DNA of 64,000 nt, taken from positions 32,001-96,000 of the forward strand of contig JBBQRQ010000001.1 in assembly GCA_038214755.1 (NCBI GenBank). The letters run 5' to 3'. How positions within the stretch are numbered: the stretch's first letter is position 1; each line of letters starts with the position of its first letter. Positions 1 through 64,000 of this stretch are shown here, one piece after another. Below the pieces are notes generated by a model. The model had not been told where the DNA came from, searched no databases, and worked only from the letters and a program-made list of their open reading frames with translations. Made by a program: the position numbers and the translations under genes. This DNA is from Verrucomicrobiota bacterium (GTDB lineage Bacteria > Verrucomicrobiota > Verrucomicrobiia > Limisphaerales > CANJXF01).

Positions 1-491
1 TAAAACGCGGATGAACGCGGTTTGTCCGGCTGGTAGAGTTTTCATGTTTAACGTTTAACCGAAGGGAACAAGCAGTGCGATTCAATTAATTTACTACTGG
101 AATTCTCCCATGAACACGTCGGTCGCCGAGGGGAAACTGTCCGCGCATTAATGAAAGATTTCATGGATGAGAAGTATGTAACATCCCTCCCGGTTTTTTT
201 CCAACTATTTTCCTCCGCGCGAGGTAATCCTGGGTTGATTCATATTAGGTGAGGCTGGTTTGGGTTTCCTTTTGACGGCGGCGGCGTGACGCCGCTTTTC
301 CTGCACGTTACGCGATGGAGAAAGTGCATCAAATGAACCTTCCTGGCTTTTCCACCGTGCAGCCAAAGTGGGGACGTGTTCCCCAGTCCAAAACAAGATC
401 GGTTCCCGTCTCCACAGTTTTTAATCACGCTCGGTAATCCGGCGGGATTCGCGATTGGCAATCCCAACTCAATCGCTCTAGCTTTGGAACG

Positions 492-1343
492 ATGGCGCTG
501 CAAAAATTGACTTTAGGACATTCGCCCGACCCCGACGATGCGTTCATGTTTTATGGTCTGGCGAAGAATTTAATTCCTACCCACGGTTTTTCTTTCGAAC
601 ATATTTTGCAGGACATTCAAACTCTCAACGAACGCGCCACTCGCGGCGAACTGGATATTTCCGCGATCAGCATTCACGCCTACGCCTACGTCAGCGGCCA
701 GTATGCGCTGCTGCCGAGCGGCGCGAGCATGGGCGATGGCTATGGCCCAATGCTGGTCGCGAAAAATAAATTTACCCGCGAAGAAATCGCGAAAAAGAAA
801 ATCGCCATTCCTGGAAAAATGACGAGCGCGTTTCTGGCGATGCAACTTTGGCTGGAAAAATCCGCTGACCAAAAAAATTTAATTGTCGTTCCGTTCGATC
901 AGATTTTTTCCGTCGTGCGTTCGGGCATGGCCGATGCCGGACTCATTATTCACGAAGGACAATTGACTTATCAAAATGAAGGTTTGGTGGTTTGCCAGGA
1001 CCTCGGAAAATGGTGGGGGGAAGAAAATGACGGATTGCCATTGCCGCTCGGCGGGAATGTGATTCACAAACGCTTTGAGGAAAAAACGCGCAAAATCATT
1101 TCCGACATTTTGACGGCGAGCATTCAATTCGGTCTCGATCATCGCGCTGATGCCGTGCAACACGCGTTGCAATTTGCCCGCGACATGGGACGCGACCTCG
1201 CGGACAAATTCGTCGGGATGTATGTCAATCATTGGACACTCGACTACGGAGAGCGTGGCAGAAAATCTATACGCCTGTTCCTCGACAAAGCTTACGAGCA
1301 AGGATTGATTCCGCACCGCCAGGAATTGGAATTTGTCGTCTGA
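492..1343 (+). CDS. mqnD: 1,4-dihydroxy-6-naphthoate synthase (futalosine menaquinone pathway)
   Basis: N-terminal GHSPDPDDAFMFY, DIQTLN, GLIIHEG, LPLPLGG and GMYVN motifs typical of MqnD. Confidence 0.9.
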   Translation: MALQKLTLGHSPDPDDAFMFYGLAKNLIPTHGFSFEHILQDIQTLNERATRGELDISAISIHAYAYVSGQYALLPSGASMGDGYGPMLVAKNKFTREEIAKKKIAIPGKMTSAFLAMQLWLEKSADQKNLIVVPFDQIFSVVRSGMADAGLIIHEGQLTYQNEGLVVCQDLGKWWGEENDGLPLPLGGNVIHKRFEEKTRKIISDILTASIQFGLDHRADAVQHALQFARDMGRDLADKFVGMYVNHWTLDYGERGRKSIRLFLDKAYEQGLIPHRQELEFVV

Positions 1344-1388
1344 GGAAAAATAAATCTCTTCGTTTTAAACCCGGATTTGCGTTGGAGC

Positions 1389-1499
1389 CGTAGCGCAGCT
1401 TTGCAAGCTGCTGTATCGCCGGTTTGCAACCGGCAGGGCGCTGGCGAAACCCAGCAGGTTGCAAACCTGCGATACGGCAGGTTAAAAACCTGCGCTACG
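1389..1499. repeat. REP-like palindromic element, family E (CGTAGCGCAG...CTGCGCTACG with internal hairpins)
   Basis: Inverted ends; near-identical copies at 32141-32258 and 49947-50063; its CTA at 1495-1497 is the stop of the convergent TPR gene. Confidence 0.9.
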
Positions 1500-2706
1500 A
1501 CTTTTTCAAACCCAAATCTTTTTCGTAAGCGCCAAGTTTTACATCGGAAGTGATTTCATTTCGCTTGGCTTGGAGGCGCAGGTATTCCGTTCGCAGATTC
1601 GCTTGGTCGGCGTAGGCCGCGTTTGGGAAAAGATCGGGAATGCGCTGAATCGTTGCTCGCGCGGCGGAAACATCGTTGCCAATTTTAATCTGCAAATCAG
1701 CGAGCAAATTCAACCAGCGCACCACTTGTTTGGCCGGATGGTTTGGCTGTGAAACCAATTGCTCAATTTCATCGGCGGCCAGATCGAGCCGTTGATAATC
1801 ATTCGCGTAAATCAGCGCCAAGGTTTCGCGCGCTTCGGTATCGAGCGGATGTTGCTCCAATTTCTTAAGGCACTCTGCGGCGCGGGTGGCTGCATCCGCC
1901 AGCAAAGGGGCCGCGCTCGGGGATGGGTTTTGCAAACTCGCGTATGGATCAAAATGCTTTAACGCCATTCTTGGTCGCTCGTGAGTGGCGAGCAGTGAGT
2001 CCACCGAGCCGAGATGCGCAATGCGTTGCGACGCCATTTGCGAATATGACGAATCGGGAAAGCGCTCGATAATTTTTTCCAAAGTCGCGCGCGCAGACTC
2101 GGGGTCTTGCGCCAGTTTCATGTGCCAGTCGGCCAGCGCGTGGAGCGCGCCGGAGATTTGCGCGGGACTGTGTCCGGGTTGATCGACAATTTTCTGGATG
2201 ATGATTCCGGCGCTTTGCAAGTCCTGCAAATGTTCGGCGTTGATCTCCGCCAGCAACATCTGGCCGTGAAAATCGTTGGGAAATTTTTCCAATTCTTTGC
2301 GAACCTCGTCGATAGCTTCGCGGAATTGATTTCGTTGGCGAAGTTTCTCGGCCCTGGAATAAAACGGACGCGCTTCCACCTCTTGCTTGCCGCCATCGAA
2401 AATCCCAACAAAAGGATTTGTGATCATCTCGGCGATGCTGCGGCGCCAAAGAATTGCCAGCACTATCCCACAGACCGCCGCCAGAGGAACTCCGCCAAAG
2501 GCCGCTCCGTAACCGCCTTGCGCCACCATGGGAAACACCACGCGCAACATGAAAAATACGACGCCGATGGTGAGTATCCATTTGACGATCAATTTCAGCG
2601 GATCGCCGCTATCTTTGAAGGCGCGGTAGAAAGTCCAACCGATTCCAAACAGAACCAAGGCTAGAACAATCAGGTCGAACACCAGTCTCCAACCGGTCGG
2701 GTGCAT
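1495..2706 (-). CDS. Membrane-anchored tetratricopeptide-repeat protein
   Basis: Three N-terminal hydrophobic helices, then helical repeats (LEKIIERFPDS, IQRIPDLFPNA). Confidence 0.75.
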   Translation of the reverse strand: MHPTGWRLVFDLIVLALVLFGIGWTFYRAFKDSGDPLKLIVKWILTIGVVFFMLRVVFPMVAQGGYGAAFGGVPLAAVCGIVLAILWRRSIAEMITNPFVGIFDGGKQEVEARPFYSRAEKLRQRNQFREAIDEVRKELEKFPNDFHGQMLLAEINAEHLQDLQSAGIIIQKIVDQPGHSPAQISGALHALADWHMKLAQDPESARATLEKIIERFPDSSYSQMASQRIAHLGSVDSLLATHERPRMALKHFDPYASLQNPSPSAAPLLADAATRAAECLKKLEQHPLDTEARETLALIYANDYQRLDLAADEIEQLVSQPNHPAKQVVRWLNLLADLQIKIGNDVSAARATIQRIPDLFPNAAYADQANLRTEYLRLQAKRNEITSDVKLGAYEKDLGLKKS

Positions 2707-2758
2707 AAGCCAATTTCAACACTTGACCGCTTTATTTCAAAGATTTAATTTCCGCGCC

Positions 2759-2839
2759 ATGAATTTAATCGCGCTGCAAATTGTCGTTGTCCGGAGCGTC
2801 GTCGTAGGAGACGACGCCGCTGGGTCTTGTCGCGCGTAA
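2759..2839 (+). CDS. Branched-chain amino acid leader peptide MNLIALQIVVVRSVVVGDDAAGSCRA
   Basis: 26 codons with 6 Val, 2 Ile, 2 Leu, directly upstream of a terminator and ilvB. Confidence 0.85.
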   Translation: MNLIALQIVVVRSVVVGDDAAGSCRA

Positions 2840-2852
2840 GGCAACTTTCGAC

Positions 2853-2887
2853 AAAAACCCACGGCTGGAAACGGTCGTGGGTTTTTT
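2853..2887 (+). terminator. Attenuator terminator of the ilvB leader
   Basis: CCCACGGCTG-GAAA-CGGTCGTGGG stem-loop then TTTTTT; TGGGTCTTGTCG (2821-2832) can pair with CGACAAAAACCCA as antiterminator. Confidence 0.85.
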
Positions 2888-2935
2888 ATTAACCTCAACT
2901 GCCGGCGTTCACCAGAGACGCCGCTACAAAAAAGT

Positions 2936-4789
2936 ATGAGCACCATAACGAAATCGAAAAAGAAAAGTGAACGCGCCGAAATCGGTCAGACGATGAAAGG
3001 TTGCGACATTCTCGTCGAGGCGTTGGAACGCGAAGGTGTGGAAACGATCTTTGCCTATCCCGGCGGCGCGAGCATGGAACTTCATCAATCGCTCACGCGC
3101 TCGAAAATTCGCACCATTCTCCCGCGCCACGAACAGGGCGGTTCGTTCGCAGCGGAAGGTTACGCGCGCGCCAGTGGCAAAGCAGGCGTCTGCATGGCGA
3201 CGAGCGGGCCGGGCGCGACGAATTTAATCAGCGCGATCGCCGATGCTTACATGGATTCCATTCCGCTGGTTTCGATCACCGGCCAGGTTCCGCAAGCGAT
3301 GATTGGCAAAGGCGCATTTCAGGAAACGGATTTTTTTGGAATGACTCTCCCGATTGTCAAACACAGCTATCTCATCACGAACATCGCGGACATTCCGCGC
3401 ATCGTGAAGGAAGCGTTTTATATCGCGGCCACAGGACGACCCGGCCCGGTGATTATTGATTTTCCGAAAAATATTCAGCAACAGAAAGCGCAGCCGATCT
3501 GGCCGAAGGAAATTAATTTGCGCGGCTACAATCCCAATAAACGCGCGGATGATTTGGTGTTGAACGAAATCATCGGCTTGATCGAAAAAGCGGAGCGGCC
3601 AGTTCTTTATTGCGGCGGCGGAGTCATCAGCGGCAACGCGAGCGAGGAGCTTCGCCAATTCGCGGAGGCCACGCAGATTCCGGTGACGACGACCATCATG
3701 GGTTGCGGCGCATTTCCCGAAACGCATCCTCTTTCGTTGCGCTGGCTCGGCATGCACGGAACGGCTTACGCGAACTGGGCGGTGAGCGGTGAATTCGGGG
3801 CGCGCAAAACGCCCGATGAAATTCCTGCGAAAATCAAAGAAGGCGCGGATTTGCTTCTAGCATTCGGCGTTCGCTTCGATGACCGCGTGACGGGCAAAGT
3901 GGAAAAATTTTGCGAGACCGGAACGATCGTTCATCTCGACATCGATCAATCCGAGCACAACAAAAATCGCAAAGTGCAATTGCCGATTGAGAGCGACATC
4001 AAATATGCGCTCACTCGTTTGAACGGCATGATCAAACAGCGCCCGATTCGGAAAAAGTTTTCCGCGTGGCACAAACAAATTGCCGAATGGAAAAGCAAAG
4101 GGCCGCTACGCTACGGCGTGACCGAAGAAGTGATTCGCTCCGAGCACATGCGCGATCATCTTCACGGCAAGGAGAGCGAAGTGATTTTGCCGCAATACGC
4201 GATCGAGTTGCTCTACGAATTGACCAAAGGCGATGCGATCATCACGACCGGCGTCGGCCAGCATCAGATGTGGGCAGGGCAATGGTACAAATATAAATTC
4301 CCACGCCAATTTCTGACGAGCGCTGGACTGGGCGCGATGGGTTACGGCTATCCGGCCGCGCTCGGGGCGAAAGTGGCGTGCCCCGACAAGCAAGTGATTG
4401 ACATCGACGGCGACGGTTCCTTCGTGATGAACGTGCAGGAGCTTGCGACAGCGCACATCGAGAAAATCGCCGCGAAAGCCATGATTCTAAACAACCAGCA
4501 CCTCGGCATGGTCGTGCAATGGGAAGACAATTTTTACGCAGGCAATCGCGGCCACACTTATTTGGGCGATCCGGAAAATCGGCAAAAAATTTATCCGGAC
4601 TACGTGATGATGGCGAAAAGTTTCAACGTTCCTGCTGAGCGTGTGATGTTCAAAAAAGATCTACGCGCGGCGCTGCAACGAATGCTGGATTCCGATCAAC
4701 CTTATTTGCTCGATGTCATCACGCCTTATACCGAACACGTGTTGCCATTTATCAAAGCGGGCGGGACGGTCGCCGACATGATTTATTAG
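2936..4789 (+). CDS. ilvB: Acetolactate synthase large subunit
   Basis: [18 protein letters not shown], ThDP-binding GDGSF...NN motifs. Confidence 0.95.
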
Positions 4790-5076
4790 AAGAAGCGCAA
4801 GGTATTTGTTAAGGTCGGCGCAGGAACGGTTTGGATAAATTCATTCGCCCAACCCATATTGTCGGGGAAAGAAGCGCGAGAGTTTCGTGAGTTCCTGATT
4901 TGTAGAAGACTTTTGTCAGGGGACAAAACCAGGGGGAACTTCACCGCATTTTTTTTGCACTGACTACTTTCTTTGCGACCTCTGCGTTTATCTCCGGAAA
5001 CCCCGGTTGAAGAACCTCAAAGAAACTATTTCTATTTGCGCAACAAACTTCGTTCGCCTAAATTCGGCGCTCCATC

Positions 5077-5153
5077 GCGCGTGTAGCTCAATTGGATAGA
5101 GTGGCGCCCTCCGAAGGCGAAGGTTGTGGGTTCAACTCCCGCCACGCGCACCA
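5077..5153 (+). tRNA. tRNA-Arg (CCG)
   Basis: GCGCGTG/CACGCGC acceptor stem, TAGCTCAATTGGATAGAG D-arm, anticodon loop CTCCGAA, GGTTCAACTCC T-arm, encoded CCA. Confidence 0.95.
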
Positions 5154-5330
5154 CTTCGTTTATTCGGGTAATTCCACGTTTTTTTTATTTGCTCCAAACC
5201 GCCGGAAGATGTTTTGAAATTGGATGCGGATTAAGATGGGAAACGGCGGCGATCACGCGGGGATGCGCTCAGGTATTTGGTGGCGATCAATCGCAAAGAT
5301 GAAAACCGAAACCGAGCAGGGGCGCAGGCC

Positions 5331-6221
5331 TTACGGTTGGCCTGTCGCTCCCAGGAATAATTGTTTGGTGTCAGGACGAGTGAATGGATCGCGGAAGAAC
5401 TTTTCCACCGTCTGGTTGAACATCCCTGGATCCTCCCATGGGATCATGTGGGTCGCTCCCGGAAAAATGCAGAGATGCGCCTTCGGGAGCGCCTGAAATA
5501 TCTGTAAGGTGTGCTCTTCGCGAATCACGTCTTTGTCCGCCGCCATGACGAGCGTTGGCCCTGACAGACGCTTCAGTTTCTTGATCGAAATATTCGGCTG
5601 CTTGCCCAGAAGATTTAGATGCTGTTTTTGGATCGACCACGGCTGAGATTTGTCACCCTTGGCGATCATCGCGTCCACGCTTTTCTCCTGCTGCGAAACC
5701 CAGTCAAGCGCCCAATCATATGCCCCGTGCGGGTTAAGATTCGCACCCATGATGGCGAGCTTGGCCACCTTATCCGGATGGTTTATGGCCAGGAGGAGAC
5801 CCACGATTCCGCCATCGCTCCAGCCCATGACATACACCTGCTTTAAACTCAACTTGTCGAGTAAAGCATTGGCGTCTTCCGACATTTGTTCGTAGGTCAG
5901 GCGTCCTCGTCCCATCTCGCTCTGGCCGTGACCACGGCTGTCAGGCGCGATCACGCGGTAGTGTGCGGAGAAGAACTTGAGTTGATGACCCAACGAAGAG
6001 ATGCCCTGGCCGTTACCGTGGAGCAACAACATCGGCAGCCCTTCCCCGTAAGTCTCGAAATAGACCTTGATGCCGTTCACCTCTTGCCATCGTCCCGCCG
6101 ACTCGTTATGTCCATACGGAATCTCCAGCTTGGGTGCTGTGAATGACTCAGCGCGGGCCGATGGCCCCGAAAAAATGCCGAGGCTAAGCAGGGTCAGGAG
6201 GGCTGAAAGGGGATTTTTCAT
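5331..6221 (-). CDS. Exported alpha/beta hydrolase
   Basis: Signal peptide, LLHG, DSRGHG, GWSDGG nucleophile elbow, C-terminal His (GATH). Confidence 0.85.
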   Translation of the reverse strand: MKNPLSALLTLLSLGIFSGPSARAESFTAPKLEIPYGHNESAGRWQEVNGIKVYFETYGEGLPMLLLHGNGQGISSLGHQLKFFSAHYRVIAPDSRGHGQSEMGRGRLTYEQMSEDANALLDKLSLKQVYVMGWSDGGIVGLLLAINHPDKVAKLAIMGANLNPHGAYDWALDWVSQQEKSVDAMIAKGDKSQPWSIQKQHLNLLGKQPNISIKKLKRLSGPTLVMAADKDVIREEHTLQIFQALPKAHLCIFPGATHMIPWEDPGMFNQTVEKFFRDPFTRPDTKQLFLGATGQP

Positions 6222-6399
6222 CTTCAATTCGCTTTCATCTTAGGATTTCGTCGGACGTGGCAGCGACCGTTCAAGCTCGACCCGGAATCAGGTTCTGACG
6301 CCTGCCGTGTCCTACGTTTCGAGGCTGTGCTGCACGAAAATAGTTGTCGAGGATAATTCCTTGTTGAACCGCGCACCCAAAAATTTAATTGTTCTCGAT

Positions 6400-6428
6400 T
6401 GTAACCTTCCTGCCGCGACACTCGTATC
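6400..6428 (+). promoter_or_regulatory. Putative ECF sigma promoter (TGTAACC-N16-CGTATC)
   Basis: AAC/CGT bipartite ECF consensus about 50 nt upstream of the operon containing the ECF sigma. Confidence 0.55.
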
Positions 6429-6477
6429 CATCAGTGAGGGCCGTTGTTCGCACTCGTGAAATAAAATGGATTAAATT

Positions 6478-7419
6478 ATGAAATCAAAATTCCTTCGGTC
6501 AATTCTCTCCGGCGTTCTTCTCGCTACCGTTGCGGCTTCGGCTGGTTCGCTCCAGCGTAACTCCGTCCCGGCAAATTCTGTTTGGGTCTTGCACGCCGAT
6601 TGTGATGGGTTGCGCCAAACGGCGGTGGGTCGTTACCTTCTCACTGAGTTGGAAAAACCGGATGCGCAAAAAAAGTTCGCGGCCTTTCAAACCATTTTTA
6701 GTTTCGATCCGCGTCAAGCGCTTCACGGGTTGACGCTCTATGGCATTTCACAAAAACCGGAAGATGGCGTCTTGTTGGTCAATGCCGACTTCGATGCGGC
6801 ACGGCTGACAACTTTGGCTGAAGGCGCGAAAGCCCACCAATCCACCGAGCACGGCAAATACACAATTCACAGTTGGATTGATGAAAAAAAACCGGCCAGG
6901 AACGGAACGAAGCCGCGAACCTACGCCGCCATTCACGGCGCAACGGTAATTTTCGGACAGAAAGAGGAACGCGTCGCGGACGCGCTGGATGTGCTGGCTG
7001 GAATCAAGACAAGTCTCGTCGCCGGAAAAGATTTTCCGAATCTCGGCGCAGCGGGAGGGAAAAGTTTTATCCAGGGTGCGGCGCGCAAAATTGAATTGCC
7101 AGAGTCTGACCCAAATGCCGCAGTGTTGAAACAATCGAAGTCTCTCGCGCTGGACGTCGCGGAATCTGACAACCGATTTGCGGCCACGCTCAACCTGGAA
7201 GCCGACAGCGAAGACGTGGCCAAACAAGTTTCTTCCATCGCCAACGGACTCATTGGTTTGATGACGTTGAAAAAAGATAAACCGGATTCGGTCAAACTCG
7301 CGCAAGGTTTGTCCGTCGAGCAGAACGGTGTGGGTGTCACCGTGAAATTGAATATGGTCGCCGACGAAGTCATTGCGCTTTTGAAAAACGCCGCAGCGCA
7401 AAAAGTGAAAAAAGAGTGA
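6478..7419 (+). CDS. Exported hypothetical protein, first gene of ECF operon
   Basis: 313 aa ORF with signal peptide, co-oriented with sigma and anti-sigma. Confidence 0.75.
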   Translation: MKSKFLRSILSGVLLATVAASAGSLQRNSVPANSVWVLHADCDGLRQTAVGRYLLTELEKPDAQKKFAAFQTIFSFDPRQALHGLTLYGISQKPEDGVLLVNADFDAARLTTLAEGAKAHQSTEHGKYTIHSWIDEKKPARNGTKPRTYAAIHGATVIFGQKEERVADALDVLAGIKTSLVAGKDFPNLGAAGGKSFIQGAARKIELPESDPNAAVLKQSKSLALDVAESDNRFAATLNLEADSEDVAKQVSSIANGLIGLMTLKKDKPDSVKLAQGLSVEQNGVGVTVKLNMVADEVIALLKNAAAQKVKKE

Positions 7420-7422
7420 CAT

Positions 7423-7495
7423 CGTAGCCGCCGACGTGAGGAGGCGGATTCTGGCTGGTAAACTACGACTCCGCCTCCTCGCGTCGGCGGCTACG
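7423..7495. repeat. REP-like doublet, family A (CGTAGCCGCCGACGTGAGGAGGCGGA...TCCGCCTCCTCRCGTCGGCGGCTACG)
   Basis: About 26-bp inverted arms; copies at 32623, 42376, 56871, 59187, variant at 62876. Confidence 0.92.
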
Positions 7496-7507
7496 GGTGA
7501 TCGATTT

Positions 7508-8104
7508 ATGATCCCAATTTCAGACGAAACACTGGCTCAACAAGCGCAGGCTGGAGACATGACGGCGTTTGAGGAATTGGTTTTTCGTTACGAAACGCGC
7601 GTCTATCGCTTTCTCGCGAATTCTTGCCGCAACCAAACCGATGCCTCCGATTTGTGTCAGGAAACTTTCGTCGCCGCGTTTCGCAATCTGAAAAAATTCG
7701 ACTCGACGAAATCTTTTTGCACCTGGCTTTTCACCATCGCTCGACGAAAGAGCATCGATCATCACCGCAGCCATCGACCTCAGCGCGGAGAAGCGCTGCC
7801 CGAAATCGCGGACACGAATGATCCGGCGAGTTTGTTCGCGCGCCAGCAAAGGGAAAAAGACCTTTGGAAATTGGCGCGCGGAATTTTACCCGGGAATCAA
7901 TTCCAAGCGCTCTGGTTGAAATACGCGGAGGATATGACCGTCCAGGAAATCGCGCGCGTCATGCAAAAGACGCTGACGCATATCAAAGTGCTGTTGTTTC
8001 GCGCGAGAAAGTCGCTTGCTCGCGAAATTGAAATGCGGGAGGCCGACGGGGCCATTGTCAAAACCGAAAAACATTTTTTGAGCCGTCAAAGTTTTCAAAC
8101 GTGA
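7508..8104 (+). CDS. ECF RNA polymerase sigma factor
   Basis: GDMTAFEELV, DLCQETF, F.TWLFTIARR region 2, EIA...IKVLLFRAR region 4. Confidence 0.92.
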   Translation: MIPISDETLAQQAQAGDMTAFEELVFRYETRVYRFLANSCRNQTDASDLCQETFVAAFRNLKKFDSTKSFCTWLFTIARRKSIDHHRSHRPQRGEALPEIADTNDPASLFARQQREKDLWKLARGILPGNQFQALWLKYAEDMTVQEIARVMQKTLTHIKVLLFRARKSLAREIEMREADGAIVKTEKHFLSRQSFQT

Positions 8105-8126
8105 TTTAATTCTGTGAAAATAATTT

Positions 8127-8627
8127 ATGAACTCATGGCTGCAAAAATATAAAATCTCCGCCGCTTTGGATGAAGAAAAAAAAGTTTTGGAGCGCCAACC
8201 AAAATGGCGCGACAACGAAATGCAACAATTTGAAAAAAGGTTGCGCGCCCTGGATGATCAATTGAAGTCAACGGTCCCGCGTCACGCCATGCCCGAAATG
8301 TTGCACACGGAAATCATGCGAGGAGTTCGGGCGACGGCGGAATCCAAAGCTCGCCGACCGGTTTGGCTTTGGGTGCCGGTCCCAGCGATGGCTTTGTTCG
8401 TGTTGGTTGGCCTATGGTGGTTCGCTCAGCGCCACGATGCTGTTCCATTGGCCGTGACGGAGGAAAGGACAACTTCTTTTTCCGAAGTCACCGTCACGTT
8501 GGATGTCAGCCGTCAAATTGCTCAGGTCGCGCCCGCTGCTGCGCTTGCCCCGTTGTCCCAGGAAATGGATTTTTTGCGCGATGATTTCGAGAAGACAGCG
8601 GCGTTTCTACTGGCGAGCCTTCCCTGA
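8127..8627 (+). CDS. Putative transmembrane anti-sigma factor
   Basis: Follows ECF sigma; ISAALD N-terminus and single TM helix. Confidence 0.7.
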   Translation: MNSWLQKYKISAALDEEKKVLERQPKWRDNEMQQFEKRLRALDDQLKSTVPRHAMPEMLHTEIMRGVRATAESKARRPVWLWVPVPAMALFVLVGLWWFAQRHDAVPLAVTEERTTSFSEVTVTLDVSRQIAQVAPAAALAPLSQEMDFLRDDFEKTAAFLLASLP

Positions 8628-8682
8628 TTTGTTGGATAACTTTTATGAAAGTTTCTTTTCGACAGATGTTTTCTGTCTGAAA

Positions 8683-8962
8683 ATGAAAAGTTGTGCTTAC
8701 TGCGGGCGAGAGAACAGCGACGAGACTCTGAATTGTGTCGATTGGCGTCACTCGAATTCATAGGAAAGAAGATGGCGGCACGGGCGGCCACGACGTGGTG
8801 CAACCTTCATCCTGGTTGCTGGCCTATTGGATGGGCCGTTACCACGGATTCATAGAAGCGCCGCAAGTCATCGCGCCTTCGCTGCTCTCGGTCGAACGTA
8901 TTTCTGTTCACGCGTCGGGAGCAAAACCTTATTCGGAGCCACCGCGACCGAGCAGATTCTGA
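8683..8962 (+). pseudogene. Gene remnants: zinc-ribbon N-terminus (MKSCAYCGREN...C) followed by an unrelated C-terminus (WLLAYWMGRYHGFI)
   Basis: Two short protein-like fragments in different frames, neither complete. Confidence 0.5.
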
Positions 8963-8992
8963 AACGCGGTCACGTTAGACCAATAAACGTGC

Positions 8993-9022
8993 GGGTAGCA
9001 TCTGCCTCCGGCGGGTGCGAAA
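8993..9022. repeat. Single arm of REP family B (GGGTAGCATCTGCCTCCGGCGGGTGCGAAA)
   Basis: Same sequence at 20976-21004 and 47545-47573 (reverse), and as doublets at 35587-35751 and 56911-57065. Confidence 0.88.
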
Positions 9023-9029
9023 TAATTTC

Positions 9030-9113
9030 GGATGTTCAGTGTTGGATGTTCGATGTTCGATGTTAGTTATTTTGCAAACATCGAACATCGAACACTGAAC
9101 ATCCAACATCGAA
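9030..9113. repeat. Inverted array of heptamer repeats (GATGTTC)n...(GAACATC)n
   Basis: Direct heptamer runs in opposite orientation around a short spacer. Confidence 0.85.
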
Positions 9114-9197
9114 TGAAAAAAATTCTCATCGCGTGAGAGTTGTTATCCGTTTGCCGTTGCGCGACACCTTTCTCAACTTCATGACGTCTCTTGCTCC

Positions 9198-10625
9198 ATG
9201 CAAAAAACCATTTTTCTTTTTCTGACCCTTGTGTCGGCGCTTGGTTCATCTGCCGCCACCAAACCTAACATCGTTTTTATCCTTGCCGATGATCTCGGCT
9301 ACACGGATGTCGCTTGTTACGGCAGTAAATATTACGAGACACCAAACATTGATCGGCTCGCGCAGCAGGGGATGCGGTTCACCGATGGACATACTTGCGG
9401 ACCAAATTGTCAGCCGTCCCGCGCCGCGTTGATGAGCGGTCAATACATGCCGCGCACCGGGGTTTATACTGTGGGCGGCATCGACCGATTCAATTGGCAA
9501 AGTTGTCCTTTGCGGCCAGTGGATAATGTCACGCAACTTCCGCTGGAAAAAATCACGGTCGCGCAATCTTTGAAAAAAGCCGGTTACGCCACCGCCATGT
9601 TCGGCAAATGGCATTTGGGAAATGACGCAGCGCATCATCCTTCCCAGCGGGGATTTGATGAGGCCATTGAAAGTTCCGGCGTCCATTTTAATTTCAACAC
9701 GAATCCAAAAACCGATTATCCAAAGGGAGAATATCTCGCCGATTTTCTGACGGACAAAGCGGTTGATTTTATTCGCCGCCACAAGGACGGACCCTTCTTT
9801 CTTTACCTGCCGCACTTCGCCGTTCACCAACCGCTTCAAGCCAAAAAAGAATTGATCGAAAAGTTCGAGAAAAAAACTCCAGTCGGCGGACACAAAAATC
9901 CGACTTGCGCCGCGATGATCCAAAGCATCGATGAAAGCGTTGGCCGCGTTCTCGCCGCGCTCGATGAATTGAAGCTTGCTGAAAACACGCTCGTGATTTT
10001 TTCCAGCGACAACGGCGGGGTCGGCGGATATGAGCGCGAAGGAATTAAAAAAGAAGGCGACGTGACGGACAACGCGCCGTTGCGCGGCGGAAAAGGAATG
10101 TTGTACGAGGGCGGACATCGCGTGCCCTATATTTTTCGCTGGCCGGGCAAAATTGCCAAAGGGACAACCTGCGCCGAGACAATAACCGGGGTTGATTTGT
10201 ATCCCACCTTGCTCGAAGTCGCCGGAGCAAAACCTCCCGCAAATTATCCGCTTGATGGAGTGAGCTATCTCAAACTGCTGACGAGTGATGGGAAAGCGAA
10301 ACTAGATCGCGACGCCATTTATTGGCATTTCCCCGGCTATCTCGGCGCAGGCGCGGACCAATGGCGCACGAAACCAGTTGGCGTGATTCGATCCGGTGAT
10401 TGGAAGTTGATGGAATTTTTCGAGGACAATCATCTTGAGCTTTACAATTTGCGCGATGACCTCAGCGAAAAAAACGATCTCGCGTCGAAGAATCCTGAGA
10501 AAACAAAAGAGCTTCAAGCCAAACTCGCCGCCTGGCGCAAAGAGTTGAATGCCCAAATGCCGACACCCAACAAACCGACCAACGTTGTTTCCAAAAAGAA
10601 GAAGAAAAAAGGCGGCGAGGATTAA
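9198..10625 (+). CDS. Exported Cys-type sulfatase
   Basis: PNIVFILADDLG, CQPSRAALMSG, GKWHLG, SDNGG, KGMLYEGG. Confidence 0.95.
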   Translation: MQKTIFLFLTLVSALGSSAATKPNIVFILADDLGYTDVACYGSKYYETPNIDRLAQQGMRFTDGHTCGPNCQPSRAALMSGQYMPRTGVYTVGGIDRFNWQSCPLRPVDNVTQLPLEKITVAQSLKKAGYATAMFGKWHLGNDAAHHPSQRGFDEAIESSGVHFNFNTNPKTDYPKGEYLADFLTDKAVDFIRRHKDGPFFLYLPHFAVHQPLQAKKELIEKFEKKTPVGGHKNPTCAAMIQSIDESVGRVLAALDELKLAENTLVIFSSDNGGVGGYEREGIKKEGDVTDNAPLRGGKGMLYEGGHRVPYIFRWPGKIAKGTTCAETITGVDLYPTLLEVAGAKPPANYPLDGVSYLKLLTSDGKAKLDRDAIYWHFPGYLGAGADQWRTKPVGVIRSGDWKLMEFFEDNHLELYNLRDDLSEKNDLASKNPEKTKELQAKLAAWRKELNAQMPTPNKPTNVVSKKKKKKGGED

Positions 10626-10673
10626 ACGAATCCACGCTCACCGACCCTTGCCAAGGATTCTCCGCGTACTCTA

Positions 10674-11495
10674 TTACTTCGTCGCTGCGAATTTCCCTCT
10701 CTGCGCCGTTCCAAGTGGGCTAAGGAATTGCCTCGCACCAGCGGCGATGAAGTCGAGAACCTTGGGAGCCTGAAAGAAGAGGAAACCTTGCTTCTGAAAT
10801 CGTTTTAGATCCTCCGGCGTACGAGCGGGCCGTCCCATCACCTTACCAAATTTCTTTCCGGCACCTGCAATTTTGGAAATGGCTTCTTCCAACCGTGGGT
10901 GATTTTGTTTGCCGCGAAGCCCGAGCGAGAACGAAAGGTCGCTCGTGCCGATGAAGAGCACATCAATGCCAGGAGTGGCGGCAATCTCTTCGATATGAGA
11001 GAGCGCCGTCGCATCCTCGACGACCGCGACCACCAGAACGTTTTCATCCGCAAAATCGTAATAGCCTTCCGGTGCCGGCCAGCGGAACGCAGCGAGGTCA
11101 GCACCCGATCCTCGCAAACCTGCAGGCGGATAGCGGCACGCGGCAGCGGCTTGCCGCGCCAGGTCCGGTGTGCTGGTGAAAGGAAAGATCACGCCGAGCG
11201 CCCCGGTGTCGAGGACGCGTCTGGCGGACCAAAGTTCATTTACGGGCGGACGAACGAACGGCACCGCCGGCAATCCGCGCGTGGCCAGAACGATGTTGCG
11301 CACTGTCTCCAGGCTGATGGGCGAATGTTCCATCTCAAGCCAGAGGAAATCGAAACCAAGCGCGGCGGCATGGGCGGCGACCTCAACATTGTTGACGTTG
11401 ATCGTGATGCCGATGACGGGCTGGCCACTCTTGAGTTTTGCCTTAACCGGATTTTTCCATTTCGAATTGGCCGGCGTTCTTTTTCTCGATCGCAT
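10674..11495 (-). CDS. HpcH/HpaI aldolase family protein
   Basis: GFDFLWLEMEH, LDTGALG, RYPPAGLRG, GIDVLFIG..DLS; start set at MRSRK. Confidence 0.88.
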   Translation of the reverse strand: MRSRKRTPANSKWKNPVKAKLKSGQPVIGITINVNNVEVAAHAAALGFDFLWLEMEHSPISLETVRNIVLATRGLPAVPFVRPPVNELWSARRVLDTGALGVIFPFTSTPDLARQAAAACRYPPAGLRGSGADLAAFRWPAPEGYYDFADENVLVVAVVEDATALSHIEEIAATPGIDVLFIGTSDLSFSLGLRGKQNHPRLEEAISKIAGAGKKFGKVMGRPARTPEDLKRFQKQGFLFFQAPKVLDFIAAGARQFLSPLGTAQRGKFAATK

Positions 11496-11564
11496 AAACG
11501 TGGTTCGCTCTGCGTCACTGTGTGGGAGGGGGAAACTCTTTGACCAGCCAAACTTCCGAAATCT

Positions 11565-11846
11565 CGCAGGCGCGGACCAATGGCGCACGAAACCAGTTGG
11601 CGTGATTCGATCCGGTGATTGGAAGTTGATGGAATTTTTCGAGGACACAAATCATCTTGAACACTACAATTTGCGAGCTGACCTCAGCGAAAAAAATGAT
11701 CTCGCGTCGAAGAATCCTGAGAAGGCAAAAGCGCTTCAAACCAAACTCGCCGCCTGGCGCAAAGACTTGAACGTCCCGATGCCGACGCGCAACAAACCAA
11801 CGAACGTCGCTTCCAAAAAGAAGAAAAAAAAGGCGGCGAGGATTGA
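11565..11846 (+). pseudogene. Diverged second copy of the sulfatase 3' end (matches 10346-10625)
   Basis: First ~82 bp identical, then diverged; ends GGCGGCGAGGATTGA versus GGCGGCGAGGATTAA. Confidence 0.92.
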
Positions 11847-11911
11847 GGCCGTTGCCACGCCGCCTAACGAATCCAAACTTACCGACTGCGGAGTAGTTTG
11901 CTCGTCCGATT

Positions 11912-12088
11912 TTAGGACTTGGTTGATTTGGTGACAACCTTGTGGCCGGATTTCCATTGGCGCGCGCGCGCATCACGAACCATCGCAGCCAAATCGTAAT
12001 TGTAACGCTTCATCAATTCGGTTTTCACGCGGCGAACTTCGGCCATAACCGAATCGATCTCCTTGGGGTGATTGGTCTTGGGTGTCAT
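11912..12088 (-). CDS. Small protein of the type found beside PIN toxins (D.VMAEVRRVK.EL...YNYD)
   Basis: 58 aa ORF; motif recognition; partner toxin absent. Confidence 0.55.
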   Translation of the reverse strand: MTPKTNHPKEIDSVMAEVRRVKTELMKRYNYDLAAMVRDARARQWKSGHKVVTKSTKS

Positions 12089-12136
12089 TGTCGTCACTCT
12101 GGCGCAGATCATCAGTGTTGTGCAAGCGCGAGGGGC

Positions 12137-12255
12137 TCCGCGGCAATCATGGTATTTGGATGACGCATGAACTCGCGCAAATCCGTTTCGCTCATGCCGT
12201 GAAACACCGCCGATGCGCCGCCATTTTTCTCGATCTCCAAAATCATTTCAATCTG
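12137..12255 (-). pseudogene. 119-bp copy of an internal segment of the D-aminoacylase gene (matches 13320-13438)
   Basis: 6 mismatches, all synonymous in the parent reading frame. Confidence 0.92.
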
Positions 12256-12614
12256 ATCCGCACGCGATGAACTTCGATCAGGAAGAGTTTGCCGTGGTAG
12301 AATTCCTGAGCCGGATGGCTATCGAGAAAGGCGACCAGTCGTTCCATCAGTTGCGGAATAATCTCCGGGTGATTGTGCAATTGAACGGCCAGGATACCGA
12401 GGAAGTTCGCCGGCGGATAGGCCACGATGTCGGCGAAATCGCCATTGAGGGAAAGGAGAATCGCGCCCAGTTCGTGCGCCTGGGCGATGACCACCGGGTC
12501 AAGCGAGCGGACGGGAAGAACTTCGCGCAGTAAGGTGACCTGATGTCCGTGTCGGCGAAGCGTGTCGCTGATTTCGGCCGGCACGCATTGGTCGCTGAAG
12601 AACCGCAGGCTCAT
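12243..12614 (-). CDS. DUF5615 PIN-like toxin
   Basis: RFFSDQCVP...LRRHGHQV...D..V...A......LLSLNGDFAD; ATGA overlap with DUF433 gene. Confidence 0.85.
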   Translation of the reverse strand: MSLRFFSDQCVPAEISDTLRRHGHQVTLLREVLPVRSLDPVVIAQAHELGAILLSLNGDFADIVAYPPANFLGILAVQLHNHPEIIPQLMERLVAFLDSHPAQEFYHGKLFLIEVHRVRIRLK

Positions 12615-12832
12615 GCCGGTACGGCTTCAAACTCCGCCAACTCGCGCGCGTAATCCAGACAGGCCGCCACGTCGGTCGCAATGAGGTCGGGGAATTCCTG
12701 CTGGATGGCTGCGGCATCGCGTCCTGCGGCCAAATATCCCAGAATGAGCGCCACGGGAATTCTGGTGCCTTTAATGCACGGTTTGCCACGGAGGATTTGC
12801 GGATTGCTGACGATGTGTTCACGCCAATTCAT
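12611..12832 (-). CDS. DUF433 antitoxin
   Basis: IVSNPQILRGKPCIKGTRIPV...I..EFPDL...DV.ACL.YA. Confidence 0.9.
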   Translation of the reverse strand: MNWREHIVSNPQILRGKPCIKGTRIPVALILGYLAAGRDAAAIQQEFPDLIATDVAACLDYARELAEFEAVPA

Positions 12833-12949
12833 ACGACGGATTATGTCATGGTATCGAGTGAAGGCGAGTTCTTTGCGCCGATCAAACCAGACGCGCAGTT
12901 CATCCTTGCGCAACTGTTCCGCGCATCATGGCAAAAATATTTCGGTTTA

Positions 12950-14521
12950 TCAGTTGAGCTTTGAAGTATGTCGCAAAGCCATGCCCGGTCGCGCGCCAGT
13001 ATGCTCGTCGTTTTCGACAACCCTGACGCCATTTACAAAAACATATTTAAATCCAGTTGAGTAATGATGCGGATCTTTGTAGTTCGCATTGTCGATGATC
13101 GTCGCGGGATCAAACACCACGATATCCGCCCAATTTCCTTCGCGTAATTCGCCGCGATTTTTAATTTGAAAAGTTGTCGCCGGAAGCGAAGTCATTTTCC
13201 GAATGGCATCTTCGAGCCGCAAAACTTTTTCCTCTCGCACGTATTTGCCGAGCACACGCGCGTTGTTGCCATAGCCGCGAGGGTGGGGGACGCCTTCGTT
13301 CAATTTTCTCACGCCGCTGTCCGCTGCAATCATCGTATTGGGATGACGCATGAACTCGCGCAAATCCGTTTCGCTCATGCCGTGAAACACCGCCGACGCG
13401 CCGCCGTTTTTCTCAATCTCCAAAATCATTTCAATCTGGTCGTCGAGCGAATCGCTGTGGCGGGTTTTTTGCGCGGCTTCGACGATGTTCAATCCATTCA
13501 ACGATTTGTCATGCTTGTAGGAAGCGATCACGGCGTAGGCGTAACTTTCGCTGCCGCGACGCTGCAATCCGTCCTTCATCTGAGCGATAATTTTTTTCTT
13601 TTGTTCCGCATCATCGAGCCGTTCGATCAACTTTTTGTTTCCGCCATCTTTCGCGCTGTCCGGCACGAGTTGGCTGATGCCGGTGCTCGAAGCGGTGTAG
13701 GCATATTGGTCCTGAGTAATGTCGAGTCCTTCGCTGCGCGCTTTTTCGATGGCGGCAATGACCTGATCGGTCTTTCCCCAATTTGATTTTCCAGAAAGTT
13801 TGATGTGCGAAATTTCCGCGCGAATGTGCGCTTCGCGAGCGATGCGAAAAATTTCGTCGAGCGATTTCAAAATCTCTTCGCCCTCGCTGCGTTGATGCGT
13901 TGCATAAATTCCATCGTAAGCCGAAGCCACTTTCGCCAGCTCGATGATCTCTTCGGTCTTGGCGAAAACTCCCGGCAGATAAATCAAGCCCGTCGAAAGT
14001 CCGACCGCGCCATCCTTCATCGCTTGCTCGACGAGTGAACGCATCATGTTCAATTCTGCCTCGGTGGGCGGGCGCATGAATGAGCCGCCCATCGCTTTTC
14101 CGCGAACCGTTCCGTGCCCGATCAGCGTCGCGACATTCGGAGACATTTTGATTCGCTCAAGCTTTTTAAAAAATTCTCCAACTTTTGCAACTGAGCCGCC
14201 GCAATTGCCGAGCACCAAAGTCGTGACACCCATGCGCACGAAATTTTCGCCGAGCGGCTGCTCGCTGATTTCCTCGGCGTGGGTGTGGACGTCGATGAAT
14301 CCCGGGGCGACCACCATTCCGCTGACATCGATTTCCTTTTTTGCGCGTTGATGGATTTTTCCGATGGCAACGATGCGCCCTTTTTTCACGGCGACGTCGC
14401 CGAGGTAAGACGGATTTCCCGTGCCGGCCGCGATGCGGCCGTTGCGCAAAATCAAATCGTAATTTTTTGCATCGAGAGAAAAGACCGCGCTAAACAACGC
14501 CAAAGTCATCCAAATTTTCAT
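12950..14521 (-). CDS. N-acyl-D-amino-acid deacylase (amidohydrolase 3 family)
   Basis: PGFIDVHTH, GNCGGS, GLSTGLIY.PG, SHIK, HPRGYG; signal peptide. Confidence 0.9.
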   Translation of the reverse strand: MKIWMTLALFSAVFSLDAKNYDLILRNGRIAAGTGNPSYLGDVAVKKGRIVAIGKIHQRAKKEIDVSGMVVAPGFIDVHTHAEEISEQPLGENFVRMGVTTLVLGNCGGSVAKVGEFFKKLERIKMSPNVATLIGHGTVRGKAMGGSFMRPPTEAELNMMRSLVEQAMKDGAVGLSTGLIYLPGVFAKTEEIIELAKVASAYDGIYATHQRSEGEEILKSLDEIFRIAREAHIRAEISHIKLSGKSNWGKTDQVIAAIEKARSEGLDITQDQYAYTASSTGISQLVPDSAKDGGNKKLIERLDDAEQKKKIIAQMKDGLQRRGSESYAYAVIASYKHDKSLNGLNIVEAAQKTRHSDSLDDQIEMILEIEKNGGASAVFHGMSETDLREFMRHPNTMIAADSGVRKLNEGVPHPRGYGNNARVLGKYVREEKVLRLEDAIRKMTSLPATTFQIKNRGELREGNWADIVVFDPATIIDNANYKDPHHYSTGFKYVFVNGVRVVENDEHTGARPGMALRHTSKLN

Positions 14522-14585
14522 CGGTGCATTTTCCGAAATTGAAGAGCGGAAAGCGATAAGGTTTTTAGCTTGCCTGATTGGCAAA

Positions 14586-14684
14586 AACAAAATCAATCCA
14601 GACGAATTGAACCAATGCGTCGTCGCGCTGGCCGTGATGTGTTACGCGATTGCTGATGGAAAAGAAGATTTGCTTCGCCGATAA
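14586..14684 (+). pseudogene. Orphan C-terminal remnant resembling an M28 peptidase (KINPDELNQCVVALAVMCYAIAD...stop)
   Basis: Read by hand; no upstream gene body. Confidence 0.5.
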
Positions 14685-14695
14685 TCGACGCATTG

Positions 14696-15288
14696 TTACA
14701 ATACGTCGTGCCGTAGAACCTTCTCCCGCCACTTTCGCACACTACTCATGTCCATCCGTTCGCCCTTGAATTCGATCTGCTTCACCGGCTTCGTCCCGTT
14801 CTGGCTTTCGCGTTTGAGCACGCTGCTGATTTCCATCCAGCGCACGTCGGCGAACTCCACCTTCTCCTTCCCGACGGCCCGCTCGTCCTCCTCGGAGAAG
14901 GTGCCGATCACGAGCATCACCGGATGGGGCTGATTCATCCACGTCTTCACCCAGCGCTGTTTCCGGATCGTGAAAATCTCCGCCCCGTCCGCCTTCCTCT
15001 TCGTGAGATGCGAATTGCCGGCCTTGAGTTGCAGGCAGAGTCCCTTGCCGGTTCCATTACCGTCCTCATTGGTGAATTCGAGCAGGATGTCGATCCCGTC
15101 GTCCTCATCCCCGGGAACCTCGATCCATTTCTGATTCGCGCTCGTGATGCGCGCGCCGACATCGAGCACGAGCAGCTTCCCTTTTCTCCGCGTGGTCAGT
15201 TTCGCGAGATCGTCCGCCTGAAGTTCCTCCACCTGCCGGCGCCCCGCCTCGCTGGCAAACTTCCTCTCCAGCGCATCCCAGAGCGGGA
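14696..15288 (-). pseudogene. C-terminal remnant with DUF4365 / PD-(D/E)xK nuclease-like domain
   Basis: DDGIDILLEF...LCLQLKAG motif; 5' end runs into the transposase-flanking repeat, no native start. Confidence 0.7.
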
Positions 15289-15289
15289 G

Positions 15290-15969
15290 GGCCAAAGGCC
15301 CGTCCACAAGCCAGCCCAGGGCAAGCGAGGAACGAGCGCCGCCCTGGGTTCTTCCGGACAAAAATGAAAACAAGCCCCAACGGGGCGCGACTAGACCCGC
15401 TCAATCCCACACGTATCGTTCATCGATCTCGACGCCATGTTTCCGGCAAAGCGCCCGAAACTCATCCTGAAATGACACCTCGCGATGATGCTCCTCCTGC
15501 GTCGCGACATAGGCCCGGACCTGCTCGACGTTGGATTGGCTGACGGAAAACGCGCCGTATCCACCCTGCCAGTGGAAATCTCGGTAAGCGGGTGCCTGTT
15601 CCTTCATCCATTTCGACGGACCTGTCTTCGCCTTTTCCACCAAATCCGCGATGGTGACGGTTCGGGAAAGATTGCACAGGATGTGAACGTGATCTTCCAC
15701 GCCGCCGATGAGGATGGGTTCGCACCCGATGTTTTGCAGGACGCCCGCCATGTAGCCGTGCAGCCGGGCGCGAAGTTCCGGGTCTTTGAGAAAAGGAACA
15801 CGATTCTTCGTGCTGAAGACGACATGCAGGACGACGCGGGCTAATGATTGCGGCATAATGGAGCGAAATTGTTACGCCCCGTTGGGGCTTTGCCCATTCT
15901 ATATTTCCAGACCCAGGGCGGCGCTCGTTCCTCGCTTGCCCTGGGCTGGCTTGTAGCAGGCCGTTGGCC
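15290..15969. mobile_element. Y1 transposase element bounded by ~100-bp composite inverted palindromic repeats
   Basis: 15290-15390 and 15871-15969 are reverse complements (CCAGCCCAGGGCAAGCGAGGAACGAGCGCCGCCCTGGGT; AAGCCCCAACGGGGCG). Confidence 0.85.
15401..15856 (-). CDS. tnpA: IS200/IS605-family (RAYT-like) HUH Y1 transposase
   Basis: HVVFSTKNR, DHVHIL (HUH), WQGGYGAFSVS, YVATQEEHH catalytic Tyr; no tnpB. Confidence 0.92.
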   Translation of the reverse strand: MPQSLARVVLHVVFSTKNRVPFLKDPELRARLHGYMAGVLQNIGCEPILIGGVEDHVHILCNLSRTVTIADLVEKAKTGPSKWMKEQAPAYRDFHWQGGYGAFSVSQSNVEQVRAYVATQEEHHREVSFQDEFRALCRKHGVEIDERYVWD

Positions 15970-15992
15970 TTGGGCTTCGCGTCGCTTCAGTC

Positions 15993-16019
15993 GCCGCCGA
16001 AATACCACAGCCAGATTTC
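15993..16019 (-). pseudogene. Tiny remnant of Roc GTPase G3 motif (EIWLWYFGG versus EIWLWDFGGQ)
   Basis: Read by hand; collinear between the TIR and DUF4365 remnants. Confidence 0.55.
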
Positions 16020-16035
16020 TGGATCGAGGCCGAGA

Positions 16036-17247
16036 TCATCGTTTTCTAGCGCCACGCTCTATACGCCAGACGAAATAGGCCGGGGAGCGGCGAGTTTCGC
16101 GCTTCGTTTCATGGGAGTCCCATAGTGCTTTGATTGCCGCGGCTATCGGTGCACTACAACCTGCAATAACCGAAGGGAGCGCAAGCCCATGGACGGCTGC
16201 GATAGTTAGAGCCGTGCTGGCAACATACGCGCCGCTTCTGGCAATCGAGTTCATCCGAGCAAGCCGGTTACAAGTATGGCGGACTTTTTCTAGCTCATCC
16301 TCTAACAAATCACGCTTGAGCTGCTTGGCCGCTTCTGTAGTGTCTTTAGCATTAGAGGCATCCTCAATCGCCCGGTCGAGCTTCCGTCTGAACGCTGTTA
16401 GTGATTCAGCTTCATCCTCAAGAACCTTAGCAAGAAGTGGAAGCGGTATGTTTTCGAGGAATGGAATTTCGAGTCGAAGCAGAGGATCTTCGTCCGGCGG
16501 TTTCAATGTTTCGCTGAGATCAGATAAATGCGTCGCACCCAACACATCGGCTTTCAGCACATCCTCGCCGACTGATGCCGCATTTATCCCGGGAGAAATG
16601 AAAGGAGTAAACGCTACTTGTCCCGAAACCATGAGTGGCTGGCAATCCTCAAGGAACTGATTCTCCTGCGGGATCGCAACGTGCAAAAATCCACCTGCCA
16701 AATGACAGTGCTCGCCGTGGGCATTGATGGAAGGGTCTGCCAAACGAGAAGACATGGTGCGGTTCCATCGCGACGTGCCCTTGCCTGACCAGTCTGCCGC
16801 TAATAAAGCCGTCTCGGACGACACGTCTGCAGAGGCGATCATCTTCGCAACCATTGCTACTAGCCAATCGCGGGCTGGCGCGAATCCGAGACGGCTACCA
16901 GTTTTTGGGTCAATGCTGGCAGATGCGCCAAGGACTGGACTCGCTAGTTCATCAGAGATTGGAAAAACGGAGTAACCAGAGGGCTTGACCCATTCATCTA
17001 CGCTAAAGCAGACGAGGTCCGCTGCGATTAGACCTCGGCGAATCGCTCCTGCTGCTTCAACTGGCGAGCCGACAATGCGAATGGCTTTCCTACCAGGGAA
17101 CTCGCGGATCGACTCGATGTAGTCTTCGACTGAGTGTTTGATGTGGAAATCGACTAACTCTGTCTTTGCCTTGGGGAACGTGGCTACCAAGTCGAAGAGG
17201 GCTTGATTCAAGGCAGCCAATCTCTTTCTGTTATGTTCAATCCGCAT
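16036..17247 (-). CDS. Hypothetical protein with hydrophobic C-terminal hairpin; atypical codon usage
   Basis: 403 aa ORF overlapping the TIR ORF end. Confidence 0.7.
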   Translation of the reverse strand: MRIEHNRKRLAALNQALFDLVATFPKAKTELVDFHIKHSVEDYIESIREFPGRKAIRIVGSPVEAAGAIRRGLIAADLVCFSVDEWVKPSGYSVFPISDELASPVLGASASIDPKTGSRLGFAPARDWLVAMVAKMIASADVSSETALLAADWSGKGTSRWNRTMSSRLADPSINAHGEHCHLAGGFLHVAIPQENQFLEDCQPLMVSGQVAFTPFISPGINAASVGEDVLKADVLGATHLSDLSETLKPPDEDPLLRLEIPFLENIPLPLLAKVLEDEAESLTAFRRKLDRAIEDASNAKDTTEAAKQLKRDLLEDELEKVRHTCNRLARMNSIARSGAYVASTALTIAAVHGLALPSVIAGCSAPIAAAIKALWDSHETKRETRRSPAYFVWRIERGARKR

Positions 17248-17614
17248 GTTGCGCCAGGGAGCCTTTGATGGGGGCGTCGTCGAGCCGCAGGGGAAGGAAG
17301 CGGCGCTCCTTGTTCAGCGGGTCGCGAAACCGGAACGTGCCGGACTCCAACTGCGCCCAGTCCGAGCCGAACGCATGGGCCGACATGCAGAGCACCAGCA
17401 CGCGCGAGTGCTCCAGCCCTTCCTCGATCTTCGCCGCCCTCACCCCTGACCCCTCTCCCATCCGATGGGCGAGGGGAACCTCAGGCTTGAGCCCCCATTC
17501 ATCGAACCACACCTTCACCCCGTCCTTCCGCAACCGTTCCGCCAGCGGGCGCACCACCGCCTTGTCCTTTGCGCTGTGGCTCAGGAAGACGTCGTGTTGG
17601 AAATCATTCGACAT
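17237..17614 (-). CDS. TIR (TIR_2-like) domain, probably the truncated N-terminus of a larger gene
   Basis: DVFLSHSAKDK..VRPLAERL..DGVKVWFDEW, SDWAQLE with conserved Glu. Confidence 0.85.
   Translation of the reverse strand: MSNDFQHDVFLSHSAKDKAVVRPLAERLRKDGVKVWFDEWGLKPEVPLAHRMGEGSGVRAAKIEEGLEHSRVLVLCMSAHAFGSDWAQLESGTFRFRDPLNKERRFLPLRLDDAPIKGSLAQHAD
17437..17476. repeat. Family I hairpin (CCCTCACCCC...CCCTCTCCC...GGGCGAGGGG) in frame inside the TIR ORF
   Basis: Encodes PLAHRMGEGSGVR; related to repeats at 34333-34493 and 62168-62735. Confidence 0.75.
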
Positions 17615-17749
17615 GCGTTATCTCGGCGATGTAAGGCGAAACGCTTGGGTTCTTCAAGTTACATATTCTACCAACGGCAAGAAATAGAGGTTTAAAGCTA
17701 ATCGAGTTGACGCGACTTCGGGAAAAGTTTGAAACTTCGTTTTATCACT

Positions 17750-20428
17750 ATGCGCAAGCTGCTTTCTTTTTCTCATTTCTTTTCTTTTAGTTTCGCGGTG
17801 ATTTGTTTTTTTGCAGCTACGCTGATTTCCGCGAAGATCGCAGCGGAAGAGATTCGTCCTGACCTTGATTATTTTCCGTCGCGTCTGCACGCCGCTATTT
17901 TTCGGAACTGGGACATTGTTCCGCACGAGCGGCTGGCGAAAGTTTTGGCCACAGATATTTCTGTCATTGAAAAGGCGGGCAAAGAACTTGGCCTGCATAA
18001 AGCAAAATCGCTCACGCCGGAGGAAATCCACCGCAACATCGAAATCGTTTTGCGCCGCAACTGGCCGCTTTTCCCGCGAAATCAAATTGAAGAACTGCTG
18101 AACTTTTCGCCGCAAGAATTTGACGAGTTTCTATCGAAGGAAATTTTTCTGCGCGCGCTATTGGCGAGTCCGCCGCCCGGTCTAACGCCGTTGAAATTCA
18201 CTTCGGAGGGACGCGCTCCGCAAGTCCCCTATCAAAAAGAAAATTCAGGGACTCGCGGAGCGCGTCCCTCCGAGGTTTTGGCAGCGCGGGTGCAATGGTT
18301 CGGCGAACAGGTTCGCAAGCATCTCAAAAATGTAGGTGACACGCCGGAGGAACCGAGACTCGCTTTCGTCTCGGAGCTTTGTCAGGCGCACAATCCGGAG
18401 GATTTTATTCGCGGAACAAGACCGAAGCCGGGCGACGCGGATTTGGGTTTGTTCAAGACGATTCACTTGTCATTTGAACCAGGAATTGTTTTGAAAAATG
18501 CCGCCAAGGATTTCTCCGATTATTGCGAACAGGTTCAGCACGCCAGAAAACTCAAGCTGTCCGATGCGGCGGATTCATCCCGTAAAATGATCTGGCTTGA
18601 TCTGACTACATCCTCCAATGCAACCGAAACTTATGCGCTGAAAATTTCTTCCGATTCGATTTCTCTATCGTCCGGCAGCGAACTTGGCCTCGCTCGCGGC
18701 CTGATGGAATTGGAAAGAAGAATGGCCGAGCGCGGCGGGCCTTTTCTTTCGCCAACGGATGAAACGAATTCTCCATCGTTTAGTCTGCGTTATGTCTCCT
18801 CCTATTTTTCGCTGCTGACCGATCCGCTCGGCCACGATTTGGATTACGGATTTTCCGACGGTTACTTGAATGAAATTTTTCATCAGGACGCCGATGGCAT
18901 TTGGCTCTACGTGTTGTTGAATGATCTGGTGCCGTCGCCGGTTTTTGAGGGGATGGGCGTTGGCAGCGAAGCGCGATTGCAGCGCCTGCGTGATCTGGTG
19001 AATCGCGCCGCTAAACGTGGTTTGAAAGTTTATCTTTATCTCAACGAACCGCGCGCGCAGTTCCTTCCGTTCTTCGACAAATATCCCGAAGTCAAAGGCC
19101 AGCCTGAGGGCAACACCGCCGCGCTTTGCACTTCAACTGATCTTGTGCAAAAACATTTGCGCGGTTCGTGCGAAAAATTATTCCGCGAAGTTCCTGGACT
19201 CGGTGGTGTCTTCGTCATCACTGCGAGCGAAAATCTTTCCAATTGTTACTCGCATCGCTACGGAAAAAATCTTCTGTGCCCGCGTTGCGCAAAGCGCACT
19301 CCAGCCGAGGTGGTCGCAGAAACCATTCGCTGCATGTCGGAAGGTGTTTGGGCCGCCGACCCGAAAGCCAAGTTCATCGTCTGGGATTGGAGCTGGCACT
19401 CGGTTCTCGGCGAAGAAGTTCCTGAACAAATCATTCAACGCTTGCCGAAAGGCGTCGGGCTGATGGCGGATTTTGAACGCGGCACCCGCATCGAACGCGG
19501 CGGAATTCCGATGAACGTCGAGGAATATTCCATTTCTACCATTGGTCCGTCACCGCGCGCGAAGATTCGGTCTGAACAAGCCAAAAAATTTGGTTTTGAT
19601 TTTCTCGCGAAGATTCAACTCTCGACCACATGGGAATGCGGAACCGTTCCGTTCATTCCAGTTCCAAATCTGCTTGCGCGAAAAGCGCAGGGAATGCGCA
19701 ACATCGGCGTGAATGGCGTGATGGCGACGTGGACGATCGGCAGTTATCCGTCACCGAATACCGAAGCGTTCGCAATTCAAAATTGGAATCCCAATCTGTC
19801 AGAGGAAGAAGTTTTGCGGAGAATCGCAGCGAAACGTTACGGACCGGCCGCAGTTGAAAGTGCCGTGCGCGGCTGGACAAAGTTAAGCGCAGCGTTCGCG
19901 GAAGAATTTCCCTTTTCGGTTTCGCCCTATTCCGCGCCACTCCAACACGGGCCCTCGCTACCGCTCTATCGCCGGGATATTCCGCCGCCTTACGGACAGG
20001 TGACTCTTTTTAATTGCAAAGATGATTGGCAACATTGGCCGCCGCCGTATTCGCCAGAAATGATGACGAAACTTTTGCGCCACCTGTGCGATCGATGGGA
20101 CGAAGGATTGAAAGATTTGCGCGAAGTGGTGGAGAGAAGCGGAGGGCGTCGCAAAATGGCCGAACGCGATTTAGGCGTCGCGTGGATGGTGGGTTATTAT
20201 TGGCGGGCTTACGCGAATGATCTGGAATTTTACAAAGCGCGCGACGGCGGAGATGCCACGGGCATGAAACAAATCGCAGCGGAAGAACTGAAAAATACTG
20301 AGCAAGCATTTCGGCTCGTGCGAAGTGATTCACGCTTCGGTTGGGAAGCGGAACTGCAATATTTTTATCGGCCTTTGGATGTCCTGGAACGATTGATTTC
20401 ACTCGACGCGGTGTTGCAGCCGCAATGA
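17750..20428 (+). CDS. Large exported putative glycoside hydrolase-like protein (GH20 domain-2-like plus barrel)
   Basis: Signal peptide, ETYALKIS...ISLS...GLARG, GLKVYLYLNEP; family uncertain. Confidence 0.65.
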   Translation: MRKLLSFSHFFSFSFAVICFFAATLISAKIAAEEIRPDLDYFPSRLHAAIFRNWDIVPHERLAKVLATDISVIEKAGKELGLHKAKSLTPEEIHRNIEIVLRRNWPLFPRNQIEELLNFSPQEFDEFLSKEIFLRALLASPPPGLTPLKFTSEGRAPQVPYQKENSGTRGARPSEVLAARVQWFGEQVRKHLKNVGDTPEEPRLAFVSELCQAHNPEDFIRGTRPKPGDADLGLFKTIHLSFEPGIVLKNAAKDFSDYCEQVQHARKLKLSDAADSSRKMIWLDLTTSSNATETYALKISSDSISLSSGSELGLARGLMELERRMAERGGPFLSPTDETNSPSFSLRYVSSYFSLLTDPLGHDLDYGFSDGYLNEIFHQDADGIWLYVLLNDLVPSPVFEGMGVGSEARLQRLRDLVNRAAKRGLKVYLYLNEPRAQFLPFFDKYPEVKGQPEGNTAALCTSTDLVQKHLRGSCEKLFREVPGLGGVFVITASENLSNCYSHRYGKNLLCPRCAKRTPAEVVAETIRCMSEGVWAADPKAKFIVWDWSWHSVLGEEVPEQIIQRLPKGVGLMADFERGTRIERGGIPMNVEEYSISTIGPSPRAKIRSEQAKKFGFDFLAKIQLSTTWECGTVPFIPVPNLLARKAQGMRNIGVNGVMATWTIGSYPSPNTEAFAIQNWNPNLSEEEVLRRIAAKRYGPAAVESAVRGWTKLSAAFAEEFPFSVSPYSAPLQHGPSLPLYRRDIPPPYGQVTLFNCKDDWQHWPPPYSPEMMTKLLRHLCDRWDEGLKDLREVVERSGGRRKMAERDLGVAWMVGYYWRAYANDLEFYKARDGGDATGMKQIAAEELKNTEQAFRLVRSDSRFGWEAELQYFYRPLDVLERLISLDAVLQPQ
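18203..18273. repeat. Family G doublet (TCGGAGGGACGCGCTCCGC...GCGGAGCGCGTCCCTCCGA) in frame inside the CDS
   Basis: 19-bp perfect inverted arms; encodes SEGRAPQVPYQKENSGTRGARPSE. Confidence 0.88.
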
Positions 20429-20799
20429 TTGGGAATGCTTTTCAGCACATCCCTTTCCTTCAATCCTTTAGTTTGAAAATGAAGCGTCTTTTTCATTCCT
20501 GCGCGGAAGGTGTTCAACTATTTTGCAGACGAAAAACCCTCTCCATTCACCGACGAATAAATATGAAAACTTTTTCTCAAAAAAATCTGGCACGCTACGT
20601 GTTCGTGTTGAGTTTTACGACGAGTGCGCCTATTTCTTACGCGTCGCTCAACCAACTCATCACGCAGATTTCGTGGATAAAATTGGAGCCGGGGAATGCG
20701 CGGGTTTCGCAGGCGAATGCTGGGCAAAAATAAAAGGCGTGTTTTTCAAAATCAATTTCATGGAAGGAAGTCCGCACAGGGTTGGGGTGAGCGTTGGGA

Positions 20800-20899
20800 A
20801 AAGCGGTAGAGGACTACCGCACTCCAAGACGCTCGCGCGTTGGATAATCGACTTGGAATGGCGCGAAGCGTCTTGGTGTGCGCCAGTCCTCTGGCGCTT
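20800..20899. repeat. Family L doublet (AAGCGGTAGAGGACTACCGCACTCCAAGACGCT...AGCGTCTTGGTGTGCGCCAGTCCTCTGGCGCTT)
   Basis: Imperfect inverted arms with internal hairpins. Confidence 0.75.
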
Positions 20900-20947
20900 G
20901 AGCGGATATTGAAACCCTAACTCGGAAATAAATCTTGGAATAATTTT

Positions 20948-21259
20948 ATGAAAGCGGTTTTGGAAAACTCATCTCTTCGCACCCGCCGGAGGCAGATGCT
21001 ACCCGATTTACCACGTCGCGAATTTTTGAAAACGTCTGCGTTGGCAGCCGGCGGAATTTTTGTCGCCGAAAATGTCGAGTGGGCGATTGAGAATCGCGCC
21101 GTTTATGATTTTCTTTCGCACCCTGCCGTGCTTTGCGCCAAAGACCCGGAGTTCAAAGCAATTGATTTGATTTGCGACCTTGTGAAAAACGCCGGCGACC
21201 GTGCTGAGTTGGTGGATTTGGAAACCATCGCTGGGCAAATGAAATCAACCAAAGCTTAG
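20948..21259 (+). pseudogene. Internally deleted gene: Tat signal (RREFLK) fused to a deacetylase-like C-terminus; family B arm at 20976-21004
   Basis: Signal peptide joined directly to VEWAIENRAVYDFLSHP... Confidence 0.55.
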
Positions 21260-21295
21260 AGATGTTCAGTTAACCTCAGAGCAATCAAATCACTC

Positions 21296-24200
21296 GTGGT
21301 GATTCTTCGAAATTTAATTCTCCTGTGTTTCGTCGCCATGAGTGGCGTTGCAGAGCAACTCGATTTGTCCAAACTTCCGCCGCCTTCGCCTCGGCAAATT
21401 GATTTTGTTCGGGACATTCAACCGATTCTTTCCGAGCGGTGTTATTCGTGCCACGGCGAGTTGAAACAGGAGAGCGAATTGCGCTGGGACACGAAATCCT
21501 CCGCGTTCAAAGGCGGCGCTTCCGGCAAAGTTATCATTCCCGGAAAAAGCAGCGAAAGCCGAATGATTCATCTCGTCGCTGGCTTGGAAAAAAATCTCGT
21601 CATGCCTAAAAAAGGCGAACGATTGACGGCGGAACAAATTGGTTTGCTACGGGCGTGGATTGATCAGGGCGCAAATTGGCCGGAGCAAGTCGCGCTACCG
21701 ACAACCAAAGACAAATCCGATTGGTGGAGTTTCAAACCAGCATCGCGTCCTGACTTGCCCCGGGGCGCGGCTGTGTCGGGCTCGACCAGCCGCAGCGCAT
21801 CGAAGAAAGAAGACGCAACAGATTTATCCCAGCGACCTTTCAATGCGAAGCCGCTGCGGCTGGGCAAAGACGACACAGCCGCGCTCCAAAAAAATTGGGC
21901 GCGAAATGAAATCGATCTTTTTATTTTGGCGAAGTTGCAGGAACAAAAATTAGGGCCGTCGCCGGAAGCGGATCGGCGCACGTTGATTCGCCGCTTGAGT
22001 TTTGATCTCACCGGTTTGCCGCCGTCGCCCGAAGAAGTGGAAAAATTTGTCAGCGACAAAAGTCCCAAGGCTTACGAAAAACTCGTGGATCGTTTGCTGG
22101 CGTCGCCGCGCTACGGCGAACGTTGGGCGCGACATTGGCTCGACGTGGTTCATTTCGGCGAGACGCACGGCTATGATAAAGACAAGCCGCGTCTCAATGC
22201 CTGGCCGTATCGCGATTACGTCATTCGTTCACTGAACAGCGACAAGCCGTATTCAAAATTTGTCGAGGAACAACTTGCCGGCGACGTGCTTCATCCTGAC
22301 AGCCCGGACGGAATCGTGGCGCTCGGTTTTATTGCCGCTGGTCCGTGGGACTTTGTCGGGCATGTCGAGTTGCCGATTGAAAAAACCGACGGACTGATCG
22401 CGCGCTACAACGATCGCGACGATATGGTGATGACGACGATTTCAACTTTTCAAAGTCTAACGGTCCACTGTGCGCGTTGTCACAATCACAAATTCGATCC
22501 GATCACGCAGAAAGATTATTACAGTTTGCAATCGGTCTTTGCCGGAGTGGATCGCGCAGATAGAAATTTTGATTCAGACAAATCGGTTCAAGTTAAGCGC
22601 CGGGATTTTAGTCAGGAGAAAAAACTTTTGGAGAATCAACTCGCTGTTTTGACGAACCAGATCGCCAGGGTTTCGAGTCCCGCACTTGAGAAACTCAATT
22701 CGCAATTGGCGAACTTGAAATCGCAATCGGGTGTCTCGGACACAGCCGAGAAAAGTCCGAGCAACGGTTATCACAGCGGAATTGCGAAAACCCCCCACGT
22801 CACGAAATGGGTTCAGGTGGATTTGGGCGCAGAAAAGCAAATCGATCAAATTCGTCTCGTGCCGGCGAGGCCGGTGGATTTTCCGAATACGCCGGGCTTT
22901 GGTTTCCCACTGCGCTTCCGTGTCGAAATGTCCGACGAATCAGAGTTCAAGAAAGGAGAGATTCTCGCGGACTTTAGCGGCTTCGATTTTAAAAATCCGG
23001 GCGACGATGCCTTCACGATTCTGGTGAACAAACAAGCGACGCGCTTTGTTCGCGTGACCGCGACAAAATTATGGAAACGCACCGATGATTATGTTTTTGC
23101 GCTGGCGGAACTACAGGTTTTTTCAAACGGCACAAACGTCACCGAACACGCTGAAGTTTCAGCGCTCGATTCGATTGAAGGCGGTTTGTGGTCCAAAAAA
23201 TTTCTGGTGGATGGTTTCAGCAGCCGAACCAAGCTGAAGCCTGTTGTTTCTGTCACTGAGCAAAAAAGCCACGACGATTTAGAAAACCAAATTCAAGCAG
23301 TCCAGGAACAGCGTTCCAAATTGGTGGACTCGTTGGTTCCTCCTTTGATCAAAAAAGATTTTCAGAGCGTCACGAATCGTCTCGGCGAGTTGGCTCGCGA
23401 GATCAGCGGTTTGCCGCCTCAGCAAAAAGTGTTTGCCGCCACGAGCGATTTTCCGCCGAACGGAAATTTCATTCCTGCAAAAGTCCCACGGCCAGTGCAT
23501 CTGCTCGCGCGCGGCGATGTGACACAACCTCGTGATTTGATGCGTGCTGCCGGAGTCGCTTCCGTTGCTGGACCCAATCCTGAATTTGAAATCTCAGATA
23601 CGAATAACGAAGGCGCTCGCCGCGCCGCTCTGGCCAAATGGATAACTGATCCGAAAAACATGCTGACGCGTCGGTCGATTGTGAATCGCGTTTGGCAATA
23701 TCATTTCGAGCGCGGCATCGTCGAGACGGCGAATGATTTCGGTCACATGGGCGCGTTGCCGACGCATCCCGAATTACTCGACTGGCTCGCATTTTGGTTT
23801 TTGGAAAATGGCGAGTCGTTGAAAACACTTCATCGCCTCATCGTCACCAGTGCGACGTATCGTCAAAGTTCATCAATCAATCCTGATCTCGCGAAGTTGG
23901 ACGCCGACAATCGTTTTCTTTGGCGGATGAATTGCGAACGACTCGATGCCGAATCGATTCGCGATTCAATGTTGCTGATTAGTGGGAAACTGGATCTGGC
24001 AATGGGCGGGCCATCTATTCAGCAATTCGGTTTCAAAGACGATCATTCGCCGGTCTATGATTACACGCAGTTCGACGGAAACAGCGCCGCTGCGTGCCGC
24101 CGGAGTATTTACAGTTTCACGGTGCGGAGCGCGCCTGATCCGTTGATGGAATCGCTGGATTGCCCGGACGCTTCCATTCTCGCGCCGAAACGAAATGTCA

Positions 24201-24451
24201 CCATGACTTCGTTGCAGGCGCTGGCCGTTTTGAATAATCCGTTCGTGTTGAAGCAATGCGCGAATCTGGCGAGCCGCGTTTCAAAATCTGGCGATTTAAA
24301 AATTCAGGTTGCCCAAGCTTTTCAACTCTCCTTGAATCGTGCGCCGACCGCCGACGAAATGAAAAAACTGATTCCGTTCGCGGAAAAAAACGGCATGGAA
24401 AATTTTTGTCGCCTCCTTTTCAACCTGTCTGAATTCATGTTTGTTGATTGA
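21296..24451 (+). CDS. Planctomycete cytochrome c / DUF1549 / DUF1553 protein with discoidin-like insert
   Basis: CYSCH and CARCH heme motifs, YGERWARHWLD, PTHPELLDWLA. Confidence 0.92.
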   Translation: MVILRNLILLCFVAMSGVAEQLDLSKLPPPSPRQIDFVRDIQPILSERCYSCHGELKQESELRWDTKSSAFKGGASGKVIIPGKSSESRMIHLVAGLEKNLVMPKKGERLTAEQIGLLRAWIDQGANWPEQVALPTTKDKSDWWSFKPASRPDLPRGAAVSGSTSRSASKKEDATDLSQRPFNAKPLRLGKDDTAALQKNWARNEIDLFILAKLQEQKLGPSPEADRRTLIRRLSFDLTGLPPSPEEVEKFVSDKSPKAYEKLVDRLLASPRYGERWARHWLDVVHFGETHGYDKDKPRLNAWPYRDYVIRSLNSDKPYSKFVEEQLAGDVLHPDSPDGIVALGFIAAGPWDFVGHVELPIEKTDGLIARYNDRDDMVMTTISTFQSLTVHCARCHNHKFDPITQKDYYSLQSVFAGVDRADRNFDSDKSVQVKRRDFSQEKKLLENQLAVLTNQIARVSSPALEKLNSQLANLKSQSGVSDTAEKSPSNGYHSGIAKTPHVTKWVQVDLGAEKQIDQIRLVPARPVDFPNTPGFGFPLRFRVEMSDESEFKKGEILADFSGFDFKNPGDDAFTILVNKQATRFVRVTATKLWKRTDDYVFALAELQVFSNGTNVTEHAEVSALDSIEGGLWSKKFLVDGFSSRTKLKPVVSVTEQKSHDDLENQIQAVQEQRSKLVDSLVPPLIKKDFQSVTNRLGELAREISGLPPQQKVFAATSDFPPNGNFIPAKVPRPVHLLARGDVTQPRDLMRAAGVASVAGPNPEFEISDTNNEGARRAALAKWITDPKNMLTRRSIVNRVWQYHFERGIVETANDFGHMGALPTHPELLDWLAFWFLENGESLKTLHRLIVTSATYRQSSSINPDLAKLDADNRFLWRMNCERLDAESIRDSMLLISGKLDLAMGGPSIQQFGFKDDHSPVYDYTQFDGNSAAACRRSIYSFTVRSAPDPLMESLDCPDASILAPKRNVTMTSLQALAVLNNPFVLKQCANLASRVSKSGDLKIQVAQAFQLSLNRAPTADEMKKLIPFAEKNGMENFCRLLFNLSEFMFVD
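21762..21887. repeat. Family F doublet in frame inside the DUF1549 gene
   Basis: GCGCGGCTGTGTCG...CAGCCGCAG / CTGCGGCTG...CGACACAGCCGCGC; intergenic sibling at 41084-41206. Confidence 0.88.
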
Positions 24452-25947
24452 TGAAAACCAATGCCCACATTTGTTCCTCGCAACAACAGCCCGTTCAACT
24501 CGGCGCGGGAGATTCCCGGCTCATTGACCGGCGCGAATTTCTCTGGCGCTTCGGCGGCGGACTCGGCGGGATTGCAATGGTTCATTTGCTCGGCGAAAAC
24601 GGATTGCTCGCCGAAGTGGCAAAACCGAAACAGGAATTCAATGGCGGCTTGCATTTTCCAGCGAAAGCCAAACGCGTCGTGCAACTTTTCATGTCGGGCG
24701 CGGCCAGCCAATGCGACACGTTTGATTACAAACCAGAACTTATCAAACGCGCTGGGCAAAAATTTGATCCGGGCGGAAAAGTGGAATTGTTTCAAAGCGA
24801 TCCGGGCGCGGTAATGAAAAGTCCGTGGGACTGGAAACAATACGGTCAATGCGGCAAATGGATTTCCGATTTGGTGCCGCACATCGGCTCGTGCGCCGAC
24901 GACATCACGTTCATTCATTCGATGATCTCGAAGTCAAACGTGCACGGCCCGGCCACGTTCATGCAAAACACCGGTTTTGTTTTTCCCGGATTTCCAAGTA
25001 TGGGCGGCTGGATCTCTTATGGGCTGGGAAGTCTCACGGAAAATTTGCCAACGTTCGTGGTGCTGCCCGATCCGCGGGGCCTTGCGCCAAACGGGCAGTC
25101 AAACTGGTCGGCTGGTTTTCTTCCCGCCGCGCATCAAGGCACGATGATTCGCATGGGGAAACCAAATCCAATTTATGATTTGTTTCCTCCAAAATCGGCG
25201 AACTTCATCACGCCCGAAAGCGAACGCGAAACACAAACGTTGCTCAAAGAATTAAATGAAATACATCTCGCCACGCGCGCGGGAGATTCGCGGCTCGATG
25301 CCCGAATCGCGTCGTACGAACTGGCCGCGAAGTTGCAACTGAGCGCGCCGGAAGTTTTGGATGTTTCAAGTGAGAGCGATGCGACAAAAAAACTTTATGG
25401 CCTCGACGAAAAAATCACGGAAGATTTTGGGCAACGTTGTCTGGTTGCGCGCCGGTTGCTGGAGCGCGGCGTTCGTTTTGTGCAGGTGTGGAGCGGGGCG
25501 GACAACGGATTTCCCCGACGCAACTGGGACAGTCACGAAGACCTTGCCAAAGATCATCTCGACATGGCGCGCAGCATGGACAAACCGGCGGCCGCGCTGC
25601 TCAAAGATTTGAAAGCGCGCGGAATGCTAGACGACACGATTGTTATTTGGACAACGGAGTTTGGCCGAATGCCGTGCAGTCAAGGGAGCAAAGGTCGCGA
25701 CCACAATCCATTTGCGTTCACGAGTTGGGTTGCGGGCGGCGGATTCAAAGGTGGAACTTCATTTGGCGAAAGCGATGAGTGGTCTTACAAGGCCGCGAAA
25801 GATCCGACTTATTGCTACGATCTACACGCGACGATTCTTCGGCAACTCGGCATCGACCATGAGAAATTGACCTTTCGTCACAACGGAATTGACCGGCGGT
25901 TGACCGATGTTCACGGGGAAGTGATTAAGGAAATTATTTCCGCCTGA
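24448..25947 (+). CDS. DUF1501 domain protein
   Basis: RREFL Tat motif, AKAKRVVQLFMSG, LLERGVRFVQV, TEFGR.P, GRDHN. Confidence 0.92.
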   Translation: MMKTNAHICSSQQQPVQLGAGDSRLIDRREFLWRFGGGLGGIAMVHLLGENGLLAEVAKPKQEFNGGLHFPAKAKRVVQLFMSGAASQCDTFDYKPELIKRAGQKFDPGGKVELFQSDPGAVMKSPWDWKQYGQCGKWISDLVPHIGSCADDITFIHSMISKSNVHGPATFMQNTGFVFPGFPSMGGWISYGLGSLTENLPTFVVLPDPRGLAPNGQSNWSAGFLPAAHQGTMIRMGKPNPIYDLFPPKSANFITPESERETQTLLKELNEIHLATRAGDSRLDARIASYELAAKLQLSAPEVLDVSSESDATKKLYGLDEKITEDFGQRCLVARRLLERGVRFVQVWSGADNGFPRRNWDSHEDLAKDHLDMARSMDKPAAALLKDLKARGMLDDTIVIWTTEFGRMPCSQGSKGRDHNPFAFTSWVAGGGFKGGTSFGESDEWSYKAAKDPTYCYDLHATILRQLGIDHEKLTFRHNGIDRRLTDVHGEVIKEIISA

Positions 25948-25980
25948 AGGTGAGGCGTGTTGAGCGTTCGGGAATTGAGT

Positions 25981-26178
25981 TCATTCATCGCGCGATGCCA
26001 ACTGCGCTGACCGACGAAGCAATGATTGTTTCCAACGATTCATTTCAATGTGGGAACGGAATTTTTGCGATGAAAAAGAAGGCAGCGTCGGCGATTCAGC
26101 AAGCGGCGCGACCATCTGATTTTCCGCCCAGATACGGAGCTTGGCTTTGTAATCGTCGGTATATTTTATGCGCTTCAT
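25981..26178 (-). CDS. Small hypothetical protein, possibly orphan partner of a TA-like pair
   Basis: 65 aa ORF (LP.FSSQKFRSH.EMN.WK); no intact partner follows. Confidence 0.45.
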   Translation of the reverse strand: MKRIKYTDDYKAKLRIWAENQMVAPLAESPTLPSFSSQKFRSHIEMNRWKQSLLRRSAQLASRDE

Positions 26179-26210
26179 TTAATTGAAAGTGGCCATTGCG
26201 GCAACGGAGA

Positions 26211-26350
26211 TTATTGCGAGAAGGCTGGTTTATTCTTAGGCCAGAGGTGGTTTTGTTCGTAGGCGTGCGCGATTTTCAAAATGGTTTCCTCGCCGAAAGG
26301 TTTGCCAAGGAGTTGGTGGCCGGTGGTAGTTCGGGATTTGTCGTGAAACC
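26211..26350 (-). pseudogene. Degenerate second copy of the gatA 3' end (matches ~27159-27293)
   Basis: Reads [33 protein letters not shown]...stop versus Gat[34 protein letters not shown]. Confidence 0.88.
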
Positions 26351-26365
26351 CCAGCGCAACTCAAC

Positions 26366-26599
26366 TCATTCGCGAACGGACAAAACTTTTTTGCGTCCCT
26401 CCGAGTGCAAGCGCAACGACAACCGACCGGCGCGCACCCATCGTTTTTCCGCGCCCGCCTCGCGCACCATTTCCAGCAGGTAATGGATAAGAGTGGAGGT
26501 GGCTGCTCCCTGTTTGTGGCGAAATCGCCGCCGTCCAATCGCCAGCGCCCCGAATGACTCTGCCTCAGCCGCCTCGGCCAAATTGATTTTAGGTTTCAT
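26366..26599 (-). CDS. Small basic protein coupled to the GNAT gene
   Basis: ATGA overlap with GNAT stop. Confidence 0.55.
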   Translation of the reverse strand: MKPKINLAEAAEAESFGALAIGRRRFRHKQGAATSTLIHYLLEMVREAGAEKRWVRAGRLSLRLHSEGRKKVLSVRE

Positions 26600-27162
26600 A
26601 AGGTGATCCAACTTTGAGCTTGAGCTAATTTAAAAAATTCTTCTGCCGAATCAACATCGAATGTGAATACGTCGTAATTCTCATCCGATTTCGCGGTCTG
26701 TTCGGTCATGCCGATTCCCCGATAAAACATCAGCGTCTTTGCATCCGCCAACGACTCCAGCCATATTCGTCCTGCCATTCCCAATTCTTTACTGCGTGCC
26801 ACGGCCACAGCGAGCAACGTCACGCCGACATATTTCAGACCGCCCGTTCGATTTCTTGGATTCGTCGCCAGATACTCTAGGACGAGGGCTTCCGAACGTC
26901 CAATTTTTCTCCCTTTCGCCTCTATCGCCATCAAGCCATGCAGTTCTTCTCCTACGACTGCTGCGTAACACTCAATCGACGACCGACTGCGTTGAGTGAT
27001 CGCAAAAATTCCAGCCCAATCCCACTCGCGGTCGAGAGCGTTCTCTTCGTAATCCCACTGCGATTGTGCGGCGATGTCGAGCCACGTTGCTCGATGAATT
27101 TCCCCATTGACCCTGGCGCTATTTGCTCTTTCGACAAAACGCGCGGCAACAGGAAATTTCAT
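26596..27162 (-). CDS. GNAT-family acetyltransferase (toxin-like)
   Basis: [10 protein letters not shown]...[23 protein letters not shown].....FY...GM; start overlaps gatA stop. Confidence 0.8.
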
Positions 27163-28622
27163 AATGCCGCTTTCTCTTCGTGCCAATTCGTGGATTGCTC
27201 GTAGGCATGAGCGATTTTTAAAATCGTTTCTTCGCCAAAAGGTTTTCCGAGGAGTTGCAAACCGATGGGCAGTTTTGGGTTTGTCGTGAAGCCGCAGGGA
27301 ATACTGATCCCCGGAATGCCGGCGAGATTGCAGGAGATCGTGAAAATATCGGACAGATACATTTGCAACGGGTCGTCGGATTTTTCGCCGATTTTGAAAG
27401 CAGGCGTCGGAGTCGTTGGCGTGACGATGGCGTCCACTTTTTCAAACGCTTTCAGGAAATCCTGGCGGATGAGCGTGCGGACTTTTTGGGCGCGCAAATA
27501 AAATGCGTCGTAATAACCGCTGCTCAAAACGTAAGTGCCGAGGATGATGCGGCGTTTGACTTCCGCGCCGAATCCTGCGCCACGAGTGCGGCTGTAAAGT
27601 TCGTCGGGGCTCGTGCCTTCGACCCGCGCGCCGTAGCGGATGCCATCGAAGCGCGCGAGGTTGGCGCTGGCCTCGGCGGTGGCGACGATATAATAAGTTG
27701 CGACGGCGTAATCAGTGTGCGGCAAAGAAATTTCCACGATTTCCGCGCCCAGATTTTCGAGTTGCTTGACGGCTGTGTGGACCGCAGCGCTCACTTCAGG
27801 ATTCATCCCGCCGATCATGTATTCCTTTGGCAAACCCAGCCGCAGTCCTTTGATCTCGCCATTCAACGCCGCTGAATAATTTGCAACTGGTTGAGGAACA
27901 CTCGTGGAATCCCGATGGTCAACTCCGCTCATTACCTCGAGCAATATCGCCGCATCGCGCACGTCTTTTGTCAGCGGACCAATTTGATCGAGCGACGATG
28001 CAAATGCGACGAGACCGTATCGCGAAATGCGTCCGTAAGTTGGCTTGAGTCCGATGCAGCCACAGAGCGCGGCGGGTTGGCGAATCGAGCCGCCGGTGTC
28101 GGTGCCGAGTGATGCGAGACATTCGTCCGCTGCGACGGCTGCCGCCGAACCGCCGGATGAACCGCCGGGAATTCGCGTCGTGTCCCACGGATTTTTCGTG
28201 ACGCCGAACGCGGAATTTTCCGTCGAACTGCCCATGGCAAATTCATCCATGTTCAATCGGCCAAAAATAATTGCTCCAGCGGATTTTAATTTTTCAATGG
28301 CCGTCGCGTCATACGGCGAAATGAATTGGCCGAGAATTCCTGAGCCGCAATTCAGCGGCTGATTTTTCACGGCGAGCACGTCTTTGACGGCGATAGGAAT
28401 TCCGAGCAGCGGTCTTTGTAATTGCGTTGCGCCGCTGAAAATTTCTTTATCTGCGGCGTCAGCCTGGGCGAGAGCATCCGTCGCATCGTAAGAAATAAAA
28501 GCGTGAACTTTCCCCTCCACGCGCTGGATTTGGTCGAGGCACGATTGCATCGCTTCGCGCGCGGAGACTTCGCGCTTGGATAATTTTTCTGCGAGTTCGG
28601 AAATAGTGAGTTGGTTGAGCAT
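27159..28622 (-). CDS. gatA: Asp/Glu-tRNA amidotransferase subunit A
   Basis: [60 protein letters not shown]. Confidence 0.97.
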
Positions 28623-28626
28623 GAAG

Positions 28627-29016
28627 TTATTTCGTAGGAATTCCAAAAGCAGTGCGCGCCTCGTTGCGAAAGGCGCGACAGGTTTTCAGCGCGCGTTCGG
28701 CTTCCCCCTTCGTGAAAATACTTCCTGGGTAACGCGGCTGTATTGCGGAATTCGTCAAGTCTTTCAGAGCGGCGTGAAAAGCAACCCATAATGGTTCGAC
28801 GGCAACGGACTGGTTAAGCAATTGCTCCAGATCGTGGCTCTTGTAAAACTGGATTGAGGCTTCGTTCAACCGCGCCTTCAAATATTTTTCCACGCATTGC
28901 TGCGCATGAAAGCATACGGGCGCGAATAATGGCTTTTTCTTCAAGCGCGACAACGCGACCGCCGCTTGGAAATCTTCTTCCGCTTTCGTGATCCAATCGC
29001 GGGTGCTAGCCTTCAT
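28627..29016 (-). CDS. HEPN domain protein
   Basis: [28 protein letters not shown]. Confidence 0.9.
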
Positions 29017-29386
29017 AAAGAACGACCCCGCGATTCATCACCAGTTCAATAAACATGTCCCGCTCTTGCAAACGCCTGGCAATAAATCCCGGCTTGCGCA
29101 CCAGTAAATCCAATGCAAAAGGTGCGTCAAAGCGCGCACGGATTTCTCGCGCTTTGTTTACTTCATTGCCACGAAATCCCAAGACGACGAGCAAATCCAC
29201 GTCCGACTCTGGCGTCGGCGTTCCGTAAGCATGAGAACCGAATAAAATGATCTTGCTGGGACGAAACTCACGCACCAGCCCATCGCAATAAGCCCGGATG
29301 TCCATCAGCGGCACGACCGACCGCGCTCCAGATTTGGAGGACCCCGCCATCTCCTGCGCCAAACCATTTTCAAGGCGTGGTTTCAT
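29006..29386 (-). CDS. Minimal nucleotidyltransferase (MNT)
   Basis: IILFGSHAYG.PTPESDVDLLVV, GVVLYE. Confidence 0.9.
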   Translation of the reverse strand: MKPRLENGLAQEMAGSSKSGARSVVPLMDIRAYCDGLVREFRPSKIILFGSHAYGTPTPESDVDLLVVLGFRGNEVNKAREIRARFDAPFALDLLVRKPGFIARRLQERDMFIELVMNRGVVLYEG

Positions 29387-29664
29387 TCCACAATTTTTGG
29401 CACGAGAAAAAGCCCGTTCGCCTTCGAGGGCGCGTTGCGCAACGCCTCTTCGTTGGAAAGCGATGGGCGAATTTCGTCCGCGCGAAAAACATTGATCAGT
29501 GGCACAGCGTGGGCGGTTGGCTCGACATTGCTCACGTCCAATTCTTTCAATTTTTCGATGTAGCTGAGGATGTTCTTAAGTTGAACTCCGAGCTTTTCTT
29601 CCTCGTCCGGGGACAAGGCCACGCGCGCGAGGTGGGCGACGTACTTCACATCGAAATCTGACAT
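29383..29664 (-). CDS. gatC: Asp/Glu-tRNA amidotransferase subunit C
   Basis: VAHLARV, LDVSNVEPTAH, NAP....LFLVPKIVE. Confidence 0.95.
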   Translation of the reverse strand: MSDFDVKYVAHLARVALSPDEEEKLGVQLKNILSYIEKLKELDVSNVEPTAHAVPLINVFRADEIRPSLSNEEALRNAPSKANGLFLVPKIVE

Positions 29665-29799
29665 GCGAAAAAATTACGGAGCGTGAATGAAACTTCAAGG
29701 TTCAAAAGCGGAGATGCGCTGCCTCAGATCTTTCTCAGAGTGTTTGCATTTGGTGAGGTGCGGGCCCGTACGTTCACGGGCTGGAAGTGCTCCGGCAAA

Positions 29800-29985
29800 T
29801 GCACAGCCAGCCGCGAAAAAATATTGTCGTCGTCTTGACTTCTTCTGGCGCGGAATCCGACATCGAAACCGCCTACGAATTCGGCGCTAATTCTTATTTG
29901 CTCAAACCCAGCACAGTGGAAGAACGATTGGAACGGGTCAGAGATTTGGAAAAATATTGGCTGGGCCGAAATAAATGTCCGGGCC
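29800..29985 (+). pseudogene. C-terminal half of a CheY-like receiver domain
   Basis: VVVLTSS...SDIETAYEFGANSYLLKP; phospho-acceptor half missing; boundaries approximate. Confidence 0.65.
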
Positions 29986-30018
29986 GCCTGGTACTGCGGC
30001 TACGGCGGTTAAGAAAAA

Positions 30019-30309
30019 TTACTCTTCGTCAAACTTCCGCCTCAGCAATGATTCGAGTTCTTCCAGAGCAGCACTGCCATCCTTGCCTTGGACGGAGACG
30101 GTAATTTTGCTCCCAGGCCCGGCGGCGAGCATCATCAAACCCATGATGCTTTTGCCATTTACTTTCTCGCCATCTTTCTCCACAAAGATTTCGCAATCGA
30201 ATCGGTTGGCCGTTTTGACGAACATGGCGGCGGGACGCGCGTGAATCCCCAGCTTGTTGGTGACGACAAGTTCTCGTTCATGGCCTGGGGTTAATTTCTT
30301 CGCGCTCAT
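30019..30309 (-). CDS. ptsH: Phosphocarrier HPr
   Basis: GIHARPA, NGKSIMGLMML. Confidence 0.95.
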   Translation of the reverse strand: MSAKKLTPGHERELVVTNKLGIHARPAAMFVKTANRFDCEIFVEKDGEKVNGKSIMGLMMLAAGPGSKITVSVQGKDGSAALEELESLLRRKFDEE

Positions 30310-30348
30310 CAAAGTGATTCAGCCAAACAATATTTTTTGCAGAAAGTT

Positions 30349-31296
30349 TTACAAGCGCAGATTGCCCGACATTTGCGCCAGAAGCCGGTCGTTCAATTCC
30401 TGCGCCGGATTGTGGCCGGATGATTTGAGCTTCGTTTGAAACGCCGCGACCTCGATAAGCCGCGCCAAATCTCGTCCCGGTCGCACCGGAATTGTGATGT
30501 GCGAAATATCGATGCCCAAAATCTTCACGAATTGCTCGTCCATCCCGAGCCGATCGACATCATCGACTTGGTCCCATGATTTGAGAGTCACGACCAGATC
30601 GACCCGCTTTTCCTGGCGAATACTTTTGACGCCAAACATGGCCGCGACATTGATGATGCCGATGCCGCGCACCTCCATGTGATTGCGCGTGAGGTCCGCG
30701 CTGGTGCCGACCACTTCGCGTCCATCGATCACCGTGACGCGCGTGATGTCGTCGGAAACCAAACTGTAACCGCGATCGATCAGCGCCAGAACAGTTTCAC
30801 TTTTTCCAATGCCGCTCTCTCCGCGAATAATCACGCCGATGCCGAGAATATCGACCATGCTGCCAATGTCTGAGCCGCGCGGGGCGAACAACATTTCCAG
30901 CGCGAGCGTGGCGAGGTTGATAAACTTCATCGTGATCAGCGGACACTTGAACACCGGCACGTCCGCGGTCTCCGCAGCTTGCAACAAAAGTTTATCCGGC
31001 TGCAAATTGCGCGAAAAAACAACGCAGGGAATTTTGTGGGAAAATAAAGTTTGATAACGTTCTTTGCGTTCTTCGGTCGAGAGCGATTTCAAAAAAGTGA
31101 ATTCCGCATTGCCGATGACTTGAATGCGTTTGTTGGCGAAGTAGCGAGTGAAACCGGCCAGCGCGAGGCCCGGCCGATTCACCGTCGGCTCGCGAATCAC
31201 TCGCTTCAATCCGTTGGCGCCGGCAACGAGTTGCATTTGCAATGCGCCGGATTGCTCGCTGTAGAATCGCTCGACTGTGATGTCGTCTTGTTTCAT
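30349..31296 (-). CDS. hprK: HPr kinase/phosphorylase
   Basis: NRPGLALAGF, GESGIGKSE, LVSDD, MEVRGIGIINV, IPVRPGR. Confidence 0.95.
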   Translation of the reverse strand: MKQDDITVERFYSEQSGALQMQLVAGANGLKRVIREPTVNRPGLALAGFTRYFANKRIQVIGNAEFTFLKSLSTEERKERYQTLFSHKIPCVVFSRNLQPDKLLLQAAETADVPVFKCPLITMKFINLATLALEMLFAPRGSDIGSMVDILGIGVIIRGESGIGKSETVLALIDRGYSLVSDDITRVTVIDGREVVGTSADLTRNHMEVRGIGIINVAAMFGVKSIRQEKRVDLVVTLKSWDQVDDVDRLGMDEQFVKILGIDISHITIPVRPGRDLARLIEVAAFQTKLKSSGHNPAQELNDRLLAQMSGNLRL

Positions 31297-31311
31297 GAGT
31301 GAAGGATAAAG

Positions 31312-31383
31312 CGTGAAACGTGAAACGTGAATTCCTATTTCACGCTTCACGTTTCACGTCTCACGCTTCGCGCTTCACTTCAC
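31312..31383. repeat. Inverted heptamer array (CGTGAAA)n...(TTTCACG)n
   Basis: Between lptB and hprK; a related short run (GCGGAAC) at 36481-36510. Confidence 0.8.
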
Positions 31384-32102
31384 ATATTAAAATCCGGCCC
31401 CAGGTAAATCTCCCGCGCCTTCGGATCCTTTGCCAAAAATTCCGCCGACCCTTCGCGCAGGACTTCGCCTTTCACGATGATGTAGCCGCGGTCAATCAGC
31501 TTCAACATTTCGCGCACGCTGTGATCAGTGATTAAAATTCCCAAACTGCGATCGCGCAGACGGCGCACAATTTTTTGCACTTCGTACACGGCGATCGGAT
31601 CGATTCCGGCAAAAGGCTCATCGAGCAAAAGCAATTTCGGACTCGTCACCAGCGCGCGCGTGATTTCCAATCGGCGCTTTTCGCCGCCGCTCAAGGTGTA
31701 GGCTTTGTTTTTGGCGAGCGGCGCGAGATCCAATTCATCGAGCAAATATTTCAGCCGCGCTTTTCGCTCCGCTCCGTCTATTTTGCACGTCTCCAAAATG
31801 GCGAGAATATTTTGCTCAACCGTCAGCTTGCGAAACACCGACGGCTCCTGCGTAAGATAACCAATGCCAAGACGCGCGCGTTTGTGCATCGGCAACGTCG
31901 TGATTTCTTTTCCTTCAAACTTCACCGCGCCTTCGTCCGGCTTCACAATTCCGACGACCATGTTGAACGTCGTCGTTTTTCCCGCGCCATTGGGTCCGAG
32001 CAGCCCGACGATTTCTCCTGCGGCGACATTGATCGAAACGCCATCAACCACTCGACGATGTCCATAGGCTTTTACCAATTTTTCAGTGGTCAACAAACTC
32101 AT
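31380..32102 (-). CDS. lptB: LPS export ABC transporter ATPase
   Basis: GLLGPNGAGKTT, LSGGEKRRLEI, LDEPFAGIDP, GILITDH. Confidence 0.95.
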   Translation of the reverse strand: MSLLTTEKLVKAYGHRRVVDGVSINVAAGEIVGLLGPNGAGKTTTFNMVVGIVKPDEGAVKFEGKEITTLPMHKRARLGIGYLTQEPSVFRKLTVEQNILAILETCKIDGAERKARLKYLLDELDLAPLAKNKAYTLSGGEKRRLEITRALVTSPKLLLLDEPFAGIDPIAVYEVQKIVRRLRDRSLGILITDHSVREMLKLIDRGYIIVKGEVLREGSAEFLAKDPKAREIYLGPDFNM

Positions 32103-32140
32103 GGTTTCAAGAGTGCTTTCGTTCCGGATTTTGCGCCAGA

Positions 32141-32258
32141 GCCGTAGCGCAGGTTTTTAACCTGCTGTATCGCAGGTTTGCAACCTGCTGGCCATCTCCC
32201 TTCAGCGCATACCGATTGCAAATCGGCGATACAGCAGCTTACAAAGCTGCGCTACGGC
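32141..32258. repeat. Family E element; supplies the TAG stop of the lptA-like gene
   Basis: Matches 1389-1499 in reverse orientation. Confidence 0.9.
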
Positions 32259-34312
32259 TTTTGCCATTCCGGCCTGATTGCGTTCGCCGAGTTGAGCGGA
32301 GTCACTTTGTAGGGACGCGCGCTCATTTTTCCCGTTTTCAAATCCCAACGCAAAGTCGTGGCATCGCTAATCAAAAGCGTGTCCGTGGCCGCTGAAGGTT
32401 GGCCGGTTAATTCCGCGAGGTCCCCGGCTGAATCATAAACGGCCCGTTCTCCATTGGCGCGAATCTGCTTTCTGCCGGAACCGATCTGCTCAATTTTTTC
32501 CAGCAAAACATTTTGCTCGGCCACGATGCTTTCAATCTGATTGGTCGTCGGCAAAAATTTTATATCGACTCGTTCCGCGGAAATGCGTTTGACCGTTATG
32601 CTCGGACTCAACTGGCCTTCTCCGTAGCCGCCGACGTGAGGAGGCGGATTGGCGCGCCCATGTCGGGAGTCCGCCTCCTCACGTCGGCGGCTACGATTGT
32701 CTGTGCCAGTGCGTTCCGTCTGTTCGCCCACCACTTTGGTTCGGGCATGAATGCTTTCGAACAAACCCGTGCTGGGAGATCGGTTGAGTTGGACCGATTG
32801 GCCAGTGATGGTTCTCTCCAGAATTTTTGAAAGAGCAGCCGCGCCGACAATCTGTTGGAGAAAAACATTTTGCTTCGCGACAACAACTTCCACCTGGTTG
32901 CTCGCGCCGAATGAGACTGCCAAAAAATGGCAGCGCAAAAGCGTTTGTGAAAGATTCGTGTCCACCGTTTTCGCGCGGACATGTTCCCGGAACGTCGCAA
33001 GATTCGTGCGATAGGAAAAATCATCTGACCAAATTTCGACGATTTGCGCCGCCCTTGAATTTGTGGAACTACCGGCTGCAAAAGTTTTGCCGAACATCGC
33101 CGCGGGCAGTTTCAAGTACACATTCGTTCGCGCCCCAAAAAAATGATTCGTCCGGCCAAAGACCAGAACCTCGCCGGTGATTGCGCTCTCTTTCATTTTC
33201 CAATTCGGATTTCCGGTCAACTCCATCAGCCCCGTCGCTTCGCGGTAGATGGCGCGTTCGGCAGTGGCGCGGCTCTGATCGCTCTCGCTCGTGATCACCA
33301 CATTGGTTTCGGCAAGCATTTCCTGAATTGGCCCGTTGGTCGGCATTTTAAAAGTCATCACGTCCGAGGAAACGATGACCCGGCTTTGCGCTGCCGCATT
33401 TGTCGTTGTGGAAACTGCGCTCAGATTCAGCGCATCCAGTTGAATGAGTTTGTGACGGGGAACTTTGAAAACGACATTTTGTTCGGCGCGAAATAAATTG
33501 TTCGCGCGATCAAAAATAAATTTGTCTGCTTGGCCTTCGCGCTCGCCGTCCGACCAAAACGGATGGCCGGTGAGTTCGACCATCTCCCGATTATTCTCCA
33601 AGGTGTAAGTCGCGTGATCACCCGTGGCGCGGCTGTTATCTTTTTTGTTAACGATGACGACGCGATTTTCCGCGATGATCTGCTGAATGGTTTTGTTGGT
33701 GGTAAGAACGATGTTCAATGAATCGCAAGTCAGTTCCATTTGCGGATCGTCCACGCGAACGTTTCCCGTGTAGGTGACGAGGTTCGATTCCAGGAGAAAC
33801 CGAAAATGATCGGAAAAAATCAGGAGTTGATTGGTGGAAGTTTTGCCGGACGCAGGAAAGGAATTTCCGGCTGAGTTCGTGTTAAACAAACTTTTGTTAA
33901 TCCTGGTTTCCACTTTGTTCGAAATGACCAGGAGCGCGTTGCTTTGCTGGCAGAAAAATCCCAGGCCCCGAATGTAAAGATTGGTCGTCACGGTGTAAGC
34001 CTTCATCGGGCCGGGCGACGATGCGACGGAGGTGTTGCGGTCAAACAAACATTCCGGCGCTTCAGCAATCAGCTCGACCTGGTTGGTGTCGCTGTTGCGT
34101 AAAATTTTCATGCGGAAATCAGTCACGAAAACTTGTGAGCCGGTGACTTGTTTGGCGCTTTTACCAGAGAGAATCGCTTTCAGTTTCTCGCCTTCGCGAT
34201 AGACGGCCTGAAAGCCTGTTCCGCTGACACGTTGAGGAGTTTGGGCGCGCAGAAAAATGATTCCGGTCGAAAATAAAATGGCGAGGAGGCCAAACTTTTT
34301 AGCCGTAACCAT
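32252..34312 (-). CDS. Long LptA/OstA-family beta-jellyroll protein (frame also open upstream to ATG 34669)
   Basis: Between kdsA and lptB; repeated YTGNVRV / AE.NV / RAT..(R/H)A.Y / ELTG.P units; hydrophobic N-terminus at MVTAKKFGLL. Confidence 0.8.
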   Translation of the reverse strand: MVTAKKFGLLAILFSTGIIFLRAQTPQRVSGTGFQAVYREGEKLKAILSGKSAKQVTGSQVFVTDFRMKILRNSDTNQVELIAEAPECLFDRNTSVASSPGPMKAYTVTTNLYIRGLGFFCQQSNALLVISNKVETRINKSLFNTNSAGNSFPASGKTSTNQLLIFSDHFRFLLESNLVTYTGNVRVDDPQMELTCDSLNIVLTTNKTIQQIIAENRVVIVNKKDNSRATGDHATYTLENNREMVELTGHPFWSDGEREGQADKFIFDRANNLFRAEQNVVFKVPRHKLIQLDALNLSAVSTTTNAAAQSRVIVSSDVMTFKMPTNGPIQEMLAETNVVITSESDQSRATAERAIYREATGLMELTGNPNWKMKESAITGEVLVFGRTNHFFGARTNVYLKLPAAMFGKTFAAGSSTNSRAAQIVEIWSDDFSYRTNLATFREHVRAKTVDTNLSQTLLRCHFLAVSFGASNQVEVVVAKQNVFLQQIVGAAALSKILERTITGQSVQLNRSPSTGLFESIHARTKVVGEQTERTGTDNRSRRREEADSRHGRANPPPHVGGYGEGQLSPSITVKRISAERVDIKFLPTTNQIESIVAEQNVLLEKIEQIGSGRKQIRANGERAVYDSAGDLAELTGQPSAATDTLLISDATTLRWDLKTGKMSARPYKVTPLNSANAIRPEWQKP
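32623..32695. repeat. Family A doublet in frame inside the lptA-like gene
   Basis: Same arms and 73-bp length as 7423-7495; encodes RSRRREEADSRHGRANPPPHVGGY. Confidence 0.92.
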
Positions 34313-34332
34313 GCAGTGGAAAAGATTGCCCG

Positions 34333-34493
34333 CCCTCACCCCAGCCCTCTCCCCCGAGGAGAGGGAACCTGAAATCATCGCTCTCGATAACTCACTGAAC
34401 GGTGCACATTTTCCCGCGCTGAAGAACGTTCTCCCTCTCCTCGGAGGAGAGGGCCGGGGTGAGGTCGAGCGTTTCTCTTCACTGAATAGTTCC
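34333..34493. repeat. Family I doublet
   Basis: Right part is the reverse complement of ~62411-62477. Confidence 0.85.
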
Positions 34494-34541
34494 GGTTTGG
34501 CGAACGAGAAAAACATATCAGATATCGAACGCCAAAGGAGC

Positions 34542-34637
34542 GGAGCGCGGACAGCCTTGTCCGCGCGAACCCGAAATGGTGAAACGCGTGGGGCTTTTGT
34601 TCGTTTTGAAGCGCGCGGACAAGGCTGTCCGCGCTCC
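34542..34637. repeat. Family H doublet (GGAGCGCGGACAGCCTTGTCCGCGCG...CGCGCGGACAAGGCTGTCCGCGCTCC)
   Basis: 26-bp perfect inverted arms. Confidence 0.88.
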
Positions 34638-34676
34638 ACTTGAGAAATTGGCGCTTTAAGTTTTTTCATGCCGACT

Positions 34677-35498
34677 TTAAATCCCTACCACGGCCGCGTG
34701 GACTTTGAGCAGGCTCGAAATAATTTTCGGCATTTGCTGCAATGGAATCATGTTCGGTCCATCGCTCAAGCCGCGATCAGGATCAGGATGCGTCTCCATG
34801 AAAATTCCGTTCGCGCCCGCGGCTATCGCTGCTCGCGCCAGCACCGGGGCGAACTCGCGTTGTCCACCGGAACGATCTCCCGCCGCACCCGGCAACTGCA
34901 CGGAATGGGTTGCATCAAAAACAACGGGAAATCCAAAACCGCGCATGATCGGAATGGAGCGCATGTCCGCAACGAGATTGTTGTAACCAAAAGTGGTCCC
35001 GCGTTCGGTCAACAAAATTTTCTTCCCGCCTGCCGCCACCGCTTTTTTGGCGACCTGACCCATTTCCTGCGGTGAAAGAAATTGCCCCTTTTTTAGGTTC
35101 ACAATTTTTCCAGTGCAAACGGCCGCGTTGATCAGATCAGTCTGACGGCAAAGGAAGGCGGGAATTTGCAAAACGTCCACGACCTCGGCGGCGAGCGCGA
35201 CATGTTCTTCGGTGTGAACATCGGTCAGAATGGGCAGGTCAAACTCCGCGCGAATTTTTCGCAGCACGCTCAACCCGGATTTTATTCCCGGTCCGCGAAA
35301 CGATTTGCCAGAGGAGCGATTGGCTTTGTCGAAACTGGCTTTGAAAATAAAAGTGACGCCAAGTTTCGCGCAGGTTTTCCGCATCGCCGCCGCAATTTGG
35401 AAGCAAAGTTTTTCGCTCTCGATCACACACGGCCCGGCAATTAAAAAAAGTTGTCGCGGAGAATTGATTGAGTTCCAGATCGCGGAAGCATTGAGCAC
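34677..35498 (-). CDS. kdsA: KDO8P synthase
   Basis: IAGPCVIES, KASFDKANRSS, QIPAFLCRQTDL, KKGQF, FDATHSVQ. Confidence 0.97.
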   Translation of the reverse strand: MLNASAIWNSINSPRQLFLIAGPCVIESEKLCFQIAAAMRKTCAKLGVTFIFKASFDKANRSSGKSFRGPGIKSGLSVLRKIRAEFDLPILTDVHTEEHVALAAEVVDVLQIPAFLCRQTDLINAAVCTGKIVNLKKGQFLSPQEMGQVAKKAVAAGGKKILLTERGTTFGYNNLVADMRSIPIMRGFGFPVVFDATHSVQLPGAAGDRSGGQREFAPVLARAAIAAGANGIFMETHPDPDRGLSDGPNMIPLQQMPKIISSLLKVHAAVVGI

Positions 35499-35586
35499 CG
35501 AAAGGTTTTAGCAGCGCAGAATTGGAAAGTAAATGGCGCGAAGAGTAGGCGATGCCCGAAACCCGCGCGCCGTCGCGAGGGCTGGC

Positions 35587-35751
35587 TAGCATCTGCCTCC
35601 GGCCTGGTCATTACCGACATCTCTGCGTGTGTCTTCAATCCTGTTGGGATTGGGGACGCCCGAGGAATTGTGGGTAATGGCAAGGCCTCCGGCGGGTGCG
35701 AAATGATCTTTTTCGAGAAGAACTCGCACCCGCCGGAGGCAGATGCTACCC
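35587..35751. repeat. Family B doublet whose left arm is split by a MITE-like insert
   Basis: TAGCATCTGCCTCCGGC [insert] GCCTCCGGCGGGTGCGAAA ... TCGCACCCGCCGGAGGCAGATGCTACCC. Confidence 0.85.
35604..35684. mobile_element. 81-bp MITE-like element with 16-bp imperfect TIRs and 9-bp target duplication GCCTCCGGC
   Basis: CTGGTCATTACCGACA / TGTGGGTAATGGCAAG (13 of 16 pair); direct repeats at 35595-35603 and 35685-35693. Confidence 0.75.
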
Positions 35752-35849
35752 ACCGCTTGGTTTGGGTCAGGTCAAAGGTTTCGATTCCTATCTTGAAACT
35801 AGAGACCCGTTCCGTAAAGAGATGAACTTCCAATCCAATCAAACGACGA

Positions 35850-36470
35850 TTATTCCAAAAGCTGAGCGCGACACTGCCGCATTTTTTCTGCCTCAACAAT
35901 CGCTTCCATCCGGCGCAAATCTTCCGCAATCGTCGTGCTGATCAGGAGGTAATCAAAGTTTTTCCACTGCGCAATTTCCTGTCGAGCCACGCTCAAACGT
36001 TTCTGAATATTGGCCGTCGAATCCTGGCCGCGACGTTTGAGCCGCGCTTCCAGTTCAGCGAAAGTCGAGGTGGTCAGGAAGACGGTGACCAATGCCTTTT
36101 TGAGTTCCTCGTCTTCGCCCGCTTTTTCGCGAACGGTCGCCGCGCCTTGCACGTCGATGTTGAGCAAAACATCTTTGCCCTGACGCAATTTGCCGAGCAC
36201 TTCCGATTTCAAGATTCCGTAGCTGCTTCCATAAACGGTCGCGTGCTCCAAAAAGTTTCCAGCCTGAACGCGCCTCAAAAAATTACCCGCATCCAGAAAA
36301 TAATAATCGACTGCATCGACTTCTCCTTCGCGCGCGGGGCGAGTCGTGCAAGTGACGGCGCGAGTCATGTTCGGATGATGCGCCAGCAATTGTTTGCACA
36401 GGGTTGTCTTGCCGCCGCCCGAGGGAGCGGAGACGACGATGAGCAATGGATTTAAATTTTTGTCAGACAT
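35850..36470 (-). CDS. gmk: Guanylate kinase
   Basis: SAPSGGGKTT, TTRPAREGE...DYYF, IDVQGA. Confidence 0.97.
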   Translation of the reverse strand: MSDKNLNPLLIVVSAPSGGGKTTLCKQLLAHHPNMTRAVTCTTRPAREGEVDAVDYYFLDAGNFLRRVQAGNFLEHATVYGSSYGILKSEVLGKLRQGKDVLLNIDVQGAATVREKAGEDEELKKALVTVFLTTSTFAELEARLKRRGQDSTANIQKRLSVARQEIAQWKNFDYLLISTTIAEDLRRMEAIVEAEKMRQCRAQLLE

Positions 36471-36524
36471 TTTTTTAAACTCGGAGTGCGGAACGCGGAA
36501 CGCGGAATTCTGTCTCCTGCTTTT

Positions 36525-37406
36525 TCATTCCACGTTCTGGACTTGTTCGCGAAATCTTTCCAATTCGGCTTTGAGCACGACGACTTCGCGCGAGATCAAC
36601 GAGTTGTTGGCTTTTGATCCAATCGTGTTCACTTCGCGATTCATTTCTTGCGCCAAAAAATCGAGCGTGCGGCCCACCGGCTCAGTTGAGTTCAACGAAT
36701 CATCGAACTGTTGGAAATGACTTTCCAGTCGCGTCAATTCCTCCGAGATGTCCGAGCGATCGGCGAAATAAACCACTTCCTTGATCAGCCGTTCGTCATC
36801 GAGCGCAGGCATTTCGAGGCCGGCATTTTTCACGCGAAGCACCAATTGGTCGCGATAGCGTTTCTGCACTTCCGGGGCGTGTGTTTGAATTTGAGCAAAA
36901 GCTTTGCGGATCGTGTTCATGCGCGCGATCAAATCTTTCGCCAGATGCGCGCCTTCGCGGGAACGCATTTTTAAAAGCGACGCCAGCGCGCCTTGCAGCG
37001 CCTTGTTCACGGCCGGCCAAAAATCTTCCGCGTCGCCGATGTCTTCGTCGGCCTGCAAAACGCCCGGAGAACGAATCAACAAATCCAGAGTCAGCGGCTC
37101 GGAAAGTTTTAGCTCTTTGGAAAGCTTGGAAAATTCTTTCGCGTAATTTTTGGCGAGAGCGACGTTGACGCGAAATTTGCCATCGGAATTATTTTCGGCA
37201 GAGTGCATTGAGACGCGGACACTCAATCTCCCGCGCGAAATGCACTTGTTGATTTCGTCGCGCACCTGCGCCTCCAGCACTTCAAGTTCGCGTGGCAGGT
37301 TGATGGAGATTTCGCTTTGCTTGCGATTGACCGCGCTGAGTTCGACTGTGATTTTGAATCCGCGCAGAGCGCATTCGCCGCGCCCGTAACCGGTCATTGA
37401 CTTCAT
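36525..37406 (-). CDS. yicC: YicC/YloC family endoribonuclease
   Basis: MKSMTGYG, DISEELTRL.SH, GRTLDFLAQEMNREVNTIGSK, REQVQNVE. Confidence 0.93.
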   Translation of the reverse strand: MKSMTGYGRGECALRGFKITVELSAVNRKQSEISINLPRELEVLEAQVRDEINKCISRGRLSVRVSMHSAENNSDGKFRVNVALAKNYAKEFSKLSKELKLSEPLTLDLLIRSPGVLQADEDIGDAEDFWPAVNKALQGALASLLKMRSREGAHLAKDLIARMNTIRKAFAQIQTHAPEVQKRYRDQLVLRVKNAGLEMPALDDERLIKEVVYFADRSDISEELTRLESHFQQFDDSLNSTEPVGRTLDFLAQEMNREVNTIGSKANNSLISREVVVLKAELERFREQVQNVE

Positions 37407-37471
37407 GTGCCCGCGACTATGGGGAAAGTTTGCGCGGCAATCCAATCTTTTTCGAGCGGGTAATGGCGAAG

Positions 37472-37575
37472 GGGCGCATCTCAATTTCTTGCAAAATAAC
37501 GGAACGCCGATCTCCTCATCGACTCGCGGAAAATGTGGACCGTTCCACTGCCGATCAGGAGATCGGCGTTCCGTT
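37472..37575. repeat. Lone family K arm (GGGCGCATCTCAATTTCTTGCAA) beside a family C doublet (GGAACGCCGATCTCC...GGAGATCGGCGTTCC)
   Basis: K matches 42410-42432; C matches 56952-57022. Confidence 0.82.
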
Positions 37576-37709
37576 GCCGTTATCGAGTTGAAGCGGAATA
37601 AATTCCGCGCTCCAATCCCTCGACGTTGTTGCCTCAACTGAATCGTTCCCGTTAGCCGCGCTCCCTGATTGCGTCTTGCGTAATTTGTCTGAACTTCTAT
37701 TTTTTATTC

Positions 37710-37964
37710 ATGCCGACATCTTTACAGCAGGCTGATTTGGATGACCTAAGAAAGTCCGTGAAAGAAGAGGTTCAAAAATTAAACGCTCGCATTGAGGAGG
37801 TTGAAAAATCTTTGAAAGATTTTCGCGCTTCCAAAACGCTCGCACAAACCCGGCGGCTGCAAACGGATTCGGGTTGGGTCAAAAAACTTCGCGCGCAATA
37901 CGATGAAGAAGTTTGCCAAAATACCCTCGAAGCGAATCGTCTTTTTCCCGTTGCGGAAGAATGA
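37710..37964 (+). CDS. Putative antitoxin
   Basis: 84 aa, ATGA overlap with CcdB-like gene. Confidence 0.55.
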   Translation: MPTSLQQADLDDLRKSVKEEVQKLNARIEEVEKSLKDFRASKTLAQTRRLQTDSGWVKKLRAQYDEEVCQNTLEANRLFPVAEE

Positions 37965-38248
37965 AATTGCCCTTGTATTCTTCGCGAGCGACGGGCTTAA
38001 CGCCAAACCTTGTCGGAATTCAACATCCTGTTTTAGACATGTTGCCAACCGTTTTGGTCTGTCCGATTAAAGAGGCGGAAACAGTGACGAATGTGAGGAC
38101 CATTATAGATTGGCAGGGCGTCCGATATACCGTGCTGTGCGACCTCGCTCGTCCCGTTAATCGTAAAGCGCTTCGTCAAGTGGGCCAACTGGATCTGGTC
38201 GCGTCGGAAAAAATAATCGAAACCTTCGTGAGGTTAATCGCATTGTGA
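37961..38248 (+). CDS. CcdB/PemK-fold toxin-like protein
   Basis: LV.IQH..LD.LPT.LVCPI, L...VGQL pattern. Confidence 0.7.
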   Translation: MKLPLYSSRATGLTPNLVGIQHPVLDMLPTVLVCPIKEAETVTNVRTIIDWQGVRYTVLCDLARPVNRKALRQVGQLDLVASEKIIETFVRLIAL

Positions 38249-39648
38249 GGATTAGATCCGGAATTTTCCGCTCAACAACTTTCGCAGCCACTCTTTTGTT
38301 GGCAGGGGCGGTAGCGGCTTTCCTGGCGTATCGAAACTCTGAGCCTCCTGTTCAGCCCAAGGCCTACGTGATTGGTGAGACCGCCAGAGAAGAAATTGTC
38401 GCGCCAAAGAAATTTACGGTCGTCGATACTTCAGAAACGCAACAACGCCGCCAAACCGAAATGGCCAGAGTCCCGGCGGTGTTTCGTTTTCAAAAAAATA
38501 TTTCGGACGAAGCTGTCGGGAAATTCAGCACGGAATTTGTTTTCGCGCGGGAAAAATTCTTGAGCGAGATCGAGGCAAAATTCAAGACGCACACCCTGAC
38601 GACAAACCAGATCGAGACACCGCGTTTTCGCCGCCTGTTCACTGCGTTCAAAGAGGAAAATAAATTTTTCCCGGTGAACATCGCCGAGGCAAAAAAATGG
38701 GCGCAAGGCGACACCGAAGACGATTTGCAAAAACAACTCGGAGCCACCCTGCGTCAAGCTGCCGGGAGATTTATTCGCGCCGACGCCTGGCCGCCCATCG
38801 GGCAAACTTTTCAAATCAGAATCTTGAGTGACAACGCCGCCCGGCCGGAAATGCCCTTGGATCAACTTCGGCAGCAGAGCAAAATTTTGCGCCGGACAAA
38901 TCTGGTGGCGTTGACCAAAGCCCGAAACGAGTTGCTCAACAGTTTTCCCAAAAACGACCGCGCCTTCGCCAAAGTCCTGACCAACTTCGTTTCGGTGAAT
39001 TGCTTTTTTGAAGAAGAGTTGACGCGCCGAATTCGCGCGGAAAAAGAAAACTCAATCTGGGTCGTAAGTTCTTACGAGCCGGGGCAGGTGATCGTTCGTC
39101 CCGGTGAATTGATTGACGCAAAAATCAAGGCCGCTTTGGACGCGATAAAAATCCAATCGCCGCCGACGAGCGCGAAAATCAATTCGGCAAAAAAGATTTG
39201 GCTGTGGAGCGCGGCTGGATTTTGCGGAGCACTGGCTTTGATCATTTGGCTGCGGGGTTTTGCCGCTCGCTCTCGCACCAGTTTGGTTGTCGCGCGAAAC
39301 GTCGTCGCTTTGCCGCGATTGGAAAACGAAATTCTCGAAACAAAATTACTCCCGCATCTGGCGCGACAGTTGATGAATAAATTCGTCCGCCGATTGATTT
39401 CCCAACGCGCGGATTTGATGGAGACGCAATCGAGCGGGGCGGATCAATTGAATGAACTCGAAGGACGACTCGATCAAATCGACACTCGTTGGCAAATGCG
39501 CCAGATCGCCTACGAAACCCGCATCGCCCAACTGGAACGCGATCTGGCGCTGGCCGAGGAAGAGAACCGCGAATTGATCCGCGCCAAAATTCGCGAGGCG
39601 CGCCAAAATCTGGAGTGGGCCAAAGCGCAGGGGAACGGTGCGCGCTGA
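38245..39648 (+). CDS. Membrane protein with 7TM-HD extracellular-like region and C-terminal coiled coil
   Basis: IGETAREEIVAP, VPAVFRF, PGQVIVRPGELI; only two TM helices and no HD domain seen. Confidence 0.65.
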   Translation: MRIRSGIFRSTTFAATLLLAGAVAAFLAYRNSEPPVQPKAYVIGETAREEIVAPKKFTVVDTSETQQRRQTEMARVPAVFRFQKNISDEAVGKFSTEFVFAREKFLSEIEAKFKTHTLTTNQIETPRFRRLFTAFKEENKFFPVNIAEAKKWAQGDTEDDLQKQLGATLRQAAGRFIRADAWPPIGQTFQIRILSDNAARPEMPLDQLRQQSKILRRTNLVALTKARNELLNSFPKNDRAFAKVLTNFVSVNCFFEEELTRRIRAEKENSIWVVSSYEPGQVIVRPGELIDAKIKAALDAIKIQSPPTSAKINSAKKIWLWSAAGFCGALALIIWLRGFAARSRTSLVVARNVVALPRLENEILETKLLPHLARQLMNKFVRRLISQRADLMETQSSGADQLNELEGRLDQIDTRWQMRQIAYETRIAQLERDLALAEEENRELIRAKIREARQNLEWAKAQGNGAR

Positions 39649-40662
39649 TCACGCCGCTTTTTTTGGATGGGTGCGCAAGGCTTGCTCGTAACATTCCATC
39701 GCCTCGGTGAAACGTTGCAGCCGATTCAGCACGCCGCCTTTGTAGAGGTAAGCCACCGTGAGCGAAGGATCGGCGGCGAGGGCGCGGTCGTAAGTTTCTA
39801 TAGCCTCGGCGAATTTGCGCAACCCTTCGAGAGCGGTGCCTTTTTTGATCAACGCCTCGGTGTTCTCGGGATCAATTTCGAGGGCGCTTTCAAAATAACC
39901 CAAAGCCTTTTCTGAATCACCGCTGCTCAATAAAGAATGTCCCTTCACGAGCAAAGAATTGAACTCCGACGAACTCTCTGGATTGAATTTTTGTGTGGCC
40001 AAATCTTTTAGCTCACGATGCGATTTCGGCTCGAAGGCTTTTTGTGTCTGAGAATTGGCGGCGACAGAGTCGAGTTGATGAATTTTTTTTTCCAATTGCT
40101 CGATAGCGTAAAGGAATCGCGCCGTCACCTGCTCGGTGGAATTGAGCCGGGCGGGAGCGTCAAGCGCACCGCCGCCCAAAAATCGCGCGGCGTCCGGTGG
40201 AGCGCTCATCGGGAAAAATGGCGCGGTGGCGGCGAGACGATTCAGGGCGCGGATTTGAAAATAAACGGTTAAAAAAAGCGCGAGCATCCCGATTCCCGCC
40301 AGCAGAACGGCGGCGACGAGCACCAATTGATTGGATTGCCGCATGGAGAGAATGGATTGCAAATCCCGTTCGCGTTGCACGGTGAGATTTTTTTCCACGG
40401 AATTGAGGCGCTCGGTAAAAAGATCGGCATGGTATTTCGCGGCGGCCTCCGCATCCTGCCGCCCCTGTTCGATGGCGCGAAGAGCGTTGCGCAATTGTTC
40501 TTGCAGTTGAAGATTGGAGCGCAACAAATCCTGCGTCTCGCTCCGATAATTGGCGGAAGAATTTGGTTCGTCCAATGCGGCTGGCTCAGCGGAAAAACTT
40601 CGATTCAGGAAAGAACAGCCGACCAAAAAAACGACAAAAATGGCGGGCACGGATTTTTTCAT
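39649..40662 (-). CDS. Membrane protein with C-terminal TPR repeats
   Basis: Signal, coiled coil, TM, then ALEIDPENTEALIKKG-type TPRs. Confidence 0.8.
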   Translation of the reverse strand: MKKSVPAIFVVFLVGCSFLNRSFSAEPAALDEPNSSANYRSETQDLLRSNLQLQEQLRNALRAIEQGRQDAEAAAKYHADLFTERLNSVEKNLTVQRERDLQSILSMRQSNQLVLVAAVLLAGIGMLALFLTVYFQIRALNRLAATAPFFPMSAPPDAARFLGGGALDAPARLNSTEQVTARFLYAIEQLEKKIHQLDSVAANSQTQKAFEPKSHRELKDLATQKFNPESSSEFNSLLVKGHSLLSSGDSEKALGYFESALEIDPENTEALIKKGTALEGLRKFAEAIETYDRALAADPSLTVAYLYKGGVLNRLQRFTEAMECYEQALRTHPKKAA

Positions 40663-40686
40663 GACGAGGACAGCGCGCAAAAAAAT

Positions 40687-40947
40687 TCAAGGTTGATTTC
40701 GTTTTAGCCCCAGCGAATCCGCGATTTCATCAAACTCTTCGACATCGACCTGCTCCAGACGTTTGCCTTTGGCGGCGAGCTTCTCAATTATTTTCAGCGC
40801 CTTCTCCGTCATGACTTCGTGCGTTTCCTGCGAACCGCCAAGCAGCGCAAAATTGGGGCCGGTCGTAATCCGTTTGTGTCCGTCGGAATCCAAACCGATG
40901 CCCAGGAGAATGAGAGATTTTCTTTTTTTTCGGGGCGGGTTCGGCAT
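40687..40947 (-). CDS. Small hypothetical protein
   Basis: 86 aa, LLGIGLDSDGHKRIT.G.NF.LLGGS.ETHE. Confidence 0.7.
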   Translation of the reverse strand: MPNPPRKKRKSLILLGIGLDSDGHKRITTGPNFALLGGSQETHEVMTEKALKIIEKLAAKGKRLEQVDVEEFDEIADSLGLKRNQP

Positions 40948-41083
40948 GGCAGAAAACTATCGCCGACAATTTCTCTTTCAAACTTTAATTTCTGCGGGGG
41001 GGGGGAAGTCCTTAAGGAACGCCCTGAGTGGGAGCGCATCTGGCGGGGTGTTTGCTGAACTAGAGATGAAATAGAAGATACTC

Positions 41084-41206
41084 CGGAGCGCGGCTGTGTC
41101 GTCCTCGACCAGCCGCAGGATGTCGCCAGGATAAATCCAATTTATTCCGACGGCCATTTCAGGCGAGGTTGCTGCGGCTGGTCGAGGACGACACAGCCGC
41201 GCTCCG
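41084..41206. repeat. Family F doublet (CGGAGCGCGGCTGTGTCGTCCTCGACCAGCCGCAG...)
   Basis: About 35-bp perfect inverted arms. Confidence 0.9.
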
Positions 41207-41261
41207 TTTCGAGCCACCGTCCTGGAGCCACACGCGCCCAGGATTCCTCTGAGTCATCTCA

Positions 41262-42281
41262 TCACTCTCTCGGATTGAAGGAGGATTCGCGCGCGAGTTT
41301 TTCCCAAAGCTCTTTTTCTTTTTCGCTGATCTCTTTCGGAATGGCGATGCGCGCGACAACAAACAAATCTCCGATCGTTCCATCCCGGTTCGGCAGGCCG
41401 CGACCCTTCACCCGCAGGCGCTGGCCGCTCTGCATGCCTGGTGGAATTTTGATGTTCACCGGCGATTGCAACGTGGGAATTTTTGCACTGGTGCCGAGCG
41501 CGGCCTCCCATGGCGCGAGATCGAGATCGTAAAAAATATTTGCTCCTTCCACTCGGAAATCCGGGTTCGCCGCAAACTTTACCCGCAAAAATAAATCGCC
41601 ATGCGGCGCGTTGCCGGTTCCGGCTTCACCTTGGCCCGCGACGCGCAGCTTCTGTCCTTCTCGCACTCCCGCCGGAATTTTTACCTGATACTTTTCTGTG
41701 CGCGGAATTTGTCCGGAGCCGCCGCACGCCGGACAAACGCGATTTTGCATCTGGCCGGTTCCATGACAACGGTCGCATCGCGCGGTGCGGCGCAGAGAAA
41801 TCGGGCGCACTGAACCGGTCATCGCCTCGGCCAGCGTCACCATGATGTCTGCTTCAAGATCGCGACCACGTTCGGCCGACTCCTGTTCAAATCCACCGCG
41901 TCGCGCCGATCGGCCGCCGCCAAAAAATTGTTCAAAAAAATCGCTGAACCCCGTTCCGCCAAATTCAAAATCTTCCGTTCCCTGACCCGGCGCGCCGGCG
42001 CGCCACGTGTGCGTGCGATAACTTTGTCCACCGGGCGGCGGGGCGAATCCGCCTTTCCAATCCGCGCCGAGCGTGTCGTATTTTTTGCGCTTCTCCTTGT
42101 CGCTCAAAACTTCGTAAGCCTCGTTGATCTCCTTAAATTTTTCTTCGGCTTGAGCTTTATTTTTCGCGACATCCGGATGGTAGAGCCGCGCTAATTTGCG
42201 AAAGGCTTTGCGGATATCATCTTCACTCGCCGTTCGCGTTACGCCCAACGTCTTGTAGTAATCCTTGAATTCGACAGCCAT
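41262..42281 (-). CDS. DnaJ-class chaperone (CbpA-like with partial zinc finger)
   Basis: KDYY, HPD, EAYEVLSD, GFSDFF, two CxxCxGxG. Confidence 0.92.
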   Translation of the reverse strand: MAVEFKDYYKTLGVTRTASEDDIRKAFRKLARLYHPDVAKNKAQAEEKFKEINEAYEVLSDKEKRKKYDTLGADWKGGFAPPPGGQSYRTHTWRAGAPGQGTEDFEFGGTGFSDFFEQFFGGGRSARRGGFEQESAERGRDLEADIMVTLAEAMTGSVRPISLRRTARCDRCHGTGQMQNRVCPACGGSGQIPRTEKYQVKIPAGVREGQKLRVAGQGEAGTGNAPHGDLFLRVKFAANPDFRVEGANIFYDLDLAPWEAALGTSAKIPTLQSPVNIKIPPGMQSGQRLRVKGRGLPNRDGTIGDLFVVARIAIPKEISEKEKELWEKLARESSFNPRE

Positions 42282-42375
42282 AAATATTTGCGCCCGCGCC
42301 ATTTTTGCGGTTGCCCACACTAAAGCACAAATTTTATTTCCCGCTAAAAAAATAGAATCGGAAATGAATCCGAAG

Positions 42376-42665
42376 GTAGCCGCCGACGTGAGAAGGCGGA
42401 TTCGTGATCGGGCGCATCTCAGTTTCTTGCAATGTTCGTTCCGAATCTCATTAGCACCCGGCTTCAGCCGGGTGTTTGAGGTCGAGAGGCGAATTCAACC
42501 GCTTCAGCGGTTTTGCCCCATGCGGGAAACTGCTGAAGCGGTTGAGGAGCGCAATCTGTTTCTGTTCACCCGGCTGAAGCCGGGTGTTAATGAGAGTTGC
42601 AAGAAACTGAGATGCGCCCTTCGTGGTGTCTCAACGAAAATCCGCCTCCTCACGTCGGCGGCTAC
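42376..42665. repeat. Nested palindrome: family A > family K > family M (four concentric inverted-repeat pairs)
   Basis: A 42376-42400/42641-42665; K 42410-42432/42597-42619; M 42446-42474/42567-42595; core 42495-42513/42527-42545. Confidence 0.92.
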
Positions 42666-42723
42666 GGTTATTCTTTTTTCCATTTGCGCTGCGAACTTTG
42701 CGACTACAAAATCGGTTCACAAA

Positions 42724-43806
42724 ATGAACTATGGCTTAAACATTTCTCAAAAAGGCGCGCTGGATTTCCTTTCATTGGGCGCGCTCGTTCATCGCCTGGA
42801 TCCGGGCGTCATCCCATTTCGCAAGGCGTCGCATTGCGACATTCATGTCAGCGGAGGCGAGTTCAACGTGGCGGCGAATTTGTCCGATTGTTTTCGACTC
42901 AAAACAGGCGTCGTCAGCGCGATGGTGGATTATCCGATTGGCGATTTGATTGCAGAACGGGTTCGCGCCATGGGCGTCAAACCGTTTTACAAAAATTTCA
43001 AACACGACGGCGTGCATGGCCCAAACATGGCGACGGTTTACAGTGACCGCGGCCAGGGCGTGCGCGCGCCGGTGGTTTTTTACAATCGCTGCAACGAAGC
43101 GGCCGCGCAGTTGAAGCCGGGCGATTTTAATTGGAAAGAAATTTTTGACCCTGGCGTGAGGTGGTTTCATAGCGGTGGAATTTTTGCGGCGCTTTCACCG
43201 ACGACGGCAGAAGTAATTATAGAAGCGATGCAAGCGGCCAAAGCGGCGGGCGCGGTGACATCGTTCGATTTAAATTATCGCGCGAAACTTTGGAACATCG
43301 TCGGCGGAAATGATCGCGCCGTTTCAATTTTGGATCGCATCGTGAAGAACGTCGATGTGCTCGTCGGCAACGAAGAAGATTTGCAACTCGGCTTGGGAAT
43401 TCCCGGCCCGGAAGTCGCGGCAAAAGACAAGCTCGATCCGAGCGCCTTCTTCAGCATGATGGGCAACGTCACCAAAAAACATCCGCACATAAAAATCGTG
43501 GCGACCACGTTGCGCGAAGTTCATTCGACGAACCGGCACAGTTGGGGCGCGGTCGCGTGGATCGATGGAAAAACTTTTGTTTCTCCGACCTGCGAATTGG
43601 ATGTGATTGATCGCGTCGGCGGCGGAGACGGCTATGCCGCAGGATTTTTTTATGGCTTGCTGAAAGGTGTTTCGCCGCAAGACGCCGTGAATCTCGGCTG
43701 GGCGCACGGCGCATTGCTCACGACTTTTCCCGGCGACACGACGATGGCGACGGTGGAGCAAGTAGAAGCTTTTGCCAAAGGCGGGAGCGCGCGAATTCAG
43801 AGATGA
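42724..43806 (+). CDS. kdgK: PfkB sugar kinase, 2-keto-3-deoxygluconate kinase-like
   Basis: GGEFNVA, WFHSGGIF, SFDLNYRAKLW, GNEED, DRVGGGD. Confidence 0.82.
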   Translation: MNYGLNISQKGALDFLSLGALVHRLDPGVIPFRKASHCDIHVSGGEFNVAANLSDCFRLKTGVVSAMVDYPIGDLIAERVRAMGVKPFYKNFKHDGVHGPNMATVYSDRGQGVRAPVVFYNRCNEAAAQLKPGDFNWKEIFDPGVRWFHSGGIFAALSPTTAEVIIEAMQAAKAAGAVTSFDLNYRAKLWNIVGGNDRAVSILDRIVKNVDVLVGNEEDLQLGLGIPGPEVAAKDKLDPSAFFSMMGNVTKKHPHIKIVATTLREVHSTNRHSWGAVAWIDGKTFVSPTCELDVIDRVGGGDGYAAGFFYGLLKGVSPQDAVNLGWAHGALLTTFPGDTTMATVEQVEAFAKGGSARIQR

Positions 43807-43819
43807 TTCTTTTTTTGCG

Positions 43820-44032
43820 ATGCGTTACAAATTCAAAGGCTACATTTTTCAATTCACCAGAGGTGACCATGAAGGACGGCATATCCATGTGGTCAAAGGA
43901 ACGAAAAAAGTGGGCGTTTATGATCGAGTCAATGGACCGATTCGCGGCCTGGAAAGAATTTGGAACAAAGATTTGAAAGAAGGCGTTGAAAACTTTATTG
44001 ATAAGTTAAATGAAAGTGGATTTTTCCATTGA
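43820..44032 (+). CDS. DUF4160-like small protein
   Basis: F.F...DHE.RHIHV motif. Confidence 0.65.
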   Translation: MRYKFKGYIFQFTRGDHEGRHIHVVKGTKKVGVYDRVNGPIRGLERIWNKDLKEGVENFIDKLNESGFFH

Positions 44033-44336
44033 GATTGATGTCGCGGACAAAGTCTGGTTCGACGTTTCGTGTGGCAAACTTTTTATTCAAGCTCGTGATT
44101 ACGTGAACGGTATTGAATTTTCAGAAATTGCTGATGAAGACTTTGAATCCAGGAGTCCGGTAGCTTCTTTTTCTCTCGGCTATTCCGGCAGCATGGTTGT
44201 TTGTCATCACAAAGACGGCAAAGAAACGTGGTTGCCGGTGGACATGTGGGAACCCGGCGGATTCACCCCGAAGAGCAGCTTGCCTAAACGGAAGTCACCC
44301 GCCAAAACTCCACGGCTTCAAGAAGCGAAAAGTTAG
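44010..44336 (+). CDS. Partner of the DUF4160-like gene (possibly DUF2442-like)
   Basis: Overlapping two-gene arrangement; acidic 108 aa. Confidence 0.5.
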   Translation: MKVDFSIEIDVADKVWFDVSCGKLFIQARDYVNGIEFSEIADEDFESRSPVASFSLGYSGSMVVCHHKDGKETWLPVDMWEPGGFTPKSSLPKRKSPAKTPRLQEAKS

Positions 44337-44473
44337 TTTTCCGCGCCTCGATTTGAAACTCTTTGTGCCGGTGGCTCGGCGCTTAATCTCCGCTGGATGT
44401 TCTCCTCGGCCGCGCGCGAATTCACGAGTAATCCCATTTGCGAAAACAGGGGCTGGTGTAGTACAAAGGTGGT

Positions 44474-44674
44474 ATGTCAGTCATTACCATTCGCCTCAAA
44501 CGACCAAAGTCCGAGGTGGTCCGGGCGTCCCGTGGCAATTTAAACCAATGGATCAACGGGTTGATCGACCACGCGCTCGCGCCCCGTGAGACCGACTGGA
44601 ACACGCATTTCAAAAAGGAACGGCGAAGCATCGATTACGACGCGGTGTTGAAGGCGCGCCGGGATGAGCGATGA
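44474..44674 (+). CDS. Putative RHH-type antitoxin
   Basis: SVITIRL...NLNQWI; ATGA overlap with PIN gene. Confidence 0.7.
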   Translation: MSVITIRLKRPKSEVVRASRGNLNQWINGLIDHALAPRETDWNTHFKKERRSIDYDAVLKARRDER

Positions 44675-45165
44675 ATTTTGCAGATACCAACTGGCTGGCG
44701 GTTGTTTATTTCGCAAGCCTTCCGGGAAAACCCAAGCACGCCTCCAACCGAAAAACGGTTGAGCGTTTTATGAGACTGCACGGTGGCAAGTTGGTGTTGT
44801 CACATATCGTTCTGCTGGAAGCGCGCAATATATTCTCCCGCTTAACCAATGAATCGGAACCGGAGGAATGGACCGAATTACAAAGTGATTTCAACGGTAA
44901 ACTTTACGTTGACCCCATGAATTGGCATTTGCTCCGGCGCGAAACTGAATCCTTGTTCACCCGCTATTCTTGTAAAGAGTCGATCGGCTCTCTGGACGCT
45001 CTCATTGTTGCTTCCGCCAAACTCGCTGGCGCCACTCGGTTTCTTTCGTTCGATTCACTGGCGGCGGCGCTCGCTTCCGCTGAAGGTATCGAAGCTTTCC
45101 CGCCCTTAAATTCCGAAGGCAAACGTTTCTTAAGAAATCTGACCAGATCCACTGGTCGGCGCTGA
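44671..45165 (+). CDS. PIN-domain (VapC-like) toxin
   Basis: ADTNWL, LLEARN, SLDALIVASA, FLSFD. Confidence 0.85.
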   Translation: MNFADTNWLAVVYFASLPGKPKHASNRKTVERFMRLHGGKLVLSHIVLLEARNIFSRLTNESEPEEWTELQSDFNGKLYVDPMNWHLLRRETESLFTRYSCKESIGSLDALIVASAKLAGATRFLSFDSLAAALASAEGIEAFPPLNSEGKRFLRNLTRSTGRR

Positions 45166-45245
45166 TCGTGGGCGGATTTTGAAGCTACGCGGATACGATT
45201 TGAAAAACTTTGTCTCGCCACGTTCGCACGGCTACCTTCGGTCGC

Positions 45246-46643
45246 GTGTTTTCTTCGGAAATTAAATCCATTCACTTCGTCGGCATTTGCGGCACAGCGA
45301 TGGGTTCCGCCGCTGCGGCGTTAGTCGAGAAAGGATTTCACGTTTCCGGTTCAGACCCGAATACCTATCCGCCGATCTCCACCTTTTTAGCGCAACGAAA
45401 AATCGAAGTCATGCCGACTTACGCCGAAAAAAATCTCACGCACAAACCTGATCTCGTCGTCATCGGCAACGCCATTTCCCGGGGCAATCCCGAAGCGGAA
45501 GCGGTGCTGGAAAAAAAATTGCGCTACTGTTCGTTGCCGGAATTACTCAAGGAATTTTTTATTCGCGGGAAACGTTCGCTCGTCGTCAGCGGCACTCATG
45601 GAAAAACGACGACTACTTCGCTGCTAACGTGGGTTTTCGAGCACAACGGATTGAACCCAAGTTTTCTCATTGGCGGCATTCCGGAAAATCTCAAGCAAGG
45701 CGCGCGCTTCACCGATAGCGAATGGTTCATCATCGAAGGCGACGAATACGACACCGCGTTTTTCGACAAGCGCAGCAAGTTCGTTCATTACCTTCCCGAA
45801 GTTGCCATCATCAACAACGTCGAATTCGATCACGCTGACATTTTTGAAAATCTGGCGGCGATCCAGCTTCAATTCAAACGCTTCATCAATTTGATTCCGC
45901 GCAACGGCTTGTTGCTCGCGAATGGCGACGATGAAAATCTCGCGCCGCTGCTCAACGTCACCCATTGCCCGGTCAAGCGATTTGGTCTCGGCGAAGCAAA
46001 TGCGTTTCGCGCGTTCAATTTAAAATTCGGCGCGACGGCCACTGAGTTTGAAATCCCCAGCTTCAAATTTCATCTCAATCTCCTCGGCGAATTGAATGTG
46101 CGGAACGCCCTCGCGGTTGTCGCGGCGGCCAAACATTGCGGACTTTCCAACAAACAAATTCAGTCGGCGTTCGATGCGTTCAAAGGAATCAAGCGTCGCA
46201 TGGAAGTGCGCGGTATCGCCGGCGGCGTCACTGTGCTCGATGATTTCGGCCATCATCCGACGGCCATTCGCGAGACGTTGCGCGCATTGCGTTTCAAATA
46301 TCCCACTCAAAAAATCTGGGCGATCTTCGAGCCGCGCACCAATACGACGCGCCGGAATATTTTTCAAAAAGAATTGGCCGAAGCCTTTGCCCAGGCCGAC
46401 GCCATTGTCGTTTCGCAAATCGCGCGACTGGAATTGCTCCGACCGGAAGAACGCCTTGACCCAGCGAAGCTGATGCAGGATTTGCAAGCGAGCGGCAAAC
46501 CGGCGGCATATTTGCCCGACGTGGAGTCCATCGTCGCGCATGTGAAAAAAGGCGCGTCGGGCGGAGATGTCATTTGCGTTTTTAGCAATGGCGGCTTCGG
46601 GGACATTCATAACAAGCTGCTGGCGCAGTTGGGTCGGAAGTAA
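45246..46643 (+). CDS. mpl: Murein peptide ligase
   Basis: IHFVGICGTAMG, GTHGKTTT, EGDEYDTAFFDKRSKF, DDFGHHPTAI, FEPR.NT, SNGGFG. Confidence 0.92.
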   Translation: MFSSEIKSIHFVGICGTAMGSAAAALVEKGFHVSGSDPNTYPPISTFLAQRKIEVMPTYAEKNLTHKPDLVVIGNAISRGNPEAEAVLEKKLRYCSLPELLKEFFIRGKRSLVVSGTHGKTTTTSLLTWVFEHNGLNPSFLIGGIPENLKQGARFTDSEWFIIEGDEYDTAFFDKRSKFVHYLPEVAIINNVEFDHADIFENLAAIQLQFKRFINLIPRNGLLLANGDDENLAPLLNVTHCPVKRFGLGEANAFRAFNLKFGATATEFEIPSFKFHLNLLGELNVRNALAVVAAAKHCGLSNKQIQSAFDAFKGIKRRMEVRGIAGGVTVLDDFGHHPTAIRETLRALRFKYPTQKIWAIFEPRTNTTRRNIFQKELAEAFAQADAIVVSQIARLELLRPEERLDPAKLMQDLQASGKPAAYLPDVESIVAHVKKGASGGDVICVFSNGGFGDIHNKLLAQLGRK

Positions 46644-46653
46644 TTTGGCCGAG

Positions 46654-46994
46654 ATGAAACTGCCTGACGGAAATCGCGCCTTTGTCGATATGCGCAAACT
46701 TCACTTCTACTGCCTCGACCCGTTCAGTCCGAAAGGCCGAAACAAAGCCCGGGTCTTTACCGCCATTCTCGGATTGAGGCAACCGATGCGAAATTTTTGC
46801 GCGATCCTTTGCTCACGGCGGCCGCCGAAAATGATTGTGAAGCTGGGGAAGCGGATGACTACGGGCAACGATACACTTTGGATTCAACACTCAGCGCTGG
46901 ATTGGGGACCCACAAAATTCGCAGTGGCTGGATTGTGCGCCATAATGAAAATTTTCCACGACTTACGACCTGTTATGTTTTAAAGTTCAAATGA
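46654..46994 (+). pseudogene. Frameshifted DUF6883-like gene
   Basis: MKLP...KL..YCLD....GRNKARVF then frame change near 46780 to ...YGQRY...RSGWI...PRLTTCYV. Confidence 0.7.
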
Positions 46995-47234
46995 ATGAAA
47001 GCTAAAGCGATTAAACTTTTAGACACGGTGGCGCTGCTTGAAAACATCCAGGCGCGGAAGCTGCGCGAGGGTGAAGTCGGCACCGTTGTTGAACTGCTGG
47101 GCGACGACGTTTACGAGGTGGAATTTTCCGATGAGGATGGTCAAACCTACGCGCAGTTTGCTCTTCGCGCCGATCAACTCATGCCGCTGCACAGCCAGGG
47201 CAAATCATGGCGCATGGCCTCCGTTGAAGCTTGA
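46995..47234 (+). CDS. DUF4926 protein
   Basis: LDTVALL...GEVGTVVE.....YEVEFSDEDGQTYA. Confidence 0.85.
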   Translation: MKAKAIKLLDTVALLENIQARKLREGEVGTVVELLGDDVYEVEFSDEDGQTYAQFALRADQLMPLHSQGKSWRMASVEA

Positions 47235-47276
47235 TTCCCGTCAAGAACTGCGACGTAATTTCACAACAGGAGCAAC

Positions 47277-47521
47277 CTCACCGAAATCATTTTTGAAGTT
47301 CGCGAGGACGAAATTGACGGCGGCTTTAATGCGAAGGCGTTGGGTCCCTCGATTTTCACGCAGGGCGATACGATGGAGGAACTCCGCACGATGGTGAAAG
47401 AGGCAGTCGCTTGCCATTTTGAAACTGAACCGCCTCAGATTATTCGCCTTCATTTTGTGCGTGACGAGATTCTAAGCGCGTGAAAATTCCGCGCGATTGC
47501 AGCGGACAACGGGGAAAATAA
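47277..47521 (+). pseudogene. HicB-like gene lacking a start codon, then a truncated HicA-like start (MKIPRDCSG)
   Basis: TEIIFEV.ED..DGGF.A.ALG.SIFTQGDT.EELR.MVKEAV.CHF read by hand; GTGA overlap at 47480. Confidence 0.65.
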
Positions 47522-47574
47522 ATTTGATTTCTCAGAGTTGTTCACGCACCCGCCGGAGGCAGATGCTACCCCGG

Positions 47575-49890
47575 TTAATGTTTCGACAGAGCGGCGGAGG
47601 GCACTCGATGGATGGTGTTGTAAATCTCCTGCTTGAGCGCCGTGCCGTCGGCGGCGGAAACGTTGTATTTAATTTTCATCTGCATGACGGGTTTCAAATC
47701 GGGAATTTCCAACGTCACTGTTTTTTTATCCGCCGAAAGTTTGACCGATTTAATTTCCACCGGGTCGTGAGTTTTTTCCTCGGGGTTTTTGATGGAGAAT
47801 TCCGGTGAACCATAGTTGGCGGTCCACTTGTAAGCCCATTGTTCGATTCCATAATTCTCCGGGTCAGCGGCGGAGGCACTGTCCAGCGGTGAGGTAAAAG
47901 TGAGTTCAAGACCGGTTGGTTTCACGTGAAGTTCGCTCGGCATGTTCACCGTTTTTCCGGTGTAGCGGACACGATGAAACGCTCCTTCTTTTCCCGCATT
48001 CGATTGCCACACCGAAAGTCCGCACAAATAAAGTTGCCCATCGCGCTTGCTGAATCGGCCCCGCATAATTCCCGACTCAAACTTCAATGGGAAACGCACC
48101 ACGCCCGCCTGCGGCTGGCCATCGACTTCCTCCGACATCACTTCGAAGAGCGAACAAGTTCCGTAGGACAGGTGGAGCAGGTGGTTTTTGAACGGCCCCC
48201 ATTTGTCGCTCGTCACCCAGACCTGGCCGCCGCTGGAATTATCGATGTTGTTGTTGTGCGGGATCCAGAGAAGCGGTTTGTCGTAATCGGTCGGAGGCTT
48301 TTCAGTGTGGGAAGTGAAAACGTGGCCCAAAAATTTTCCAGGCTTCACCAGATTGATGCGCGAGGCCGGAACCCAATTGCCTTCGTTGTCGGCGATGGTG
48401 ATTTCGTCGTGCGGTCCAACACTCAAACCGTTGGGCGCCCGCAGACCAGTGGCAACGACTTCCATTTTACCACCGTCTTTTGAAACTTTGAGCAACGTGC
48501 CTTGATGTGGCGTGACCGCTTCATGAAGATCGCCGCCTTTTGTAAAATAAAAATTTCCTTTTGAATCCGTTTCCAGGTTCAGCGCGAACTCGTGGTAGCG
48601 CGACGTAATGAAAACGTCGTTGTTAAAATTTTCATAAAAATCCGCTTCGCCGTCGCTGTTCAAGTCGTGGAGGCGCGTGATCTGATCGCGGCCAGTAATG
48701 TAAATTTTGTCGTTCACGATTTTCAGACCGAGCGGCTGGAAGAGTCCGGTGGCAAAACGTTTCCAGGTGAGCTTGTCCCATTTCTCGTCGATGCCGCTGA
48801 CGATCCAAACGTCACCGCTGACGGAGCAAAGCGCGGCTCGGCCATCGGAAAAAAAATCGAAGCCGCTCGGACGAATCCACGATTTCCACGGATTATTTTC
48901 GGGCAGAGTCAGAGTATCGACCTGATATGGACCGTCTTCTTTGCCGAGCGTGCCTTTGGTCGCGAGCGGTTCGCCCCAACGCGTTGGCCCGCCCTGGCAA
49001 AGCGATTTTAAATTCGCAATTTTCGGCTTGGCGCTCAGGAATGTTTTAAATCTCGTGAGATTTGGTTTTGCGCCTGAGCAAATAAGAATTTTGAACGAAA
49101 GATTTTTCTTCGATTTCGGCAAAACAAGAACAACGCGATCTTTGTCGCGGATGTCCCACGCCGTTTCCGCTGGCGCGCCAACAAATGCTGCGGAAAGAAA
49201 TGTTTCGTTAGATGCGCCGGAATTTGAAGTCAGCACAACACAATCGTTTTCCAGGTGCGCACTTGCTTTTGGGTTTTCGCAAACGAGTAATGACATCGGT
49301 CCCTCGGAATTTTCGATTTGGAAGGTGCGGCTGAAAATTTTTAGGCCATTGGTATTTTCCACGTCGGGCATCTCCAGCACGTCACTTTTGCCGACGGTGT
49401 AGGAAAGAATGACCTGCTCGCCGTGTAGGTAGAGTCCTTTGTAATGCGCCCAATCTTTGGGCAACGAACCGTAGGGAACATCCGCTGGTTTCTGTTGGAA
49501 ATTTTCATGGCTGTTGTCCCAACGCATTGGTCGCGGGTCCGCGAAACTTCCGTCCTTCGCCCAGCCGGGAAGATTTGGCGTCCAAAAGACAGGCGTGCCG
49601 ATTGGCTCTGGGATTCCTTCCAAGCCGCCGCGACCGGATGGCAATTTCAAAAATCCGCCCGTCCAGCCCATTGTCATGCGCAACAGTTCTGTGTCGAAAC
49701 AAACCGACGCTTCATTGGTTTCACCGAGCTTGATGGAGATGGCTTTGAGCGCAGGAAATTTTCCGGCGAATCCGCAGGTAAAAAACGGGCCGGTGTCCAT
49801 CACGTCCCATTTGGTTCCCGTTTCTTCTCCCGGAGAGGAATGGGCCAAGGTAAAGAGACTCGCGCTAAGTAACAGAATTATTTTTCGCAT
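47575..49890 (-). CDS. DUF6797 / beta-propeller exported protein
   Basis: Signal peptide, HYKGLYLHG..V.LSY.VG, WKRFATGLFQPLGL, GLRAPNG. Confidence 0.8.
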   Translation of the reverse strand: MRKIILLLSASLFTLAHSSPGEETGTKWDVMDTGPFFTCGFAGKFPALKAISIKLGETNEASVCFDTELLRMTMGWTGGFLKLPSGRGGLEGIPEPIGTPVFWTPNLPGWAKDGSFADPRPMRWDNSHENFQQKPADVPYGSLPKDWAHYKGLYLHGEQVILSYTVGKSDVLEMPDVENTNGLKIFSRTFQIENSEGPMSLLVCENPKASAHLENDCVVLTSNSGASNETFLSAAFVGAPAETAWDIRDKDRVVLVLPKSKKNLSFKILICSGAKPNLTRFKTFLSAKPKIANLKSLCQGGPTRWGEPLATKGTLGKEDGPYQVDTLTLPENNPWKSWIRPSGFDFFSDGRAALCSVSGDVWIVSGIDEKWDKLTWKRFATGLFQPLGLKIVNDKIYITGRDQITRLHDLNSDGEADFYENFNNDVFITSRYHEFALNLETDSKGNFYFTKGGDLHEAVTPHQGTLLKVSKDGGKMEVVATGLRAPNGLSVGPHDEITIADNEGNWVPASRINLVKPGKFLGHVFTSHTEKPPTDYDKPLLWIPHNNNIDNSSGGQVWVTSDKWGPFKNHLLHLSYGTCSLFEVMSEEVDGQPQAGVVRFPLKFESGIMRGRFSKRDGQLYLCGLSVWQSNAGKEGAFHRVRYTGKTVNMPSELHVKPTGLELTFTSPLDSASAADPENYGIEQWAYKWTANYGSPEFSIKNPEEKTHDPVEIKSVKLSADKKTVTLEIPDLKPVMQMKIKYNVSAADGTALKQEIYNTIHRVPSAALSKH

Positions 49891-49946
49891 GGTAAAAACT
49901 TCAATTACCGTTCGCGCGAATTGGATGCGAGTCAAAACTGCTGGAA

Positions 49947-50063
49947 CGTAGCGCAGGTTTTCAACCTGCCGTATCGCGGGTTTGCAACCCGCTGGATCTC
50001 GCCCATAGAGGTGCCCTGCCGATTGCAAATCGGCGATACAGCAGCTTGCAAAGCTGCGCTACG
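49947..50063. repeat. Family E element
   Basis: Matches 1389-1499 and 32141-32258. Confidence 0.9.
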
Positions 50064-50112
50064 GCGGAAGGTTTTCGCTTGGAGTATGACTTGAAATTAC
50101 TAATGTTCTTTT

Positions 50113-51018
50113 ATGAAGTTCCGCACGTTTAAATTTATTTCGCTTTGTTCTCTCGCCGTTTTGTTGGCGGCTCCAACAACTTTTGCCGACGCAAAAACAA
50201 AACGCATTTTGTTTTTCTCGAAATCTTCCGGCTACGAACATTCGGTGATCAAAAAGACGAATGATCTTCCGAGTTTTGCTGAAAATATTTTGAAAGAGCT
50301 CGGCGCGAAAAATAATATCGAGTTCACCTTCACGAAGGATGGGCGACTGTTCACGCCGGAAAATTTGGCGAAATATGACGCCTTCTTTTTTTACACGACG
50401 GGGGATTTGACCGAGGAAGGCAAAGATAAAAATCCGCCGATGTCCGTGGAAGGCAAAGCGGCATTTCTCGACGCCATAAAAAAAGGAAAGGGGTTCATCG
50501 GCACTCACAGCGCGACGGACACTTTTCATTCTCCCGGCAACAAAGAACATGGCGAGGCGCGCTACAAAGACGACGGCGAGTACGCGGATCCTTACATCAA
50601 GATGATTGGAGCGGAATTCATCAAGCACGGCTCGCAGCAAACGTCGCAAATGATTTGCGCGGATAAAAAGTTTCCCGGCCTGAGCGCGGTCAAATCCGAT
50701 TTTGCACCGATGGAAGAATGGTATTCGTTAAAAGATTTCGCGACGAATCTGCACGTGTTGCTGATTCAAGAGACGGCAGGAATGAAAGGGAACGTTTACC
50801 AACGCCCACCGTATCCAGCGACGTGGGCCAGGATGCATGGGAAGGGCCGCGTTTTTTATACTTCAATGGGACATCGTGAGGACGTTTGGACAAACCCCGT
50901 TTTCCAGGAAGTTCTAGCGGGTGGAATTAATTGGGCTGTCCGGAATGTTGACGCGGATGTCAAACCGAACATTGATAAAGCGACACCAAAAGCCAACCAA
51001 CTGCCGGCCGCCGAGTAA
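50113..51018 (+). CDS. ThuA-like domain protein, exported
   Basis: GFIGTHSATDT, EEWY, GKGRVFYTSMGHREDVW. Confidence 0.88.
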   Translation: MKFRTFKFISLCSLAVLLAAPTTFADAKTKRILFFSKSSGYEHSVIKKTNDLPSFAENILKELGAKNNIEFTFTKDGRLFTPENLAKYDAFFFYTTGDLTEEGKDKNPPMSVEGKAAFLDAIKKGKGFIGTHSATDTFHSPGNKEHGEARYKDDGEYADPYIKMIGAEFIKHGSQQTSQMICADKKFPGLSAVKSDFAPMEEWYSLKDFATNLHVLLIQETAGMKGNVYQRPPYPATWARMHGKGRVFYTSMGHREDVWTNPVFQEVLAGGINWAVRNVDADVKPNIDKATPKANQLPAAE

Positions 51019-51030
51019 TTTCTGGGCGGT

Positions 51031-51786
51031 TCAATAAAAAGCGTAGTTCGTGCGCCCCGCCTCGGTCACGGCCCATAAATTTATTTTTGGTCCGACAGAC
51101 TTCCATGTCTTGATGAACCGAACACTCTGATCGACGAAGTTATAGTCAGAACCGGTTCCCACCGAGTGGCGCGCTTGATTTAATTGATCGTAATCGTTGC
51201 CTTTGCCCTCTTCCAAATCCATGAAGTAATGGAAGGAATTATTTTCATCCACGTTTTTCTTTTCCCCAAAGGCGATGGTCTCGGAAGGATATTTGACCGC
51301 ATTTTCTGGCATCGCTCGCCCGACGATTGCGTCCATCGTGAAGCTGGCGCCCATCGCTTCCTTGAGGTAATCATTCCAACCGTTGAAAATATAAGTGCGG
51401 GGCGAAGCATCGGCGGCATTGACACTCTCCCGCACGGTGGGCGGCGTGTTGGGGCCATCGCTTGGACAGCGAAGGATTTTTACATCACGGTAAGTGTCGC
51501 GGAGGCGTCCCGGCCAGCGAGGGTTGTTGGCTTCACCAATCGTTCGAGGACAATAAACATCGCGATTGTCGCTGGCGTAAATATTCAACGACAGTCCAAG
51601 CTGTCGCAAATTGTTGACGCAGGAAATTCGTTTCGCGGTTTCTTTGGCGCGAGCCAAGCCGGGCAATAACATTCCAGCCAGGATGGCGATGATGGCGATA
51701 ACCACCAGGAGTTCGATTAAAGTGAATGCATATTTTGCAGAGGATGGTTCAACCCTTGCCGCAAATGGTTCGGTCATTTTTTTCAT
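51031..51786 (-). CDS. Prepilin-type N-terminal cleavage/methylation protein (DUF1559-like)
   Basis: [32 protein letters not shown]...DYNFVDQSV. Confidence 0.9.
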
Positions 51787-51884
51787 ATGTCCTTTATTGC
51801 CTCGCTCGGAAAAGGAATTTCCATTCCAATCAAAAATTAAATCGAATATTTTTTGAGTCGAGGGGGTCATTCTAGCTTGGCTTG

Positions 51885-52325
51885 ATGAAAAACCGAACAA
51901 AATTTTTGATTTTTGCCGCAGTCATTTTGGGCGCGGTTTACATCTACCGGTTCACTGACTGGTTCGCGGAAAAAAAAATTCAAATAAAATATCGGAGCCT
52001 GGCGGAGCGCGGCGCGGCCAATACCGTCGAGCCGATTACTTTTTATCTCGAAAGGGAATATCCAATGACCTCGTTGGAGGTGATTTCTCTGGCCGATGCC
52101 GCGACCAATAAATATCCGCACGCTCTGTGGCATTTGGTTGCGGCCAGCAATGCGGTGCCGGTGACCGATTTCCTCTACGGCCAAAACGTTCCCGGAATGA
52201 AACCGAAGATCGCAGGCGTGGCGCCGGAGCCATTGGAGCCAAATAAGCGTTACCGAATTCTTTTGGAGACGACGACGATCAAGGGCGAAAAAGATTTCCA
52301 GCCGCGCGCAAAAAGCGTGAAGTGA
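51885..52325 (+). CDS. Membrane-anchored hypothetical protein, paralog 1
   Basis: N-terminal [22 protein letters not shown] shared with next gene. Confidence 0.78.
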
Positions 52326-52367
52326 TTTGTAACGAAGGTCCGGCTCGCGGCGTCAACTGCGTTGGTT

Positions 52368-52817
52368 ATGTCAAAAAAAAATATTGCTCTGATCCTCGTC
52401 CTCCTGGCGTTGGGCACAATTTACGTTTTCAATTTCACCAATCTTTTTCGCGAGCCGAAAATTGAAATCACCACCAGGGTCCGTCCGCAGTTTACGCGCC
52501 GCGGAAGAGGCAATGCGCCACCGCCTCCTGCGGCCAATTCGATTTCGTTTTTTTTAAATGGCAAATACCAATTGACCTCGGTGAAGGTGGTGGAGGAGAG
52601 CGATTTTAAGACTAACAAATATCCACACGCCATCTGGCATTTGATTTCGGAAAGTAATTCTGTTCCGACTAAGGCGATTTTTTATGGAATGACCGTGGCG
52701 GGAATGAAACCGGAAATTGAAAAGACAAAAGCCGAACCGCTGCAGCCGAACGTTCCATATGTTTTGTTGGTGGAGGCTGGAGATTTGAAAGGCCAGAGCA
52801 CTTTCCGCATCCGCTAG
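52368..52817 (+). CDS. Membrane-anchored hypothetical protein, paralog 2
   Basis: N-terminal TM; TNKYPHAIWHL, GMKP, EPL.PN. Confidence 0.78.
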   Translation: MSKKNIALILVLLALGTIYVFNFTNLFREPKIEITTRVRPQFTRRGRGNAPPPPAANSISFFLNGKYQLTSVKVVEESDFKTNKYPHAIWHLISESNSVPTKAIFYGMTVAGMKPEIEKTKAEPLQPNVPYVLLVEAGDLKGQSTFRIR

Positions 52818-52820
52818 AAA

Positions 52821-53513
52821 TCAAGGGCCAGGAGGAGCCGAACTGTTCGTTCGCCATCCGGGTTCCGTCGCCCAGAGGTTGAGCGGATTAAAAGTTTTTC
52901 CCCACTTCATGAAGCGAACACTTCCATCGACGAAGGCATAATCGGATCCGCCGGAATTAGGGCGATTGGCCGAACTGTGTTTTTGTTCATCCAATTGTTT
53001 GTCGTCATCGTAAGCGTAGTAGTCCATGTAAAAATGCCCGGAGTTCTGTTCCTTTTCTCCGAAGACAATGGTTTCGGATGGTTCGTGAATGGAATTTTCG
53101 CGGATACCCGGGTTCAATCCTGGGCCGCCGAAATGATCGTTCCACCCATTGATGATATAGGTGCGCGAAGCGAAATCGGCGGGGACGCTGTTGCTCGGCA
53201 AAGTGTTTCCGAACGTGGCGGGCGTGTTCGTCAGTTCGCTTGGGCACTGCAAAATTTTCACATTGCGGTAGCCCGCTAAAAGTAAAGTTGTCCAGCGATT
53301 CGTCGTATCTCGCGGTGTGAAACGCCCATCGTTGTCATCGGCATACATGCGCTCCGAAAGGCCAAGTTGCTTCAAATTATTTATGCAAACAATTTTGCGA
53401 CCGGCTTCTTTCGCGCGGCTTAACGCGGGCAAAAGCATTCCAGCAAGAATAGCGATGATGGCAATTACCACCAGGAGTTCAATCAACGTAAAAGCTTTCG
53501 AGCGCAATTTCAT
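52821..53513 (-). CDS. Prepilin-type N-terminal cleavage/methylation protein
   Basis: [32 protein letters not shown]...DYAFVDGSV. Confidence 0.9.
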
Positions 53514-53670
53514 ATGTGAGTTGAGACGTGTTTTTCGCAAATTAAGTTACTCAAAATTTTCGTTCGTTTCGGCGCAAGTCTTATCCTGCACCTTCAAACT
53601 ATTTCGCGAAAGAACCGGCGGCCCAAGAATTGCAGCGGCGCGTCTGTGACCGCCGCTAAAATGTTTCAAC

Positions 53671-54636
53671 TTATTTTGCGAAGTGACACGCCGCCCAATG
53701 TCCCGGCGTGATTTCGCGCAGCGGAGGAAGATCGACGCGGCAAATATCCTGGGCGATGGGACAGCGCGGATGAAATGGGCAACCGCTCGGCGGATTTATC
53801 GGCGAGGGCACATCGCCGGGCAAAACAATGCGCTGCCGTTTTGAATCGGGATCGACCACTGGCACTGCGGAAATGAGTGCTTGCGTGTAAGGATGTTTTG
53901 GCTCTTCCACGACGGCGGTGGAGGGACCAAGCTCCACAATTTTTCCCAGATACATCACCATCACGCGGCGGCTGATGTGTTTCACCACCGCGAGATCGTG
54001 CGCGATGAAAAGATAGGCCAGGCGGTGTTGCTCCTGCAAATCCTGGAGGAGATTTATGATTTGCGCTTGCACAGAAACGTCGAGCGCGCTGACCGGTTCG
54101 TCGCAAATAATTATCTTCGGCTCGACTGCCAGCGCGCGCGCGATGCCGATTCGTTGGCGCTGGCCGCCGCTGAATTCATGGGGATATCGCTCGGCATGTT
54201 GCTCATTCAAACCCACTGCTTGCAGAAGTTCGCGAACACGTTTTCGTCGCGCGAGAGAATTCGCCGCGAGTTTGTGAATGTCCAATGCCTCGCCGATAAT
54301 TTCTTCAACCGTCATGCGCGGATTGAGCGAGCCGACCGGGTCTTGAAAAATCATTTGCAATCCGCGCCGGATCGAACGCAACTCCGCGCCGCTCATTTTC
54401 GCGATGTCTTTGCCCTCGAAGAAAGTGCTCCCGGAAGTTGGCTCGACCAGTTTCACGACGGCGCGAGCGAGCGTGGTTTTTCCGCAACCACTTTCGCCCA
54501 CCAGCCCAAGAGTTTCGCCAGGTTCAATCGTGAAGCTCACATCGTCCACCGCTTTGACATGAGCATGGACGCGACTGAAGAGCCCGTGTTTGACGGGGAA
54601 ATGGACTTTTAAATTTTTAACTTCGAGAAGCGACAT
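53671..54636 (-). CDS. Oligopeptide/dipeptide ABC transporter ATPase (OppF/DppF-like)
   Basis: [45 protein letters not shown]. Confidence 0.93.
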
Positions 54637-54642
54637 GAAGAG

Positions 54643-54897
54643 CTAGAGCTTATTATATTCTTCGTGGGTCCCGATCCAATCCCAGACAAAGATGTCGGAG
54701 GTTAGAAAATATCCTGTCACGCGATAATGCGCACCCACGCGCGCCGACCATTGATTAGCCCCAATCTCTTTGAACTGGAGTGAAGGATAGAAACGATTTG
54801 CCTCCCAGAGCCTATAATTTTTTCGCGCAAGTTCTTGAACGCGCTTCGGTAATTTGTTGTAACGCCGCCAAAACTCAGGGTCGGCTTTCGCCTTCAT
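54643..54897 (-). CDS. RelE/ParE-like toxin
   Basis: FW..Y..LP..VQ.LARK.Y.LW...PSLQFK...WSARVG..YR, WIGTHEEY. Confidence 0.85.
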   Translation of the reverse strand: MKAKADPEFWRRYNKLPKRVQELARKNYRLWEANRFYPSLQFKEIGANQWSARVGAHYRVTGYFLTSDIFVWDWIGTHEEYNKL

Positions 54898-55115
54898 TTC
54901 GTGTCGCACGATGGGAAATCCATCAGCTTGCCGCTCTCGGCATTTTTTTTGGAGGCTTCCATCAAACGATACAACTTGCCGCCCGGCTTGGCGTCCTCAG
55001 CCATCTGACGATCCCAATCATCGTCCTCGTAGGGATGCAGCAGAGCTTCCAACTCGCAGCGTTCTTTTGGCGAAAGCTGGTCAATCGCTTGTTTGATTTC
55101 CACAACGGTGCTCAT
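54894..55115 (-). CDS. Cognate antitoxin
   Basis: MSTV.EI..AI.QL...WDRQM..DA..G.L; ATGA overlap. Confidence 0.8.
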   Translation of the reverse strand: MSTVVEIKQAIDQLSPKERCELEALLHPYEDDDWDRQMAEDAKPGGKLYRLMEASKKNAESGKLMDFPSCDTK

Positions 55116-55178
55116 GGTGAAAAAATAAACTGAAATCCAGCAACCCGTCAATTTGTCAAATCGCCGCTTCAGGCTAAT

Positions 55179-55336
55179 GGGCGCATCTCGACACTACCAC
55201 CAAAGTAGTGGGGCAGACATCCTGTCTGCCATTGGGGCTTCCAGCCCCAGGTTCGCGGGCAAGATGCCCGCTCAGACAGGCTGGAAGCCTGCCCCACTAC
55301 ATCTGATTGGATTGGTGGTGGTGTCAAGATGCGCCC
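55179..55336. repeat. Nested palindrome: K-type ends (GGGCGCATCT...AGATGCGCCC) enclosing family J (GTAGTGGGGCAG...CTGCCCCACTAC, 55205-55300)
   Basis: Two concentric inverted-repeat pairs. Confidence 0.85.
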
Positions 55337-55396
55337 TTTGCATCATTGCTTCGGAGATTGCATTTGCCGTGGTGAAGTGCAAGTTGACCGCGCAGC

Positions 55397-55993
55397 ATGA
55401 ACGAACAATCTGGAGGATCACCACCGGGACCACTTTCTCCTCGGCCCAATCGACGGCCACCTCGCCGGCGTCGCGGCCCCCGCAGACCGCCAGATAATCG
55501 CCCGCCGCCAACTCAGTTGCCGCCGGGCGTCGCAGCGATTGCCGCCGAGCATACGACGGCTCTTCCCGTTTTCGATCAGCCTCCTCGCGACGCGGACCGG
55601 AATTTACCCGAGCGTTATCCACAACCGCATCGACCCATTGGTTCGCCCATCGCGCATGTGGTGGCGAAGGTCGAAGAAATTATCAAAACTTTAAAAGAGA
55701 CTTTGCGGGATTTGGAAGAAGCTTTGGAAACGCTCGACGACGCCCAACGCCAGCAAATCGGCGATGAAAAAGAAATTGAGTCATTGCGCAGGGCCTTGTC
55801 GATGTTGCAGCGAGATAGACAATCGTCACGAGACGAACCGCGCGATCGTCCGGAAAATCGTGGACGTGCGCCGGGAAGATCGCCCGAAAGCCACCGGGAT
55901 AAAACAATTGCTCCGCCCACAAATGATTCGGGCAACGCGACTGAGGAACCAACTCCGGCGGCAGAAACTCCATCCTCCAGACCCGTCGTATAA
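55397..55993 (+). CDS. Pro/Arg-rich protein with central coiled coil
   Basis: 198 aa; co-oriented with hslR and dtd. Confidence 0.7.
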   Translation: MNEQSGGSPPGPLSPRPNRRPPRRRRGPRRPPDNRPPPTQLPPGVAAIAAEHTTALPVFDQPPRDADRNLPERYPQPHRPIGSPIAHVVAKVEEIIKTLKETLRDLEEALETLDDAQRQQIGDEKEIESLRRALSMLQRDRQSSRDEPRDRPENRGRAPGRSPESHRDKTIAPPTNDSGNATEEPTPAAETPSSRPVV

Positions 55994-56005
55994 TTTTTTG
56001 TCGCG

Positions 56006-56389
56006 ATGGAACCCGCGATCCAATCCGTGCGAATTGATAAATGGCTCTGGTCGGTCCGGCTCTACAAATCCCGGAGCATGGCGAGTGAGGCTTGTGCGAG
56101 GGGCCAAGTGAATGTCAACGGACAACCGGCTAAAGCCTCGCGTTGCGTAAAACCCGGCGACGTCATCACCGCGCTCGTTGGTGATCTCAATCGGAGCATC
56201 AAAGTCATCGCGCTGCTCGACCAACGTGTCGGCGCAAAACTGGTCAGCCAATTTCTCGAAGACCTCACCTCTCCCGCCGAATACGCCAGGCCCAAAGAGA
56301 AAAATTTCCAGCCATTTATTTTTCGGCCCAAGGGAAGCGGACGCCCGACAAAAAAAGAACGCCGCAGCATCCAGGGATTTTTCCAGTAG
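56006..56389 (+). CDS. hslR: S4-domain ribosome-associated heat shock protein 15
   Basis: RIDKWLWSVRLYKSRS.A, GRPTKKERR. Confidence 0.9.
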   Translation: MEPAIQSVRIDKWLWSVRLYKSRSMASEACARGQVNVNGQPAKASRCVKPGDVITALVGDLNRSIKVIALLDQRVGAKLVSQFLEDLTSPAEYARPKEKNFQPFIFRPKGSGRPTKKERRSIQGFFQ

Positions 56390-56406
56390 CTTTTTACCTT
56401 CGCAAA

Positions 56407-56859
56407 ATGAGAGCGGTTATCCAGCGAGTTTCCAAAGCCAGCGTCACCATTGGGGGAGCCACGAAAAGTTCGATAGGCCCGGGGCTTCACGTTTTGTTGG
56501 CTGTCGAGGAAACTGACAGCGTAGAAGACATCGAATGGTTGAGCGGGAAAATTGTGCGCTTGAGAATTTTCGATGATGAGTCGGGCGTGATGAATTGTTC
56601 CGTGCAGGAAATTGGCGGCGAGATTCTGGTCGTCAGCCAATTCACGTTGTTCGCCAGCACGAAGAAAGGAAATCGTCCTTCTTACTCTCGTTCCGCGCGG
56701 CCAGAGATCGCCATCCCGATTTACGAGAAATTTCTGGCGAAGTTGACAGCGGATTTTGGAAAACAAATTGAGACCGGAGAGTTCCGCGCCCACGTGAAAG
56801 TGAGCCTGACCAACGACGGCCCGGTGACGATCATCATTGATTCCAAAAATCGCGAATGA
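56407..56859 (+). CDS. dtd: D-aminoacyl-tRNA deacylase
   Basis: MRAVIQRV, VSQFTL, NDGPVT. Confidence 0.95.
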   Translation: MRAVIQRVSKASVTIGGATKSSIGPGLHVLLAVEETDSVEDIEWLSGKIVRLRIFDDESGVMNCSVQEIGGEILVVSQFTLFASTKKGNRPSYSRSARPEIAIPIYEKFLAKLTADFGKQIETGEFRAHVKVSLTNDGPVTIIIDSKNRE

Positions 56860-56870
56860 TCAAAGTCGCA

Positions 56871-57102
56871 TCGTAGCCGCCGACGTGAGGAGGCGGAGAA
56901 CCTAATGAATCGGGGTAGCATCTGCCTCCGGCGGTTGCGAAGAATTTTTCGCGGAGCGCCGATCTCCTGATCGGCAGGGACCAGTCCTCAAGGCACGAGC
57001 CGATCGGGAGATCGGCGTTCCGAAAGAGATTTTTTTCGCACCCGCCGGGGGCAGATGCTACCCCGTTTTAGACCATCCGCCTCCTCACGTCGGCGGCTAC
57101 GA
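56871..57102. repeat. Nested palindrome: family A > family B (56911-57065) > family C (56952-57022)
   Basis: Three concentric doublets, each also found stand-alone elsewhere in the window. Confidence 0.93.
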
Positions 57103-57128
57103 CATCGCCAAAATCCAGACGCGAATGA

Positions 57129-57707
57129 TCAAAGGCCGCTGCCACGATGGCGAATGAGTTCCAAAAATTCCGTGCGCGTGCGCGCGTCATCGCGAAAACG
57201 GCCGAGCATCGCGGAAGTGATCGCGTAGGAATTTTGTTTCTCCACTCCGCGCATCATCATGCAGAGATGCTGCGCTTCGATGACCACCCCGACGCCATCG
57301 GCCTTAATTAGATCGAGAATGGTGCGGGCGATTTCGTGGGTCATCCGTTCCTGCACTTGAAGTCTGCGCGCAAAAACGTCAACCAGGCGCGGCAATTTGG
57401 AGAGGCCAATTACTTTTCCCGTGGGCAGATAGGCGATGTGACATTTTCCAAAAAACGGGAGCATGTGATGTTCGCACAAGCTGTAAAAATCGATGTCCTT
57501 GACGATGACCATTTCGTCAGACTCGACCTCGAAAAGCGCGTTGTTGAGGACGGTTTTTGGATCGCTCTGGTAACCTTTCGTCAAAAATTCCAGAGACTCC
57601 GCCACTCGTATCGGAGTGCGTTTCAATCCATCGCGATTTGGATTTTCGCCCAGCAACTCGATTTGTTTTTTCACCAGGCGCGCGAGTTGGTCGGTCTGTT
57701 TTTTCAT
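57129..57707 (-). CDS. folE: GTP cyclohydrolase I
   Basis: [35 protein letters not shown]. Confidence 0.97.
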
Positions 57708-57853
57708 CGGAGAAAAGGTTGAACCATCGCCTGACTGCCGTCCAGTCTTTCGGTTCCGTTTGACGTCGCGTTTCGACAAATCGGTGATGATTTATAGCAC
57801 CAACCCGACCGAGGAAGATTGCTGAACCCGACTCTGCCGTTTGGACAACTTTA

Positions 57854-57869
57854 TGTTGCATATGCAACA
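57854..57869. promoter_or_regulatory. Perfect 16-bp palindrome TGTTGCATATGCAACA, putative operator
   Basis: Spacer-less AT-rich palindrome in the divergent folE/asmA-like gap. Confidence 0.55.
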
Positions 57870-57963
57870 CAAACTTGTCCCGCGTCTCGAATGTTTATTT
57901 TATTGTGTGTCCCGAATATTCTCGTTTGACAGAATTTTCAGGCAGCGACACTATCGGTCCGTT

Positions 57964-58722
57964 ATGAAAAAGTGGGTTCTCCGAGTTGGGGTGATTGTCC
58001 TGGTTCTCGTCATTGCGCTGCTGGCGGGCGTTTTTATTTCCCTGAATTCCATCGTGAAAAAGGGCGTGGAAACTGTCGGTCCGCAATTGACCCAAACCGA
58101 TGTCCGCCTCGGCAGCGCGAAATTATCGCCGATGTCCGGCAACGGCGAGTTGAGCAAATTGTTCGTGGGCAATCCAGAAGGTTACAAAACTCCATCGGCG
58201 ATTGAGGTGAAAAATGTCAAAGTGGCCGTGAAACTTTCCTCGGTTTTGTCGAAGACGATTGTCATCGATGAAATAAATCTGCAAGCGCCGGAGATTAATT
58301 TTGAAGGAGGATTGACCGGAAATAATTTGATGAAAATTTTGAAAAATCTGGAGGGCGCGCCGGACGATGTGAAGACGACTCCGAATGGAAAATCCGCCAG
58401 CGAAGGCGCGCGAAAATATTTCGTGAAAGATGTCGTGATCGACGGCGGACTGATCCATGTCAACGTCAGCGCGCTCGGCAACACCCAGGCGTTCACGGTT
58501 CCGCTCCCGCCGATTCATTTGGAGAATATCGGTTCGGAAAATAATGGCGTGACCGCCGCGCAACTTTGCAAAGAAATCATGAAACCCCTCGTGGCCAGCG
58601 CGATGAAGTCCGGCATGGAAGCCGTCGCGGGACTCGGCTCGAAGGTCAAAGAGATCGGCAAAGGCGCCACGGAGCAGATCGACAAAACCACTTCGGGACT
58701 GAAAGGGATTTTCAAGAAATAA
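57964..58722 (+). CDS. AsmA/DUF748-like membrane-anchored protein
   Basis: N-terminal TM, VGNPEGY, IVIDEI, LPPIHLENIG. Confidence 0.75.
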   Translation: MKKWVLRVGVIVLVLVIALLAGVFISLNSIVKKGVETVGPQLTQTDVRLGSAKLSPMSGNGELSKLFVGNPEGYKTPSAIEVKNVKVAVKLSSVLSKTIVIDEINLQAPEINFEGGLTGNNLMKILKNLEGAPDDVKTTPNGKSASEGARKYFVKDVVIDGGLIHVNVSALGNTQAFTVPLPPIHLENIGSENNGVTAAQLCKEIMKPLVASAMKSGMEAVAGLGSKVKEIGKGATEQIDKTTSGLKGIFKK

Positions 58723-58737
58723 CGCGGATTTTTATTT

Positions 58738-59190
58738 ATGAGCATGATCAAAGAATTCAAAGAGTTTGCCCTGCGCGGCAACGTGGTGGACTTAGCAGTC
58801 GGCATCATCATCGGCGGCGCATTCGGGAAAATCGTAACCTCACTGGTCAACGACATCTTTATGCCTCCAATTGGCAAAGCACTGGGAGGAGTGGATTTCA
58901 AAGAGTTGTTCTATAATCTTGACCCGAGCAAAACGACCAAACTTGGCGCGCACGTAAAAACTTTGGCGGACGCCACGGACGCGGGAGCGGCTGTGATTAG
59001 GTACGGTTTGTTCATCAACACCGTGATTGAGTTTATCATCGTGGCATTTTGCATTTTCCTCGTCGTAAAAGGAATGAACTCGTTGAAGAAAAAACCCGAT
59101 CTAACTCCGCCTCCCCCTGCGCCTCCGACAAAGGAAGAAGTATTGCTCACTGAAATTCGTGACACTCTTCGTAGTCGGAATCTATCGTAG
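58738..59190 (+). CDS. mscL: Large-conductance mechanosensitive channel
   Basis: [35 protein letters not shown]. Confidence 0.97.
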
Positions 59191-59394
59191 CCGCCGACAT
59201 GAGGAGAACACCACTGCGAAACGCCGGGCATCGGCACCCCAATCCTGAATTGGTAGGGCGAGTCACTCCGTGCGCGCCGTCCCTGGGTCGTATGTTACTC
59301 GGCGCGCACGGAGTGACGCGCCCTACCTTGAGCTTCGTGGGTAAGCGGATTTCGGACTGAAAAACACAAATCGCCTTCTCACGTCGGCGGCTAC
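59187..59394. repeat. Nested palindrome: eroded family A > family D (GGTAGGGCGAGTCACTCCGTGCGCGCCG..., 59252-59327)
   Basis: The GTAG of the A arm supplies the mscL TAG stop. Confidence 0.88.
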
Positions 59395-59399
59395 ACCTT

Positions 59400-60320
59400 G
59401 TGAAACTGCTTCTACTCCTATTGCTAATGACAGGAGCTTTGGTGGGTTGCTTTACCTCCACTTACAGGTCAAGCCATCCTATAAATGTGCTCACTACAAA
59501 CGTTCCACCGGACGTGCAAGTCAGCATGACTAATACCGTTCCTGACCCACTTACCGTTAAACTGGAACCCGGCCTGGAGAAGGCTTTGGTTCGAGCAATA
59601 GAGTCAGTAGCAAAACAAACCAACGGCACGATAGTCATACAGCCAACCAACGCCACGCCTACGATCGTTACAATTCAGGTGACCAACCCTATGGCGTTGC
59701 CCGATACGTTCACGTTCAGGCCAGATACCAACACCGCGCAATTATTGCACGACATCAAAAATAAAAAGAGTGGCGTGACCGACTTGCTTCTCGGCAGCGC
59801 GCTTACCTTGTTGGGAAGTCTGGTTGTGCTGGGCATCGGCAAATATTCTGAGAAGAGAAGGTCCACCAACATTCTTCTGGCAATACGGCGGGAGATCGAA
59901 GCATTGCGGAAAGTCTATGCAACCAACCTGCGCTCTATCCTGAACCAGGTACCGGCCGATGGAATTTTTCCAGAACGCGCGTCGCTGACTGTCAATTGGT
60001 TTGCCGTTTATGAAGGCAATACCGAATACCTCGGACGTTTCGATCCAGAGACTGCTCAGAAACTGATCCTTGCTCATGCCAGTTTGAAAAGCTTGATAGA
60101 ATCCTACCGGCTCAACAACACCCTCCTGGATCAATGGGGAGTAGTGAGTCAAAGCTATCAGCCCGCACAAGGGACCTTCGGTCAGGAAATGACTCCGCCG
60201 GAAAGGATCATTTACAAACTCCTTCAACTCAGGCTACCTGAGATTAAAGCCGCCGACACGACCATGGAAAACAATGTCAACGACCTCCTGGCCCACCTTG
60301 ACCAGAAAGGTATCAACTAA
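59400..60320 (+). CDS. Hypothetical membrane protein (lipobox-like LVGC, Thr/Asn-rich region, TM, helical domain)
   Basis: 306 aa ORF; atypical codon usage. Confidence 0.68.
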   Translation: MKLLLLLLLMTGALVGCFTSTYRSSHPINVLTTNVPPDVQVSMTNTVPDPLTVKLEPGLEKALVRAIESVAKQTNGTIVIQPTNATPTIVTIQVTNPMALPDTFTFRPDTNTAQLLHDIKNKKSGVTDLLLGSALTLLGSLVVLGIGKYSEKRRSTNILLAIRREIEALRKVYATNLRSILNQVPADGIFPERASLTVNWFAVYEGNTEYLGRFDPETAQKLILAHASLKSLIESYRLNNTLLDQWGVVSQSYQPAQGTFGQEMTPPERIIYKLLQLRLPEIKAADTTMENNVNDLLAHLDQKGIN

Positions 60321-60357
60321 TCACACAAGACCTCTCGTATCGCAAAAAATTATAGCT

Positions 60358-62157
60358 ATGACTATTACAAAACAAAAGAACGGCTTCTCCGTCAAAGCCT
60401 ATCAAGGAGATGCCAAGGCACTTCTCGCTTTCAACCTATCCGCGGCGAAGACGAAGAACCTCGCCGGGTTCACCATTCAATTTCGTCCTGAAGGCAAACC
60501 ATCCTTCTATTTGTCAAATAGCTTGCAGTTCAAGGACCCATCCCAACATGTGCAAGACGCTACCTTGCCTCCTACCTCCAGCATCAATGCTCCTATCCAT
60601 AAGTTTCGATGGGTGCATGTTCCCGGCTCCTTGCAACAAGGGACAAAACCTTTTTACGGAACCTATACCTATACCGTGACGCCGCGCTATTTCGATGACA
60701 ATGGTTCAATGATAGCGATCGATCCAACGTTAAGCGTGGCAGTGGCAGTGAAGGTAGGGCCTTTCGCCAAAGATAAAATTGAAGCAGCCTTTACCAGAGG
60801 CTTCACCCAGTCGCAGGCTTTCGTGCATCACTTCGGCCCGAAAGCAATCTTCCGCCCGAAAGAGAAGGAGTTGCTATTCGATACCTCACAAGTCTCCGGC
60901 AAAAACAGCGCGGGGCATGACTATACCTTTGCCGAGGAATACGAATGGCTTGGCTATACCGCGCGGGAAAAAATCTTTACGCTCGCCAATGAAGTCTTGA
61001 ACAACAAGCAGCTTCGTCTGGACGTGTTCGCCTATGACTTGAATGAACCTGGCTTGATGAAACTGTTTTTGGAATTAGCCAAGCAAGGACGCATCCGCGT
61101 GATTCTCGACGATGCAGCACTACACCACGACTCGGATGCGACCAAACCGGAAGACCAGTTTGAGGGACTATTCAACAAAGCAGCCAAGGCGCCGGCGGGA
61201 ATCTTGCGCGGAAACTTTGGCCGGTATGCGCATAACAAGGTCTTCATCGTATCGAAGGGTAAAAAGGCAGTTAAAGTCCTCACCGGCTCAACTAACTTCT
61301 CTATCACGGGTTTGTATGTGAACTCCAACCATGTGTTGATCTTCAATGATCCACTGGTAGCGGCCACTTACTCGCAGGTCTTCACCGACGCATGGGACGG
61401 AAAAGTCTCCGTTAAGTTCAACCAGACGACAGAAGCAGGCAAGGTATTCTCCTTTACTACCGGGTCGAAGGTTGAAGTCACCTTCTCACCTCACGCGGAA
61501 ACGTTTGCCACGGAGATTCTCGACAAGATGGCCGCGCGTATTGCCGAGGAAGGAAAACAAAAAAATGGCAGCGTCCTGTTTGCCGTGATGGGACTTGATG
61601 AAGGGACTGGACCGATTTTTCCCACGTTGAAGGAACTGCATAGTAACGAAACTATTTTCAGTTATGGCATCTCCGACACGCCGGGCGGAATCTACCTTTA
61701 TACCCGACGCAAGAAGACTGGCGTGCTCGTCAGTGGGAGACCTACTCGCACCAAGCTGCCTCCACCCTTTGACCAGGTTCCCGGTGTAGGCATAGGTCAT
61801 CAGGTGCACCATAAATTCGTCGTATGTGGTTTCAATGGTAACAACCCGGTCGTCTATTGCGGTTCATCAAACCTCGCTCTGCTGGGAGAACAGGTTAATG
61901 GCGATAACCTTCTCGCCATATACGATGGCGACATCGCGACCGTCTTCGCTATCGAAGCGCTCGCCTTGGTGGATCATTTTGATTTTCTCGATCGAAGTGC
62001 GGAGAAGGCGAAAGTAAGTCCCGCGAAAATCCTATCCGCCTCCCGGCAACAACAAGCAATCCAGGCGGGTTGGTTTTTATCTACTACTGATAAGTGGACC
62101 ATTCCCTATTTCGACGCCAATGATCTGCATTGCGTTGACCGGTTGCTTTTCGCTTAA
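60358..62157 (+). CDS. Phospholipase D-superfamily protein (nuclease-like), two HxK motifs
   Basis: HNKVFIVS...TGSTN and HHKFVVCG...CGSSN; no signal peptide. Confidence 0.85.
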   Translation: MTITKQKNGFSVKAYQGDAKALLAFNLSAAKTKNLAGFTIQFRPEGKPSFYLSNSLQFKDPSQHVQDATLPPTSSINAPIHKFRWVHVPGSLQQGTKPFYGTYTYTVTPRYFDDNGSMIAIDPTLSVAVAVKVGPFAKDKIEAAFTRGFTQSQAFVHHFGPKAIFRPKEKELLFDTSQVSGKNSAGHDYTFAEEYEWLGYTAREKIFTLANEVLNNKQLRLDVFAYDLNEPGLMKLFLELAKQGRIRVILDDAALHHDSDATKPEDQFEGLFNKAAKAPAGILRGNFGRYAHNKVFIVSKGKKAVKVLTGSTNFSITGLYVNSNHVLIFNDPLVAATYSQVFTDAWDGKVSVKFNQTTEAGKVFSFTTGSKVEVTFSPHAETFATEILDKMAARIAEEGKQKNGSVLFAVMGLDEGTGPIFPTLKELHSNETIFSYGISDTPGGIYLYTRRKKTGVLVSGRPTRTKLPPPFDQVPGVGIGHQVHHKFVVCGFNGNNPVVYCGSSNLALLGEQVNGDNLLAIYDGDIATVFAIEALALVDHFDFLDRSAEKAKVSPAKILSASRQQQAIQAGWFLSTTDKWTIPYFDANDLHCVDRLLFA

Positions 62158-62167
62158 CCGGAATCAG

Positions 62168-62641
62168 TCAGTAAAAAGAAACGCTCGACCTCACCCCGGC
62201 CCTCTCCTCCGAGGAGAGGGAGAATTGTTTGCCGCGTTTTGGTAACGCCTGACGAACTGGGTTGTGATGCGCGTTCTTTTGCGAATGACCCGAAGGCGGG
62301 AATGACACAACGAGCTTCCGAACTTTCCAGAGACGCCGATACTATTCCCTCTCCTCGGGGGAGAGGGTTAGGGTGAGGGCGAGCAATCTCTAACTGGAAC
62401 TCTAATTAACGGAACTATTTTCAGTGAAGAGAAACGCTCGACCTCACCCCGGCCCTCTCCTCCGAGGAGAGGGAGAATTGTTTGCCGCGTTTTGGTAACG
62501 CCTGACGAACTGGGTTGTGATGCGCGTTCTTTTGCGAATGACCCGAAGGCGGGAACGGAACAACGAGTCTCCGAACTTCCAAGAGACGCCGATACTATTC
62601 CCTCTCCTCGGGGGAGAGGGTTTAGGGTGAGGGCGAGCAAT
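62168..62641. repeat. Tandem duplication (253-bp period) of a family I doublet including its spacer
   Basis: 62168-62387 nearly identical to 62421-62641; a further arm at ~62695-62735. Confidence 0.92.
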
Positions 62642-62741
62642 TTTTCCACTGACTGGTTACGTTTAGATGGACAGATATTTCGGGGAGACGGTAGAGAATT
62701 CTCCTTCTCCTTGGGGAGAAGGCCGGGATGAGGGAGTGCCT

Positions 62742-63314
62742 TCAAACAAACTTTTCTGTCCCGCTCAACTTCTTGATTTCCCTTGCCAAAAGATCAGCCT
62801 GCATTTCCAACGCCGCATTTTCCAGTTCAAGCTGCTTTGTCCATTCATCCAGCACGCCGGGTTTCTCGTAACTATGGTAGCAGCCGACGTGAGGAGGCTC
62901 ACTTCAAACTCGGAACAAGTCAGAGCCTCCTTACGTCGGCTGCTACCTGGAAAGGAATTCCGCGACCACGGCAATTTCCCGTTGCAACGTTTCATGCAGA
63001 CGTTTCAATTGCGCGAGTTCCTCCACGTCCTTGAAATCCAGTTTCGCCCAGCCTTGACGCAGGATGAAGGCTTGCGGGTCATCCGCGATTTCGCGCAGCG
63101 TCTCGATGGCGGCGGTCAGCTTGTGATACGTCTCCAGCTTGTCCGGCTCGTGCGCGAAACGGTCGGGATGATACAGCTTCACCCGCTTCCGCCACAGCCG
63201 CGCCAGTTCCGCTTCCTCCTCGGCGGCCCGACGAGTCGGAAGTGCTCCCGACAAAGTTGGAACTATTTCACGGGGCTGGCGGCTGCACTGACGTATTCCA
63301 CAGAGCGAGCGCAA
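62742..63314 (-). pseudogene. J-domain gene remnant interrupted by a family A-variant doublet (62876-62947)
   Basis: LWRK.VKLYHPDRF; frame stops at the repeat and resumes as YEKPGVLDEWTKQLE... Confidence 0.72.
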
Positions 63315-63349
63315 TGTTCAAATCCTGAATGTTCAAATCCTGAAACCAA

Positions 63350-63952
63350 TTAAAAGCCATCGGTCTTGCGGAGCGTTTCGTTGGAGAAAAGAGTGTCGAG
63401 CGCCAAAGTGAATTCTGGCAACGCCGCGCTGGTGAGCGTCCCGCCCGACCCGTGGATGGCATATTCGATAAATTGGCCATCCTTTGGTTGCCGATAAACT
63501 TCAATTTGCTTTTCCGGTCCGAGGACTAACCAGCACTCCTTTACCCCGGCGATGGCGTAAGCGCGCAACTTCGAGCGATCGTAATCGTGGCTGGTCACAC
63601 AGACCTCGACTACCAACTCCGCGGTGCCGGGATGACCAGTGAGGAAATCCTTCGCTTCTCCACAAACCACAGAAATATCCGGCTCCGGTTCCGAATCTTG
63701 GCAAACAATCGGTTGCTCGGAACGAACTAGATGGTTTATGCGCTTCACCGACTGCAACAGTTCGATCAAGCTAAACACCAAAAAACTATGTAGAGGTGTT
63801 TTTGGCAGTTTTTTGTAAACGAACCCGTAAAGAAGCTCGGTATTTTTCGGAATCAATCCCGCCTCGCCCAACACGTGATACGCCGCCACCGAAAGTGGCC
63901 AGAGTTGTGCGCCACGTAAGGGCGTCGTTGGAGTCTCAACCGCAGTTGTCAT
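63350..63952 (-). CDS. Uma2-family (DUF820) endonuclease-like protein
   Basis: ELLYG, SEPEPDISV, LVVEV, DRSKLRAYAIAGVKECWLV. Confidence 0.9.
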   Translation of the reverse strand: MTTAVETPTTPLRGAQLWPLSVAAYHVLGEAGLIPKNTELLYGFVYKKLPKTPLHSFLVFSLIELLQSVKRINHLVRSEQPIVCQDSEPEPDISVVCGEAKDFLTGHPGTAELVVEVCVTSHDYDRSKLRAYAIAGVKECWLVLGPEKQIEVYRQPKDGQFIEYAIHGSGGTLTSAALPEFTLALDTLFSNETLRKTDGF

Positions 63953-64000
63953 GGAGCAAATTATACTTGGCGCAAGATTGTCTGCAAGATGGAATCCCAG

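What the first reader, a model, noticed from the sequence alone, without database searches (positions are those of the whole stretch)
9198..27293. Recurrent 'gene + cargo + diverged copy of that gene's downstream part' architecture
Seen three times: sulfatase / aldolase / sulfatase 3' copy; D-aminoacylase / DUF433-DUF5615 TA / internal copy; gatA / GNAT pair / gatA 3' copy. Copies are direct repeats ~0.9-1.2 kb downstream and differ largely at synonymous sites. No integrase is present. Inference: incoming DNA from a relative recombines in a conserved gene, replaces its tail, brings the donor's neighbouring genes and strands part of the old allele. This would be an integrase-free capture route (homology-facilitated illegitimate recombination-like) that small TA modules exploit repeatedly.
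Basis: partly seen in the sequence, partly recalled or inferred. Interest (0 to 1): 0.82.

Follow-up and report, generated by a model that had tools for sequence, protein, structure and literature searches.

The report
Stranded gene ends flank toxin-antitoxin inserts
In this sediment bacterium about 70 genes, many of them essential, sit beside a small insert (often a toxin-antitoxin pair) with a second, slightly different copy of the gene's end beyond it, which likely marks DNA from relatives being added by the cell's own recombination instead of by an integrase.

Summary
All three repeats are real: 91%, 94% and 80% identical, direct, downstream. Unitigs of the probable source run carry the junctions. 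The pattern is genome-wide: 81 stranded copies at 74 genes. Polarity is strict: tail copies lie downstream (40 vs 2), head copies upstream (19 vs 1). No copy is identical, 63% of differences fall on third codon positions, and 291 of 417 stranded bases recur in congeners' intact genes. So the copies are displaced alleles, not decayed duplicates. Cargo is mostly toxin-antitoxin and defence genes; none of 142 scanned proteins is a recombinase. The window's DUF433-DUF5615 cassette is repeat-flanked in 15 of 29 other genomes, beside different host genes where identified (controls 3/52, 5/123). Most likely mechanism (0.6): a crossover with a relative's DNA inside the gene plus a microhomology join. 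Circle integration and true duplication followed by allele replacement are not excluded. The architecture is known as 'insertion with long target duplication' (restriction-modification systems) and Rhs/T6SS displacement. The scale, the housekeeping targets, the TA cargo and the allele evidence are the new part. This scan noted the same architecture before in other genomes.

The parts
9198..10625 (+). Sulfatase, intact host gene
   Evidence: Pfam PF00884; directly convergent with the aminoacylase gene, about 120-170 bp apart, in G001 and G003, and with no cargo gene between them in G005
10346..10623 (+). In-gene tail that is repeated; first 83 bp identical to the stranded copy, all differences lie beyond
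   Evidence: run p=0.0025
10674..11495 (-). Cargo 1: HpcH/HpaI-family aldolase
   Evidence: its 73-77% relatives in G001, G005 and G006 lie on other contigs than the sulfatase
11565..11846 (+). Stranded sulfatase tail: 91%, a 3-nt insertion, a 1-nt deletion, own TGA; a 6-nt ATCTCG match at the junction; weak homology resumes about 20 bp after the stop
11912..12088 (-). Orphan 58-66 aa ORF between the two stranded copies; likely a relic of an earlier insertion (inferred)
   Evidence: no family and no match elsewhere in the genome or in fetched loci
12137..12258 (-). Stranded internal piece of the aminoacylase gene; overlaps the last 16 nt of the DUF5615 gene, including its stop
   Evidence: 7 differences, all third position
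12243..12614 (-). Cargo 2: DUF5615 (PIN-like) predicted toxin
   Evidence: homologs repeat-flanked in 15 of 29 testable genomes
12611..12832 (-). Cargo 2: DUF433 predicted antitoxin
12950..14521 (-). D-aminoacylase-like amidohydrolase, intact host gene (repeated part 13320-13441)
26200..26354 (-). Stranded gatA tail (core 26253-26354, 80%, frameshifted)
26366..26599 (-). Cargo 3: 77-aa ORF, no family
26596..27162 (-). Cargo 3: 188-aa ORF, GNAT-like only as a lead
   Evidence: no match in the 8 congeners
27159..28622 (-). gatA, intact host gene (repeated part 27145-27297)
   Evidence: no such repeat in the 19 relatives' gatA loci, which reach 1.5 kb each side

Best explanation
Each structure is likely the scar of a one-sided integration: DNA from a related species crosses over inside a conserved gene, brings its own version of the gene end plus whatever lay next to it, and rejoins the chromosome at a short chance match inside the old gene end, which is left stranded. 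Shown: the architecture, its polarity, that the two copies are different functional alleles, empty sites in congeners, no recombinase in the cargo, cargo shared between species at higher identity than the host gene, and stacks of several stranded ends. Inferred: a RecA crossover, natural transformation as the entry route, and a microhomology (possibly Ku-assisted or template-switch) join. A join downstream of the crossover strands only the old allele. A join upstream of it also truly duplicates a stretch, which would explain the identical 83-89 bp beside the junction at sulfatase and ilvD. A join beyond the stop leaves no trace, which would explain unflanked TA pairs. TA and defence genes are likely over-represented because events that add without deleting keep the host gene and any resident addictive module intact.
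For: Polarity 40:2 and 19:1; only 4 inverted cases. Third-position share 760 of 1206; third position largest in 65 of 73 copies; none of 73 identical. One 566-bp copy differs 9/0/41 with no gap, so it was stranded recently yet differs at species level (91% to its gene; both copies 83-91% to congeners). 291 of 417 stranded bases occur in congeners' intact genes. ilvD: sites favour the in-gene copy 25:9 near the junction and the stranded copy 15:4 near the stop against G003, whose head is 93% alike (p=4e-4, breakpoint chosen afterwards). Three genomes share a 95% cargo gene at ilvD with three different junctions, two of them at 4-8 nt matches read by eye; G007's stranded piece is 64/67 to its own gene and 51/61 to G000's stranded piece. 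At the C8 aldolase-family gene the cargo is 94-95% shared with G005 and G007, the gene is 88-91%, the site is empty in G003 and G004, and G005 has two stacked tails. Non-synonymous change is even along the copies (91/95/108 by thirds), as from one event. No junction motif seen by eye. recA, comEC, dprA and comM are in G000; Ku is in 8 of 9 genus genomes vs 1 of 14 controls.
Against: No conspecific genome exists here, so head-versus-tail ancestry was informative at 1 of 15 copies tested; the others show no clear switch. At ilvD the switch lies inside the repeat and the junction-side part of the stranded copy differs mostly synonymously (15 vs 3 private changes over the copy), which fits a circle as well or better. 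43 of 75 junctions lie within 60 bp of the last cargo ORF (no null computed), tighter than random cuts suggest. HFIR is reported at 1e-2 to 1e-3 of homologous transformation (PMC6382021, passage) and, from recall, usually deletes recipient DNA. The model needs the cargo to be beside the host gene in the donor already, so it does not by itself explain the first arrival of one cassette at many different genes. comEC and dprA also score in E. coli and 9 other controls, so they do not prove competence.
Confidence: 0.6

Rival explanations
1. Circle integration. A circle of gene end plus cargo (made by end-joining of an incoming fragment, or popped out between an existing pair of repeats) integrates by one homologous crossover, so both copies become reciprocal mosaics and the unit can spread on its own.
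For: Reciprocal pattern at ilvD. G005 and G007 share one junction at the C8 gene but differ downstream of the stranded copy. Ku is present. Tight cassette ends. Furuta 2010 proposes such a cycle for RM systems, without evidence for release.
Against: Repeated cycling should leave older, more decayed sequence at the junction end; none found (non-synonymous 91/95/108, indels 10/8/6 for tails). Junctions differ among three ilvD carriers, though erosion could do that.
Confidence: 0.2
2. True target duplication. The cargo inserts during break repair and copies the resident gene end exactly; the in-gene copy is later replaced by ordinary allele exchange while the stranded copy decays.
For: Identical runs next to the junction in 5 of 39 copies at p<0.05. 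RM cases in Furuta 2010 Table 2 are 44/46 to 49/49. Two repeats around DUF5615 homologs are 99% alike (L264, L295). Identical repeats of 141 bp or more would break this assembly and be missed. It explains first arrival at new genes.
Against: None of 73 copies is identical although most are under 141 bp. Copies with no second-position change and no gap (15 of 73) still carry 105 third-position differences. Stranded-private changes are 62 synonymous vs 55 not, above the roughly one quarter expected from neutral decay (own knowledge). It would need a replacement by a species-level allele at nearly every locus before any decay.
Confidence: 0.15
3. A recombinase acting in trans (integron-like, tyrosine or HUH/RAYT) moves defined cassettes into gene ends.
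For: Five tyrosine recombinases in the genome, one about 11 kb from the C73 stack. An IS200/RAYT-like gene lies in the window. 14 of 74 cargos hold high-copy repeats.
Against: 74 unrelated targets, repeat lengths 48-612 bp, no junction consensus by eye, heads and tails alike; 60 of 74 cargos lack high-copy repeats.
Confidence: 0.04
4. Assembly chimera of co-occurring strains.
For: Metagenome-assembled genome; the only reads are the probable source run, held as contigs.
Against: Unitigs carry the junctions at even depth with no differences. Stranded copies bear frameshifts and stops. The same sites and cargo recur in independently assembled congeners.
Confidence: 0.01

Closest known systems
Insertion with long target duplication of restriction-modification genes (Nobusato 2000, not read; Furuta, Abe, Kobayashi 2010, PMC2853133: passages and sections 15 and 18 read; supplements not read)
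   Same: Selfish or defence cargo without a recombinase; direct repeats over 30 bp of variable length; repeats often span a start or stop so the target gene stays intact; empty site in relatives; mostly naturally competent hosts.
   Different: There: RM cargo, a few cases per species, near-identical repeats in the table seen, read as true duplication linked to DNA breaks. Here: about 74 loci in one genome, TA and other cargo, repeats 74-99% alike and synonymously diverged, stacks of several ends.
Homology-facilitated illegitimate recombination and its proposed role in Rhs and T6SS effector displacement (PMC5361080, passages; PMC6382021, passages; de Vries 2002 and Prudhomme 2002 not held, known from those passages and recall)
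   Same: One homologous anchor, one non-homologous join; newest module next to the intact gene, older parts pushed downstream; copies in one genome come from different lineages. Two Rhs genes here show the same layout.
   Different: Described in nature for toxin loci; here it acts on housekeeping genes (purB, gyrB, pheT, serS, thrS, glyA, ftsK, mutS, gatA) at either end. The chemistry is untested in this phylum.
Integrative elements that restore a target gene's 3' end (tRNA and tmRNA islands, e14 and phage 21 in icd; recalled) and fungal mitochondrial mobile ORFs (name taken from earlier findings, not read)
   Same: Replacement gene end brought in, old end displaced beyond the insert.
   Different: Those carry an integrase or homing endonuclease and use a fixed site; here no such enzyme is in 142 scanned proteins, targets are arbitrary and inserts are small (median 778 bp).
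Current model of chromosomal TA acquisition (Belot et al. 2026, PMC13617665; abstract and passages)
   Same: TA pairs in many small, high-turnover spots; frequent loss.
   Different: That model has mobile elements deliver the TA and then erode; here the insert ends and flanking repeats point to a route with no element.

Membership tests
Insertion with long target duplication | Direct repeats over 30 bp, variable in length, unique to the locus | tested here: met
   48-612 bp, low-copy
Insertion with long target duplication | Empty site with one copy in a related genome | tested here: met
Insertion with long target duplication | Insert under 20 kb with no integrase or transposase | tested here: met
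   28-7912 bp; no such Pfam hit in 142 proteins; cargo genes of 3 loci were not scanned and my gene caller can miss short ORFs
Insertion with long target duplication | Cargo contains restriction and modification genes | tested here: not met
   TA, Wadjet, TIR, ATPases, enzymes; no RM family hit
Insertion with long target duplication | Both repeats are copies of the same target | tested here: not met
   Two functional alleles overall; identical only in part at a few loci
HFIR | Homologous anchor on one side with donor sequence in the product | tested here: inconclusive
   Foreign tract at the ilvD end; 14 other copies uninformative
HFIR | Illegitimate join at a 3-10 nt microhomology | tested here: inconclusive
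   4-8 nt matches at three junctions read by eye; no chance level computed; donors unknown for the rest
HFIR | RecA dependence during natural transformation | not testable with these tools
   Genes present; organism known only from a metagenome
Integrase-driven islands | Recombinase gene in or beside the insert | tested here: not met
Integrase-driven islands | Fixed attachment site | tested here: not met
   74 unrelated host genes, no consensus by eye; no formal motif search
Integron cassettes | attC palindromes bounding each cassette | not tested
   No attC model was run; boundaries are gene fragments

The most novel reading that the evidence does not exclude
Toxin-antitoxin and defence modules in Verrucomicrobiota spread mainly by a host-encoded, element-free route. 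One-sided recombination at the ends of conserved genes adds them without deleting anything, addiction favours additive over replacing events, and essential genes accumulate push-down stacks of cargo and old gene ends, like integron arrays with no integrase. The stranded ends form a readable record of interspecies gene flow.
Probability: 0.35. Interest if true: 0.8.

Novelty: new variant of a known kind. Interest (0 to 1): 0.62.

Why it matters
How toxin-antitoxin pairs come to lie alone between core genes is unsettled; a 2026 study still invokes mobile elements that later erode (PMC13617665). The mechanism of 'long target duplication' has been open since 2000 (PMC2853133). This genome gives about 70 scorable events, and one cassette that is repeat-flanked in half of the testable genomes holding it. 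The allele evidence argues that the repeats are mostly not duplications. It yields a simple scan (gene-end copy with polarity and third-position bias) that any genome can be put through, and a direct transformation test.

Tried and rejected
Decay gradient along stranded copies, predicted if the copy is reused as a second homology arm: not found. Head-versus-tail ancestry for the three window events: congeners are only 76-85% alike, uninformative. A metagenome scan for near relatives found none above 84% protein identity. An apparent stranded gatA head in G004 lies at a contig end and was dropped. A 27-nt scan for short copies added only 4 tail and 2 head candidates. Repeat elements as the driver: in 14 of 74 cargos only. 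Two other runs of the sample held next to none of the words. Contig-end overlaps were listed but not resolved into hidden young events. Rows dropped before the 73-copy counts: 8 copies at 7 genes (C35, C154, C41:12670, C57, C7 as likely paralogs, cargo genes or miscalls; C3 and C18 as Rhs). In one search, L274 (overlap artefact) and L270 (second cassette copy) were discounted; redid the count with fixed rules. Literature searches that found no paper describing this for TA cargo or in Verrucomicrobiota, judged from listings; the library lacks most subscription papers, and PMC122324 and PMC122325 were not held.
Full report
Observation. Codon-position counts are 2/7/12, 0/0/7 and 3/2/15. Unitigs of the probable source run carry all three cargo junctions without differences at depth 19-26, and one spans the whole gatA event; this is not independent data. 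In G001, G003 and G005 the sulfatase and aminoacylase genes face each other directly, and none of 19 relatives' gatA loci has the repeat. The window lies in a 5.1-Mb assembled genome, 97% complete. I take it for Verrucomicrobiota from gene content and from the named genomes holding its cassette; no call names it.

Genome-wide pattern. I called genes with a self-trained model and kept low-copy direct matches of 45 bp or more within 10 kb where one copy lies in a gene and the other is a fragment. Tail copies lie downstream 40 times and upstream twice; head copies lie upstream 19 times and downstream once; internal pieces lie downstream 22 times and upstream 8; inverted cases number 4. The 81 copies of the expected polarity belong to 74 genes. 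Of 64 host-gene fragments scanned, many are housekeeping by Pfam domain, which I read as purB, pyruvate carboxylase, accC, gyrB, pheT, glyA, ilvD, nadA, serS, thrS, gltX, ftsK, mutS and nuoE. Median cargo is 778 bp and its GC equals the genome's. About 25 of 74 cargos hold a TA-type Pfam family by my hand count (the TA reading of DUF4258, DUF2283, DUF4926, DUF6883 and DUF4160 is recalled). Others hold Wadjet, TIR, ATPases, ORF6N, an efflux pump, an aldolase or only a repeat element. None of 142 proteins hit an integrase or transposase family. The genome has at least 123 TA-like loci; 33 of 113 testable are repeat-flanked, 13 of 89 after removing the seed loci by hand, against 3 of 137 control genes (p=7e-4). 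So most TA loci are not flanked.

Two alleles, not a decayed duplicate. In 73 copies the differences fall 262/184/760 on codon positions 1/2/3, identity runs 74-99%, and none is identical. For 15 copies with congeners, 291 of 417 stranded bases occur in some congener's intact gene; stranded-only changes are 62 synonymous and 55 not, in-gene-only 74 and 37. The gatA row of that call used unpublished G009 as one of eight outgroups; no conclusion depends on it. The stranded pieces were thus working alleles that have since decayed a little. A limit: contigs overlap by 141 bp, so identical repeats of that length would be hidden.

Relatives. At a DeoC/LacD-family gene on C8, G005 and G007 carry the same downstream cargo gene at 94-95% while the host gene is 88-91% alike; G003 and G004 are empty; G005 has a second stranded tail further on. 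At ilvD, G000 has two stranded tails, and G004 and G007 share the distal cargo gene at 95% with different junctions. G000's ilvD is 91-96% like G003 until the last 200 bp, where it drops to 80-85% and the stranded copy becomes the better match. That was the only informative case of 15. The load varies: with a cruder scan, 8 events in 373 kb of G005, 2 in 138 kb of G007, 1 in 385 kb of G001, 0 in 164 kb of G003, 1 of expected and 1 of opposite polarity in 340 kb of four order-level genomes, and 84 against 27 of opposite polarity in all of G000 (contigs were chosen from earlier hits, not at random).

One cassette, many hosts. The window's DUF5615 gene has relatives in 36 GTDB loci, mostly Verrucomicrobiota. 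Of 29 testable, 15 are flanked by a direct repeat within 1.3 kb, against 3 of 52 shifted windows and 5 of 123 windows from other loci. Six of ten neighbouring frames scanned had a family, all different: a sugar hydrolase, a TIR protein, Lnt, a sulfatase, a sigma factor and a TIM-barrel enzyme. Codon bias could not be read reliably there.

Mechanism. One-sided integration fits most facts. A crossover inside the gene gives the new end and the cargo; a non-homologous join back into the old end strands it. It predicts the polarity, both heads and tails, homology ending near the stop or promoter, any cargo, and stacks. Identical runs beside the junction in some copies (sulfatase 83 bp, ilvD 89 bp; 5 of 39 at p<0.05) fit joins upstream of the crossover, or later conversion. 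recA, comEC, dprA, comM and Ku are present, which allows but does not show the route. Against it stand the tight cassette ends (43 of 75 within 60 bp), the reciprocal ilvD pattern and the unexplained first arrival at new genes; these keep circles (0.2) and true duplication (0.15) alive. The internal aminoacylase copy likely lost its 3' part to a later event from the sulfatase side; this is inference from the orphan ORF between the two copies.

Known and new. Furuta 2010 describes the same layout for RM systems, including repeats across start or stop codons and mostly competent hosts, with mechanism open; a 2013 review repeats this for RM systems only in the passages seen. HFIR was proposed for Rhs and T6SS arrays. 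By the membership tests this works like both but is not an RM insertion, and its repeats are not plain duplicates. My searches found no account for TA cargo at housekeeping genes. Earlier notes of this scan report the same layout in other genomes; I did not test them, and my reading was set before seeing them.

Verdict. Real, genome-wide, a new variant of a known kind. Interest 0.62; the boldest reading has probability 0.35 and interest 0.8.

Noticed in passing
window 15290-15969: IS200-like (weakly RAYT-like) 151-aa gene between 100-bp inverted repeats at 15290-15387 and 15875-15969.
   Followed up: no
window 14696-17614: DUF4365, a 403-aa unknown and a TIR_2 gene upstream of the aminoacylase; a likely defence islet. 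In G001, G003, G004 and G007 the Ku gene lies about 0.4-0.7 kb from the aminoacylase there; in G000 Ku is on C15.
   Followed up: no
window 28627-29386: Nucleotidyltransferase-HEPN pair between gatC and gatA with no flanking repeat; congeners have gatC directly before gatA.
   Followed up: partly
L167 (G000:C52:21856-30583): A complete Wadjet set (JetA, DUF4194, SMC-like, JetD) is the 7.9-kb cargo behind a 55-bp stranded piece.
   Followed up: no
L134, L146: Two Rhs genes with 1-kb stranded internal copies, the classic C-terminal displacement layout.
   Followed up: no
G000 C85, C98, C107: The cargo is only a 130-180 bp high-copy repeat element, yet the gene end is still stranded.
   Followed up: partly
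L172 (G000:C73:6685-12420): Three stacked head copies (539, 154, 205 bp) upstream of one M3 peptidase gene, with cargo between them.
   Followed up: partly
window 62168-62641: 221-bp direct repeat, 95% alike and non-coding, built from hairpin repeats.
   Followed up: no
G000:C8:21292-21804 (in L137): A second DprA-like gene inside the variable stretch after the C8 stranded tail.
   Followed up: no
L359 (G007:C276): G007 has an unrelated 2-kb insert between sulfatase and aminoacylase with no match in G000 and no clear stranded copy.
   Followed up: partly

Follow-up and report, generated by a model that had tools for sequence, protein, structure and literature searches.

In-frame REP-type hairpins in genes of a Verrucomicrobiota genome and RAYT cassettes embedded in three of them

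Four open reading frames (ORFs) in a 64,000-nucleotide stretch of a Verrucomicrobiota genome (hereafter the window) hold palindromic repeats of four families, I, G, F and A, which raises the question of how such hairpins enter protein-coding genes and whether they are kept in the protein. The palindromes were confirmed in place within stop-free ORFs, as a first-pass annotation of the window had described them, and upon folding each insert beat every one of 200 shuffles (z -3.4, -10.0, -8.2 and -10.1). In the A, F and G inserts two inverted units flank a variable spacer; the family I insert consists of one hairpin.

The family G insert is a GGAG-footed doublet (18203..18273, plus strand) that adds a net 20 aa to an ORF of 899 aa (17729..20428, plus strand), whose closest ortholog is 79% identical and empty at this site. 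A Pfam search found no family in this ORF, leaving its earlier label of hydrolase without support, and none in a 403-aa ORF. The family F insert (21761..21888, plus strand; net +39 aa) is GGAG-footed as well, its 5' foot decayed to GGGG, and forms the linker between the Pfam domains PSCyt1 (49-107) and DUF1549 (205-419) of a PSCyt1-DUF1549-DUF1553 gene (21296..24451, plus strand) that a DUF1501 gene follows. The family A insert (32623..32697, minus strand), a GTAG-footed doublet with REPIN anatomy, falls in a beta-hairpin loop of an LptA-like protein encoded by an LptA/LptD_N-domain gene (ortholog-shared part 32252..34312, minus strand; ABC ATPase gene downstream). This protein gained a net 33 aa, 25 of them REP-coded, and such mismatch between REP span and net gain indicates that each insertion event replaced or added a small number of host codons. 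In the LptA-like ORF of 805 aa, the initial ~120 codons cross the intergenic repeats at 34326-34637, the second family I array of the window, which also holds family D; these repeat-derived codons are upstream of the ortholog-aligned part.

Alignment with orthologs bore out the reading of A, F and G as insertions, all three being missing from every ortholog read. The site in the LptA-like gene was empty in 12 of 12 relatives' loci (one of these is from the unpublished genome G009, and the remaining 11 suffice), that in the DUF1549/1553 gene in 6 of 6 distinct genes from relatives and that in the 899-aa ORF in 5 of 5 relatives' loci. No RAYT was found at the insert site among the orthologs read of the window's four hosts. 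In the AlphaFold model of the LptA-like protein, built on an alignment that included G009, the fold is beta-rich and the A insert (residues 537-567, pLDDT <50) connects two of its strands; in a second model the G insert lies in a low-confidence loop between two helices. A loop position was thereby seen for A and G in these two models, and Pfam places F in an interdomain linker.

The TIR insert is the weak case. The family I hairpin (17437..17481, minus strand) takes up 45 nt in place of 12 nt coding GDSI, four conserved residues, for a net gain of 11 aa in an ORF of 125 aa (17237..17614, minus strand; TIR_2 1-98/122) that overlaps the start of the next ORF. The 13 TIR loci from relatives comprised nine empty sites, one with the same insert, one with another REP and two that were not read. 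The same insert stands within a 1267-aa open frame in G127, a distant relative from another family, and the different REP is at the insert site in G069. What had been reported here as an in-frame palindrome stood as such, with its extent corrected from 17437-17476. A contig with the empty TIR form was present in the sequencing data. The window ORF ends after GSLAQ-HAD where full-length homologs go on, and no TIR paralog was found in the genome; from this early end and lack of a paralog, the ORF is probably a relic carrying an inherited insert.

The extent of the phenomenon was evaluated across the genome (5.1 Mb, 175 contigs, 52.7% GC, 97% complete, metagenome-assembled), using as REP seeds frequent genome words that were hand-grouped into 26 families. 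This gave 3,366 REP units or 659/Mb, as compared to 22.7/Mb in the congener G001 (2.38 of 4.4 Mb) and 1.6/Mb in simulated DNA. The units merge into 1,512 elements covering 170 kb. Families A, I, F and G account for 344, 214, 34 and 7 units, G being a low-copy family with four elements genome-wide, two of them intragenic. Of 201 genomes in the order, 101 contain family A, at 1 to 702 copies, and its reversed-pattern controls did not occur in any of them. The GT(A/G)G foot typical of REPs 5' of the hairpin is present in family A, as GTAG in 180 of 197 feet; F and G feet are GGAG and I has no foot. As had been noted earlier, A, F and I also occur outside genes in the window: an A doublet at 7421..7495 and further A units at 42376-42666, 56870-57102, 59184-59394 and 62877-62946 lie outside the intragenic set, as does a family I array at 62170..62640, and an intergenic F doublet lies at 41084..41206.

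Both flanks matched one G001 ORF for 120 elements, 93 of them open. Among strictly ortholog-bracketed elements 65 of 76 were open against a null of 0.128, and these 65 confirmed cases fall in 55 ORFs, belong to 15 families and add a median net 24 aa (6-80). The remaining 11 comprised four gene borders, five shadow ORFs and two stop-free inserts, with no clear broken gene. In the two stop-free cases the single stop is probably before the gene start. A coding model recovered 59 of the 65 confirmed cases and accepted 2 of 326 negatives; it overlooks the TIR insert and those close to the ends of genes. Together with the confirmed cases it placed ~160 of the 1,512 elements (~11%) in frame within 136 ORFs. 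The suggestion of many such cases genome-wide, drawn from four in the window, was thus borne out across at least 15 families. About 89% of the elements fell outside the intragenic set, so extragenic location, a mark of REPs and REPINs, does not hold for all of them.

An insert was carried by 48 of 226 ORFs of at least 900 aa. Hosts named via their G001 orthologs include DnaE (two inserts), DnaE2, AlaRS, ValRS (two), PheT, Fmt, SMC, IspG, HemL, AcnA, two UvrA (five), Mfd, RecG, RecQ and MiaB. Genes for replication, repair, helicases and synthetases made up 13 of 55 hosts and 3 of 55 length-matched controls (p 0.013, or 0.07 once RpoB and RpoC are counted). The intragenic share varied 20-fold between families, from 45% in T to 2% in B, and stop content accounted for part only of this variation (rho 0.47, p 0.02).

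In a metagenome-assembled genome, hosts of this kind could be young pseudogenes or the inserts could be repeat misassemblies. The TIR ORF is truncated, and in one DNA run, probably from the source sample, no bridging piece was among those listed for the A insert of the LptA-like gene or the TIR insert; contigs of this run, which is not independent support, span the G and F inserts without differences. Yet the hosts include essential genes, are stop-free and have flanks mostly 60-95% identical to G001, spacers vary between copies, the same TIR insert occurs in the genome of another family, and embedded RAYTs with intact motifs recur in most of the DinG-like database proteins described below. 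Pseudogenes or misassembly are accordingly considered very unlikely.

Whether the inserts are retained in the protein was addressed through frame use. Of 60 left GTAG feet, 33 were in frame 0, 27 in frame 1 and none in the frame reading TAG, and this suggests that the inserts are read through by ribosomes and not spliced. On these grounds the inserts would be translated as part of the host protein. Long stable stems with meeting ends and the essential nature of hosts might instead indicate that the hairpins are removed or skipped in RNA, by splicing or ribosome bypass, to give a protein lacking the peptide. A segment excised in this manner would be free of frame and stop constraint however, which neither the unused TAG frame nor the 65 of 76 open elements against 12.8% expected agrees with, and Rfam returned no family at gathering score over 17000-35000. 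Excision at the RNA level is very unlikely given this frame bias. The proposal that these repeats are a source of new peptide segments was sustained in terms of sequence, in frame and absent from orthologs, and did not extend to a function for the peptides.

The inserts could also be adaptive, with hairpins in mRNA tuning translation or decay, or with loops adding function. Enrichment in DNA-repair and tRNA-synthetase genes, also noted in PMC3733652, would fit this, as would family A leaving one of its open frames unused (0/26), a sign of selection beyond stops. Frames and peptides differ by site however and congeners do without the inserts. In addition, intragenic copies were not better conserved than other copies (six families, p 0.10-0.74), and being no closer to consensus is as expected of tolerated passengers. 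Adaptation is unlikely, and near-neutral insertion is preferred.

The first-pass annotation had called the process RAYT-driven. The genome contains 17 Y1_Tnp matches, and the families found on either side of RAYT genes are B, C, D, J/M, L and O; two free RAYTs lie between copies of the GGAG-footed family D. The only DUF559 gene of the genome lies amid family I repeats. The RAYT-like genes found in this genome, which is 97% complete, included no cognate of A, F or G, although A ranks with the commonest families. In five A-rich relatives the Y1_Tnp matches number 9-14 per genome, three paired-A loci contained no RAYT, and no A or F peptide was found among 389 collected proteins, in which G-like matches were host sequence or another repeat. 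The RAYT association is thus no more than an association, and one that involves families other than I, G, F and A. The window has a Y1_Tnp gene of its own (15401..15856, minus strand), whose motifs DHVH, WQ and YVATQEEHH resemble TnpA-Y1 subclass 1.2 in the motif table of PMC6006769. It was ruled out as mobiliser of the four inserts, as its flanking inverted repeats (15295-15349 and 15911-15965) differ from them. Several observations count against the explanation favored below: the missing cognate RAYT for A, F and G, the lack of a RAYT at the insert site in the orthologs read of the window's hosts, the differing RAYT sites in five of eight comparable hosts described below, the loss of conserved residues to the TIR insert and its truncated ORF, and the 20-fold spread in intragenic share.

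RAYTs were, however, found inside housekeeping genes. REP-RAYT-REP cassettes lie in frame within PriA (C88), DinG (C64) and a UDPGP-domain protein (C33), each with a Y1_Tnp domain, HUH and Tyr motifs and REP-coded peptides on both sides. These RAYTs are part of host ORFs of 998, 963 and 1439 aa and not stand-alone extragenic genes, and the RAYT-bearing PriA is the only PriA match in the genome. Among 30 PriA loci, the best-scoring ones and thus biased towards the RAYT-bearing query, 12 hold this RAYT type, two another type, one a version decayed in frame, one a REP pair alone (G177) and 14 are without. A full cassette match in DinG was found in 3 of 98 matched genomes, and the 25 DinG sites read included a doublet alone in G034 and partial ones in G071, G044 and G078. 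Three states of the site (empty, REP-only and full) were observed at both PriA and DinG. The peptides of the REP-only alleles in G177 and G034 match the cassette flanks. As the flanking doublets in DinG and the UDPGP-domain protein are direct repeats spaced by a multiple of 3, crossing over would reduce them to a single doublet in frame; the sides of the PriA cassette are inverted, and loss of the middle would leave a REPIN.

Embedded RAYTs are not confined to this genome. Of 103 DinG-like database proteins, 100 contain an embedded RAYT with both motifs intact. The DinG RAYT matched 1,200 database proteins of 350-2,000 aa, a free RAYT matched 392, and 60 of the best 150 cluster representatives are at least 380 aa. 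Hosts in the database include DnaE, ValRS, LeuRS, AlaRS, CarB, RecG, XseA and methylases. In three of eight comparable host families (DnaE, AlaRS and IspG) a RAYT elsewhere occupies the very site of a REP doublet in this genome, and in five (RecG, XdhA, ValRS, a methylase and a distant MiaB-like protein) it lies at another site. Tolerant loops alone could produce such site sharing.

A simpler possibility to be weighed is REPIN insertion in trans, in which a RAYT from another locus copies free doublets into genes, with the embedded cassettes a separate accident and the shared sites a consequence of few tolerant loops. There are 160 inserts against three embedded RAYTs, the RAYT site differs in 5 of 8 hosts, one TIR site holds two different REP families with no RAYT seen, and the insert rate climbs with ORF length from 3 to 24 per 100,000 codons. 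Speaking against insertion in trans are the doublets that border the RAYT as in-frame direct repeats in DinG and the UDPGP-domain protein, the REP-only peptides matching cassette flanks (PriA in G177, DinG in G034), and the over-representation of nucleic-acid enzymes among hosts at the p values given above. It is given close to an even chance. Most inserts, probably including the window's four, may have arisen in trans, which the favored explanation, REP expansion with embedded cassettes as one source, allows for too.

Inteins, group I introns with homing endonucleases and IStrons likewise have a nuclease carried in frame by conserved enzymes of nucleic-acid metabolism, always at set positions, and full, decayed and empty states occur among them. 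The cassettes differ in that Pfam at E 0.01 found no splicing domain in the three host proteins, and there is no Rfam match over the window inserts. With the frame kept, the cassette insert seems to stay in the protein.

In-frame REPs as such are a published kind, of which those described here are a larger instance. The novelty implied by calling REPs classically extragenic was overstated, as Di Nocera 2013 (PMC3733652) contains 70 rows of intragenic GTAG REPs of families GTAG-17, -18 and -19 in Opitutus terrae, so that the phenomenon was already known in this phylum. Hosts in that list include uvrA (twice), dnaE2, helicases and DNA ligase, and a repair-gene bias was noted; singles and dimers code for 7-50 aa, dimers for 20-30 aa, and loops or linkers were suggested. 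O. terrae shares with this genome the phylum, several families, singles along with dimers and DNA-repair hosts, and similar peptides (GTGVSPV, TGGTPVP) flank RAYTs in relatives of this genome. In contrast, there are here roughly twice as many inserts, their families number at least 15 and include GGAG-footed and DUF559-linked ones, ortholog absence and frame use were tested, and three RAYTs lie within host genes, of which the relevant passages of PMC3733652 report none. Rickettsia RPEs are also in-frame palindromes in conserved genes, including dnaE of R. conorii, but as cited from Ogata 2000 in PMC3733652 and PMC3184786 they are CGTC-tagged or longer, reside in a reduced intracellular genome and have no associated transposase reported, whereas this 5.1-Mb free-living genome has RAYT genes.

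REPIN-RAYT systems (10.1101/2021.07.10.451892, PMC8266576, PMC6006769) share the inverted doublets, variable spacer, tetranucleotide foot, HUH and Tyr motifs and a RAYT flanked by its own REP family. REPs in frame within tnpA-REP genes themselves are known for subclass 2.4. Bertels and Rainey (10.1101/2021.07.10.451892) describe REPINs as almost exclusively extragenic and RAYTs as located in extragenic space, as opposed to ~11% of elements and three RAYTs inside genes here. Quentin 2018 (PMC6006769) dropped overlong TnpA-Y1 proteins as fusions or annotation errors, and a text search of PMC5581495 found no mention of fusions, Planctomycetes or Verrucomicrobia. No description of gene-embedded RAYTs or REPtrons was found in a full-text literature search of mainly open-access papers; supplementary lists might mention fusions.

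Taken together, mobile hairpins have entered ~140 genes in frame, essential ones included, and probably add floppy loops to their products. We place a probability of roughly 0.75 on a lineage-specific REP/REPIN expansion with selection-filtered in-frame inserts, for some of which embedded RAYT cassettes are the source. Hairpins from this expansion would land imprecisely, often replacing a few host codons, and selection would keep the events that preserve frame, avoid the TAG of the GTAG foot and strike a surface loop or linker. Once translated, the inserts would form loops of 6-80 aa that the protein tolerates and that are probably near-neutral. HUH enzymes, that is RAYTs and possibly DUF559 for family I, would mobilise them via single-stranded hairpins. 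Some REP-only inserts may be the remnant of a cassette after RAYT loss, or a pad on which a cassette lands. Translation, near-neutrality, the enzymes involved and the order of these events are what we infer from the patterns above. The new part is the link between in-frame REPs and gene-embedded cassettes; it is supported at PriA, DinG and the three shared sites, and the four inserts of the window are outside the set for which it has been shown.

A wider proposal is tentative, at somewhat less than even odds. In Verrucomicrobiota and other phyla, cassettes would be non-splicing mobile inserts in essential nucleic-acid enzymes whose fixed sites would pass through four states (full, decayed, REP-only and empty), and their footprints or pads would explain a substantial part of the in-frame doublets and the bias towards repair and synthetase genes. 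If true, cassettes borrow host expression and can be lost only via precise in-frame deletion, and PriA or DinG may bring an embedded RAYT to single-stranded DNA. Two questions of the REP field, the persistence of RAYTs and the preference of intragenic REPs for repair genes, are touched by embedded cassettes and become testable with PriA::RAYT and DinG::RAYT. In practical terms, repeats extend ORFs upstream and long RAYT fusions have been filtered out as errors. With 1 in 5 large ORFs carrying a repeat-derived loop, the genome naturally maps where proteins tolerate insertions, and the addition of protein sequence by selfish DNA can be measured in it.

Complete cassettes in which a RAYT gene (a Y1_Tnp-type HUH enzyme linked to REPs) stands between REPs were found in frame inside three host genes of the genome under study, G000. 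The hosts are PriA (G000:C88:17590-20601; locus L186), DinG (G000:C64:9580-12492; L187) and a UDPGP-domain protein (G000:C33:13406-17728; L188). At two loci of relatives, L205 (genome G159) and L208 (genome G106), the PriA site of the common RAYT type was held by a second, DinG-like RAYT type, and the presence of two types at one site suggests independent invasions. Heptamer tandem repeats of several units were abundant at 9035-9113 of the window and genome-wide; in relatives lacking the RAYT, peptides similar to those of the heptamer repeats occupy the PriA and DinG linkers.

In the ValRS ORF of 1442 aa on contig C56 of G000, an unnamed ~190-aa domain occurred twice in frame, as related copies at residues ~490-715 and ~757-945. 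Both copies were missing from the congener G001, and the second corresponds to the RAYT position of other ValRS proteins. The domain may resemble the nuclease-fold domains of phage polyvalent proteins.

Genome-wide, the right-hand unit of family A was read as SASSRRRL in none of 26 cases, although other REP families use this frame and, of 62 comparable intergenic cases, 29 leave it open. In family A the frame contains CGT CGG CGG CTA, of which the final CTA is the rarest leucine codon. Two in-frame family A doublets were also observed in a methylase-like ORF of another genome (L264, G175:C56). Several families were nested as mosaics in the window, one doublet within another, at 42376-42666 (A-N-P-P-N-A), 56870-57102 (A-B-E-E-B-A) and 59184-59394 (A-L-L-A). 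Two direct duplications ~1.2 kb apart (10346-10609/11565-11831 and 12137-12267/13320-13450) surround the window's HpcH and amidohydrolase genes.

A small accessory cluster at 14696-17614 consisted of DUF4365, Y1_Tnp, a 403-aa ORF matching no Pfam family, and a TIR fragment whose stop overlaps the start codon of the next ORF. The repeat occupying the same TIR-domain position or its neighbourhood differs from genome to genome: it belongs to family I, to a different GTAG family or to a short tandem type, the relatives being represented by L250 (G127:C25), L261 (G069:C62) and L259 (G097:C10). The position is an insertion hotspot within a mobile TIR module. Elsewhere, a long family I hairpin array encloses the single DUF559 gene of the genome (G000:C14:1282-3386), an arrangement that resembles a REPtron (a RAYT gene flanked by its own REP family) with a different nuclease.
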